From positions 47,386,814 to 47,450,813 of the forward strand of contig NC_057719.1 of assembly GCF_004010195.1 (NCBI RefSeq): DNA of 64,000 bases, written 5' to 3'. The position numbers were made by a program, and so were the translations under genes. Below, piece after piece: positions 1 to 64,000 of the stretch. Each line of letters starts with the position of its first letter. Positions within the stretch are counted from its first letter, which is position 1. The stretch comes from Chiloscyllium plagiosum (taxonomy: Eukaryota). Under the pieces are notes generated by a model that did not search any database, was not told the DNA's origin, and saw only the letters and a program-made list of their open reading frames with translations.

Positions 1-38
1 AAAGAGAGAGAGAGTGAGAGAGAGAGAAAGAGAGGAAG
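1..38. repeat. (GA)n microsatellite
   Basis: AGAGAGAG run at window start. Confidence 0.9.
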
Positions 39-933
39 ATATCTATAAGACAAAATCTTAGATCCATCTGTGACTCTTATTTTCACAGTGTCATGTTTCT
101 GTCTGATGCTTGACTTGATACTGTTATTAAATATCTTACCTGCATTCCTGCACCAGCCAGTTTTCACCATGACTTCATACTTATAGTGTCCGTGTTGTCC
201 ACAGAGTGGGATAATGCCAACACGGTTGATATCGATGTAGTCCAGCTTGTGGGCAATGAGTACCATCACTACGTAGACAGCAAATACCAACATACAGCTG
301 ATTGCCACCACCATGTTCTGCACTGGCCTGTCTGCCTGCAAATCACAAACAGTCCATGTGAGAACTTGGGAGACAGCCACAGAGTCCTGACAGCTCCACT
401 CTATGGGCTGCCTGTGGCAACTGTCTTGAACCAGCTGGTTTTCAAAGATTGCACACCGAGCCTGGGACTGGCTGCTGCAGAAAGTAGGCAGATGACACCC
501 TGATGGGCAAAGACAGCAACATTACCACCACCCTCCACCTCATAACCCTAACCTCAAATAATCCTTTGTGTCCCCAAATCCCAAGCCCCCATCTTTATGG
601 GTTCAATACATGAATTAAATTTGAAAAAGTCACCACAAAGTCCCATTGGGCTGCTATCAGTTGCACTCCAGTCACAAGTGACCCATGTCAATTTTAAGAG
701 GAGATTCTTGCCAATTAGCTCCCATCGGGCACTGCAGCAACAGTACAGCTCACACAGCAGTGACAAATCCTGGTCTAGTATCACCGTCATTGGATATGAA
801 GTCCCTAATGTTTGAAGTGTTAGTGTGTACAATGTTAGCAATAGGAGTTAAAGTAGACAATTGCTATGAAACTGAAGATTAACAGGAGCTTTCAGTAAAA
901 CTGTGGTATATCAGTCTATTCTGTCTACCTATC

Positions 934-1146
934 AGTCTACCTATCGCATTTCCAACGCCCCTCCCCCAAGTCCCTCCTCCTTACCTTTTACCTTAGCCTG
1001 CTTGGCACACTTTCCTCATTCCTGAAGAAGGGCTCATGCCCGAAATGTCGATTCTCCTGCTCCTTGGATGCTGCCTGACCTGCTGCGCTTTTCCAGCATC
1101 ACATTTTCAGCTCTGATCTCCAGCATCTGCAGTCCTCACTTTCTCC
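934..1146 (+). mobile_element. Penelope-like element terminal repeat (3' end), non-coding, with hammerhead motif
   Basis: Same sequence as the 3' part of the GIY-YIG-bearing copies at 10741-11648 and 36224-36944; ends ...CAGCATCTGCAGTCCTCACTTTCTCC. Confidence 0.8.
1022..1049 (+). ncRNA. Minimal type I hammerhead ribozyme motif (core intact)
   Basis: CTGAAGA-A-GGGC-TCAT-GCCC-GAAA-T-GTC: CUGANGA and GAAA boxes, 4-bp stem II, GUC triplet; loopless stem III, weak stem I. Confidence 0.7.
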
Positions 1147-1149
1147 ATG

Positions 1150-1900
1150 TTCAAATACAACAAGATCCACACAATATTCAGGCTTGGGCTGACAAGTGGC
1201 AGATAACAACATTCGAGTCAGGCAATGAGACAATTTAACCACCACCCCTTGCCATTCAATGGTATTACCATCAATAAATCCCCCCAATACCAATATTCTG
1301 GTGTTATTATTGGCCAGAAACTCAACTGGACTCACCATATAATTATAAGGTCGGGTCAGAGGTTAAGAATACTATAGTGATTAACTCACCTCCTGACTCC
1401 CCAAAGCCTGTCCACCATCTAGAAAACATAAATCAAGAGTGTAATTCACTTCACGTGACTGGATAATTGCAGCTCCACAACACTCAAGAAGCTTGACACC
1501 ATCCAGAACAAAGCAGCCAAACATTTTGCTACTCCCACCACCACAAGTCTCAGTAGCAGCTGTGTGTACTACCTACAAGGTGCACTGCAGAAATTTGCCA
1601 AAGATCCTTAGACAGCATCTTGCAAATCCACCACCATTTCCATCTAGAAAGACAACAGAAATAGATACATTAGATCACCACCACCTGCAAGTTCCTCTCC
1701 AAGCCACTTGCCATTCTGACTTGGAAATAGATCACCATTTCATCACTGTTGCTGAGTCAAAATGCTGGAATTCCCTCCTTAACAGAATTGTTGGTCTACC
1801 TACAGTACATGAAGCTGCAATGGTTAATGAAGACAGTTCACCATCACCTTCTCAAGGGTAACTAGGGACAGGGAATAAATGCCCAGCCAGTGACACTTAT
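1150..1900 (+). mobile_element. Old CR1/L2-clade LINE 3' fragment
   Basis: Decayed RT C-terminal region (NIQAWADKWQIT-like at ~1172-1210); same family as 5325-6070 (-) and 35700-37320 (+). Confidence 0.65.
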
Positions 1901-2214
1901 ACCAACAAGGGAATTTTAAAAAAAATAAACCGTAAGAATGTCTTACCTTGTCAAAACTCATAATCATGCAAAAATATAGAGCCATTCTAACAAATTTACA
2001 AGACTGATTGACGAATTTTCATATTAACTTAATTATACTAGTGTTTGAGCTTCTGAATCAATTAGGTCATTGATTATTTTCATACTGATTGCATAGAAAT
2101 TGATTTGAAATGGAACATCGAAGTGTAACATGCTCAAGGACAAACATTCATTATCAATTGTATGTTCATTTTGTTTAATTCTGTGCAAGTGGTGGGCATT
2201 TTCTTAAGTTCCAT

Positions 2215-3258
2215 ATAAATAGACAGAAAAAGAAATAAAAAAAAAGACATAAGGGCCTTCTGTGACACTAACAGTGTCCCTACCCCTGGATCAAGTGTCC
2301 CGGGTTCAAGTCCTTCCTACTCCAGAAGTGTGCATAACATCTCTGGACAGATTGATAAGAAAATAGGTTACAAATGAAAAGAGAAAGAAGTAAAAAATAG
2401 ACATGAAGACCCTTTTGTGATGCAATGCTAGTGTCCCTACCCCTGGATGCAACGCCCAGATTCAAGGCTCACCTGCACTGGGGCGTTTAATAACATTCTG
2501 AATAGGTCAATTAGAAAAATAGGTTAAATTTAAAAAATTAAAATATACACAAAGTGTAATAATATCTCTAAACAGGTCGATTAGAAAATAGGTTAAATAA
2601 TAATTTTAAAAAGACATGCAAAAAATAAATGAAGTCACTTAGTCATTCTGTGGCACACTTGTAGTGTCATTACCTCTGGACCAGGAGGTCTGGGTTTAAG
2701 CCCCACCTGCTCCAGAGGTGTGTAATGACATTTATGAACATGTTGATTAGAAAAATAGCTTAAGTTGGAAAATTATAGACAGAGACAACTGAAATGTCCT
2801 TGCTGGGCATTGCATGTAGTTTGATTAATTGGAAGCATGGGTGATTTTAGCAGTTAAAAAATAGTGTAAATAAACATAAAGAGCTGTTTTGGTGTAGTGC
2901 TACCACTGAGACAGGAGGCCCAGGTTCAATCCCATTTGGTCCAGCGTTGTGTCATTCCTGAACAGGGTGAGTAGAAAATTTCTATAAATGGACACAAAGG
3001 CCTCTTGTGATGCGATATTATCCCTGGTAGTGGTAATGTCTCTAGGCCAGAAGGTCCACGTATGAAACCTACCTGACTTGGTTGTGTGTTGAAATATGCC
3101 TGAATAGGCTGATCAGAATAGATGCCAGGGTTCTTCTTTGCAGTGGTAGTGTCCCTGCTCCTGAACCAGGAAACCGAGGTTCAAGTCTTATCTGCTCGAG
3201 AGATATGTAATAATATCTCTGAAAAGGTTGGTTTGAAAATAACTATAAATAGACACAG
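2215..3258 (+). repeat. Degenerate tandem array of ~6 tRNA-like (SINE-head-like) units of ~120-150 bp
   Basis: Recurring GTAGTGTCCCTACC...GG(G)TTCAA(G)TCC...CATCTCTGAACAGGTTGATTAGAAAAT pattern starting near 2250, 2408, 2645, 2880, 2998, 3128. Confidence 0.7.
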
Positions 3259-3874
3259 CCTATAAGTATATTTGTTAGATATTTATAATATTTAACTCTA
3301 AATTAATATGTGTGTAAAACTCCAGTTTAATTGTTTACCAACAACATTTTTATATTAGAATATAGTGAAAGACAAAAACTTTGACCTTGTATCTTCTTTT
3401 AGCATTGCTTAGAACATAGTAGCAGAGAATGTGTGCCTAAAGACACAGTTTGGAAACAACAACAAAAATCAGACAGCTACAATCCTATTGGCCACTGTGA
3501 CATTTTACAGTTTTCCCTCTAACCCTTATCAACCCCGTGCCAATAAGATTTATGTGAACTGTCAGAGAATGATTATCCTCTAATCACACGGTTTAGATTT
3601 CATGGAAGAACAAAGTGGACATGTGGACATAGGTTATGCCTGTTTTAAAGAGGAAAAGGAACAGGATGTCAGTGTTGCTGCTTACTATCAGAAGTAGTTT
3701 GTGACTTAGATATCTATGAATTAGACTGTGATGAGTGTTTCAATCTTGTACACTAAATATTAACTGAAGTTTACAAGAAAGATGATCTGATACTTTTTAT
3801 GGTGAACCTTTGTAATAATTTTCATAAAATGGATGGCAGTTCAATGAAGGTATGTTTGAGGACTTTAATAGATT

Positions 3875-3970
3875 TGACAAAGGGTCAGTTAGACTCGAAA
3901 TGTCAGCTCTTTTCTCTCCTTGCAGATGCTGCCAGACCTGCTAAGATTTTCCAGCATTTTCTCTTTTGGT
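3875..3970 (+). mobile_element. Short HHR-bearing PLE-type insertion (family 2)
   Basis: 11-bp TSD TTTAATAGATT (3864-3874 / 3971-3981); matches the element at 13920-14095; TTGACAA-A-GGGTC-AGTTA-GACTC-GAAA-T-GTC motif at 3874-3904. Confidence 0.75.
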
Positions 3971-5324
3971 TTTAATAGATTGTGTTCAACTGACAGAATC
4001 CAATTTGGTGATCCCTGGATTAGTACTGGTGTTAAATTGCAGACAGGCTGCTTCTTTTAACTGGTATTCATTTCTCAGGAAGGAAAACCGTGTTGGATCA
4101 GATGCTTGCTGTCTTTACAAAATTCCTGCATGGAACAAATAGGACATTATGCAGTGAAGCAAAGAAAAGAGGATTCAATGATTGTCAGATTTTGCCAAGG
4201 GCCAAATATTGCACTCGAGTGTCAATATAATGGAATGGTTAAAGACGGGAAGAACGCAAATGAAATCATCCTTGGAAAATTTGTCTCTTTATAGCAGAAG
4301 TTGAATTGGAGCAACAATGAAAGGGAAATCGCTATTACAAACAGTTAGTAGATGCATTAGGTGTGGTTCAAAATTTATTGGAATGAATTGCTCACAGCAG
4401 AGAGACATGGTCTCCAAAATGACAGTGGATGATTTTATTGATCACAAGGGATGTTAGTCTTCTGAAGAATGTGTTAATTGCAGGCTAGTTTAACTGTACA
4501 GTGCTAGATAGCACTTGCATTTTGATAGCAAGTGGAATGTATTAGTTAAAACATTATCTTGATTCACAAAGTAATGAGGATAGGTGCATGTTTATAGAAT
4601 ATAAAAGTACTACTTGTTTCATATTTAGCGATAATAATACATTGAGGTCATTTATGAGAGTATATCTTTCTATGTAAAATGGAGTGAGGCATTCGATAGC
4701 TATTGCTGCTGTTTTTAGTGTGATGCCAATTTTGCTGATTAAACCTGTGAAAAAGGGAAGAGAAGATTGACAAATTTATTTTAGAATGTCAGTAAAACTG
4801 GAATATTTGCATTCTGAACAATATTGTATCACGTCTTTTTTTAAAAAAAGTCACTAATTGCAATGTTAGACAAGTCTCATTGGTTTCTGGTTGATAAGGA
4901 TTAGAGACAAAACTGTAAAATGTCTTAGAATTACACAGATAATTTGCTCACATTACATACCAAAGGTTAACATCTTGTTAAAAGATGCAGGTTTCGTTAA
5001 TGAAGAGTTAAGAAGGCTAATAAATCCATTGGCACATAATTATTAATGAGGCAATTGTCATTGATCTAAGGGTCTGATCAAAGACCAAGGTCATCCACAT
5101 TTTACAGACCCAATAATCAGACTCTATGATAATAGTTATTAAGGGCAAAAGGGTTGAAAAGATCATGGAGAAATAGAATGAGCTTCAAACATTGGGCACC
5201 AAAAGTTCCTGACTGATGATAAAGGGGAATTTGGCAATAACTAGTTCAGAGATGTATAATAAGATATAAACACTTGGTCTTGTATTGTGCAGTTGAAAGG
5301 TTTTAAAAAATTATTTTATTTGAT

Positions 5325-6070
5325 ATGAGCATCACTGGCAAGGCCAACATTAATTGTTCACCCTCAATTCTCCTTCAAATGGTCACAGAAAAAGACCCTT
5401 CTTTGAACTGTTCCAGTCCATTTTGTGTAGGTATATCTGCAGTGCCATTAGGAAGGAGTTCCAGGATTTTGATCAAGCAATGTGAAAAAATAGTAATGTA
5501 GTTCCAAATCAAGATGATATGTGGCTTGAAGGGGAATTGTCAGGTGATGTAATGTTTTGCATCTGCTGCTTTCGTCTATATAGATGGTAGATGTCACAGG
5601 TTTGGAATGTGCCATCAAAAGATTCTTGAGGAGTGGTTTGACCAGAGCGTTATAGAGCCTCAGAAGTACATCCCTGTTTTTATATTCAAGCTTCTGGTCC
5701 TTGGTAATCTCCTAGGCATTGATGGTGATCAATTCAACAGTGGTGTTGTTGACTGTCAACAGAAGATGATTTAGTTTCTCTATCTGGACATAATCATTGT
5801 CTATTACATATAATACTTGACATTTATCAGTCTAAGCCTGAATATTGTTCTAGTCTTGGTATATCTGGTGTTGGACCACATCAGTGTTTGAGGAGTTGTG
5901 AGTGGCACAGAGCACTGTGCAAGAATCAACTAACATCTCTACTTCTGACCTTGTGTTTGAGGGAAAGACATTGATGAGACAGCTGAAGGTAGTTCCACCT
6001 AGGAATCTACACGTAGGAACTCCTGCTGTGTTTGTCTTGAGTTGAGATAACTTCTAACAACTACAATCAT
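5325..6070 (-). mobile_element. Old CR1/L2-clade LINE 3' fragment
   Basis: Reverse-complement similarity to 1150-1900. Confidence 0.6.
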
Positions 6071-6074
6071 CATC

Positions 6075-6421
6075 ACCCAATGTGTGAAAATATTGTCCCT
6101 TATGTCACTTTTATATTTTTCCCCTCTCAACTTAAACCTATGCACTCTAGTTTTGGACTCCCCTACCCTGAGGAAAGACCTTGGCTGTTCACCCTATCCA
6201 TGCTCCTCGTGATCTTATAAACCTCTATAATGTCACCCTTCAGTTTCCGAGACTTCAGGAAAAATAGCTGCAGCCTATTCAGCCTCTCCCTATAGCTCAA
6301 ACTCTCCAGCTCTGGCAACATCCTTGTAAACCTTTTCTGCACTCTTTCAAGTTTAACAACATCTTTCCTATAGCAGTAAGCCCAGAAATGAATGCAATAT
6401 TCCAAACGTGGCCTGACCAAT
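6075..6421 (-). mobile_element. CR1 (HER1-like) LINE ORF2 C-terminal fragment
   Basis: ORF 6163-6435: LVRPRLEYCIHFW...RKDVVKLERVQKRFTRMLP. Confidence 0.9.
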
Positions 6422-7907
6422 GAAGTTTTGGCCACTTTTCTTCTACCCGAAACAGTTTGATTTTTAAAAACCAGGAATTTACAAGAGCTAAGGGGTGTGT
6501 TGGATGGCAGTTATAGGAAGGGAGAAAAGCCATAATTACAGTCAAGTAGATGGGTTAACTTCAAGAAAGGTAGAAGAGGTAGGCGGGTAGTCCAGGAGTC
6601 TTCTGTGGCTATCCCCATTTCAAACAAGTATGCTCTTTTGGAAAATGTAGGGGGTGATGGACTTTCAGGGGAATGTAGCACGACCAGCCAAGTTTCTGGT
6701 ATCAAGACAGGCTCTAATGTAATGAGGGGCACATCAGGTTCCAAGGGATCAATTGTGTTAGGGGACTGTCTAGTCAGGGACACAGGCAGACATTTCTGTG
6801 GCCAGCAGCAAAAAAGCAGAATGGTGTGTTGCCTCCCTGGGGCCAAGATCAAGGATGTCTCAGAGAGGGTGCAGAATGTTCTCACGGGGGAGAGGGACCA
6901 GCAGGAGGTCATTGTCCACATTGGTACTAACGACATAGGAAGGGAAAAGAATGAGATTCTGAAGTGAGAATGTAGGAGGTTAGGCAGGAATTTAAAAAGG
7001 AAGTCCTCGGGGGTAGTAATATCTGGATTACTCCCGGTGCTACAAGCTAGTGAGGGCAGGAATAGGAGGATAGAGCAGATGAATACGTGGCTGAGGAGCT
7101 GGTGTATGGGAGAAGGATTCACATTTTTGGATCATTGGAATCTCTTCTGGGGTAGAAGTGACCTGTACAAGGAGGATGGATTGAACTGAACCTGAACTGA
7201 ACTGAACTGGAAGGGCATCTGAACTGGAAGGGGACTAATTTACTGACAGGGAGAATTGCAAGAGCTGCTTAGGAGGATTTAAACTATAACAGTGGAGGGG
7301 GGAAACCAGCAAGATTGTGAGAAAAGAGATCAATCTGAGACTGGTACAGTTGAGATCAGAAGCGAGTCAAACAATCAGGGCAGGCAGGGATAAAGCAGAG
7401 AACAAGGTAGGACTGATAAATTAAACTGCATTTATTTCAATGCAAAAGGCCTAATAGAGAAAGCAGATGAACTCAGGGCATGGTTAGGAACATGGGACAG
7501 GGATATCATAGCAATTACAGAAACGTGGCTCAGGGATGGAATAAATTGGTAGCTCAATGTTCCAGGATACAAATGCTAGGGGGGGCAGGAGAGGAGGGGG
7601 TGTGGCGTTTTTTATAAGGGATATCATTACAGCTGTGTTGAGGGAGTATATTCCCGGAAATACGTCCAGGGAAGTTATTTGGGCGGAACTGAGAAATAAG
7701 AAAGGGATGATCACCAAATTGGGATTGTATTCTAGACTGCCTAATAGTCAGCGGGAAACTGCAAAACAAATTTGTAAGGAGATTTCAGTTATCGGTAAGA
7801 ATAATAGGCTGGTTATGGTAGGGGATTTTATCTTTCCAAACATAGACTGGGACTGTCATAGTGTTAAGGGTTTAGATCAGGAGGAATTTGTTAAGTGTGT
7901 GCAAGAC

Positions 7908-8549
7908 AATTTTCTGATTCAGTATGTGGATGTACCTACCAGAGAAAGTGCAAAATTTGACCTACTCTTGGGAAATAAGGCAGGGCAGGTGACTGAGGTG
8001 TCAGTGGGGGAGCACGTTGGGGCCAACGACCATATTTCTATTCGTTTTAAGATAGTGATGGAAAAGGATAGACCAGATCTAAAAATTGAAGTTCTAAATT
8101 TGAGAAAGGCCAATTTTGACGATATTAGGCAATAACTTTCAAAAGCTGATTGGGTGCAGATGTTCACAGGTAAAGGGACGGCTGGAAAATGGGAAGCCTT
8201 CAGAAATGAGAGAACAAGAGTCCAGAGAAATTTTCTGATTCAGTATGTGGATGTACCTACCAGAGAAAGTGCAAAATTTGACCTACTCTTGGGAAATAAG
8301 GCAGGGCAGGTGACTGAGGTGTCAGTGGGGGAGCACGTTGGGGCCAGCGACCATATTTCTATTCGTTTTAAAATAGTGATGGAAAAGGATAGACCAGATC
8401 TAAAAGTTGAAGTTCGAAATTTGAGAAAGGCCAATTTTGACGGTATTAGGCAATAACTTTCAAAAGCTGATTGGGTGCAGATGTTCACAGGTAAAGGGAC
8501 GGCTGGAAAATGGGAAGCCTTCAGAAATGAGAGAACAAGAGTCCAGAGA
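7908..8549 (+). repeat. 321-bp direct tandem duplication inside CR1 ORF2
   Basis: 7908-8228 and 8229-8549, about 5 differences by eye. Confidence 0.95.
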
Positions 8550-9038
8550 CAGTATATTCCTGTCAGGGTGAAAGGTAGGTGTAGTGAATGCTGGATCACT
8601 CGAGAAATTGAGGGTTTAGTGAAGAAAAAGAAGGAAGCATATGTCAGGTATAGAAAGGAGAGATAGAGTGAATCCTTAGAAGAGTATAAAGGAAGTAGGA
8701 GTATACTTAAGAGGGAAATCAGGAGGGCAAAATGGGGACATGAGATAGCTTTGGCAAATATTTAAGGAGAATCCAAAGGGTTTTTACAAATACATTAAGG
8801 ACAAAAGGGTAAATAGGGAGGGAATAGGGCCCCTCAAAGATCAGCAAGGCGGCCTTTGTGTGGAGCCATAGGAGATGGGGGAGATACTAAATGAATATTT
8901 TGCATCAGTGTTTACTGCAGAGAAGGGCATGGAAGATATAGAATATGGGGAAATAGATGGTGACATCTTGAAAAATGTCCATATTACAGGGAGGAAATGC
9001 ATAAAGGTGGATAAATCCGCAAGATCTGATCAGCTGTA

Positions 9039-9091
9039 AATATGTTGCTGGAAAAGCGCAGCAGGTCAGGCAGCATCCAGCGATCAGGAGA
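9039..9091 (-). mobile_element. 53-bp PLE terminal-repeat fragment inserted in CR1
   Basis: 10-bp TSD ATCAGCTGTA (9029-9038 / 9092-9101); reverse complement matches ~1053-1105. Confidence 0.85.
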
Positions 9092-10740
9092 ATCAGCTGT
9101 ACCCTAGGATTCTGTGGGAAGCTAGGGAGGTGATTGCTGGGACCCTTGCTGAAATATTTGTATCATCTATAGTCACAGGTGAGGTGCCGGAAGAATGGTG
9201 GTTGGCTAACATGGTACCATTTTTTAAGATAGGTGGTAAGGAACTATAGACCAGTGAGCCTGATGTCAGTTATGGGTAATTTGTTGGAGGGTATCCTGGG
9301 GGACAGGATTTACATGCATTTGGAAAGTCAGGGACTTATCAGGGATAGTCAACATGGCTTTGTGCGTGGGAAATCATGTCTCGTGAACTTGATTGAGTTT
9401 TTTGGAAAAGTAACAAAGAGGATTGATGAGGGCAGAGTGGTGGATGTGATCTTCAGTAAGGCATTTGACACGGTTCCCCATGGGAGACTGGTTAGCAAGG
9501 TTAGATCTCATGGAATACAGGGAGAACTAGCCATTTAAATACAGAACTGGCTCGAAGGTAGAAGAGGGAGGGTGATGGTGGAGCTTTGTTTTTCAGACTG
9601 GAGGCCTGTGACCAGTGGAGTGCCACAAGGATCGGTGCTGGGACCACTACTTTTCATCATTTATTTGACTTTGAACGTTGGAGGTACAGTTAGTAAGTTT
9701 GCAGATGACACCAAAATTGGACATGTAGTGGATAGCAAAGAAGGTTACCTCAGATTACAATGGGATCTTGATCAGTTGGGCCAATGGGCTGAGAAGTCGC
9801 AGATGAAGTTTAATTTAAATAAATGCGAGGTGCTGCATTTTGGGAAAGCACATCTTAGCAGGATTATACACTTAATGGCACAGTCCTAAGGAGTATTTCT
9901 GAACAAAGAGACCTTGGAGTACTGGTGCATAGCTCCTTGAAAGTGGAGTCACAGGTAGATAGGATAGTGAAGAAGGCGTTTGGTATGGTTTCCTTTATTG
10001 GTCAGAGTATTGTGTACAGAAGTTGGGAGGTCATGCTGCAGCTGTAAAGGACGTTGATTAAGTCACTTTTGGAATTTTACGTACAGTTCTGGTCTCCCTC
10101 CTATCGGAAAGATGTTGTGAAACTTGAAAGGGTTCAGAAAAGATTTACAAGGATGTTGCCAGGGTTGGAGGATTTGAGTTATAGGGTGAGGCTGAATGAG
10201 CTGGGGCTGTTTTCCCTGGAGCGTCGAAGGATTAGGAGTGACCTTTTGGAGGCTTATAGAGCGTGTCTAGGATAAATAGACAAAGCCTTTTCCCTGGGTT
10301 GGGGGAGTCCAGAACTAGAAAGCATAGGTGTAGGGTGAGAGGTGAAAGATATAGGAGTCCTAAAGGGCAATGTTTTCACGCAGAGAGTGGTGTGTGTATA
10401 GAATGAGCTGCCGGAGGATGTGGTGGATGCTGATACAATTGCACAATTTAAAAGGCATATGGATCGGTATATGAATAGGAAAGGTTTCGAGGGATATGGG
10501 CCAAGTGCTGGCGAATGGGGCTAGATTGGGTTGGAATATCTGTTTGTCATGGATAATTTGGACCAAGGGGTCTGTTTCCATGCTGTACATCTCTATGAGT
10601 CTATTTGACCCAATTGACAAGTTTCTAGTGCACGTAACTTATGTTTAATTTGTCCCTGGCATCAGATGTTAGCTCTTAATTACCAATATTCCTAAGTAAT
10701 AGAATTATAATATGGCCAGACACCTTATTGGTTATGTATT

Positions 10741-11648
10741 CACACACTCAACAAACGCTTTTTCTCCACCATATCAGATGCCACCACGAGGGGTATACTT
10801 CCCTCCACGTCCCTATCAGCCTTTTGGAGAGTCCATCCCATCCACAGCTTCCTTGTCAGATCCACTCTGCCCACACCAGCCCTCACCCCACTCCGGCACC
10901 TTCCCCTGCCACCGCAGGAAGTGTAAAACCTGCACCCACACCTCCCCCCCTCACCTTCGTCCAAGGCCCCAAAGCACCCTTCCACACCTGACTGAAATTT
11001 ACTTGTACCTCCACTAATGTTATCTACTGTATCCGTTGGACCCGATGTGGACTCCTCTACACTGGGGAGACAGGACACCAACTTGTGGATCATTTTAGAG
11101 AACATCTCTGGCACACCCGCATCAACCAGCCCCACCGCCCTGTGACTGAACACTTTAACTCCCCATCCCACTCCACCAAGGAGATGCAGGTCCTGGGCCT
11201 CCTCCTCCAAACCTAACCACTCGACACTGGAGGAAGAACGCCTCATCTTCCGCCTTGGGACTCTGCAACCACACGGGATTAATGTGGATTTCACCAATTT
11301 CCTCATTTCCCCTCCTCCCACCTTATCCCAGTCCCAAGCCTTCAACTCGGCACCGCCCTGTGGACCTGTCCTTCACCTTTCCCATCTATCCGCTCTAGCC
11401 TCCTATCCGACCTATCATCTTCCCAACCACTTTCATCTACCTATTGCATTCTCAGCTACCCTCCCCCAGCCCTAACCCCCCTGCNNNNNNNNNNNNNNNN
11501 NNNNNNACCCACAAGCCTCATTCCTGATGAAGGGCTTATGCCCAACACAAGGATTCTCCTGCTCCTCAGATGCTGCCTGACTGGCCCTGCTTTTCCAGCA
11601 CCACATTCTTGACTCTGATTTCCAGTATCTGCAGCCCTCACTTTCTCC
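10741..11648 (+). mobile_element. 5'-truncated Penelope-like element (GIY-YIG endonuclease remnant + terminal repeat)
   Basis: PCHRRKCKTC linker, NVIYCI...LYTGETG, VTEHFNSPSHS, EERLIFRLGTLQPHGINVDF; decayed HHR at 11524; possible TSD TATGTATT. Confidence 0.9.
11485..11506. other. Assembly gap (22 N)
   Basis: Run of N within a C-rich PLE tract. Confidence 1.
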
Positions 11649-11749
11649 TATGTATTGGTTTTATCATGTTCAATAAAATAGTTATAAGCACATATACCAG
11701 AGAAGGTGTCAGAGTTTTCTTTGGACAGTTCTTTTCCTGATGTGACCTT

Positions 11750-12359
11750 TGTTATAGACCAGACTAAAGCCCCTCAAAATAAGTTAAGAACATAGCCTAG
11801 AACACAATATTTTCTTATTTTAAAGGCAAGTGCCAACTGTTGCATTCCAGATGCAATTTGATTGCTCAAACTACCAGTCTCGAAGCAAACACACTTTATT
11901 CATATGCCCTAGTTAAAATACAAGAAAAGAAAGAAGAAAATGGAATAACTTAACTCTATTGAAAAATGTAGTAGACTAATAGATTATTTAACTACTAAAC
12001 ATTCTGTATACATACTATTGACAAAGGCAACTTCAGTAAAATGGATTGTCTCATATGTAATTCTCCAGTCCAGGAGAGAAAACATCAAGAGAAAACTCAG
12101 AGAGAGAGAGAGAGAGATTAGCAGTGAGTGATGTACTGCAGCTTCCAAACCCAGCTTTAAGAGCCCAGCAACTGTGACTGGAAAACCAAAACTAAAAATC
12201 CCTATGGGAACTTGACTCCACCCATTCAGGCTGCTTCTATTGTTCCATCTTTTTAAAAAACCCTAAAGTCTTCACAAGATGTTTATTTGCTTTTGAGCAG
12301 ACTGCCTAATACCTCAGCCATAATCTTAATACATCTCTTAAATCCATAGTATTATCACA
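11750..12359. mobile_element. Solo LTR-like element (~610 bp)
   Basis: TGTTAT...ATCACA termini, flanks CCTT/CATT; start similar to the reverse complement of the 35060-35670 end. Confidence 0.6.
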
Positions 12360-13595
12360 CATTGTTTAAATACTTCAGACCACATAAGTCTTCAAAATGA
12401 AAATCTGGCAGGGAGTGATGTTCATGAGTAGAGGAATGTTGGGTGGTAAAAATGTTATGGTTGCCATTGTTTCATTGTCCTGCAACTCCACCAGAGGTTG
12501 AAACCAACAGTTCAGGAAATCCTATCTGAGTCTAAACTATGGTATTTGAGGTTATATTGACATGTGTTCAAACTGTGGAATTTGATTACATGATTTGATT
12601 CCTTTATAAAGTGTGATTCTAAAACATGATTTTCTCATACGTGGCTGCAATGAAGCCATGAGCAAAGTGGATTTTGCAGGAGCCAAACTAAGCATTGGTG
12701 AACAGGTTATTGCTGCATGAGTGTAGCTTGATAGCACCATGAATGATAACTTCTTTCACTTCAAACGTGGAATCAGAAGTGACTGTTGTATCAGAAAAAT
12801 TATCAAATACCAGGGAACACTTTCTGATATTGGATAAGGTAATCTTGGTAGCAGTTCCTCAAAAAGTGACAGTGCAAGTGGGGCCACAGCTTAAATAGAT
12901 TGGACAATTAGATGAAGGCAATATAACAGAATTAGAAGCAGAACTCCTCATGATGGGAACATAGCAACAGGAATAGACCATTCAGTCCCTTAAGCCTGTT
13001 CTGCCACTCAATGAGGTCAAAACTGGGCTAATTCCCTATACTTGCTTTTGGCCCATATCCTTTAATATCTTTGCCTAACAAAAATGTTCTATCTCAGATT
13101 TAAAATTAACAACTTACCTTGCATCCACTGCCATTTGTGGAAGAGGGTTCTACACATTAGTCACCTTTGTATGGAAAAGTGCTGCTTAACATCTCTCCTG
13201 AATGGTCTGGCCCTAATTCTCAGACTATGCTCTATAGTTTCAGAATCCCCAACCAGTGAAAATAGTGTATCTTTATCTAATCATCTTTTCCTGTAAGTAT
13301 CTTGAGGACTTCTATCAGATCACCCTTTAACCTTCTAAATTCTAGAGAATACAGGCCTAATTTGTGTAATCTTTCCTCATAACGTAACCCCTGAAGTCCA
13401 GGAATCATTCTTGTGAACCTATGTTGTACTCTCTCCAAGGCCAATATATCCATCCTAAGGTGTGGTGTCCAGATCAGCTGACAGTAATCCAAGTGGGGTC
13501 TAACCAGGGCTTTGTAAAACCTTGCAGCATAACTTTGGTATCCTTGTACTCCAGTCTCTAAATGTAAAGGACAGCATTCCATTAGGACAGCATTT

Positions 13596-13905
13596 GGTGG
13601 CATGGTGGTTCAGTGGTTAGTACTGCTGCCTCACAGTGCCAGGGATCTGAGTTTGATTCCAGCTTGGGCAACTGTCTTTGTGGAGTTTGCACATTCTCCC
13701 TGTTTCTGCATGGATTTCTCCAGGTGCTCCAGTTTCCACCCACAATCCAAAGATGTGCAGGTCAGGTGAATTGGCCATGATAAATTGTCCATAGTGTTAG
13801 GTGCATTAGTCAGAGGGAAATTGGTCTGGGTGGGTTACTCTTTGGAAGGTCGGTGTGGGCTTATTGGGACAAAGTGCCTGTTTCCACACTGCAGAGAATC
13901 TAATC
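13596..13905 (+). mobile_element. HE1-like tRNA-derived SINE
   Basis: GGTGGTTCAGTGGTTAG A box, GTTTGATTCC B box, GTGGAGTTTGCACATTCTCCC core, CR1-like tail ending ATCTAATC. Confidence 0.85.
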
Positions 13906-13919
13906 ATTACTTTCCTTGA

Positions 13920-14095
13920 CCCCAAAAGAGAAAATGCTGGAAAATCTCAGCAGGTCTGGCAGCATCTGTAAGGAGAGAAAAGAGCTGACATTTCAAGTCT
14001 AGCTGACCCTTTGTCAAAGCTGGTCAGACCTGCTGAGATTTTCCAGCATTTTCTCTTTTGGTTTCAGATTCCAGCATCCGCAGTAATTTGCTTTT
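13920..14095. mobile_element. Fold-back HHR-bearing mini-element (family 2)
   Basis: 14-bp TSD ATTACTTTCCTTGA (13906-13919 / 14096-14109); perfect 37-bp inverted arms 13922-13958 / 14025-14061. Confidence 0.85.
13983..14021 (-). ncRNA. Minimal hammerhead ribozyme motif, U3-A8 variant
   Basis: Minus strand: AGCT-TTGACAA-A-GGGTC-AGCTA-GACTT-GAAA-T-GTC-AGCT (4-bp stem I AGCT/AGCT). Confidence 0.6.
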
Positions 14096-15730
14096 ATTAC
14101 TTTCCTTGATTGCTTTCTGCACTTGTCTGTGATATTTTAAAGATCTATGTACCTGAAACGCCAAGTCTCTTTGGACATCCACGACATTTAACTTCATGTA
14201 TTTACAATGTACCCTGATACATTCTTTTGCAGTCCAAATTGGATAATTTTACACTTGCTTATGTTGAACTCCATCTGCCACAGTTTGCCTATTCACTTAG
14301 TCCATCAATATCCTTTTGTAACTTTATGCTATCATCTACACTATCGACAATGCCACCTACCTTTGTGTCATCAGCAAATTTGGATATATGACTTTCTATG
14401 CCATTATTCAAGTCATTAATAAATAGCGTGAATAACTAAGGCCCTAACACAGATCCTGCCAATTATCCCTATTTTCTATCCCCTATCACTCAAACAATTT
14501 CCTAGCCATATCAGTAAATTGATTAATTCCGTTAATTCCGTGGACTTGTACTTCAGTTAACAGACTCGTATATAGGACTTTATCAAATGCCTTCTGGAGG
14601 TCCATATCAACAATATTGATAGATATTCCCTGACCACTACTTTAGTGAACATTTTGTGGCTGCCAATAAACTTGAAGATAAACAAATAAGAGGGACAAAA
14701 AAAGGAAGTTAGATGTTTGGAGCTTATTCTGATGTACCGGATGAAAGTAACCAACGGATGAAAGTAACCAACCTTGTTACCTAGATGGATCAGTGCTGAA
14801 AATGCCTTTGCTAGTGGGATTTATAAGTCTGAAGTGAAGCTCCTTGCTAAGAGGTGTATGCTAATAATGTGTAACTCTTAATAAATATATAAAGGTAGCT
14901 CCAGTTTTATCCTTCAGCAACTGGGTTTCTGGAGTAAAACATGTTATTGTGGCTTGCAATGTCATTTGAACCTCAGACAAGAAAGATATTGTCTTATATT
15001 GTTCTTTAGTGTGGCCTTTTAAATAGGCAAGCATTGAGTAGGGTCCTTCTCCTGCATGGCAATTTACTATTTCAAATTGATTTTTTAGCTTTCCCCTTGC
15101 TTAACTTTGTACATACACTTGCGGCTATACTTGTTGTTTCAAAGCCATAACAGTCGGAAGATTCCAGAAATGAACTCCTCCAAGGCTCTTTTCAACACTA
15201 AGCTGCCCATATGTGAGAGCTCAGTAGCTATTGTAGCCTGTCAGCATAACCTACATTTTCTTCATGACATTTTTTGTACATTTAACTTAGACTTTCTCAT
15301 CTCTTCCTGACCTGAATGTTGGTATTTTGTTCTTAATGGATAATCCATTTACAGTATTGTTCTTTTCTGCCATGTTGATACACTATATCCTGATTTTACT
15401 TTTCTCATTTGTCTGAATTTACAGTTGCTTTGCATTCACTTTGCATGCATGGATATTGTGAAGTAACACACTTATCATGACAAACAGAACATGACATTAC
15501 AGGGTGTTGGTCCAGCTACTCCAGTAAAGATATATGTTTTAGCCAACTGTCCAGAAAATTGGATGTGCACTGAATTTTAAAACTGGCCAAATTCTGTGTT
15601 GGTTTACAGCTGCCAACTTTACAAAAATATCTATATACATAATTAGGAGGCGCCGGTATTGGACTGGGCTGTACAAAGTTAAAAATCACACAACATCAGG
15701 TTATAGTCCAACAGATTTATTTGGAAGTAC

Positions 15731-15759
15731 TAGCTTTTGGAGCACTGCTCCTTCATCAG
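15731..15759 (-). ncRNA. Decayed minimal hammerhead motif in PLE terminal repeat
   Basis: Minus strand CTGATGA-A-GGAGC-AGT-GCTCC-AAAA-GCTA; perfect 5-bp stem II; GAAA to AAAA is consistent with CpG decay. Confidence 0.6.
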
Positions 15760-15907
15760 GTGGTTGTGGAAAGTAAGATTGTAAGATACAGAATTTATAG
15801 CAAAAGTTTACAGTGTGATATAACTGAAATTACCACATTGAAAAAGACCTGGATTGTTTGTTCAGTCTCTCATCTTTTAGAATGACTACATTGATTTCAG
15901 TTATTCA

Positions 15908-17503
15908 GAGAATCCAGAGAAAGTATATTTCTGTTAGTGTGAAAGTAAAGGCTGATAGGTATAGGGAATGCTGGATGACTAAAAAAATTGAGGGTTTGGT
16001 TAAGAAAAAGAAGGAAGCATATGTCAGGGAGAGACAGGATAGATCGAGTGAATCCTTAGAAGAGTATAAAGGAAGTAGGAGTATACTTAAGAGGGAAATC
16101 AGGAGGGCAAAAAGGGGACATGAGATAGCTTTGGCAAATAGAATTAAGGAGAATCCAAAGAGGTTTTACAAATACATTAAGGACAAAAGGGTAACTAGGG
16201 AGAGAATAGGGCCCCTCAAAGATCAGCAAGGTGGCCTTTGTGTGGAGCTGCAGAAAATGGGATGATGCTAAATGAGTATTTTGCATCAGTATTTACTGGG
16301 GAAAAGGATATGGAAGATACAGACAGTAGGGAAATAGATGGTGACATCTTGCAAAATGTCCATGTTACAGAGGAGGAAATGCTGGATGTCTTGTGAGGGA
16401 CAGGATGTACATGTATTTGGAAAGGCAAGGACTGATTCAGGATAGTCAACATGGCTTTGTGCATGGGAAATCATGTCTCTCAAACTTGCTTGAGTGGTAG
16501 ATGTGATCTACATGGACTTCAGTAAGGTGTTCAACAAGGTTCCCGATGGGAGACTGATTAGCAAGGTTAGATCTCACGGAATACAGGGAGAACTAGCTAT
16601 TTGGATACAAACTGGCTCAAAGGTAGAAGACAGAGGGTGACAGGGTTACCTCAGATTACAACAGGATCTTGATCAGATGGGCCAATGGACTGAGAAGTGG
16701 CAGATGGAGTTTAATTCAGATAAATGCGAGGTGCTGCATTTTGGGAAAGCAAATCTTAGCAGGACTTATACACTTAATGGTAAGGTCCTAGGGAGTGTTG
16801 CTGAACAAAGAGACCTTGGAGTGCAGGATCATAGCTCCTTGAAAGTGGAGTCGCAGGTAGATAGGATAGTGAAGACGGCATTTGGTATGCTTTCCTTTAT
16901 TGGTCAAAAAATTGAGTACAGGAGTTGGGAGGTCATGTTGCATCTTTACAGGACATTGGTTAGGCCACTGTTGGAATATTGCATGCAATTCTGGTCTCCT
17001 TCCTTTCGGAAAGATGTTGTGAAACTTGAAAGGGTTCAGAAAAGATTTACAAGGATGTTGCCAGGGTTGGAGGATTTGAGCAAAAGGGAGAGGCTGAACA
17101 GGCTGGGGCTGTTTTCCCTGGAGCGTTGGAGGTTGAGGGATGACCTTTATAGAGGTTTACAAAATTATGAGGGGCATGGATAGGGTAAGTAGGCAAAGTC
17201 TTTTCCCTGGGGTCAGGGAGTTCAGAACTAGAGAGCATAGGTTAAGGGTGAGAGGGGAAAGATATAAAAGAGACCGACTGGGCAACTTTTTCATGTGTGT
17301 AGAATGAGCTGGCAGAGAAAGTGCTGGAGGCTGGTACAATTGCAACATTTAAGAGACATTTGGATGGGTATATGAATAGGAAGGATTTGGAGGGATATGG
17401 GCCGAGTGCTGGCAAGTGGGACTAGATTGGATTTGGATATCTGGTTGGCATGGATGGGTTGGACCGAAGAGTCTGTTTCCATGCTGTACATCTCTATGAC
17501 TCT
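15908..17503 (+). mobile_element. CR1 (HER1-like) LINE, 5'-truncated with internal deletions, inserted in PLE arm
   Basis: ORFs 15858-16265 and 16677-17183 match CR1 ORF2; CTCTATGACTCT tail. Confidence 0.95.
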
Positions 17504-18223
17504 ATATGTAAATCGCAAAACTTTTTAAAACAAGTGAACGTTAACAATTGGTGTCATGTCAACCCAGATAATATATTGAAGGTGTAATCTTCCCTGTAAG
17601 GCTGTCTGTGCCACAATGATCAGACTGTTTCTAATCTAAAATATGGATTTACAGAATCTTACGTGGATTCATGCAGTTTTTGATGTAAAATGTAATTCTG
17701 CAAGCACAAATTCACCCCACAAACTTATACGTGTATGTGTGCATGTGTTTTTGGGGGGTATTGTTATGAGTGTTTGTGAGAGTGTGTGTATGTCTGTGAG
17801 AATGTATTGTGGGAATGTTTGAGAGAGGGTCTGCATGAGTGTGTGTGTCTGTAGGAGTGTGTATGTCTGTGCATGTGTATCTGTGTGTGTATCTGTTTGT
17901 GTGTGGGTACCCTTCGTTGTACAGTACAGGTACTTCCCAGGACCTGAAAAACTACGCCATGGTTTTTACAGCGTGCAACACATTATCAATGAGGATGATC
18001 ACCTCAGCAAGACCTTCCCCACACCTCCACTTCTCGCCTTTCAAAAGCCACCAAACCTCAAACAGATCATTGCTCATAGCAAACTGCCTGGCTCTCAGGA
18101 CAATACCATACAACCTTGTCATGGTAGATGCTGCAAGACGTGTCAGAATGTTGACACCGATGCCACCATTACGCGTGGAGACACCTCCCAAGATGTACGT
18201 GGCAGGTACTCATGTGACTCAGC

Positions 18224-18500
18224 AAGGCAAAAGTGAAGACTGCAGATGCTGGAAACCAGAGTTTAGATCAGAGTGGTGCTGGAAAAGCACAGCAGGTCAG
18301 GCAGCATCTGAGGAGTAGGAAAATCGACATTCGAGCAAAAGCCCTTCATCAGGAATAGAGGCAGGAAGCCTCCAGGGTGGAGAGACCCTGGAGGCTTCTT
18401 GCTTCTATTCCCGATGAAGGGCTTTTGCCTGAAATTCGATTTTCCTGCTCCTCGGATGCTGCCTGCCCTGCTGTGCTTTTCCAGCACCACTCTGATCTAA
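18224..18500. mobile_element. Fold-back HHR-bearing mini-element (family 1) inserted in PLE GIY-YIG ORF
   Basis: 16-bp TSD ACTCATGTGACTCAGC (18208-18223 / 18501-18516); ~120-bp arms 18259-18378 / 18385-18504 with 6-nt loop; decayed HHR in each arm. Confidence 0.9.
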
Positions 18501-20124
18501 ACTCATGTGACTCAGCCAATGTTGTCTATCTCATATGCTGCAGGCAAGGATGCCCTGAGGCATGGTGCATTGGCGAGACCAAGCAGAGGCTACAGCAACG
18601 GATGAATGGTCACTGCACAACAATCAACAGACAGGAGTGTTCCCTCCCAGTCCGAGAACACTTCAGTGGTCCGGGACATTTGACCTCGGACCTTCGGGTG
18701 ACTGCCCTCCAATTCGGGCTTCGGGACAGGCAACAACGAAAAGTGGCCGAGCAGAGGCTGTTAACCAAGTTTGATACCCATAGAGATGGCCTCAACTGGG
18801 ACTTTGGGTTCATGTCACACTACAGGTGACCCCATTGCACTATACACACACACAGACAGACAGACACTCTCTCCTACAGACACACACTCAAGCAGACCCT
18901 CTCTCATGCTCACACATACATTCTCACAATATGTTCTCACAGACTTATACCTGTTTACACTCACATACACACACTCTCTCACAGACACATAACACGTCCC
19001 CCACCCCCGCAAACACACACGCAAGTTTGTGGGGTGAATTTGCACTTGCAGAATTACATTTTAATTTGCTCAAAAACTGCATAAATCCATGTAAGATTCT
19101 ATAAATCCATCTTTTTAGATTAGAATCAGTCTGACCATTGTGGCACAGACATCCTTAACAGGGAAGCTCACACCTTCAATACATTATCTGGGCCGACAGG
19201 ACACCAATTTTTAAAGTTCACTTGAGAATGTAACTTTTTAAAAAAGGTTTTTCAATTTACATATGAAAGAACTGAAACCAACATGGTCATTCTAAAAGAC
19301 GAGAGACTTAACAAACAATCCAGTTTTTTTCCAATGTGGTAATTTCAGTTATATCACACTGTAAACTTTTGCTATAAATTCTGTGTCTTACAGTCTCATT
19401 CTCTCCAACCACCTGATGAAGGAGCGCCTGATGTTGGACTACAATCTGGTGTTGTATGACTTTTTAAACTTTATACGCACAGATATAGTTAAATAAAACT
19501 TATCTGCATTATAATTTCATTTTATTTCATTAAATCTTCTGAAGCCTTCAGAGTTCTGAAGGGGAACAAATAAGAATTTTACATGATGCATGCCACATGT
19601 ATTTTTGGGCATCAGTAATAAAAGTCACCACATCCCTGCCAGAACATTGGGCTAATCTCTCATGCCATAGACCTGAGTGGGGGTGGCTTGACACCTCAGC
19701 GATGGAAGAAGTTCAGAATTGAACCAACACTATTTGTGTCACTCTGCTTGGCAAACCAACCATCCAGCCAACTGACCTAACTGATTCCCATTACTTTGAG
19801 ATGTTAAATGCATTGTTTTTTAAATAGAACTTCGACCTATTCGTACATTATGTCAACTCCGTGGGGATGTGGAGCTTGAATGCAGGCCTTCTGACTTAAG
19901 GAACTGCTACACAGAAGCCCCCCAAATAAATTTTGATTCCACTTTGTGCAATGGTGGGATTCAACTGACACCCTCCCCCCCACCCCACATGTCGGCAGCG
20001 AATCGGGCCAGTCTTCTGGGGGATTAACTAATGCAGTGACATGTCGACACGACCAGCAGCACAACCATTCTCCTGACACGATGTATTGGGGGGGGGGGGA
20101 ATTGTGAGGCCCAGGTCACGTGCT

Positions 20125-20259
20125 GAGACACCGCGTGCTGGGAACCGATAGGCCGCGCTCTTCCCAGCAGCGGGGGGGTCAGCGAGCGGCGGCCGAGGGA
20201 GCCCGACACCCGGGCCGCCGCTCCCGTCAATCAACAGCTCGGCCGCGGGGCACGGGACG
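20125..20259 (+). other. SAMD4A: Probable non-coding exon 1 of SAMD4A (start uncertain)
   Basis: Strong donor ACG|GTGAGT at 20259/20260 inside the CpG island; TSS not determinable. Confidence 0.5.
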
Positions 20260-20478
20260 GTGAGTGGGAAAAGACAGAAGAGAAATTGATCGCTGCGGAA
20301 ACTTCAGCTGCGGTTCCAATTCAAACCGACATCTTGGCTGCGCGTGCGGCGAGCACCTAGCAACGAAGCCGTTAGGGCGGTGCGGTGCAGGAGCAGCAAC
20401 CCCCACCCCCCTCCCCCAATTTCACACAAGCAGAGGGGCGGGGCCTAGGGCGCTGCGGTAGAGCCGGTAAATGTGTGT

Positions 20479-20638
20479 AGGTAAAAACGATGACTGCAGA
20501 TGCTGGAAACCAGATTCTGGATGAGTGGTGCTGGAAGAGCACAGCAGTTCAGGCAGCATCCGAGGAGCAGTGAAATCGACGAGGGCTTTTGCTCCTCGGA
20601 TGCTGCCTGAACTGCTGTGCTCTTCCAGCACCACTAAT
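20479..20638. mobile_element. Fold-back mini-element (family 1) inside the CpG island
   Basis: 15-bp TSD CCGGTAAATGTGTGT (20464-20478 / 20639-20653); 51-bp arms 20519-20569 / 20590-20640 with one mismatch. Confidence 0.9.
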
Positions 20639-21942
20639 CCGGTAAATGTGTGTGTGTTCTGATGTTGAGTGGGGGGAGGGGAGGGAAAGGCTGGGTGCTG
20701 CTGGGCGGGGCGGCACTGGAAGCCCCGCCCGGTCTGAATACACGAGGGAGGGGGATGGGGGATGGGCTCCCGTCCCCCTCCCCCTCCCCCTCCCCGCTAT
20801 TCCTGGCCCTCCCATGACGTAATGGTGAATGTTAAAAACTCACGCGGAGGGGGGGAGAGAGGCCTAAAAATAAATTCAACTTTGTGGAGCCGGCGGTCAT
20901 TACTGCTACTATAATACCACCACCATCACTGTGGCGGCGGTGGGTATTATCCTGGCCCGAGGGAGCGGCCCCAAGTTGAAAGTGCACCATGATCACTCCC
21001 CCTGAGCGGAGCCTGCAGTCAGCAGCAGGTCGGTGTGTCAGCCTCTGGAAAGTGCGTCGGCCGCTGCAGCTGTAACGGGGAGGAGTCTTTGAGTCATATT
21101 TATTAATAATCTTCACACATGCTGCGCCTTTCATGTTATTTTTAGCCGATTTCAGGATTCGCTTTCTGTTTTGATGATGACAAATGTTTATTGGGGGCGG
21201 GTTATTATTAATGTTTGGGATTAAAAAGGTTTTTATTTAAAATAAGAGAACCAATGCTTTAGATATTCGCCTTTTAAAACTCCTGCCAACACCACAGGCG
21301 GATGGAGCTAACTTTTCTACAGTTTTTTTTTAAAAGAGACAAAATCCCAATTTTAAAACTGGCTTGTTTTGTAAAGGTAATTGTTCCATTTCTCCGAGGT
21401 GGACAGATGCCTGTGGAGTTGCTGTGAGTTTCCGCAGTGTTGAACGGGGCAGGGCAGCGCAGCGCAGCGTTCATACCAACGTGGTGAAAGGTCCATCCTG
21501 CGGGTTCATTCTTTCAGACTGACATGGAAAATCCCAATCAAGGCGATGGCTGCAGACGGTCGCGTATTTGAGGTTTGGGTGGATAGTTTATTTTAGTCTC
21601 AGCCGCTCTGCATTGGGCCTAAACCCAGAGGAATTGCATTGCTCTGCATTGCTTTTGGAAACGTTTAAACAGCCTGTTGGCTGGCTAGCGGCTCTTCTAG
21701 TTTCTTAAATAATGAGTTGCTTCAAAGCGTAATATTTTATCATTTCAGGACCATTTGTAGATTGAGTGCTTTGAATGCTTAATTACAAACCTAAGAGTTG
21801 CTGCATTATAATTTGCAATGAATGACTAGTTGCTGCAGGCAAAGGGAGGGGAAAACAGAGATCCACCGCTTCAACGTAAAGTTTGGACTTATTCAATGAC
21901 GGTAAATTTCAACGGCCGTTTTTCTTTTGGTTTCCTTTGCAG

Positions 21943-22273
21943 TTTTGACCATGCATGGGAATGCGGGCGTTGGGAATTAATATTGATATCGTGGCAGGAG
22001 GAGATCTAAAATTCGAGCTCTGTTAATTCTGACAGGTGATATACTTGTTGTGCCTATTAAATTTTTGGCCCGCTGTTGATTGCCTTGGAGGAAGACGGAG
22101 CGTGTCAACAGTGACGTTATTCTACAGAAAAGGAAAGAAAAAATCGCAACTCGATCCACACAAAATGTGACAACCCCTCCTCTACATGCATGTGAGCTTG
22201 GTTTTTTTGGGTGCCTTGCATCGAAGAATCCCAACGACATAAACTCGCCCAGTGCTGAGGCTGTTCCTTAATC
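21943..22273 (+). other. SAMD4A: 5' UTR part of first coding exon of SAMD4A, with six upstream ATGs
   Basis: Polypyrimidine tract + TTGCAG acceptor ending 21942; ATGs at 21951, 21955, 21961, 22165, 22186, 22190. Confidence 0.65.
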
Positions 22274-22469
22274 ATGATGTTTCGAGATCAAGTCGGCGTT
22301 CTTGCAGGATGGTTTAAAGGGTGGAATGAATGTGAACAAACTGTAGCTTTGTTGTCTCTGTTGAAACGAGTGAGCCGGACACAGGCTCGTTTCCTTCAGA
22401 TTTGTCTAGAGCATTCTTTGTCCGATTGCACCGAGCTTCATATTCTCGAGGGAGAGGCAAATGATCCCG
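22274..22469 (+). CDS. SAMD4A: Protein Smaug homolog 1, first coding exon (196 nt, phase-1 intron follows)
   Basis: [65 protein letters not shown](G) is the vertebrate SAMD4 N-terminus; GV, VS, ELH and PG residues favour SAMD4A over SAMD4B; donor CCG|GTAAGT at 22469/22470. Confidence 0.93.
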
Positions 22470-25261
22470 GTAAGTTTAATGCAACTAATTATTTTCATGC
22501 TGCTTATCCAAACTCGGAGCCGGGGTTGTGACGAAATCGTTCCAGTTTAATAATTTAATTTAACGTGTATTTTATATCATTTTAAATTGACAATTGATGT
22601 ATTTCATTGCGGTATTGAAGGAACATCACATCAACGTAAGGAGTAAAACGCTTTGATGCATCTTGTTCTGCAATTTCCTGTACAATAATCCAGTCATGTC
22701 ACGTAGAGTCTGGGTATCCTGTGCTTTCTGGACAACGTGGCTTGGTCTCTTTTTTCCGATCATTTCTATTTCAGCGATTCAAATCTCTATCTCAGTATTG
22801 AATATGCCATATTTTTCATTCTGTTTACGAATATCGCAGTTTAACACCTATTTGGTTCTCAAACCAAAAGGAATGCATTTAAATTGGCATAGACACTCAT
22901 CCAATTTTAGGTAAAGAACCTAATTTTCTGAGTACGCAGAAGTGAAGGCCAAAAGTCTGAGTTGATTTGTGTGTTAGAAATAAAATGTAAATAGGACCCT
23001 AGTAGAAGTTGGAGAATGTAGCGTGTAGTCACCGTTTACGGAGAGGCACATAGTCATATCTGTGTCGAAGCTGCGGTTGAAATAATATATGAACATATTT
23101 GTACTATAATGTTTCATCCTGGCCTATGCAGTAGATAGAATGTGATAGGGTTGACTTAAGGGAATATTCAAGCCTGTAAGAATTCCGTACAAATAGTTAT
23201 TTAAAACTGACACAGTTGCAGCACCAGATCAAATTATGTATATCTTCACTTTTTTTCATAGGAGTACAAAGGGTGTATTGGGGAGAAGTAATAGAAGCCT
23301 GTGTTCACTGGTGGAATTCTTTTAGGCTTGATTGCAGTGGGATACTGAACAGAGCCCTTAGTGTTTACTCAGAGAAAAGAATGCACAATCCTCTTCCAGC
23401 TGTTCCATATTAGAGCACAGAGCCTGCAAGACTTGGCAGCTGTCTGTACTGCCATTTGCTGACAGCCTCCAGTACTGTGCTCTGCTGTTAGGATATTTAT
23501 GCATGGTTTCAGCAAGGAGAAAACTATTCTAGTCTATGAATCTGAAATTATTATGTTGGGGGATGGGAATTTAAATATTTGTGTGCAGTTTTATTTAAAG
23601 TGCAAAAAAGAGCACTAGTTATATAGTTTCAAAATAATACTAACATGACTGCATTTGTACACTAGAAGTTGGGTGTGGAGTCAGAAGAAATATATATTTG
23701 CTGTATAGTATGGATGGGAGAAGCTTGATAAAAACATTCAGTGAGGTACCTGCTCTGTGCAGTCTTTTTAAAAATATAATATTAGTTTAGGAATATAAAC
23801 ACAAATGTTTTTAAATGCGCTACTTTATTGGAAGTTACATTAGCTAGCAACAGCTTATTGCCTCGTGGATTCTTTTCCATGGGTCATCTTTTATTTGATT
23901 TACAATCTACACTGGGTAACCCCACTGTGAAAGGTTATACTTTTTTAAAAAAAAGTTCCATACTACTTTCTTTCTGTGTTCACTGTTTGTACATTGCAAG
24001 ATTATAATTCATAAGGAAGAGATGCAATTTTGTGCCAGCAGTCAAACATGTACATAGTTTATAATTGAATTTCCTCGGGGCAATTCTGAGCAATTGTATT
24101 CAGAGTTATCATGGTTTTGACTACAATGGTGCTGAGTTCCAGAATTGGGAAATAAACCAGGAAACTTTTTTTTTCTGTGCAAATTGAATTTCAATCATTA
24201 GATCTATAAACTGAGATCCTTTCCAAAAGGCTAACATGCCAAGAGCTGGGCTTAAAGTTATTTAAAGAATACAATTTATATACTGTAAGGCGGTTTGTGC
24301 TTGGAGAACTAACTACAATAAACATTTGCTTAAATAATAATTGATGGCTTAAGCAGTTCGGATAAGTGCTTTGAATTGAACTTGTAATATTTAAAACTAC
24401 ATAGTTCCTTGACTTTAGAACTTCCCTAAACAATCTTTAAATCTGGAAAGAGAAGTCCTAAATCTAAATGTGATTGCAAGGTAGAAACTATGGCACTCCC
24501 TCCTCTCCTTGGGCCTAATTTGTGAATGGGATGTAAGCTCTCTCAAATCTTAAATTGCAATTGACACAAGATTTGTGGCCTTTTGGGAGGGAGAGTGTTT
24601 CATATTATTGCCCTTTATGATATGGAAAAGTGGCCTAAATCTAATTTGCCTACGTTCTGGATTCCTCTAAATGAAATAGCTTCTCCAGTTTGAGAGAGCA
24701 AATATACTTTTGTTCATTTTGAACACATGGATTACATCAACCCATAATCTTAAATTTGAGGATAAAACCAGTTTTTGTAACCTGTCGTTCATATTTCTTT
24801 GATACTAGAGTTTACTCTGGCAATCTGTAACTTTCAGAAAACAACATATCCAGGTGTTTTGGTTCCCAAACCTGATGTGCATTATTTCAGATATGATCAA
24901 GGCTTTCTACAAAAGGAAAGTTGTTACTTTATCTCTAGGAAATTGGAAATGTAAAGTTTAACATTTCTATACTTTATGCATATTCTGCACTTGGCTTGTT
25001 GGATAGAGTTCTCACCACACCAGCTCTTCTATCCAGGCTGTTCTTTCATGGAATAGGTTGTTCTGAGAGGTAGTGAAGTTTATACAACTGAGGAGAATTG
25101 ATAACCTAAACTTTAGCTCTAACTTGTGTTGCTTGGCATTCTAAGCTTTGTTTGAATTCTAATCTTGATTTTTCTTGTTTGAGATTTTATACAAAAAAAA
25201 GGGAGATTATCATGTAATGGGATGTGCTATCTTTACCACCTTGGTGATGGCATGAATGTAA

Positions 25262-25445
25262 AAAGCACTAGCCTAATAGCAATGGTGTAACCACTGTCAA
25301 TTGTCTTAAAAACCTGTTTCATTAATGTCCATTAGGGAAGGAAATCTGCCATCCTTACCTTGTCTCGCCTATGTTTGACACCCTCTGAGCTATTAAGGAT
25401 GGGCATTAGGTGCTGACCAGGTCATCGATGTCTACATCCAATACA
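25262..25445 (+). mobile_element. Old SINE fragment resembling LF-SINE-type core
   Basis: TTCATTAATGTCCATTAGGGAAGGAAATCTGCC motif and GGATGGGCA...TGCTG tail; related copy at 44395-44646; family recalled from memory. Confidence 0.5.
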
Positions 25446-25501
25446 CACCTATACACATCAGAGTTTGTAATGCAGAATTGTGGTGAGAATGGTAGCTGAG
25501 T

Positions 25502-26550
25502 AGATAGCCAATTGGATACAGAACTGGCTCAAAGGTAGAAGACAGCGTGGTGGTGGTGGGGGGTTTGTTCGTTCAGACTGGAGGCCTGTGACCAGTGGAG
25601 TGCCACAAGGATCGGTGCTGGGTCCTGTACTTTTTGGTCATAAACTATTTGGATGCGAGCATAAGAGATACAGTTAGTAAGTTTGCAGATGACACCAAAA
25701 TTGGAGGTGTAGTGGGCAGCGAATAAGGTTACCTCCGATTACAATGGGATCTTGATCACATGGAGTTTAATTCAGATAAGTGTGAGGTGCTACATTTTGG
25801 GAAAGCAAATCTTAGCAGGACTTATACACCTTAATGGTAAGGTCCTTGGGAGTGTTGCTGAACAAAGAGACCTTGGAGTACAGGTTCATAGCTCTTTGAA
25901 AGTAGAGTTGCAGGTACATAGGATAGTGAAGAAGGCGTTTGGTGTGCTTTCCTTTATTGGTCACAGTATTCAATACAGGAGTTGGGAGGTCATATTGTGG
26001 CTGTACAGGACGTTGGTTAGGCCGCTATTGGAAAATTGCGTGCAATTCTGGTCTCCTTCCTATCGGAGAGATGTTGTGAAACTTGAAAGGGTTCAGAAAA
26101 GATTTACAAGGATGTTGCCAGGGTTGCTGGATTTGAGCTATAGGGAGAGGTTGAACAGGCTGGGGCTGTTTTCCCTTGAGTGTGGAGGCTGAGGGGTGAC
26201 CTTTATAGAGGTTTACAAAATTGAGGGGCAAAGTCTTTTTCCCTAGATTGGGGGAGTCCAAAACTAGCTGGCATAGGTTTAGCTTGAGAGGGGAAAGATA
26301 TAAAGGGACAGAAACGGCAACGTTTTTACGCAGAGGGTGGTACATGTATGGAATGAGCTGCCAGAGGATGTGGTGGAGGCTGGTACAAATGCAACATTTA
26401 AGAGGCATTTGGATGGGTATATGAATAGGAAGGGTTTGGAGGGTTATGGGCCAGATGTTGGCAGGTGGGACTAGATTGGGTTGGGATATCGAGTTGGCAT
26501 GGACGGGTTGGACCAAAGGGTCTGTTTCCATGCTGTACATCTGTCTCTGA
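25502..26550 (+). mobile_element. CR1 (HER1-like) LINE 3' fragment
   Basis: [20 protein letters not shown] 25752-26192, conserved 3' UTR. Confidence 0.95.
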
Positions 26551-28044
26551 GTGGACTTTGTGGAGGTATTACCACGGGCAATGAACTAGGGAATGGTTAA
26601 TTGACCAAATTGTTTGAATTTAAATTAGACAGCTTAATTTGCATATGTTCAGTGCCTAATCTACAGGGAATATTGCAGTGACTACTATTGGAATGAACGT
26701 AGTGTCAATTGTTTAAGTTTGAATCTGATTCAATGAAAAGGCTAGTAATTGACTGCTTAAAATATTCAAGCTTTTCTAGGTTGTGAATATTCAACAGAAA
26801 AACACTAGCTCTGACCTTTGGGATCATCGTTTGGGGTGATGGATGTTTGTCTGTAGATGTCTGTCAATTATTTTGGGGAAGGTATCTTTTGTTGTTTTTT
26901 TTTAAAATACTGTGATATCTTTGATGTGAATGCTTTTTGTGTTGTGACTTTAAGATTAATGGTGTGATTTAATTATTCTGAAGGACCAAATACATCACTT
27001 TCAGCATATGTTGGCAGTTACAATGTGATATCACAATATAGAAAGAAAGTTGGTAAGAATGTAAAAGCAGTACCTAAAATTTAAAACTCAGAGCATTCCA
27101 AAATCTCTCTCAAGTGCTATATAGTGACAACACAAATGGCATTCTCTACTAATTGGATGCGGCAGTCAAGGAAAAAAGATGTTCTGCTTGCTGCACCAGT
27201 AAGTTTTATATGGCAAATCAACTTCAGTGGCCGTTTAATGCAGTATGTGTAGGCTGTGCATGTCAACAATTAGTGGATTATATTAAGTAACAAATCCCTT
27301 TTGTTGACTACCAGGTAAAGTACTAATCTTACTCAACAAATCTTTGCTTGCAAAATTCAGAATGAAGCTAGGTGTCCATTTCTGTGTCATGGAAGGTTTC
27401 ACTCTGAATCTAGCAAGTTATCTTGTGCAATTCTCTGCTGTTCACCTCATTATATATGCACTATGCCTTTTACAATGCTATGCTCGCACTCGCCAGCAGT
27501 GGAAATACTTGACACTCCAAGAATTTCAGGATTTCTGGCACTTTTTTTTTGACGTCTTTCTTGCACCTGGTCAGATGCTGCCAGCCACAAGCCGCAGTAG
27601 ATGTGGTGAAGGGCAAATAAAAAAAACAAAAGCTTCTGAGTACATATAGGTGGTTTTGGTTGCACTTCATTGGAAATAAAATTACATCAGTAAATGTATG
27701 GCCAGTTAACATCATCTGTCTGATTTAACTGTCATTGTAAGAATGATGTTGCAGTGGTTATCCATTGTTAGTACCTACCATGTTGAACCCTATCAGATAT
27801 AGGCTACTTTTTTTACTGAATGCAGATTGTAGTACATCATCTTGTCATTGTTCAGTGTGAGAGCACTGTGCTGTAAAGTCTTCAGTTATATTGTTTGCTT
27901 TGCTGTTGAACAATAATTAAGAAGCAAACAAAAAGCCACATTTGCTCCTGGGACTATACAAGAAAATCTACCTTTGTTAAAAGACTTTGGCAAACAATAA
28001 TACTTTCTGAGCAGTTAATGTATTCACTCAAAAGTAAATTCTTT

Positions 28045-28235
28045 TGGATGTTAGAAATCTGAAATAAAAACTAAGTGCTGGAGAAACTCTGCAGATCTGG
28101 CAGCAACTGTGATGAGAAACCATTATTTCTTTGAATATGTTCTGAAGAGTCCTGTTCGACGTGGTATTAACTTTGTTTCTGTCTTCACATTTGCTCCCAT
28201 ACCTTCTGAGTCTATTCAGTGCTTTCTGTTCTCTT
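28045..28235. mobile_element. Old decayed fold-back element related to the HHR mini-elements
   Basis: GTGCTGGAGAAACTCTGCAGATCTGGCAGCA left arm, central TTCTGAAGA, degenerate complementary right arm. Confidence 0.5.
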
Positions 28236-29329
28236 AGTTTATTTATTACTAAAATGTTCAGTCTGGTGTTTTTGCTTGCAGTGAAGTTAATGTATCTAAT
28301 ATACAGTATTTTTCAATTTTCTATTTTGATTCTTTAGATTGTGTATACAAAGAACTATACACAAACCAACCTTGCAAATACTACAGATTAGTGGGAGACT
28401 ATTTTAAAAGATATGCAAGCATTAAAAATGTTACAATGGTGCACAGAGTATCAACCATAGCTCAGTTGGTAGCACAATGAATCTGAATGGTTCAACCCCC
28501 ATTCCATGGCTTGAGTATGAGTCAGTTTTTTTTATATACTGCTCACTACCAAGAATGCACCTATGTTGTTGGGAACTGCTGTTTCTCTGAGATGAAGGTT
28601 GAGTGATTGCCGAATCAACCTAAAAAGCCTGAAATTCAGAAGTTGTTTTTTAATTAAAGGTAACTTAATAATTCTTCAATTTCCTTTTCAAAAGGGTATG
28701 TATACATGTATAAATTTCACTCCACAATTCAAATTAATTGGTCTCTCTAGGAGTGTATGATAGCTGAAACTATACTTGAGAGACAAATTTTGAGAACTTT
28801 TTTTAAAATTAGCTTTTATACTAGATCAGTTTGAGATTTTTTGCACACAGGTGCTATCAATACATAAACATCCTAACGGGTACAAATGTTTTTGCATCTT
28901 GATGCAGTTAATGCAACTAGCTGTGCTTTACAAACCTAATTAATTAATTGAGTTAGTGTATGTAAGCCAAACTTTTTTATCATTTTAAAAACTTAGTAAC
29001 TTTATGAAAATAGTATCAATAGGGAATCAATTTTTCTATTATACTGTAATCAAAGGAAAAATATGTCATTAACTTTTGGCAGATAGTGCATAGTCATGTA
29101 ATAATACAAAACTACATGTTTCATATAAAGCAGTCAGTTGTCTCAATCAGGAAATAACAACACATTTTATAAAAACTGAAATGGGAAATTGCTTGGTTGA
29201 AACCCTATTCAAGTGTTTAGATTTTTAAAAAAAAAATGTAAGCACTAGAGAGAAATTCTTAAACTGGTTTAATTTTTCATTGAATAATGAGTTTATTTCT
29301 AACTTGATGTCCAAATAGTTTGGCTCTCC

Positions 29330-29540
29330 ATTCATGGCACATGATTCAGGGCATGTACTGGTGGAATTTGTAGGGAGAGAAGCTGAGTTAATGATTCAGG
29401 TCTATAACTGTTCACTGGTTCTGATGAAAGGTCAGAGGCCTGAACTATCAATTCTTGTGTTCTGTAGATGTTGCCACACTAGCTTCGATTTGAGCATTTT
29501 CTGTGTATGGCTTTCCAGTATCTGCAGTATTTTGTTTGGA
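29330..29540. mobile_element. Old decayed fold-back element with HHR remnant
   Basis: CTGATGA-A-AGGTC-AGA-GGCCT-GAAC at 29421-29445; tail TTCCAGTATCTGCAGTATTTTG. Confidence 0.55.
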
Positions 29541-31021
29541 CATTAATCTTTTCATAAATTATTGGAAAGTTTTACATCCTTGATGTGGCTGGTTTATTAT
29601 AATAAGCCAAAATTTCAATTTTCATGTTAATATTTTTGTCATTGCATTGCACATCTTTTAAATCTGTAACCTATCAATTTGAGATTCTAGTTTTATTGGT
29701 CTTTATTGTCTTCAATCGGTTTCTATTCATTGGAGTAGACTAACATGAGTTGAAATTGAAGATAAGGATTAAGTATTTGTGATGGAGTATGTTGATTTCT
29801 CATTGTTTTGCAGAATTGTAATTTCAAACTAGAAAGATTTTGGGCAATGTTTATCTTGCAATCTCTGTGCATATAGAGGTGGACTAAAATGGGGACTTTA
29901 GTCGTCAACTGAAAACCTTTAAAATTACAGTAGGTTTTTTGCGACAGAATTAATGGATGTAAATTTATTTTTGCTATTTTGGAGAGGAGACTAGGTTAAA
30001 TTTCTTGCCTGCTTTTTTTTTATTGAATGTTGGAGTTTAGATTTATTGGCAACTGTTTTTATAAGTAGATTAAAATTAAGTTCTTTATCATGTATACGTA
30101 ACTCTATTAACTCCATTTTTCTTGCATCCTCTTGAAGGCACTGATTCCTTGACTATGTGCACAGTTGTATGGACACTATTGTCTTCCTATACTTTCAAGA
30201 TAGCTGTAATGCCTTCACAATAAGTGATCACAAACTTCCAGCAGGGGACAGTAGATAACAAGCAGGCATGGCAAGGTGAGTCATCATGTGCTATTACAGA
30301 GAGAATGTTATTGCTCTTCTGATCTGGTCAGCACGTGCTCCAAACAGCTGTTCCACCACCACCCCATCACCTGTCACCTAAGACCTATCACATAAGAAAA
30401 TTTTGCCATAAGAGCTGATACTTTTTTTTTTTCAATGGCTGTCTTGCTAGTGTGCCCTTGGCTGGATACTCCACTATTCCTCCTTTTAACATTGTCTATA
30501 TTATAAATTGATGACACCACAAATATGATTTGATTGGTTTGTCTGTGCCAGCTTCCTGCTGGAGCCTTAGGCCCACTCATCTGCATTTTCCTCATGGCCC
30601 TCAATTTTTCTTTGCAGATATATCTAAGTGTTTTTGAAGACTCCAGGGATGTAGTTAGATGCAACATGTATGTACTTCTGGAAGTTTTACAAATTCTCTT
30701 TCATGATTTTGTTTATTATCCATCACTGAAGTTGGATCCTGGTGTTCTCAGTGTAACTAGGGTGAAACTGGGATGATGTGTAGGCTGGACCAGGAAGGGT
30801 ACCATGTTCCTGAAGGGCATCGCTGAATCACTTGGACTTTTATGATATTTAAGTTGCTTTTTATTTTTTTTTAGTAATCCATCAAACGAGTACTTTTTTT
30901 ATTTTGCAGCTTTTACTTTTGTTAACCAGTGTTGAATTTGACCTTGTGCCTCCAAGGTTACTGGTCTGTGACTATGACCATGACGTGTGTCATTGCAGCA
31001 GAATCAGAGTGGAAAAACATG

Positions 31022-31106
31022 TCTCTCTCTCTCTCTCTCTCTCACTCACTCACTCACTCACACTCACTCACTCACTCACTCACTCACTCACTCACTCACT
31101 CTCTCA
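31022..31106. repeat. (CT)n + (CACT)n microsatellite
   Basis: Direct observation. Confidence 0.95.
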
Positions 31107-32290
31107 AAATCTGTCCTTTATATTCCTTGAATGTATTTTGTGAATTGCCTCCGCTACTTGTGATAGAAAGTTCCCCAGACTTCCATCTGAGTGAAGAAGT
31201 TTCTCCTAATCTCCTCTCATAGCTTGAAATAGCCTATCATGTATCCTGAGATTTTGGTACCTTGTTCGGGATCCCCAGCTAGGACAACATTATCCTTGCA
31301 TCCTTCGACCAGCCATGTCAGAATTGTATAATTTTTCAATGAGATCCTGTCTCATTCTTTTAAACTTCAGTGTATACCGGCTCAGTTGATCCAATTTTTC
31401 CTTCTACAATAGACCCACCATCCAGGGATCAGTTTGGTGAACCTTTGCTGTGCTCCCTACATGGCAAGTATATCTTGGATAAAGAGATCACAACTGCATA
31501 ATCTACTCCAGATGGGGTTTCACCAAGGCTATGTACCAGCTACAATAAGACATCTTGCTCCTAAACTCAAACACTCTCTTTCAATATTGACCAAGGTACT
31601 ATTTGCATTCCTAATTGCTAGTTGGCTTCCTAGAACAGGGTACAAGGAAAATGGGTGGGTGCTTTTTCTAATCTGTCACCATTTTAATTATACTTTGCCA
31701 TTCTGTTTTATTTCTCTGAAAGTGCCTATCTTCACACTTCTGCATGGCAAATATAGTATAACATTGATTTGCCCACTTTGTTAACTTGGCTAAATTAACC
31801 TGCAACCTCTTCCTCCTAGTTTTGTGTTGTCAACAAACCTGAATTATTAAATTTGATTTTTCTCATCCAAATCATTGCGATATCCTGTGAATAGAATACA
31901 AGAGGCACTTCGGCCTATTGTGTCCATGCCAGCTGTCAATTACCTATCTGTTCTAATCCCATTTCCACCACTTGGCCTGTAGCCTTGTATGCTATAGTAT
32001 TTTAAAAGGGCTCTGCATCTGCAACTCTTTTTTGATCAGAGTTTTAGAAATCCACAACAATGTATAAAAACAAAAATTCCTCAAAGTTCTTTTAAACGTT
32101 CTGCCTTTTGCAGAGTTTGTTGATCCCTCTACTAAGAGGAAAAGCTGCTCCTTATCTACCGTGTATTTGCCCTTTTATTTCTTCATCAGATCCCTGCTGC
32201 CACCTTGAGCCTTCTCTGAACTAAGGAAAATAGCCCCTGCCTATCTCATTTCTTAGCTGAATCACTGCTGCCCAGGCAACAACCTGGTAA

Positions 32291-32564
32291 AATAGTATAA
32301 AACAAAGAACTATGTTTCAGGTGTTCAGCATCCAAGTAGCACATTTCTGGAGAAACTCAGCAGGTCTGGCAGCATCTGTGGAGAGAAGATGGAGTTGATG
32401 TTTCAGAATTTCTGAAGAAGGATCACTGGACTCTGGAGAGAAAACAGTTAACTCTTAGAGTCCAGTGACCCTTCTTCAGAAGTTCTGAAACATCAACTCC
32501 ATCTTCTCTGCACAGATGCTGCAAGACCTGCTGAATATCTCCAGCAATTTTGGTTTTTGTTTAT
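32291..32564. mobile_element. Fold-back HHR-derived mini-element (family 3)
   Basis: 88-bp arms 32347-32434 / 32457-32544; CTGAAGAAGG(A/G)TCACTGGACTC in both arms; degenerate TSD AACAACCTGGTAA / AACAGCATGGTGA. Confidence 0.75.
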
Positions 32565-32963
32565 AACAGCATGGTGACTCTCTGCACTTTCCCTAGTGCA
32601 ATCCTTTCTGTAATGTGAACTGGGACCCAAATGTTGATATCTGCCACTTGTCATTGCCTCCCATTCTGAAAGTGACTCCTTTTTATTCCTGTTGGCTGTT
32701 TTTGCCTGCTAATCAATTTTCAATTCGTAACAGTATATTGCCACCAACCATGTATTTTGATTTTGTGCAATAACTCATTATGTGGGACTTTATCAAAGCT
32801 TTCTGAAAGTCTAAATACTCCAGATCCACTGGTTCTCCATGATTTAGTTACATCCTCAGAAAACCTCCAATAGCTTTGTCAAGCACAATTTTCCTTTCAT
32901 ACTCCATACTGACTTGATGTAATACTGAAATTCTAGAAATGTTCTGTGTTCACAACCTGTATA

Positions 32964-33267
32964 GGGTGGCAAGCTGGCTCAGTGGTTAGCTCTGCTGTCT
33001 TTCAGCACCAGACACCCAGGTTTGATTCCAGCTTCGGATGACTGCAAGCTCTGCAGAGACGTTCTTCCCATGTCTGCATGAGTTCCTCCCCGTGCAGTTT
33101 GTGGGTTGGCCATATTAAATTGTCGCATAGTGTCCGGGAATGTGCAGGCGAGGTGGAATAGCCTTGGGAAATGCAAGGTTACAGGAATGGGTAGGAGGGT
33201 GAGTATGGGTGGGATGATGTTTGGAGGGTTGGTGTGGCCTGCTTCCATATTGCAGGGGTTATGATTC
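32964..33267 (+). mobile_element. HE1-like tRNA-derived SINE (diverged)
   Basis: TGGCTCAGTGGTTAG A box, GGTTTGATTCC B box, similarity to 13596-13905. Confidence 0.8.
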
Positions 33268-35059
33268 AATAATAAAACTCTCAACATTTTTCCTACTACT
33301 AATATTAGACCAACTGTTCTGTAATTGCCAGTTTTCTCCCTCATGTTTTCCCTCCAAACCAGGTTACATTTGCAACTCTAGTCTGCTGGGATTACTTCAG
33401 AAACTAGAGAAATTTGGAAAGTGGCAACACAAACATTCACTATCCTTTTTTAGTACCCTAATATGTCAATTATTGGGTCCTGGGGATTTATAAACTTTCT
33501 GTCCAACTTCTCTCTTTCTGCACTTTTTTTGCTAATACGGATTTTTCCTTCTTGCCAAAATACCCTACCTGAGCATTTTTTGTTTTGAACATATTGTGTC
33601 TTCTGTCAATACAGCAACTAGTCAAAATTGCTCATCTGTTTATTGACTTACTATTCAGTTCTCCTGTTTCAGATTACATTTGTCTTCACTTTTCTTTTTT
33701 GTACTACTGGAGCTGCATATTGTTTTTCATCCAGTTGACTGCTTGTTACTGCTCCCTGTGGATTCTATCACCATCTCCAGGCTATCTCCTAGAATTCTAT
33801 CAGCTACAACTCTGAACATCTCAACCATGAATCCAGAGTGTTCTTTCCAATGCTGTTGAATGACCGTGTGATTCTTAAGGGAAACCCCATTCTTGAAGGG
33901 ATTTGGTCCAGCTGACTTTTGTCTATAGGTGACTCGGGAGGGTTCAGAATGACTTCGCATGTTGAGGTTGACACTTTACCGCATATCTCAGATTTTCATT
34001 TACTGCTTTTGTTTTTTATTTTATATGTGGGAATCAGTGTGGTTCTGCTTCCTTGACTTCATGACTTGCGATAGTAATGATGAAGGCTATTCTATATTTT
34101 GTTTTAGCAGATCTTATTTTGGAATTGCTTTCATCGAACCAGTTTTGATAATGACTATACTTGAGCCCAAAGTAGACTCGTACAGCTGACTTACCACCAG
34201 AACAATGGGGTCAAATGGAGTCGGATGTGTGAAGGGTTTCCATATTGGGCTGCTTTAAAGCTGAAATGTTGACTTATTGTCGCTTTGGCTATTGAGCCTT
34301 GCGACTGCCTAATGCCAGATGGATGCTTTTTATTGATTTTAAAAGTCTATGTTCAGCAGACATCAGTTCTTCCCCACAAGGGTCAAGTGAGATGGTCATC
34401 AGCTAGCTCCTTGATCCAGGGCAATGATGTATTCCCGTAGGTGCTGATGCTTTAATCTAGGATGTTTCCATGTGGTTTAGTATCTTTTTCTTCTAGCAAG
34501 AGAGGGTGTTTGTTATAATGAGACAATGCTGTGTACACTTTCAGGAGCAGGATGCCATTTTCACAGCTGTCTTAATTTTCTTTTCAATGGTTTCTCTACA
34601 GACATTAGTCACTGTCAATGCTGGTATTAAAGTCTCCCAGAAGAATTATCTTTTCTATTAAAGTTGGTAAGCTATTTTGGGATGGCACTGGAGACATTTC
34701 TTCAAGGGCCAAGGCATAAGCACTGATTGTAGCATATTAGTTATGCCTTTGTTGATGAAGTGTCAAAAACTGTGAAGTTCTAGCAGTACATGCAAGACCC
34801 TGAACTGGCAAAGCTTTTTTCAGTAGGAAGTGTAATTGCTGCTTGTTTCCTAGGATGGGAACTCCTTACAGAGGGCAGCAGTGCTAATCTTAATTTGGGT
34901 GACTTAATTGCAATTCTTTCTAGATGATGATTGATATTTGGCAATTGTTCTGACATTCTAGGAAATAATTTTTTTTTTCCTTGTTCAAGAAGATGGTGAT
35001 CCTAAAAGGTGTGGTTACCCAGCAAGGAGCAAATAGGGCAGCCTATCTTTAGAACATCT

Positions 35060-35670
35060 TGTGACAAAGCTGCTCCTTTATCAAGGTTGTGTAATCCTTG
35101 GTGGGTTTTTTTATGGTCATAAATGACAGACTCCAAAAAATCTGGGGTGTAGGATTTTAGTGCCAGTTTGATAATAGCTAACAGATACTGCCTCAGGCAG
35201 AGGTTTTCAACTTTTAAAAGATATACTTGTACAATGCAAGGGGAGCGGCCAGTTCGCCCAGCTCAGCTTTTCTCTGGTTTGTTTTTTTTAGCAGTTGTGT
35301 GAAGAAAGGCTGCTGGACCCAAAGAAGCAGGTCCAGGCTGGTACTCCCTCCCTCTCTCTCTTCAATCGTATAAGATCTTGTGGTGGATTTTACCTTTTGT
35401 GCCAAGGTGTGTTTCTGGGGATTGTTGCAAGTATTTGGAACAGCATCATTAAGTTGGGATGATCTGTTGGGTTTGCAGAGAATTCATTATTTGGTATTTT
35501 GTTTTGTCGTTTGTGTTTCATCCGGCAATTTTGCAAATAGATTGTTTTAAACAAAACAATGGTTTGGCTAGCTGATTCTCTCCTGGAATATCCACTTTAT
35601 ACCTGTTTAAAAACAAAGTTAGGGTCTGGGCTAACTTAATGTTTTGAGGGATCTGGTCTGGTCCATAACA
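35060..35670. mobile_element. Solo LTR (611 bp)
   Basis: TGTGAC...ATAACA termini flanked by perfect 4-bp TSD ATCT (35056-35059 / 35671-35674). Confidence 0.75.
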
Positions 35671-36223
35671 ATCTTTTGTTACAAACCTCTTACTCCTCTT
35701 TAGCCCCTTCTCCTCCTCAGAGGCTTAATGAGTCTGGTTAACATGGAAGACATTTGGATGCAGTCATTATTCATACAATCTTAGTTTGTTGGAGATCATG
35801 TTTCAGTAATGTCAAACCACAATGATCAGAACCGCCTTGCTGCAGAAGCCTGCTTTCATCTGGCAGCTAAGAGAGGCAAAAAGACTTTCTTTATTTGCTC
35901 TGCTATTAAGGACATTTTGGACCACTTTTTGTAATCTGGAGGAAAATTCTCCAAGTTGAAATCACACTTGTCATAAAGGAAGTTCATTCTGGTGGTTAGA
36001 GGTCAGTCATCACTGCTACAGAAACTCCTCCAGGGTAGCATCCCTGGTCATCTTCAGTTGCTCCATCAATGACGTGCCCTCCATCACAAATAAAGATGTT
36101 CGCTGATTACACAATGTTCAGAACCATTCATGACTTCAAGTACTGAAAGCAGTCCATACCAAAATGTAGCAAGATATGGACGATATCCAGGTTTTGGCTG
36201 GCAATTGGCAAGTATAATTTAGG

Positions 36224-36944
36224 AGGGAGAAAGTGAGAACTGCAGATGCTGGAGATCAGAGTCAAAAGGTGTGGTGCTGGAAAAGCACAGCTGGTCAGGC
36301 AGCATCTGAGGAGCAGGAGAGTCCTAATTTCGAGCATAAGCTTTTTATCAGGAATGTGGGGGTGGCCCAACGGGGCTGAGATAAATGGGGTGGGGGGAGG
36401 GGGTGGAGAAGGTAGTTGGAAATGTGATAGGTAGATGAAGGTGGGGGAGGGGTGTGATGGAGCAGAGGGTGGGAAAGATGATGGACAGGTAGGACAGATC
36501 TAACCCTCCAACTCTGTATTGCCCTCTTGAACTGTCCAGATTCTAGCCACCCGACACCTAGAAGAAGATTGCCTCATCTTCTGTCTTGGCACCTTCCAAC
36601 TCCATGAGATCAACGAGATTTCACCAGTTTCCTCATCTCCCCTCCCTCCACCTTTTTTATCCCAGATCCAACCCTCCAACTCGGCATGGCCCTCTTGAAC
36701 TGTCCTACCTGTCCATCTTTTTTCCCACCTATACGCTCCACCCTCCACTCTGACCTATCACCAATACTCCCTATCTTCATCTATCTGTTGCATTCCCAGT
36801 TACCTTCCCGCCAGCCCCTCCCATTTATCTCTCAAACCCTTTGGGCCTCCTCCACATTTCTGAAGAGCGTCTGTGCGAAACGTTGACTCTACTGCTCCTC
36901 GGATGCTGCCTGACGAGCTGTGCTTTTCCAGCACCGCATGTTTT
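36224..36944 (+). mobile_element. Penelope-like 3' fragment with inverted upstream terminal repeat
   Basis: Left arm 36224-36499 is inverted relative to ~36690-36944; LEEDCLIFCLGTFQLHEIN remnant of the PLE ORF end; degenerate 16-bp TSD 36208-36223 / 36945-36960. Confidence 0.85.
36860..36884 (+). ncRNA. Minimal hammerhead motif
   Basis: CTGAAGA-GCG-TCTG-TGC-GAAAC-GTT; palindromic ACGT stem III. Confidence 0.55.
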
Positions 36945-37339
36945 GCATGTATCGTTTGGGTGACACAAGTGTCAGGTATTGGCCATCTCCAGTAAGTGAG
37001 TCTAGCCTAGCCTCTTGATAACTAATGGTATCTCCATCAATGAAGCCATCAACATCCTGGGTGCTACCATTGAATACAAACCGAACTGAACTATTTATGT
37101 AAGAATTGTAGCTGCAAGAGCAGGTCAGAGGCTCAGGAATTATGCAGCAAGTAACTCCTTTCTCGATTTTCCCCAAAGCCTAACCATTGTCTACATGGTA
37201 AGTCAGAAGTGTGATGTACTCCTAACTTGCCTGGATGTTGATGAAATTGTACATACTCAAGAAGCTTGAAAGCATCAAGGTCAAAGCAGCCCACTTGGTT
37301 TGGCACCACAGCAAACATCTGATGTTGGACATCTTAAAA

Positions 37340-39775
37340 CACATACTTTAAAGTGGATAAATCCTTGGGACCTGGATAAAGTGTACCCTAGAACTTTGTG
37401 AAGCTAGGGTAGTGATTGCCCCTTGCTGAGATATTTGTATCCTCAATAGCCATGGGACAGGTGCTGGAAGATTGGGCGTTGGCTGACATGCCACTATTTA
37501 AGAAAAGAGGCTTTTTAAAAAAAAATGCCAGAGAATATTAGATCGGTGAGCCTGATATCTGTGGTGGGTCAATTGTTAGAGGGGATTCTGAGGGGCAGGA
37601 TTTACATGTCATTGGAAAGGCAAAGACTGATTAGGGGTAGTAAGCCTGGCTTTGTGTGAGAGAAATAGAATCTCACTAACTTGAGTTTGTTTTTTCCAAG
37701 TACCGAAGAGGATTGAAGTCAGTGTAGTGGACATTATCTATGTGGACTTTAGTTTGACAAGATTCCATGTGGTAAACTGGTCAGCAAGGTTACATCACAT
37801 GGAATACAGAGAGAATTAGCCATTTGGATACAAAATTGGCTTGAAGGGAAAAGACTGGGTTGCTTTTCAGACTGGAGACCTGTGACCAGCAGTATTCTTC
37901 AAGAATAAGAGGTACAGTTTAGTAAGTTTGCAGATGACACCAAAATTGGAGGTGTAGTGAACAGCGAAGAGGGTTACCTCAGATTACAACAGGATCTGGA
38001 CCAGATGGGCCAATGGGCTGAGAAATGGCAGATGGAGTTTAATTCAGATAAATGTGAGGTGCTGCATTTTGGAAAAGCAAATCTTAGCAGGACTTATACA
38101 ATTAATGGTCAGGTCCTAGGGAGTGTTGCTGAACAAAGAGACCTTGGAATGCAGCTTCATAGCTCCTTGAAAGTGGAGTCGCAGGTAGATAGTATAGTGA
38201 AGAAGGTGTTTGGTATGCTTTCCTTTATTGGTCAGAGTAATGAGTACAGGAGTTGGGAGGTCATGTTGTGGCTGTACAGGACACTGGTTAGGCCACTGTT
38301 GGCATATTGTGTGCAATTCTGGTCTCCTTCCTATCGGAAAGATGTTGTGAAACTTGAAAGGGTTCAGAAAAGATTTACAAGGATGTTGCCAGGGTTGGAG
38401 GATCTGAGCTACAGGGAGAGGCTGAACAGGCTTGGGGCTGTTTTCCCTGGAGCGTCGGAGGCTGAGGGGTGACCTTGTAGAGTTTACAAAATTGAGGGGC
38501 ATGGATAGGATAAATAGGCCAAGCCTTTTCCCTGGGGTCGGGGAGTCCAGAACTAGAGGGCATAGGTTTAGGGTGAGAGAGGAAAGATATAAAAGAGACC
38601 TAAGGGGCAACTTTTTCACGCAGAGGGTGGTACGTGTATGGGATGAGCTGCCAGAGGATGTCGTGGAGGCTGGTACAATTGCATCATTTAAGAGACATTT
38701 GGATGGGTATATGAATAGGAAGGATTTGGAGGGATATGGGCCGGGTGCTGGCAGGTGGGACTAAATTGGGTTGGGATATCTGGTTGGCATGGACAGGTTG
38801 GACCGAAGGGTCTGTTTCCATGCTGTACATCTCTCTGACTCTATAATTGGTGCTGGGTCCAATGTCTTTTGTCATTTTATATAAATGATTTAGATGTGAG
38901 AATGGTTAGTAAGTTTGCAGATGACACCAAAATTGGAGGTGTAGTGGACAGTGAAGTAGGTTATCTTGTACAACGTCACCCTGATTCGAGGCAAATGGGC
39001 CAAGGAATGGCAGACAGCGTTTAATTCAGATAAATGAGGTACCGCATTTTGCAGATCAGGGCAGTACTTCAACACTTAATGATAAGGTCCTGGGGAATGT
39101 TGTCAAACAAAGAGACCTTGAGGTGCAGGTTCATAGTTCCTTGAAAGTGATAGACAGTCGTGAAGAAGGTGTTTGATATGCTTGCGTTTATTGGTCAGGG
39201 CATTGAATATAAGATTTGGGAGGTCAAGTGATGGCTGTACACGGCATGGGTTAGGCCACTTTTGAAATACTGTATTTAGTCCTGGCCTCCCTGCTATAGG
39301 AAGGATGTTGTGAAACAGAAATTTACAAGGATTTTGCCAGGGTTGGAGAGTTTGAGCTATAGGGAGAAGCTGAATACCCTGGGGTTACTTTCCCTGGAAT
39401 GTCAGAGGCTGAGGAATGACCTGCAAGAGGTTCATAAAATCATGAGGGGCATGGATAATGTGAATAGCCAAAATATATTTTCCTCTGGGTAGGGGAGTCC
39501 AGAACTAAAAGGCATAGATTTAAGGTGAGATGGGAAAGGTTTAAGAGGGACCTTTTTTCATGCAGACGGGTGTGTGTGTAATGAGCTGCCAGAGGAAGCG
39601 GTGGAAACTGGTATAATTGCAACATTTTAAAACTCATCTGGATGAGTATATGAATAGGAAGGGTTTGGAGGGATATGGGTCAAATGCTGGCAAATTGCAC
39701 TAAGTTTAATGTAGAATATCCGGTTGGCATGGATGAGTTGGATGGGAGGGTCTGTTTCTGTGCTGCACATCTGAC
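37340..39775 (+). mobile_element. Older CR1 LINE (37340-37906 + 38845-39775) split by a younger CR1
   Basis: PQG|SVLGP region split: ...CTTCAAGAAT then TGGTGCTGGGTCC at 38848. Confidence 0.85.
37907..38844 (+). mobile_element. Young CR1 (HER1-like) 3' fragment
   Basis: KFADDTK, ORFs 37957-38472 and 38432-38764, CTCTCTGACTCTAT tail. Confidence 0.95.
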
Positions 39776-39894
39776 ATTGTGGACCTGTTCACTCCCCCCT
39801 CCTCAGATGTTCAGTAGCAGACACATACCATCTACACAATGCATCTCACAAATTCATTAAGTCTCCTTAGTACCATCAAAGCCTATAACCAGTA

Positions 39895-42800
39895 CATAGA
39901 AACTTTAGAAAATTGGAGCAGGATCAGCAATTTTTTTTTTTCTTTTTTTCTTTTGCCCTTTTTGTACCATTCAATATGATCATAGCTGATCATCCAACTC
40001 AATACCCTGTTCTTGCTTTCTCCCATACCCTGTGATCCCTGAATCTTTAAGAACCATATCTCATCTTCCTTGTAAGTATTTGATGTTTGGCCCGAACCAC
40101 AACTTGTAGATGAGAATTCTGCAGGCTTACAACTGAGAAGAGATTTCTCCTCTTCTCAGTCCTAAATGGTCTACCCCATGTTCTTAGACTGTGACTTTAG
40201 CTCTGGACTCCATTGTCATTGGGAGCACGGTTCCTGTGTTTATCCTTCCAGTCCTGTTAAAATTTTATTGGTTAGAACAATAGCCGCTATTGTTCTAACC
40301 AATCCAATATCTTTCATACATCAGTCCTGCCATCCCAGGAATCATTCTGGTAAATCTTCCTTGCAATCCCAACATTGCTAGAGCACTCATCCTCAAATAA
40401 GGAAACAAATCCGGTGTGGTGTCAGAGGCCCTGTACCATTGCATTTCTGCTGTTGTGCTCAAATCTTCTCACTTGAAGACCACTGTGCTATTTGCTGTCT
40501 TTGCCTTCTGCACTTGTATGTTCACTTTCAGTGAATGGTAAATGAAGACTCAAGTCTCATTGCACCTCCTTTTCCCAATCTAGCACCATTCATATGATAT
40601 GCCTTCTGGTTTTTTTTCCTACCAGCATGGATAACTTGTCATTTATCCATGTTATTTCGTTTGTCATGCATTGCCCCACTCACTAAACTTGTCCCAATCA
40701 CACCTAAAGCAACTAACTGTACATCACAGTCACCCTCAACCCAGTTTTGTCATTTGCAAACTTGAGATATTATATTTAGAGCCCTCATGTAAATCATTAC
40801 ATATACACTGTGAATAGCAGGAGTGTTAGCAGTTATCCATGCAGTAACCCACTAGTCACTGCCTACCACGCTGAAAAATACCCATTTATCCCTTCTTTGT
40901 TTCCTATCTATTCCGGTTTGGTGGTAGTGCACTGACATAAGTGCATGTAGTTCTCCTATACACACGTCTTCTAAATGCGGTTTGGCTGTAATGCAATTTG
41001 TGAATTGCGGTTTTTGTTTAAAGTGAGTTCCTATTTGCAGTTATGCGATTTCCATTCCCTGTATTACCAGCCGGCTGTGATTTATTCTGCTGATGCCTCT
41101 ATTGCAGCAGGTTGTCATCTGTGTGTGTGTGTATTTTGCTTTTGCTTCTATCTCCAACAAAGGTAGGGGAAGTGAACATTAGAATATTTTGCTGGAATGC
41201 TTACTGGGGTCAGTAGTTATGGGGGGGGGCGGGTGTGTGTGGAGGCTGTGGAGTGGCAAGAGAGATGGGGAGCGAAAGAAGGTGCAAATACAGCGATGTC
41301 TGGCAAATGTTCGAGTGTAAGCAGGGTCTCCGTTGCCGGTTGCCTGAAGCTTCAACAGACTACGACTTTGTGTGTGGAAGGGAGGTGGAGGTATGAAACG
41401 TAAGGACGGCTGGCGATCCTCACCTTTCCCTACCCCAACCAACATTATGCCAGATCCAAGTTCATCCAGTCTCTATTTGGGGATTGGGGGGGGGGGAGAG
41501 AAGGAGGAGGATGAGAGTCTCGGCCCATCATATTCTCTGAAACCCATCAAAACCGCCAGCTGTTCAGAGCATCCTAGCCCTTTAGCCACTCTCTCAAAAA
41601 GAGAAAAAGTGAAACTTAGAGAAATTTCACAAAGTTTTAATGGCAGTGAGCCAGGTTCTGGATAAACCCCACTCGACAAGGAGCTGGAAATATAACAGTA
41701 CATTGGGAAGTTCCACTTGTAACAGCTTTTGGCATTTCTGTAGTTGATCAGAAATGGACAGGCTGACTAAAGTGGAGGCCAAACCTATTTTTATCAAAGG
41801 CCCCATTACATCTATTGCACAGCTTCTATAATACAACGTCGAATGGGAATGCAACTACCGCATTATAGGAGAGCTACCTGTACTTTAATTTTACATGCTA
41901 ATCTCTTATCTAGGACCTTATCAAAAGTCTTCTGTCATCCACTGGCTACCCCTTATCAACACTCATTTGTCAAACATCATTTCCCTTTAAATCTATGCTG
42001 ACTCTGTCTAATCCAGTCACTGTTATGGTCTACTATGAAATCTTTTATAATGGGTTCTGGTGTTTTTCCCCCAATTAGTTTAAAAAAAATTGTAGGGTTA
42101 CATTAGCATCCCTCCAATCCATGCAAACTGTTCCAGAGTATACAGAATTTTGTAAGATGACCACCAATGCACTTAAACTTTCTTGGATCACTTTACATTC
42201 TCTGGGATGTCGATTTAAAAGCTGACAAATCTCCTTAATCCAATCACTTTCCCCAACACCATTTCCTTACTATTACTAATTTTCTTTCAGTTCCTTCCTT
42301 TTTCATGTGCTTCTCAACATTTTTTGAGACATTATCTACACTGTCCTTTTTGTGAAGAGAACTTGAGTATGTATTTAATTGGTTTGTCAACTTTTTGTTC
42401 CCCATTATAGCTTGCCATGTTTCTGACTGTAATGGATCGATCTCCCGATCTCTCCTCCTCCCCTCTCCCCCCCCCCCCCCACATAACCTCTTTCTCTAAA
42501 CTGATCCCAATTGTTAGACTTGCTGCTTTTTTGGTCAATTTATGTGCTTCCTCCTTTCATCTAATACTATCCGTAGTTTACCTTGTCAGTTCCAATGTTT
42601 GCCATTGCCTATCCACTGTCATCCCTTAAGCAATGTTCCCAAATTTATCATAACCAGCTTGTGCCTTATACAATTATGGATCTTTTATTTAGATTTAGGA
42701 CCCTAGTCTTAGAATCAATGGCATCACTCTCCATCTGAATGAAGAATTTAATTTTATAGCAACTCTTCCCTCAAGGAGTCTCTCAAAGCTAGATTACCAA

Positions 42801-43330
42801 ATATTTCTCTCTGTCTAGGATGGCTGGTTCTGTGGTTGGTTTGTCAATGTATTGATCCAGAAGATCATGTACATCTTCAATGATTTTTTTTCCCTCTAAT
42901 ATTGTTAGTAATTTTGATTTGCTGATTCTCAGTAGATTCAAGTCACCCATCAATACAGCTGTACCTTTTTTGCATCTCTAATTTTATCTTTAATGCCTTC
43001 TCCAGCTTTAGTTGGAGGCATATATATATAACAGCCATTATCGTTTATTGCCCCTTGGTGTTCCTAAGGTCTACCTGTATGGATTTCACTTCGAGAGCTA
43101 ATATCTTTCCACTCAATTGCATAATTACCTCTTCAATGCTACCCCACCTACCTTTTTTTGTTTTTGGTCTGTCCCTCCTAAAAACTGAATACCCCGGCTA
43201 TGGAGTTCTCATCCCTGGTCACCCTGCAGCCATGACTCAGACTTATCTTTTTAACCTTCTTTATCCTGTTCACATTGTTATGCACCATGATCCTGTTTGA
43301 TTATATTCCTTTAATTTCTTGCCTATCACT
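39895..43330 (-). mobile_element. Old CR1-clade LINE, interrupted by a DNA transposon
   Basis: Minus-strand CR1-like 3' UTR at ~39895-40100; SKFAND at ~40748-40765; QKTFDKV near 41912-41935. Confidence 0.6.
40944..41880. mobile_element. Non-autonomous Tc1/mariner-pogo (Tigger-like) DNA transposon
   Basis: Terminal inverted repeats CATGTAGTTCTCCTATA / TATAGGAGAGCTACCTG; TA at 41881-41882 and TG (decayed TA) at 40942-40943; no transposase. Confidence 0.65.
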
Positions 43331-44046
43331 TATTTTCCACCTGTCTTTTTTTTTTTGTTTTTCTTTGTTTCCCTTCCTTATGCTTCCTGCTGTTTTAGTT
43401 TAAACTGTTTAATTTAATCTACTTCGCAGTGTTTTGTTCAAGGTTATTTGATCCTTTGAAAGAATAGACAGCAACAGGTAGAAGGTAACTCAATTTAAAA
43501 TAAACAAACTATCATTGCAGTAGATGCAGAATCAGTTTGTGTGGATAAATAATAAAAAGGGAAAGAATTTACTGGTGAGTCACTTACAGGTCCTCTAACA
43601 GCTGCACTGCAGGACTGACTATCAAAAATGGTTGTAAGAAAGGCACTTACAGTAATCACTGGCAATTTTAATGTGATATTTCAGAAAAATCACATTGGAA
43701 AATGTAGTCTTGAGGCTAGTTTCTAAAACAAAATGTTCTGAAACCAAACTATATTAGACATGGTACTGTATGGTGAGAGGAATTTATTGATCATCTAGGA
43801 AGGATTCTTCAATCAAGAGTGATCATATTCAGTTTGAAAGTGCAAAACCCAAGTTTGAGATCAGTCCCTTAAATCTGTGGTTATGAATGGACTGGGAAAG
43901 TAAAATAAAAACAGTAACGGGACAAAGAAGCAATTGCTGATTATTTTAAAGAAATTTTGAAGCTCTTATGATAGTTACTTTCTTTCTCAATGAAATACAT
44001 GAGAAAGTTGCATCATCCTTGGCTGACCAAAGAAATTAGGAAACAT

Positions 44047-44175
44047 CATAGAGTCAGAGATGTACAGCATAGAAACAGATCCTTCAGTCCAACCCGTCCA
44101 TGCCAATCAGACATCCCAACACATTCTAGTCCCACCTGACAGCACCCGGTCCATATCCCTCCAAACCCTTCCTAT
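44047..44175 (-). mobile_element. CR1 3' tail fragment
   Basis: Reverse complement of the 3' UTR of 37907-38844. Confidence 0.9.
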
Positions 44176-44394
44176 CACGTTGAAAGGTTTATACTGATGC
44201 AAAGGTGAGTGGTAGGCCAGAGGATTGACAATGTGAACAATGAAAAATGCGAACAGCAAATAAATGAGTAAAGTAGCAAGAAATCTTAAATGCTGACGAC
44301 ATGAGGTTCTACAATTATACGAAAAGGAACAGAATAGTTCAAGTAAAATTTTTTTTCCTTTTAGAAGATAGGAAGTCCATACTGGGAGCAAGTC

Positions 44395-44646
44395 GCATGG
44401 TGGTAATGTGACGGGACTGGTAATCCAGAAGTAAGTCCAATGTTCTAGGGGCAAGTGTTCAAATCTTACCCCAACTGATGGTGAAATTTAATTTCAATAA
44501 AAATTTGGAATTTTAAAATGGTAACCATCTAACCACTTAATTATCATTTAAACCCCCACCCCAGACACTATTCTGGTTCATTAATGTCTATTAGAGAAGC
44601 AAATTTGACATAAATGCTGGCCAGCAATGTCTACACTGAATGAACA
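44395..44646 (+). mobile_element. Old tRNA-headed SINE resembling LF-SINE type
   Basis: GGTGGTAATGT...GTTCAAATC head, CTGGTTCATTAATGTC core, ATAAATGCTGGCCAGC tail. Confidence 0.5.
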
Positions 44647-46364
44647 CTTTTTTTTTTTAAATGCCATTTACAATCTTTAACAATTTGGGTGAAGGTATGC
44701 TGCCACATTTATTCCCTACCAATTGTAAGTGGGGAAGCAAGTTCTAAGGAGAACATGAGTTTGCAAGGAATACAGATATTGAGTGAGTGGACAGAGTAAT
44801 GCAGGAAAGCATGATGGTTTTCATGTTTTTGATGCAAAAATAGAACAGAATATTAATACAATTTCAGTATGCTGTGATATAGGGATCTGACTGCCCTCAA
44901 ATGAATCTCAATGTTAGCAATGTAGGTATAGTAAGTAATTTGGAAGGCAAATGTAATGTTGGCCTTTATTGCAAGGGAGTAGGATATAAAAGTACAGAAG
45001 TCTTCATTGGCCTTTGTGAGGCACCCCTGAATACTACATATAATTTTAGCCACCTTAATTAAGAAAGGGCATACTTGCATTGGAGGCAGTTCAGTAATTA
45101 ATAAATTCAGTAATTATAAAATGTAGGTAACTTTCTACATAAAACCTTGCAATTACCCAAAAGAAAGTTTACCAATTACAGTAAAACCTTTTAGGTTAGC
45201 TGGTGAATAATTCCTATGTTTCTTAACAAAGGTTATTTGTTGGGCTTTCATTGGAAAATATAACATCGACATTCAGGCGACCTTTATTGCGATTTTACCC
45301 ATCAGTTACAGCCTGGCAGAAAGGCACATAAAAAGCTTCAGAATGTCTTAACTTAGATAATTTAAGCTTAGAATGCATGTGCGTTATCTCCACCCCACCA
45401 CCGCTACCTGATTCACTATTGGTCAATGGAGCCAACTTGTCCCTCTGTAATGGGCTCTCCAGTACAGGATCTTATACAATTTTAAGGTTGCTTCAGCAAA
45501 ACAACAGAGATGGACAGGCTTGTGATCCACCACTGGTCCTTCATGTTCTCTAGACTCTTATCTCCCTTGAGGCTTTTCACAATGGATACTGTATTCAAAT
45601 TAAATTTGCCAGCTGCATAGTGTTAACTGCCAATTAATTTGATCCATGCCTATTATTTCAGGACTTTTAAAATTCGTTGTTACAGGGAATATAAAAGAAT
45701 ATTGGTTTTTTTGTTTTTTAAAAATTAGTTCCAACAGTTACGTGGTTACATCTGATGTTAGGACTCTTCAGCTGCCAAGTTGTCTTAATGTGTTCATTCA
45801 ATCCACCTTCCCATATCTTGGTCTCTATTCATTCTTCTCTGTAATGATAAAAGGGTTGCTTTTACTCTCGGAAACTGGTTTGAATCTTTAACCTTAATGC
45901 TTTTCTATAATTAATTCATATCTATAATTATTGATTAAACAACTAATTAGTGTTAATGATCTTAACTGTCTTAAGCATCAGCTGCAACCTTGGTCTGCTA
46001 TTGTTATCAAATGTGAAATGTTATTATCTGTCTTTACAGAGCTGCTATTGTTCTACTTGTGAAAACTATATTAAAACAGAAATGTTAAATGTTATTAACT
46101 GTCTTATGCACATTCATCAACCTTGAAATCTTACTGTCAGTCCTGTTCTGCTGAATTAGCCTTGGGCAGCCGTTAGCCATTTTGTGCTGCTCTGTCAGGG
46201 GCATCCCCTATCAATATTCAATTAGGAAAGTTGTTCACTTATTGAAATAGCAAGAATATAAGCAGGATGAGACATCAAATTTAAATTTGATTAGTGAAAT
46301 TATGAATTAATAATTTAATTATTTAAATGCCATAAAAGTAGTGTGGCACCATAATGTGTTACAA

Positions 46365-46648
46365 CTGGCTGTGACCAGTGGTGTGGCACAAGGATCGGTG
46401 CAGGGTCCGCTTGTTTTTCAACACTTGTATAAATGATTTGGCTGTGAACATAGGAATCATTAGTAAGTTAGCAAAAGTGAAAATTGGAGGTGTAGTGGAC
46501 AGCAAAGAAGGGTACCTCAGTACAGGAATCTTGATCAGATGGGTCAATGGGCTGACTGGTGGCAAATGGAGTTTAGTTTAGATAAGGTGAGGTGCTGCAT
46601 TTTGGAAAGGCAAATCAGAGCAGGAGTTATACACTTTAATGGTAAGGT
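46365..46648 (+). mobile_element. CR1 RT fragment
   Basis: VTSGVAQGSVQGPL...INDL...SKLAKVKIGG. Confidence 0.85.
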
Positions 46649-46916
46649 TTGATTAGATTAGATTACTTAGTGTGGAAACAGGCCCTTCTGTTAACTAAGA
46701 CTGCCATGAATACAATAGTGAGAAATGACATTAATTCAAAAGAACAAGATGTAGAATAATTAGGTTGTATTAAAATTCTAGCTGCTGTTAGTCCTGGATA
46801 AATCAGATCTGAATGCAACTTGACTTAATAGTTTTATTTAATTCTGAAGGTACAAGAGGTTGCTGTTCTTTATAACACAGAATAAAACATCTTTTAAGCA
46901 AGAAATACATAAGTTA

Positions 46917-47043
46917 TTAGATTAGATTACATTACAGTGTGGAAACAGGCCCTTCGGCCCAACAAGTCCACACCGACCCGCCGAAGCGAAACCCACCCAT
47001 ACCCCTACATTTACCCCTTACTTAACACTACGGGCAATTTAGT
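46917..47043 (-). mobile_element. HE1-like SINE 3' fragment
   Basis: TTAGATTAGATT tail + CAGTGTGGAAACAGGCCCTTCGGCCC; a shorter piece lies at 46651-46689. Confidence 0.8.
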
Positions 47044-47135
47044 ACCAGTAGTATTCTTCCAACCATTCAAACTTCCATGAAGCTTTGTCACTATTTTCAC
47101 ATGAAGGCTACTTGCCCAGTCTCAAGTTGGTACAG

Positions 47136-47503
47136 ATACCATTGGTTTCCTTTTGATGAATTTCTGTACAGTCACTAAATGCTATTTTCCCATCATTTGG
47201 TGGCTCTCCCCACAACACTTAAAACAATTGTAATGAAATTCATTCAGACTTTAACTTTGGAGTGACTACGTAAGTTTATTGCACTGTGACCAGTACTCCC
47301 TTGCTCTGTGGCATACACAAAACTGTCTGGTTCACCTTTTTGGAGCATTCTGCTTTTGTCACTACTTATGTAGTCACTCCAAAGTTAAAGTCTGAATGAA
47401 TTTCATTACAATTGTTTTAAGTGTTGTGGGGAGAGCCACCAAATGATGGGAAAATAGCATTTAGTGACTGTACAGAAATTTATCAAAAGGAAACCAATGG
47501 TAT
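47136..47503. repeat. 140-bp near-perfect inverted repeat with 88-bp spacer
   Basis: Arms 47136-47275 and 47364-47503, 2 mismatches. Confidence 0.95.
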
Positions 47504-48316
47504 GTCATTGGGCAACTGTCACTATGCAAAAATAGCTTCTTTTGGTCTCTATAATTTTAATTTTACATACGTTGAACAGTTCAACTCAAAGGTTGAAACC
47601 TCTGTGCTTTTTAAAAAAAAAGAAAAACAAAACAGCCCATCAGATCACTGAAAAATGAAACTAAATAATGTCTTACTCTTAAACAATCAAAATCTAAAAC
47701 ATGTTCAACTTGTATTCAAGTTGATGTATTCTTAATACCTCTTGGCAGGAAAAAAGTAAAAATATGCTTGAGACATTTTTCAATTACATTCTGTTATTTT
47801 TATTTTACTTATTCTAATATTACCAATGTACTCTTCATCAAACACAGACTTTTTTTAAATAAAAATTGCAACCTACAAAGTCTACAAAAACCTATTTTTA
47901 TCACATTAGATTTTGTCCATATTTTCTCCTGGTAAAGCATCAGAGCTTATTATTTGTCTTTTCTTGCTATGCAGTTTGTATCATTTTAGCATTAAACTCC
48001 AATGGACAAATCTTAGATTTTACGGTATGGAAGTTTTCTTGATAGTTAATGGATTTTCATCTGTCAATAACAGTCACTGTAGAGTAATTAGCTACTTGGC
48101 TTTCAAAATATTCTAAAACCACCCCCAAACTCAGTCTTTTTTTTTCTACAGTTGAGTATTTCTGCTGGCACATATTCAACTTTGAGAAAAGTAACTGACT
48201 AGCCATTTGATAATTTTGTCCCATCATAACACAGCACCAACATCAATGTTACTGTCATCAACAGCCAGTTTAGGTGACTTTGCTTAACTTATAAATAAGG
48301 CTTTTTTTTTTTTTTT

Positions 48317-50710
48317 GAGAAGATTTTGTGTGCTCAGGTTGAGGTTCTCGATATGGGCTTGTTAGCTGAGCTCGAAGGTTCGTTTTCAGACGTTCTGTCA
48401 CCATACTAGGTAACAACCTCAGTGAGCCTCCGGATGGAACACTGGTGGTGTAGCCCGCTTTCTATTTATATGTTTGGGTTTCCTGGGATTGGTGATGTCA
48501 TTTCCGGTGATGTTATTTCCCATTTTTTTTCCCAGGGTGTGGTAAATGGGATCCAACTTGATATGTTTGTTGATAGAGTTCCTGTTGGAATGCAATGCTT
48601 CTAGGAATTCTCGTGCGTGTTTCTGTTTGACTTGTCCTAGGATGAATGTGTTGTCCTAGTCAGTGGTGTTCTTCCTCCTCTGTAAGGATACGAATGAGAG
48701 AGGGTCATGTCTTTTTGTGGCTAGCTTTCTGGCTGTTTGTCCAATGTAGTGTTTGTTACAGTTCTTGCAAGGTGTTTTATAAATGACATTAGTTTTGCTT
48801 GTCGTCTGTATAGGGTCTTTCAAGTTCATTAGCTGCTATTTTGTGTTTTTGGATTTGTGGGTTACCATGATGCCAAGGGGTCCAAATAGTCTGGCAGTCA
48901 TTCCTGAGATGCCTTTGTAGGGGAGTGTGGCTAGGGTTTCTGGATGTGTTTTGTCTGCTTGTTTGGGTTTGTTGCTGAGAATGCCAAACTGTTTTCATTG
49001 GGTACCTATTCTTTTCAAATACACTGTATAGGTGATTTTCCTCTGTTCTGCGTAGTTCCTCTGTGCTGCAGTGTGGTGGTTCGTTGAAATGTTGTAATGC
49101 AGTTTTGTTTGTGGATGTTGGGATAATTGCTTATGTAGTTCAGTATTTGGTCCGTATGTGTTGTTTTCCTGTAGACGCTGGTTTGAAATTCCCCATTGGC
49201 TGTTCTGTCTACTGTGATATTTAGGAATGGCAGTTTGTTGTTTTTTTCCTCTTTTTAGTGCATTTTATGCCAGTAAGGGTATTATTGATGGTCTTGAAGG
49301 TTTCCTTTAATTTGTTTCGTTTAGTGATGACAAAGGTGTCATCCATGTAGCAGACCAAAGTTTGGGTTGGATGGTTGGCAGAGCTGTTTGTTAGAGTCTC
49401 TGCATTACTGCCTCTGCTAAGAACCCATATTGGAGATCCCATGGTGTTCTGTTGGTTTATTTGTAGGTTTTGTTTTTTAAGGTGAAGTGGGTGGTAAGGC
49501 ATAAGTCCACTAGCTTGATGATGTCCTTGCTGATGAAGTTGGTGGTGTTTGGTGTATGTGTCTTTGGTTCCTCTAATAGTGTAGTCAGTATTTCCTTGGT
49601 CAGGTTGATGTTGATGGATGTGAACAGGGCTGTTACATCAAAGGAGACCATTACTTCATCCCCTTCTATCTTGGTGTCTTTTGTCTTCAGAAATTCTTGG
49701 GTGGAGTGGATGGAGTGGCATGAGTGTTCTAAGTGTTTTAGTCCTTGGTGTAGCTCCTTGGCCAATCTGTAAGTTGGTGTTCCAGGTAGTGAGACTGTGA
49801 GAGTCTGAGTGGGGCTCCTGGTTTGTGAATTTTGGGTAATCCATAGAAGTGTGGTGTTGGATCCATCTGGTTTTGTTTTTTTGGAAGTGAGTCTTATTTA
49901 TTTCTGGAATTCTGAAGTTTGGTTTTGAGTAGGGTTGTGATTCAGTTCTCTAGTTGTGGTGTCTGGTCTGTAGCCACTTCTTGCTAAATGTTGATACCTG
50001 CAAGTAGTGCATTCACTTTATCAATGTAGTTTTTTTGATTTAAATGACTCAAGTGTCCTTTGTCTGCAGGTAGGATAACAATGTTTTTATCTTTCTAGGG
50101 CTTTCCTTTCTTGTGTATTGTGTGTGCTTCCTTTTTTTCCTGCTTAATGTTGGTGCAGCTGCCTGTCTGATGGTTTGCTGTGTTTCTTTTGTTAGTTGGT
50201 TGTCTTTCAGTGTTGTTTCTAATGCTGCTAAGATTTTTTTTGCCTGCATCCTGGAGGTTGTAATTTAATCCTCTCACCTAAGACTGCTTTTTCGGTGTCT
50301 GTTAAGGGTCAGTCATATAAGGTTTTATTCATCCTTCTATGTAGTCAGAATTTGTTTTTTGTGTAAGTTTTTTTTTGTCTACTTTGACCCACACTCACTA
50401 GTATCCTTACGTACGGATGAGGAAAGATACCACTATGGGATAAAACATTCATCCGAGCCAAACAGAGACATGCAAGAGAATTCCTAGAAGCATGGCATTC
50501 CATTCGGAACTCTATCAACAACCAATTGACTTGGATCCCATTTACACCCCCCCCCGCCCGAGGAAAAATAGGAAATGTTGTCACCACAGAAAATGACATC
50601 ACCAACCCAAGGAAACCCAAACATAGAAAGCAGGCTACTCTACCAGTACTTCCTCTAGAGGCTCACTGAAGATGTTACCTAGTATGGTGACACAGCCGTT
50701 TGAAACAAAC
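48317..50710 (-). mobile_element. Decayed Penelope/Poseidon-type element (RT + GIY-YIG) with inverted 5' segment 50385-50710
   Basis: Minus strand VMVSFDVTALFTSI, LVDLCLTTHF, MGSPI, YMDDTFVI; the C-terminal segment is repeated in inverted orientation (reads AREFLEAWHS on + at ~50470-50500); decayed HHR CTGAAGA-T-GTTACC-TAGTAT-GGTGAC at 50666. Confidence 0.9.
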
Positions 50711-50819
50711 ATTGAAGAAATTGGCCTAATACTTGAGTTTAGAAGAACAAGAGTTGACATTATTAAAAAGCAAATGAGACTTAAGGTAAATTCTGAGGAT
50801 AGTCATCCTGATGAGTGGG

Positions 50820-51420
50820 ACTCACTCATGAAAATGTTAGCGACAGGGAAAAGCATTCAGCCCATCATATCTGTACTGTCTGATTTAAAACCATCTGCCC
50901 ACCCTCGACCTACTTTCCAGAACCTGTTTTGCAGCCTTGCAGATTATGCACTTCGTATGTTGGTCCCAGGTTCCTTTTTAAATGAGTTGAAGGTTCTATC
51001 AATACCAACCCAAAATTCAGTAGTGAATTCCAGAAGCTCACTATATTTTAGGCAAAAGAGCTCCTCCTTATGTCATCTTTAATCCTAGTACCAATCACTT
51101 TGAATCTGTGCTTTCAAGTAATTAAACTTTCCATGAGGTGAAACAGGTCTTCCTGACTACTCTATGCATGTGCCACATTATTTGGTACATCACAATCAAG
51201 TCAATGTTCGGCCTCCTCTGTTCAAAATAAAACAAGACTAACTTGTCTAGTCTTTCCTAGGTGCTGCAATTTTCAAGCCCTGGCAATATTCTAGTAAATT
51301 TCTTCTCTACTCTCCTTTTAAGCAATATCATCCTTCCTGTAATCTGGTGACCTGAATGGACACAAAAAAAAGCTTTTAGTTGTGGCCAAACCAATATTAT
51401 GTATTGTTCCAGCTTTACTT
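50820..51420 (-). mobile_element. Old CR1-clade LINE 3' fragment
   Basis: FRSPDYRKDDIA...ERVEK-like remnant on minus strand near 51300-51360. Confidence 0.55.
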
Positions 51421-54266
51421 ATATTTTGCCAGTGAAGGGGGAATGGCCGACATATGCTCCTATTATTTTTCTTCTTTATGCAGATAAGAAACTTGTGAAA
51501 ACAAGATACATCAATCAAATTTGTACATTGATCATTTCCTCCATATCATCTTTCCATAGGTGGTATGGATGTTTGCAAAGACCAATCCTGACAAACCATA
51601 CAAGGTACTTGGATATATACTTGAAGTGCTATAACTTGGATGTAGACTAAAAGCTGGGCAGATCACTCAGCCAAAAAATGTGATGGGCCAAGTGATGACC
51701 TTGTATGCTGTAAATACCTAATTCTAATGAAATAGCCTTCCTTGGCCCCTCTACTAAGGCCCATGTTCATCAGTTTTGTTTCCTATGTTGGGTCATTTTG
51801 CTCCCACTTGTTATTTCATTGTACTTGTAGCTTTCCATGCTCCAAGTAGATGCTTTGAACACATCTGATGCTTTTTATGAATATAATCAAAAGTTAGGCA
51901 AAAAATTGAATATTGAGAATTGATTTGTGTAATACAGTACTTTGCATTTTCGCAACTCCAACGTTTTCCTTAACTTTAAATATGACACTTACAATGAAAG
52001 TCTAATAAATACTTTAATTCTTTACTGAATGGGTGTTAGTTAATGCTTTTTGAAATGTTTTTATAAATGATGTTGTAATAAAATTATAAGTAACCTTTTC
52101 TTCATCTGCATTCTTAGTGAGTGACCTATCTTACAAGCTGTACAAAATTGTCAACTATTCAGTTACAATGTACTTTTAATCCTATTGATTTGTAAATAAT
52201 TCAACTAAAATTTTTAACAATTAAACCAACAACTCCAATAATTTCACAACATGCAGCTTCTAATCAGATTTCATTGGTGAAGGGATTCAAGTCGTCATAA
52301 TGAATATTATTGCACTTGGAATTTCTCCCTGGTCTATTTTTTAAAATGCATTTTTTGGATAGTTTTAGGAAGCTACGTATGTTTTCTTGTATTCCCTGAA
52401 AACTTGTTGCTAGGGATGCTGTAAAGGTATAGAAAGAAGGATGGGTTAAGATCAAAGGTATTTGCACCATGTTGGTGATGGGTCAGATTTGGTGGGTCAG
52501 CTGGTCTCTCCTGACCTTGATATGTAGTGCATCTTTACTAAGGGTGATAATCTGAGTTTTGTTTGTGAAATTGGGGGGGGAAAAGCATTGCTCACTCAAC
52601 TGTTCCCTCCATTTAGTCAAATATCTAACTTGTGCTCTTTTTTTTTTCTGTATCTCTGACATCCACATTTTATTGCTTCTTTGTCTGTTGGGTTTACACA
52701 TTAGTACAGGACTTAAAATCTTTTCTGAAAATATTTTCTGAATTTAGTTTGGTAAAACTTGGGTTTTATTTCAGGGAAGGTCAAGGTTACCTCATCATTT
52801 ACGTTGTGAAGTCTGGACCCCACACATTAGTGGAAAACCAGAATCAATCTGCACCTCTTTCTTTTACTTGCAGAGACCAAATAACATAGTTTTCCAGAAT
52901 GGTGGATATTGAAAAACAATGCACAATACTAACTGTTAAAAATAGTTGGAAGGTTCCAAGCAAGGATAAAATGACAAAACTTCTAATTCTTATAACTGTC
53001 TAATATGATCTGTCGTTTAGCACAATCATTGCTGCAATATTATAAAGGAGACTTAAGATGACAGTGGACAAATTTTTTTGAGTGGTCTTGTCTGACCCTT
53101 TCTTCATTAAAGTAAAACCGGAACAAAATACACCTCTTTAAAGCCATAGTATTGTCTCACAATGCAGATAGGTGATGAATCCCTTACGAAGTCAAGGGTG
53201 ATCTTTTTTTTTGCAGAAAACCTATTCTGTCATTTTCATGGCCACAATGTTAGTAACTGGTCAGAAACTTAGTAGGACCAATGATGGCTTTCAAGCTAGG
53301 GTATGTGGTGATATCACCATTTGAAAGATTTGGTCTGGTGATTAACTATCTGCTTATTAGAGATGATCATTAGCTATCACTTTAAATTTTGACTCATTTG
53401 CCATTTGTTGGTCCAAGCCTGGACAATGTTTCAACCTGGGTTAGGTTGCTGCAGGTTGCTTCATTATTAGAGGAGTTGTAAGTAATGCTGAATATGGGAA
53501 TTGGTGAACAGCTCCGCTGCTGTTATCTGAATCAGGCAGTTAAGACATTACTTCAGTTGTTCAGAAAAGCAACCAATTATTTTAAGTGTCAGACTTCAGG
53601 TAAACACGGTTTTTTGCATCAGGTGTAGCGTTAGTCACTGGATGATTTTCTTTTTTGTATTTCCCGCTTTGTTTCCTACCAAAACTTAGGTCTTAGTGTT
53701 CAACTTCGTCAAATGTTGATGAGATGTCAATACCAACTCCTGTTTCTCCACTAACCTTGAACTAATGCAGCCATGTTTGGATCCAGGCATAATGAGGTCT
53801 GACGAGAAATAATTCAATCAGAATGAAATTGAGTTTCATCATCATTCCAATTTCTGATCCACTTCTTTTGGAAGGCTGGGAATAAAAGGGGCATATCTGC
53901 ATGCCTCTATCAACATTAAATTATTTTGTTGAGTGTATACTGAGTACGTTTATCTTTTTTTAAACAAATAAAAAGTAACCGATGATTCAAATTGCTTTAC
54001 CTCCATTCAACAGTCCAAACATCACTGGAGAGCATCTCTAATAGGTCATTTAGATGCAATTTGACTTATTTGAGGCATAATTACTTCAGTCTCTTCACTG
54101 TCTTCTAAGTTGCAAATATCACTACAGTTTTCCACAATTGGCCCAATATTCTGTTAAATGGATGGGTGTTTAATTCCCCCCTGTGAAGTTATTTTGAAGT
54201 TTTCCAAAAGTTACTCACTGAACGAGTTGCAAAAAAATGTTTGATCTCCGAAGTAGCTGTGTTGAA

Positions 54267-55634
54267 TATAGACTAGTGAGGCTAATATCGGTGGTGGGCA
54301 AGTTGCTGGAGGGAATCCTGAGGGACAGGACGCACATGTATTTGGAAAGGCAAGGACTGATTCGGGATAGTCAACATGGCTTTGTGTATGGGAAATCGTG
54401 TCTCAAACTTGATTGAGTTTTCTGAAGAAGTAACTGGATTGAGAGTAGAGTGGTGGACATGATCTATATGGACTTCAGTAAGGTGTTCAACAAGGTTCCC
54501 CATGGGAGACTGATTAGCAAGGATAGATCTCGTGGAATACAGGGAGAACTAGCCATTTGGATACAGAACTGGCTCAAAGGTAGAAGACAGGGAGGATTGT
54601 TTTTCAGACTGGAGGCCTGTGACCAGTGGAGTGCCACAAGGAACGGTGCTAGGCCCTCTACTTTTTACCATTTACATAAATGATTTGGATACGAGCATAA
54701 GAGGTACAGTTGGTAAGTTTGCAGAATGACACCAAAATTGGAGTTGTAGTGGACAGCGAAGAGGGTTACCTCAGATTACAACAGGATCTGGGCCAGATGG
54801 GCCCATGGGCTGAGAAATGGCAGATGGAGTTTAATTCTGATAAATGCAATGTGCTGCATTTTGGGAAAGCAAATCTTAGCAGGACTTATACACTTAATGG
54901 TAAGGTCCTAGGGGGTGTTGCTGAACAGAGACCTTGGAGTGCAGGTTCATAGCTCCTTGAAAGTGGACGCAGGTAGATAGGATAGTGAAGAAGGCCTTTG
55001 GTATGCTTTCCCTTATTGGAAGAGTATTGTGTACAGGAGTTGGGAGGTCATGTTACGGCTATACAAGACATTGGTTAGGCCACTGTTGGAATATTGCGTG
55101 CAATTCTGGTCTCCTTCCTATCGGAAAGATGTTGTGAAACTTGAAAGGGTTCTGAAAGGATTTACAAGGATGTTGCTAGGGTTGGAGGATTTGAGTTATA
55201 GGGAGAGGCTGAACAGGCTGGGGATGTTTTCCCTGGAGTGTTGGAGGCTGAGGGGTGACTTTATAAAGGTTTACAAAATTGAGGGGCATGAATAGGATAA
55301 ATAGGCCAAGCCTTTTCGCTGGGGTTGGGGAGTCTAGAACTAGAGGGCATAGGTTTAGGGTGAGAGGGGAAAGATATAAAAGAGACCTAAGGGGCAACTT
55401 TTTCCACAGAGGGTGGTAGTGTATGGAATAAGCTGCCAGAGGATGTGGTGGAGGCTGGTACAATTGCAACATTTAAGAGGCATTTGGGTGGTATATGAAT
55501 AGGAAGGGTTTGGAGGGATAAGGGCCGAGTGTTGGCAGGTGGGACTAGATTGGGTTGGGATATCTGGTCGGTATGGACAGGTTGGACCGAAGGATCTGTT
55601 TCCATGCTGTACATCTCTCTGACTCTGACCCTAT
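54267..55634 (+). mobile_element. CR1 (HER1-like) LINE 3' half
   Basis: QHGF, YMDFSKVFNKVPH, ORFs 54710-54952 and 55029-55295, conserved tail. Confidence 0.95.
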
Positions 55635-58600
55635 CTAGGGTACTGCCTTCAACTAGCACAAAAATAGTAATCTAGCCTTCTGCCATTTGGTAAAATAACA
55701 TGTAGATACAGTAAGCAAAAAGTACTGCTGGTGCTGGAAATCTGAAATTGGTTGTTATATCACAGAATGAGGCCATTTGGTTTATGATCTCTGTACAGCT
55801 CTCAACAGGCAGTTTTACTTAGTGCCATTCCCCTGTCTAGTCCTGCTCCTACATATTCTCTTTTGGATAACAATTGAATTCCCTTTAGAATGCTTCTACT
55901 ATACTATACCCCAATCACACTCTTCAGGAGTGCATTCAAAATCCTAACCAAATGCACTTTGAAAATGATTTTTCCTCCTTTTGACTCTTTTTTTTTCTCT
56001 CTTTGTATCTCTGCAATCTTGTTCTCAATGCTTCTACCACTATCTTTGTCCAGACTACTCATGATTTTGAAAACTCTTGATTCAGTCTTTGGAACCAGAT
56101 TTCTTGCACATGTGCTCAAATGTCTTGTAGTGCCACGTGCTTTACAATATCAAGAACGCCTGTGCAGATTTTGGTTCGATAGGACAACCGTATTTGTTTA
56201 CAGATTTTGTTGACTTGGTATGCTTTGCAACTTTACTAATTTTGTTAGCTGCATCTAAAGCATATGACTGTTGGCCTGCCACTGTGGCTTCACACTTGTG
56301 TCCTTCAACAGGTATGTCAATAGCAGGCTTTTTTTTCTCGTCTACAAAAGATTTGCCTTAAAAGCTTTGGTTGGTGTAGAAACCACCAATCATTAATTCT
56401 GGTCCCTCTAAGTCATATTCATGGTCTTTGTTGCAGCATCTTCCAACAAATTGATCAATAGGTTCTTGGGGTTTCTGTTTGTATGACATGAATTGGAGTC
56501 TGTTAATTCCAAAGTTAACTCTTGAATTGGTCATAGAGAATATTATAGATATTGTTGATCATTCTGATTGCACATGAAAGAAAAACTGATGTGTTAATTC
56601 ATAGAAATACGTACTTGCCAATGGCAAACAATACTTAGAGCTTTTTTGCTTGCAATCATCTGTTGTTTGATCTGTAAAATGCTATTTGAACAGTTGTAAT
56701 TTATTTAAGGGTGTCACAGGATACCCAGTCCATAATGTGGTGTCTACTATTCATGATTCCACCTTTTTTTAAAAACATCGCACTATTCCACCTTTTAAAA
56801 CATGTGGCCCTGACTGTATCAGTAAAAATTAAAAATACTCATTCCTTTAATAACAAAGATTTGGCCCCTTTTGTTGTGTGTCAACTGCCAAGAAAAGAGC
56901 ATTCTAGCCTTTCCAATTTTCTGTACTGCATAATAATTATCTGTAAATATTGCAATAAATAGCAATGTATTTTATTTTATCTTGAAAGCTTTAGCATTCT
57001 AATCCAAATAAATTAGCACTGTTTTCTTTGTGGTTTAATGCCTTTTATCAATAGATCTGTGTAACTGTCTCCACACTCTGAAATGGCTGAAGTATGAAGT
57101 GAGCAATTGTCCAAAATCTGTTTAAGGCTGTTTTCTGGTTGGGCTTCAGTTAGTTTTCCAAATATCTGTCAGAGACATTGGAGTCTTTTGTAGATGACCA
57201 CCTCCGCTAACTAGGTGTGAACTTGTCTCCAACACAATTTTGTCAGATGCATAATTTTAATGTTTCTTGTATCAAAATTGTGAGAATATATTTTTGAAGG
57301 ATCCAACTGCTTATTGCACATAAGCATTGTATTCCTCAGGTAAATTTGTGCCTGGAATAGCATTAAACTTTGGATTATACCACAAGAGAGAGCTCCAAGT
57401 ATGACTCTACTAGGAGCAGAGGTGAAGTGGAGTATGGGATCTGTTTACCCTTGGGTCACATGGCTATGACTTACAGGTGATAGGAGCATGTGACTTCAAG
57501 GTATGCTGATAGGTCTCATGGTCAATGACAACTGTGACTAAACTTCAGAACAAATTTTTATTTTAATGTGCTTTGGGAGATTCTAACCTTGTAAAAAGCC
57601 CTGCCTTAATGCACATTTGTGTATGTCATCTTTAAACCTGAAGTATACCTCCTACCTTTTTTCTAATAGCTGTCTGATTTAGCAACTTTTTTTCTCATTT
57701 TAGTTTCAGCTTTCAAATACTGCAACATTTAGTTTTATTGACATGTACAACGGATTTAATTTTTTGTGCATTACGTTTCTGTATGTCATACTCTGGCTCG
57801 GCCAAATTCTGGTCAATTATTGGAAGAATTACATAGCAGGCCTGCCCCAGTGAGCTGAATTGTTAAGCATGGTCACATGAAGAACAATCGCTTCTAGTTT
57901 TCACTATTGGCCTTTTTACTTTATTTCTCTTGATTAGCTTCCAAGCTAAAGACTTTGGTGGCATAGAAAAATGTCATAGATTCTATAAGTAACGTGATGC
58001 ACTGATATTAGGTTCTTGACCCCACACTCCAGCAATTTATCCTTGGGGCCTTCTTACAATAAGGCATGTTGAATTGTACTATGGAAATATATATTGGCAA
58101 TGTGACAGGGCTGGTAACTATTTCACTTTGGAAAAGTACAAGCTATGCAGAAACTCTCGTTCCTTTTAAGGTAACCTGACTTCTAGACTTCCTGGAATAA
58201 AGTTTAACAACTGTAACAAAGCTAAGTAAAAAAAACAATGAGATTTCATAGAACTGACAATCATTGGAACTGCCAGTTTAAACTTAAGAATGCAGGGCTA
58301 TGTTTGGAGTTTTTCATAAATAATTGTGTAGAGGCTTAAAATATAGAGAAGTATGGATTCTGAACCCTCTGCCGTTTTGCTGTACTTTTTGCATCTTTGC
58401 TGTGGGTAATTCATTCGGACAAGTGTTTACCATTTGGCAACTGTCTAGAATTATTTTCATGGAGAAACATTTTTATTGCAGTCTATGCAAAGGCTAAGTT
58501 AAGAATGCTATCTCAAATTTTGGAATATGATCATGTGGTGAGATATCATTTCTCTTAATAACAATGCAGTAGAAACTTTTAGTTGGCAACAGATAAAAAT

Positions 58601-61600
58601 TGGACTGCTTCAGCCCTCTGAGCCCATCTAGGTGTTTTCTATTGGTTGAAAAAAATGTATATTTAAGATTACACAATTTGTGTTTTTGTCGATCAGTTCA
58701 GAAACTCAACTGCACTCCAGTTGTTTTCACATTATGTATTGAAGCTGTGGCAAAAGGTTAGACAAAGAATTGAATGCAACAGAGTATTTCAAAAGAAGTG
58801 GAGAGGTTTTCATAGAATTCCAGTGGCAGATCTCTGTTTAAAGTCAGGGATGTACAAAAGTTTTAAAATTACAGGAAGATATTGCTGAGTTGTAAGGCTA
58901 AGAAAGGTTACTGAAATAAGGAGGGAGGAGACCATAGAATTTGAAAAGTAAGGTGACTTGAGGGAGTTGAGGCATGTTTCTCAACCAGGAGCCAATGCAA
59001 GTCGGTCTGCAACTCTCCAGATATTTGAGACACTTTGGGTCATCAAATCTCATTAAAACGTTGTAGTCTTTACCAAGGCATTCTAATTTCTTTCGGATGT
59101 TCTCAGTTTGGAATTGCTTCACAAGCCATTCTGTCAAAGACTGTCTCAATTGCTGATAATGTCTAAGTAGGTTGGTTTTTTCCCCTGAAGCATTCCTAAA
59201 GCTGCTTTCCAGAGGTTACGTGGACATAATTCAAGCTTCTCTGCAGGTATCCTCTCAAAGCTGGTGCTATCTCTAGGTTTTTCCAAAGTCAAATCTTTAT
59301 CACTAAATCAAACAACAAATATTGTTCCACAGCTTCCTTCAACCCCATTCTAATCTAGCAATGGTTCCCAGAGCTGCTTCCAAATCCCAGCAGCTCAGGC
59401 TGCAAGGCTTTTTTTTTAAGCCTAACTCCAACTTTGAACTGTTAGCGGGGCATGTGACCCCTCCATGCCAGAAGCCTGCTCAAAGAGTAATTTTCTTTTT
59501 GGATGAGGTATCTTTCTTTGCCAAATGCTCCCAGTTGTGTGGGTGTGTCATTTCATGATTTTTACTAGTCCAGTGTCTTTTTATGCTGTTGCCTGCACCG
59601 CACAAGTACGCTGGCTGCAGCTGCCCAAAATATAAACTGACATGCTAGGATCAGCATGTGTAGTTTGTGAAGTTATGCATGTGTTAGGACACCCAGGGCA
59701 AGGTGGGAATGTAGCCTTTGGCCTAAGGCCAATAAAAGTAAATTTGGGTCTTCTAGCACGTTAAACAAGTGTTTTTTTTTATTTTTTGGGCTATTTTCAT
59801 GGTAGACTTAAGTTGTAAACCAGAACTAGAATAATATAGGGCTAAAAGAAGAAAATTAAAAGAAAGTATTAATACAGCAAAAACCTGGCACATGCCCAGC
59901 ACCTGATGCTCTATACCTTGGCGTTGTGAAAGGGACAGTGCATCCAATATCTCTACAGCTATGATTTTCCAGAATTCCTTGGATTCAAGTTAATCAGATT
60001 CAAAGCTAACAAATGTAACATTTGTTTTTCAGGATGAGACAGAAAAGTTTAACATCATACTGAGTGTTGTAAGTTATTATATCTAATTAATATTCATTAA
60101 TTACTAAATGCATAGGATCGAAGATGAATATCCTGAAACCCTTTGCTTTTGTTCTTGGTTGGGTTTACAGGTTGGTTGAATTTTGAAAGCTATATGCTTA
60201 CAAAATTATTTAATTATGCCATTGCTCCATTTACCCTATATATTGAGATCCATACCTAGGATGCAATCCTGTTCTATACGCATATTAGCTTGTTATAGGA
60301 CTAACTCATTGTGAACACTAATGTACCTTGAACGTTTTACTTTTAATGCATTAATAAGTCATTCAGATCTTTAAATTAACAAAGTGTCAAATCACATGAT
60401 TAGATACAGATTTAAGCGTATTAGCTGATACAAGATTTAGATTCCAGAAGAAGGGCAAATAAGGATAAATGTGTTGTATTGTTGTATGTTTGCATTTACG
60501 CTTTTTTTTTCTCATTTGTATGAGAACAATAGTATTTCCTACTTTTTCACTGTTTTTAGTTTGATCTGAATATTGTTTGGTCAGTTAACTGACTAGAGCA
60601 GGCCTTCCCAAAGTGGGAATTTAGACCCCAATTTGGGTCACCAGTTGAAATGTTTGGGGTTGTGAACTATGAGGCAGCAATGGCTACCATGGAGTTTTGA
60701 CCAAGTTATAACAGCTGTGCTTCCCTCCTCCAACAGGGCTCCACTGTTTTCTTTCAGGGGCTGTGACAATTTTCAAACTTAATGGAGTCTTGGTGGGGCA
60801 AAATATTAGAGAAGCACTTGACTAGAAGTGTAACCCTCGCAGAGATATTTCCTTTTTTTTTGGTGTCCTTTTTTAAGTAGCCTCCTGTTTTGAGGGAAGA
60901 AAACCATGACAAATGAGCTGAAATATACTTTGAAATTTGCAGCTCTTTAAATTTGGAAGGCAGATGCTTCATTTGTGTTGCATATTTGTATATGTAATAT
61001 GCATGTTTTAAGTAAATTTAATACAAGGACTTTTTCCCCTTAAGTCCATTTGTAATTGCTTTCTGTTTTTGTTTGGAAAGCTTTGCCTTTACCCAGTTCA
61101 TATCCTAATTTAGGAAACTTATCTAACTTGATTCATCTAATAAGGTCAGAAATCAAAAGGACAAACAGCTGTCCAGCACAACAGTATGAACTGCACAAAC
61201 AGCTGCAACTTTTTTGATACTGAGGTTACTTCATAATTTTTTAAATGCCTAATCGTGAAATTGTTTCATAAAAATAAAATGATTCCATTTCAAAAATTGA
61301 TTCTGACCCCTTTTCCAGTGTACAATTCAAAATCCCTCCCTTTTTTAGTACAAAAACCTCTGTTTTCCCACTCCATGTGATTGACTGACTGTCAAGTCTT
61401 TAAAATCAAAAGCAATTCCATTTATACTGTTTTTGCAAAAGAAATCTGCTTTATGGCACTGATAGCATGGCTCAGGTCAAAAGCTCAGTCTGAGATCTGC
61501 AATTGCTTGACCAACTGCTGTTTGAGAATTTGTGTATGCTTTCTATCAAGTTGTACAATTCTGTAATTTTTCATTATATCTAAAACCTATGAAAAGACTT

Positions 61601-61789
61601 GTACAAACTTGTACAAAATACAAATTTTAAAAAATGATTTTATATGTAAGCATTTCAATTGAAAATTGCTTTCTGTCTTGAGATACAAAAGATCAGAAGT
61701 CTGACCCAGTTTTGTGTCCAGATTTGGCTTTTAGTTTCTGTTGTGACACCCAAGTAAATGACTTTGTTGCAAATTATACTGTCGTACAG

Positions 61790-62692
61790 AATACTGGAGA
61801 GTGACTGATGTTCTACCATTATTTAAGAGAGACTGCGGGGAACTACATACCGGTGACGTCAGTGTGGGTAAATTGTTGGGTGAAATCCTGAGACGTGATC
61901 TATGTGCATTTGGAAAGGCCAGGATTGATTTAGAGTTGGTCGGCATGGCTTTGTGTGGGAAATAGTGTCTCTTATATTTGAAGAGGCAACCAAGAAGGTA
62001 GATTAAAGATGTAACAGCAGATGTCTACATGGACTTTAGCAAGGCCTTCAACATTCTGGTGGTAGACTAACTAGTAAGGTTAGATCATGTGGGATCCAGG
62101 GCGAGCTAGCTCATTGAATAGAAAATTGGCTTGACCGTAGGAGATGGAGGTGGTGGTAGAGGGTTGTTCAGACTGGAGGTCTGAGACCAATAGTGTGCCG
62201 CAAGCTTGTTGTTGGTCATAAAGATAAACTATTTGAATGAGAATATGGGAGTCACGTTTAATAAGTTTGCAGATGACACTAAAATTGGTGGTGTAGTGGA
62301 CAGTGAAGAAGGGTATCTGAGTACAAGGGGATATTGATCAACTGGGCCAGTGGGCCAAGAAATAGCAGATGGTGTTTAATTCGGATAAATCTCAGTTGCA
62401 TTTTCATAAGACAAACCAGGGCAGGACTTAAACAGTTAATGGTAGGGCTCTGAGGAGTATTTTTGAAGAGGAGGGACCCAAGGGTGCAGATACAGAGTTA
62501 CTTGAAAGTGCCATCACAGGTAGACAGTGTGAAGGAGGTGTTTGGCATGCTTGTTTTCATCAGTGACGGCATTGGGTAAAGGAGTTGAAACGTCATGTTA
62601 TGGTTGTATAAGACATCACTAAAACCATGATTGGAATACTCTGTACAGTTCTGGTCACCCTGCTATAGGAAGAATGTTAGTTAAACTGGTAA
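61790..62692 (+). mobile_element. Older CR1 LINE RT fragment
   Basis: [27 protein letters not shown] remnants. Confidence 0.85.
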
Positions 62693-62839
62693 GTGATTTG
62701 CTGCAGTCCATTTGGTGTATGTTCCTTTTGTTTAGCATGCATATTTTATGTCAGAACTTCAGTTTTAGACTCACTGGCATGTTCCTCACACTTAAGATGG
62801 AGCTCGTATCCAGGATTGATAATCGTATTAGTGATATGC

Positions 62840-63150
62840 TTAGATTAGATTCCCTACAGTGTGGAAACAGGTCCTTCAGCTCAGGTCCACACTGACCCTC
62901 CAAAGAGCAATCTACCCAGACCCATTCCCCTACACTTACCCCATACCAATCCACCTGACACTACAGGCAATTTAGCATGGCCAATTCACTTAACCTGCAC
63001 ATCTTTGGACAGTGGGAGGAAACCGGAGCATCTGAAGGAAACCCATACAGACACTGGGAGAATATGCAAGCTCCACACAGTTGCCTGAGGCAGGAATTGA
63101 ACCCGGGTCCCTGGCGCTGAGAGGCAGCAGTGCTAAACGCTCGGGCCATT
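62840..63150 (-). mobile_element. HE1-like tRNA-derived SINE
   Basis: Reverse complement of 13596-13905 family; GGTTCAATTCC B box on minus strand; (TCTAA)n tail. Confidence 0.88.
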
Positions 63151-64000
63151 ATGTTATGGATTCTGGTGGAATAAAATTTTGCAGATGATCCTCAATGCCT
63201 TGATGAAAGTTCAAATCTATGCAGATAAATCCGTTCTGAATCTATTCCATTGCCTTTAATTGTGGCATATAGTAGATGAGGTACTGGGCCCTGCTCTCCA
63301 CAGGAGCAGCCACTGCACAGCTATTATCAGTGCAATCTAGAACTCATTCATGCTACACTACTTTTGTACTAAACTACACGAATGCATTCCCAGCAGGTCT
63401 ACGACATTCTACACTTGAGGTCATCCATGACTCGACTCATGTCTTAGACCAAGTGCCTTTCTCCACCACTGTACTTGTTGACTTGCTTTGGCTCATGATT
63501 TCTTGAGTTTTAAATTTCCATTTTTACTTTCAGGCTTCTATGGCCTTGGTTTTCCCTATGTGTTAATGGCTCCATCCTGCAACCCCTTGAGTTATCTATA
63601 ATTGACCCATTTTGATCACCCATGCACTTCTGACTTTGTGGCATCACCAAGGTGAAACAATTAATGAATGTGTTTGAGCTGGAGTCTTACTTTTGAGGTT
63701 GGTAGCTTGTCAGGAAATTTTTCAGCTCAGCTCCCCAACCTAAGGAATATGTGCTTTTCACTTCAGGGAGATAAAATAGAAATGAGTAACCAGAATGCTG
63801 TTTATGCTGTTTGGCATGCAAGTAGTCCTGTTTGGCACCTGCACCAGTTTGGCGCTTCATTTTTATGTATGCCTGGTATTACTTCTGGCATGCCCTCCTG
63901 AACTCTCCATGGAAACTGGCTTGATGGTAGTGGTTGAATGTGAGATATTGCAGACCATGAGGTTGCAATTGTGTTGGGAGTACAAATCTTCTGTTCGCCA

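Follow-up and report, generated by a model that had tools for sequence, protein, structure and literature searches.

The short hammerhead-bearing insertions of Chiloscyllium plagiosum, with a probability of roughly two in three, represent very short but otherwise ordinary insertions of Neptune-type Penelope-like elements (PLEs), likely twin-primed from both nicks and ended by run-off at the 5' end of the mRNA. These insertions were inventoried in a stretch of 64,000 nucleotides (the window), and their arms, tails and ends were counted in 1.6 Mb of unbiased genome. A sequence-only reading of the window had described them as retrozyme-like, fold-back units; its observation was largely real, and its interpretation was only partly supported.

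Penelope-like elements in the window

The origin of the mini-elements from PLE terminal repeats was upheld, and the same sequence continues into a Neptune-type RT-endonuclease ORF. In full-length copies, the stretch found in the arms is the front of the element and contains the first ATG of the ORF; the arm holds this ATG and about 26 codons, and the description of the insertions as non-coding is therefore not wholly correct. The RT was recognized in the element ORF with Pfam RVT_1 (E 4.7e-7), and an alignment of long copies showed that the RT and the GIY-YIG-type motifs lead on into the pLTR. Pfam GIY-YIG matches on fragments were weak (E 0.06-0.18) or absent, and a PDB sequence search with an endonuclease fragment as the query returned one irrelevant match. 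A pLTR was recognized by a partial tandem copy at two loci (L225 and L235), and inverted arms and a tail were also present. Moreover, the linker C-x2-5-C-x2-C, a feature of the Neptune clade (PMC8557442), lies between the RT and the endonuclease in families A and D, which are classed as Neptune-type by this motif. Family B was placed with family A by common 3' sequence only.

Eight short insertions had been proposed in the window, most of them as inverted dimers. Head-to-head pairs were found in four of the eight (13920, 18224, 20479 and 32291); those at 3875 and 9039 are single arms, and an inverted repeat was looked for and not detected at 29330 and 28045. The five clean TSDs that had been described (3875-3970, 9039-9091, 13920-14095, 18224-18500 and 20479-20638) were confirmed to the base. 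Among the four PLEs thought to bear ORFs, remnants were found at 10.7, 36.2 and 48.3 kb, and the copy at 15.6 kb consists of 3' UTR and pLTR only. A supposed family with AGGTC/GGCCT stems dissolved into one decayed copy at 29.4 kb, with relatives absent from the 1.6 Mb. Both arms of the hairpin at 18224 extend about 55 nt above the hammerhead cut, beyond the predicted start site, and thus point to ordinary 5' truncation.

Table 1. PLE-derived features of the window (positions in the window).
Position	Strand	Feature	TSD	Details
936..1146	+	Tail-bearing 3' end of family A (Neptune-type PLE)	None found	5'-truncated at ~-115 from hammerhead cut; hammerhead at 1022-1049, decayed
3875..3970	+	Single arm of family B, tailless	11 bp, 3864-3874 / 3971-3981	Start in hammerhead core
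9039..9091	-	Family A single tailless arm	10 bp	5' end ~3 nt or less from predicted cut site, exact position ambiguous with TSD
10775..11648	+	Family A long copy		Broken ORF end (C-x4-C-x2-C linker and GIY-YIG-type endonuclease), 3' UTR, hammerhead at 11524, tail
13920..14095	both	Family B hairpin	14 bp	Long tailless arm on - strand to ~14021 (predicted transcription start); short tail-bearing arm on + strand, 14025-14095
15646..15905	-	Family D (Neptune-type) 3' UTR and pLTR		Hammerhead at 15759, tail; without ORF
17504..19476	both	Larger family D hairpin		Inverted 3' part (17504-17892), then endonuclease remnant, 3' UTR, decayed pLTR; 18224 element nested in its ORF
18224..18500	both	Family A hairpin	16 bp	Tail-bearing arm on - strand, 18224-18378; tailless arm on + strand, 18385-18500
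20479..20638	both	Family A hairpin	15 bp	Tail on - strand arm; complete hammerhead in neither arm
28030..28235	-	Arm akin to families B/C, old and decayed	Searched, not detected	Detected part 28030-28117; second arm searched, not detected
29330..29540	+	Single decayed hammerhead-like motif at 29421 and PLE-like tail remnant	Not detected	No inverted arm detected; no relative in 1.6 Mb of genome
32291..32564	both	Family C hairpin	Searched, none found	Arms 32343-32434 and 32457-32548, 92% complementary
36226..36945	both	Old family A hairpin		Short tail-bearing arm on - strand, 36226-36472; longer tailless arm on + strand, 36502-36945, with ORF C-terminal remnant
48273..50730	both	Poseidon-type PLE		RT and endonuclease, both broken, on - strand, 48384-49950; inverted copy of own 3' part at 50385-50705; hammerheads decayed

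Arms, tails and ends in the genome census

Family A reached a density of about 124 insertions per Mb in the sample, or roughly 4 x 10^5 when extrapolated to 3.56 Gb. Each arm begins shortly upstream of the hammerhead and stops at either of two fixed 3' positions separated by about 35 nt, and exactly one arm of a hairpin carries the tail (53/55 hairpins in family A, 13/13 in D and 17/17 in B, and 11/11 further asymmetric hairpins of family A). Among 40 cases delimited by a TSD, 34 had a tail of 31-40 nt, and short arms consisting almost solely of tail occur. The TSD varies from 12 to 17 bp; it was undetectable in 83 of 113 short unpaired arms. Close pairs in 664 kb comprised 35 head-to-head, two same-direction and no tail-to-tail cases, and among six candidate pairs set aside for a gap of >70 nt without a TSD, two were tail/tail. 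Hairpin length ranged from 119 to 2917 bp.

The two arms of one hairpin belonged to the same subfamily in 45 of 49 cases, with a median similarity of 0.94 within a hairpin versus 0.85 between hairpins. Chimeric arms derived from two RNAs were considered for the four discordant cases and judged unconvincing, the diagnostics being single sites. A replicating hairpin family, suggested by many matches of the same length, was rejected because the aligned centres differ and the matches had been length-selected by the query. Either arm may extend more 5': in family A (n=53) the tailless arm was longer in 22 hairpins, the tailed arm in 11, neither in 18, and two were undecided, an excess over 1:1 that is non-significant (22:11, p 0.08), and the corresponding ratio in family D was 5:5:3 (longer tailless, longer tailed, equal). 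Arm lengths could be blurred by later deletions at hairpin centres.

The 5' ends of 247 family A arms were placed on 37 subfamily references, as the subfamilies differ upstream; the loci of families B and E were top-scoring matches rather than a random sample. In family A, 63 of the 247 ends fell at -33 to -29 relative to the cut, as against 19 in the 61 positions from -99 to -39. These ends gather at the A of an initiator-like motif, which in 29 of 45 long arms is preceded by a TTTATC-like box at a distance of 31-33 nt. Similarly, 18 of 39 family B arms share a single A as their first base, with a canonical TATAAAT 31 nt upstream, and 22 of 71 family D arms begin 29-34 nt below TATAAAT, with no start between -41 and -15 of the core, that is, above the stem I edge. 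A palindrome at the pile-up spot of family B could attract junctions. Thus, the 5' ends of three Neptune-type families stop about 30 nt below a TATA or TATA-like box, at what is a predicted transcription start, as suggested by the motifs and end pile-ups. Only five copies reached the element front, one of which begins at -33/-32. Poseidon-type family E has a canonical TATA box and no pile-up; 27 of 30 tailed copies extend beyond the TATA, and three begin between it and the core (by eye, among top-scoring loci). A cap-derived extra G was weakly indicated (7/17 in family A, one-sided p 0.027; 4/5 in D; 3/18 in B). In one poly(A) single-cell run from a like-labelled species, examined with several contig sets and of a library type that cannot show starts or cuts, the reads came from both strands, 95% continued into unlike sequence, and starts or ends formed no pile-up among those listed.

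The strict minimal type-I hammerhead pattern was matched 95 times in 1.6 Mb and 0, 0 and 0 times in three shuffles; by extrapolation, the whole genome would hold roughly 2 x 10^5 motifs in intact form. For coelacanth and Xenopus, 4,000-9,000 are given in PMC4209133, in which the search patterns differ. The window, where the copies are decayed, held a single match, and a scan of it against Rfam found no hammerhead family, only hairpin-driven miRNA matches below the gathering score. Minimal hammerheads were nevertheless present in several PLE families, as had been claimed; the claimed CTGANGA core does not hold for the family of 3875 and 13920, which has a U3-A8 core (30/39 copies). The compensating stems were borne out, stems I and II differing among families yet staying paired when base pairs were tabulated by anchoring on the core, and stem III is indeed a loopless palindrome.

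Proposed twin priming and run-off, and competing explanations

According to the explanation we favour, the endonuclease would make a staggered cut of about 15 bp, after which one nick would prime at the outer start site (the tail end) and its counterpart at the inner one, with the same RNA or a sister RNA as the template. Whenever the enzyme takes the start sites close to the mRNA 5' end instead of their copy at the 3' end, synthesis would cease at the transcription start once 85-130 nt had been copied, as it does for strong-stop DNA. The two cDNA ends, joined by microhomology or a few added bases, would give a hairpin with a new centre each time, and the loss of one cDNA would leave a single arm; the hammerhead would be carried along uncut. 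Such stubs lack the upstream TATA box and are likely to be dead on arrival. In vitro, a PLE protein nicked and extended both strands, used two internal start sites bracketing the tail, and had no need of hammerhead cleavage for insertion (PMC11167929). Against this explanation stand the missing pile-up in family E, the weak extra G, the short unpaired arms in which a TSD was undetectable, and the two tail/tail pairs. Less firmly, we lean towards a broader proposal: PLE integration may be an obligate two-sided reaction in which the nicks are primed coordinately at two internal start sites, giving the inverted pLTR and the one-sided tail. In Neptune-type families, priming would take place mostly at the mRNA 5' end and strong-stop-like run-off cDNA would be integrated, so that some 10^5 stubs would map the transcription start, and the ribozyme would usually be uncut in the copied RNA.

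It appears quite improbable that the mini-elements are non-autonomous units of a retrozyme-like kind, with a length set by hammerhead cutting and with hairpins or monomers as the copied form. The hammerhead is conserved with compensating stems, a preprint ties retrozymes of animals to pLTRs (10.64898/2026.07.22.740005), the copy at 9039 in the window and the full-length copy L229 begin near the cut, and 14 of 247 arms start at +1 to +5 versus about one per position nearby. However, just 3/247 begin exactly at the cut (+1), several of the +1 to +5 cases are poor alignments or junctions due to stem I complementarity, and the 3' ends never fall at the cut but ~62 and ~97 nt past it, with the 5' ends peaking 31-32 nt before. 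Moreover, at least one arm is without the complete core in 31 of 55 family A hairpins, and pairing between the arms is predicted to take up 68-87% of a hairpin transcript, in which the ribozyme would be buried. The centres of the 55 hairpins fell into 52 junction classes, and in the sole class with three copies the tail is not always on the same arm; the same subfamilies extend into the ORF, no tandem arrays occurred among hairpins, and neither head-to-tail tandem units with complete hammerheads nor unit limits at the cleavage site were found. It is possible that a minority of stubs derived from cut RNA. MITEs of a DNA transposon, which the elements resemble in their shortness, inverted ends and very high copy number, can be given almost no credence: the TSD is variable rather than fixed and short, the arms are asymmetric by ~35 nt where symmetric terminal inverted repeats would be expected, the centres vary, and the sequence is contiguous with the RT ORF. 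In this respect, the sequence-only reading was right to regard the elements as MITE look-alikes, and its proposal of mobilisation by PLE enzymes, that is, retrotransposition, is supported.

Two further explanations are both unlikely. In self-priming, the cDNA (or an antisense template, as PMC3846280 proposes) would fold back and copy itself, and shortness would be ordinary early truncation. The exclusive head-to-head polarity, the near-identical arms and the junction overlap seen in 19 of 48 hairpins agree with this published proposal; however, a fold-back copy of a tail-primed cDNA cannot outreach its template at the 5' side, so that the 22 longer tailless arms, 16 of them in hairpins with a TSD and exceeding the other arm by up to 120 nt, are unexplained by simple self-priming. 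Arms of almost nothing but tail also speak against it, and it offers no reason for a stop 35 nt before the end, nor for the sharp 5' limit. Alternatively, twin priming may be true, but with the RT stalled or released at the folded hammerhead, or at a bound protein, rather than at the RNA end. In families A and B, the peak falls on the 5' border of stem I, and a structural stop is hence possible there; 80 of 247 arms begin within the motif, and family E lacks a pile-up. On the other hand, the family D limit lies ~5 nt above stem I and follows TATA+30, stem I has only 2-4 bp and is mismatched in most family A subfamilies, three families of unlike sequence share the limit below the box, and one full-length copy begins at the same place.

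Relation to known systems

In L1 twin priming, a second target nick primes a second cDNA, which inverts a non-overlapping upstream piece, whereas both cDNAs here would cover the same stretch, hence the hairpin. Retroviral strong-stop DNA is a short cDNA that runs off the RNA 5' end and is then transferred; unlike it, the short cDNA here would be integrated. An inverted pLTR with a 30-40 bp tail and a TSD, as well as minimal hammerheads, are already published PLE features; the census adds the one-tail rule, the often longer tailless arm, and the 5' limit about 30 nt below the TATA or TATA-like box.

EN+ PLE insertions of Adineta vaga Pen2/Pen2a have an inverted 5'-truncated pLTR, a 30-40 bp tail and a TSD (PMC3846280), and a general scheme of EN+ PLE insertions with these parts is given in PMC8557442. 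Pen2/Pen2a and the present elements share the head-to-head inverted pLTR, the one-ended tail, the TSD, the first ORF codons in the pLTR, and TATA and initiator-like motifs in the pLTR (PMC3846280). Unlike Pen2/Pen2a, the insertions here are mostly the pLTR part alone (~120-300 bp), in the order of 10^5 copies and with a sharp 5' limit, and the inversion, read as self-priming or endonuclease resolution in PMC3846280 and PMC8557442, is attributed here to priming from both nicks. Anolis Poseidon PAc, of another clade, likewise has two internal RT start sites bracketing the tail within the ORF start, nicking and extension of both strands, and a hammerhead at the ORF start that is dispensable for insertion (PMC11167929). 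The available text of that paper reports no start-site difference between strands and draws no connection from its two sites to inverted repeats; the hairpins of the present genome, by contrast, point to one site per strand. As here, the minimal hammerheads of metazoan PLEs have a short stem I, an additional base ahead of stem II and a palindromic stem III without a loop; they form many families in one genome, include a variant with the U3-A8 core, and occur as motif pairs 100-700 bp apart on opposite strands, and most copies are attributed to truncated PLEs. No shark is named in the portion available (PMC4209133). Animal non-LTR retrozymes are similarly short and pLTR-related, with type I hammerheads and long TSDs (PMC7229834; 10.64898/2026.07.22.740005), but are described there as head-to-tail tandem units with canonical active ribozymes and circular RNAs, whereas the present elements stand head-to-head or alone, their motifs are minimal and their ends lie off the cut. 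The origin of inverted pLTRs and one-sided tails and the role of the hammerhead are treated as open questions in the consulted parts of PMC8557442, PMC3846280 and PMC11167929. A search of the openly accessible literature found no paper that pairs Penelope with a twin priming mechanism or strong-stop stubs; an earlier description is possible.

In conclusion, the genome of C. plagiosum would constitute a very large fossil record of the PLE integration reaction. The twin-priming reading predicts that every product has a single start site on each strand and that run-off takes place at the capped 5' end. In repeat libraries, the stubs will be wrongly listed as MITEs, SINEs or miRNA hairpins.

Insertions in the window and their hammerhead motif

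The window is rich in repeats, with LINE-type RT fragments and Penelope-like retrotransposons (PLEs), in a genome of 3.56 Gb. For five of the short insertions of PLE terminal repeat (pLTR), the limits claimed by the sequence-only reading were confirmed by exactly matching TSDs of 10-16 bp. Its statement that most are inverted dimers held for four of eight items, which were clear hairpins of two head-to-head pLTR arms; two were single arms, and for 28045 and 29330, both too decayed, a second arm and a TSD were looked for and neither was detected. Other repeats in the window comprise 5'-truncated copies of one LINE-type RT family, unrelated to the PLE finding (9220-10604, 16492-17505, 25638-26554, 37512-39715, 54242-55626 and 62060-62685), a tandem duplication of ~321 bp with 98% identity (7908-8528) and a 140-bp inverted repeat without hammerhead (47136-47503; 88-bp spacer, 99% complementary). 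The latter was single-copy in a genome search, with only short and weak relatives, and represents either an inverted duplication that arose recently in place or an artefact of assembly.

The recurrence of hammerhead motifs with compensating stems was borne out, since stem II retained 3-5 paired bases in all families with unlike letters. Stem I was TC/GA, CAC/GTG, GCA/TGC or AGCT/AGCT by family, and stem III was a palindrome without loop across families. A strict minimal hammerhead pattern gave 95 matches in 1.6 Mb of genome, compared with 0 in 3 shuffles, and 1 in the window. These motifs agree with the minimal PLE hammerhead described in the accessible text of PMC4209133: both have an additional base ahead of stem II, the U3-A8 core (here in family B) and motif pairs on opposite strands. 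Intact minimal hammerheads numbered ~60 per Mb in 160 sampled stretches (L031-L090, L111-L210), which extrapolates to ~2 x 10^5 for the genome, whereas the counts for coelacanth and Xenopus in the same partial source, obtained with a different search pattern, are far lower. Family B (window 3875 and 14010-14021; L271-L309) is young, its stem I is a perfect 4-bp palindrome, and U3-A8 replaces C3-G8 (30 of 39 copies); this compensated pair suggests that the fold is still under selection.

Arm ends and hairpin centres

The sample consisted of 160 evenly spaced stretches of 10 kb, 54 kb of which was N. In total, 264 arms were anchored, and 15 matches at stretch edges or without an anchor were left out. 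The family A (Neptune-type) set contained 247 arms with identity of at least 80%, counted only if they covered +22..+40. Positions are counted from the predicted hammerhead cut, the base immediately preceding it being -1. The 3' ends formed two clusters, at ~+62 (tailless) and ~+97 (tailed).

Distribution of the 5' ends of family A arms
5' end	Arms (of 247)	Remark
at or above -100	45	
-99..-39	19	
-38..-34	17	
-33..-29	63	
-28..-1	80	
+1..+5	14	3 precisely at +1
+6..+22	9	

Ends set by the hammerhead cut were rejected for the bulk of arms, because neither the 5' nor the 3' end lay at the cut. The +1..+5 shoulder includes poor alignments and junctions with microhomology from stem I complementarity. 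It is possible that a minority of stubs, as the short insertions are termed here, came from cut RNA, the window 9039 copy being among the candidates.

Of 61 head-to-head neighbours at most 3 kb apart, 55 were accepted as hairpins by a gap of at most 70 nt or a TSD; none of the six rejected pairs had a TSD, and 2 were tail/tail. TSDs of 12-17 bp were found in 40 of the 55, versus 0-1 with shuffled flanks. Replication of hairpins as units was rejected, because the centres of these 55 random hairpins formed 52 junction classes. The sole class seen three times carried the tail on opposite arms in its copies and therefore recurred by microhomology. Moreover, the centres of 25 hairpins resembling 18224 were unlike one another, and only 24 of 55 hairpins had the whole hammerhead core in both arms. 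Retrozymes, as described in the accessible parts of PMC7229834 and preprint 10.64898/2026.07.22.740005, are tandem, whereas close pairs here are head-to-head. With most ends away from the cut and variable centres, the proposal of retrozyme-like units cut to length is not supported, although the insertions and repeats on which it was built are real.

Among 113 short unpaired family A arms, 15 were clean single arms with a TSD, 11 were lopsided hairpins and 4 had other inserts; no TSD was detected in the other 83, most of which lacked an inverted partner. Loss of one cDNA with target-site deletion would explain these arms.

One tail per hairpin

One tailed and one tailless arm were present in 53 of 55 hairpins, and likewise in all 11 lopsided hairpins, 13/13 of family D and 17/17 of family B. 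Independent end choice per arm predicts that about half would have two tails or none (p = 3e-15 for 53/54). Inverted repeats of this kind have been read as self-priming in PMC3846280, as far as its accessible text goes, the cDNA folding back to copy itself. Such a copy can neither exceed its template in length nor gain a tail absent from it, so that hairpins with a longer tailless arm do not fit without later deletion; the arm reaching further 5' was tailless in 22 cases, tailed in 11 and neither in 18, and it was the tailless one in the window 13920 and 36226 hairpins. Furthermore, cDNA polarity holds for both arms when read from two target 3' ends, and both arms shared a subfamily in 45 of 49 hairpins. 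The available portion of PMC11167929 reports for an Anolis element in vitro nicking and extension on both strands, a tail bracketed by two internal start sites, and normal insertion by ribozyme mutants. We infer that the hairpins formed by twin priming, in which each target nick would prime at its own start site and the two cDNA ends would be joined through overlap or short inserts (19 and 20, respectively, of 48 cDNA junctions).

The 5' limit and the coding elements

The start sites occur both near the mRNA front and at its 3' end, and cDNA from the front sites would run off at the transcription start, giving short stubs. A TATA-to-start spacing of ~30 nt and an initiator consensus are general promoter features. 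In family A the 5' limit falls on the A within an initiator-like motif, with a TTTATC-like box 31-33 nt upstream in 29 of 45 long arms, and the longer arm of short hairpins ends at -40..-26 in 39 of 45. In family B, 18 of 39 copies (top-scoring, not random) share a start at a single A that lies 31 nt downstream of TATAAAT. In family D, 22 of 71 begin 29-34 nt downstream of TATAAAT and upstream of the stem I edge, with no starts further upstream until -42 from the core. These promoter-like sequences lead us to infer that the 5' limit is run-off at a predicted transcription start. Against this, the limit coincides with the ribozyme's front edge in families A and B. Its generality is also weakened by family E (Poseidon-type), where 27 of 30 copies extend beyond the TATA box, by a weak extra-G signal at 5' junctions, and by the Drosophila element, whose internal promoter lacks TATA in the accessible text of PMC2377424. 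The window 18224 hairpin, an ordinary truncation, extends beyond this limit.

In 20 long family A copies, the repeat is contiguous with an ORF end that carries RT motifs (Pfam RT match, E 4.7e-7), a C-x4-C-x2-C linker and GIY-YIG-type motifs, the Neptune layout in the accessible part of PMC8557442. Because long copies invert likewise (6/20 head-to-head, by eye) and share the repeat with the coding PLE, the stubs are the smallest members of a size series spanning 119-2917 bp. Upstream walking gave elements of ~3.7 kb that carry at their front the repeat also found at their back; from an ATG at +19 this front repeat continues into the ORF (frame read across broken copies). Five copies reached this front: 2 were partial tandems, and one each started at -33/-32, near -24 and near the cut. 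In the full-length copies L238, L229 and L233, the predicted 5' UTR is only ~50 nt, almost all hammerhead. A cut would take the cap off 18 nt upstream of the ATG, and in this way the ribozyme might switch off translation or copying. By eye, a short ORF of 26 codons in another frame begins in the stem II loop of the family A pLTR, and several candidate 3' splice sites (branch point, polypyrimidine tract and AG) lie past the ATG (window 1075-1150; L238), the last coinciding with the tail end. The ORFs of L229 and L238 contain start-site-length stubs, and the 18224 hairpin lies in a family D endonuclease remnant (within 17504-19476); stubs were often seen inside other PLE copies.

Hammerheads in such elements are already published, as is, in the accessible parts of PMC3846280, PMC8557442 and PMC8969392, the layout of an inverted truncated pLTR with a 30-40 bp tail on one side and a TSD. 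In the main texts of the mainly open-access papers searched, we found none attributing this layout to priming from both nicks and no description of start-site-limited PLE stubs. The value of the stubs lies in their being a record of the PLE insertion mechanism.
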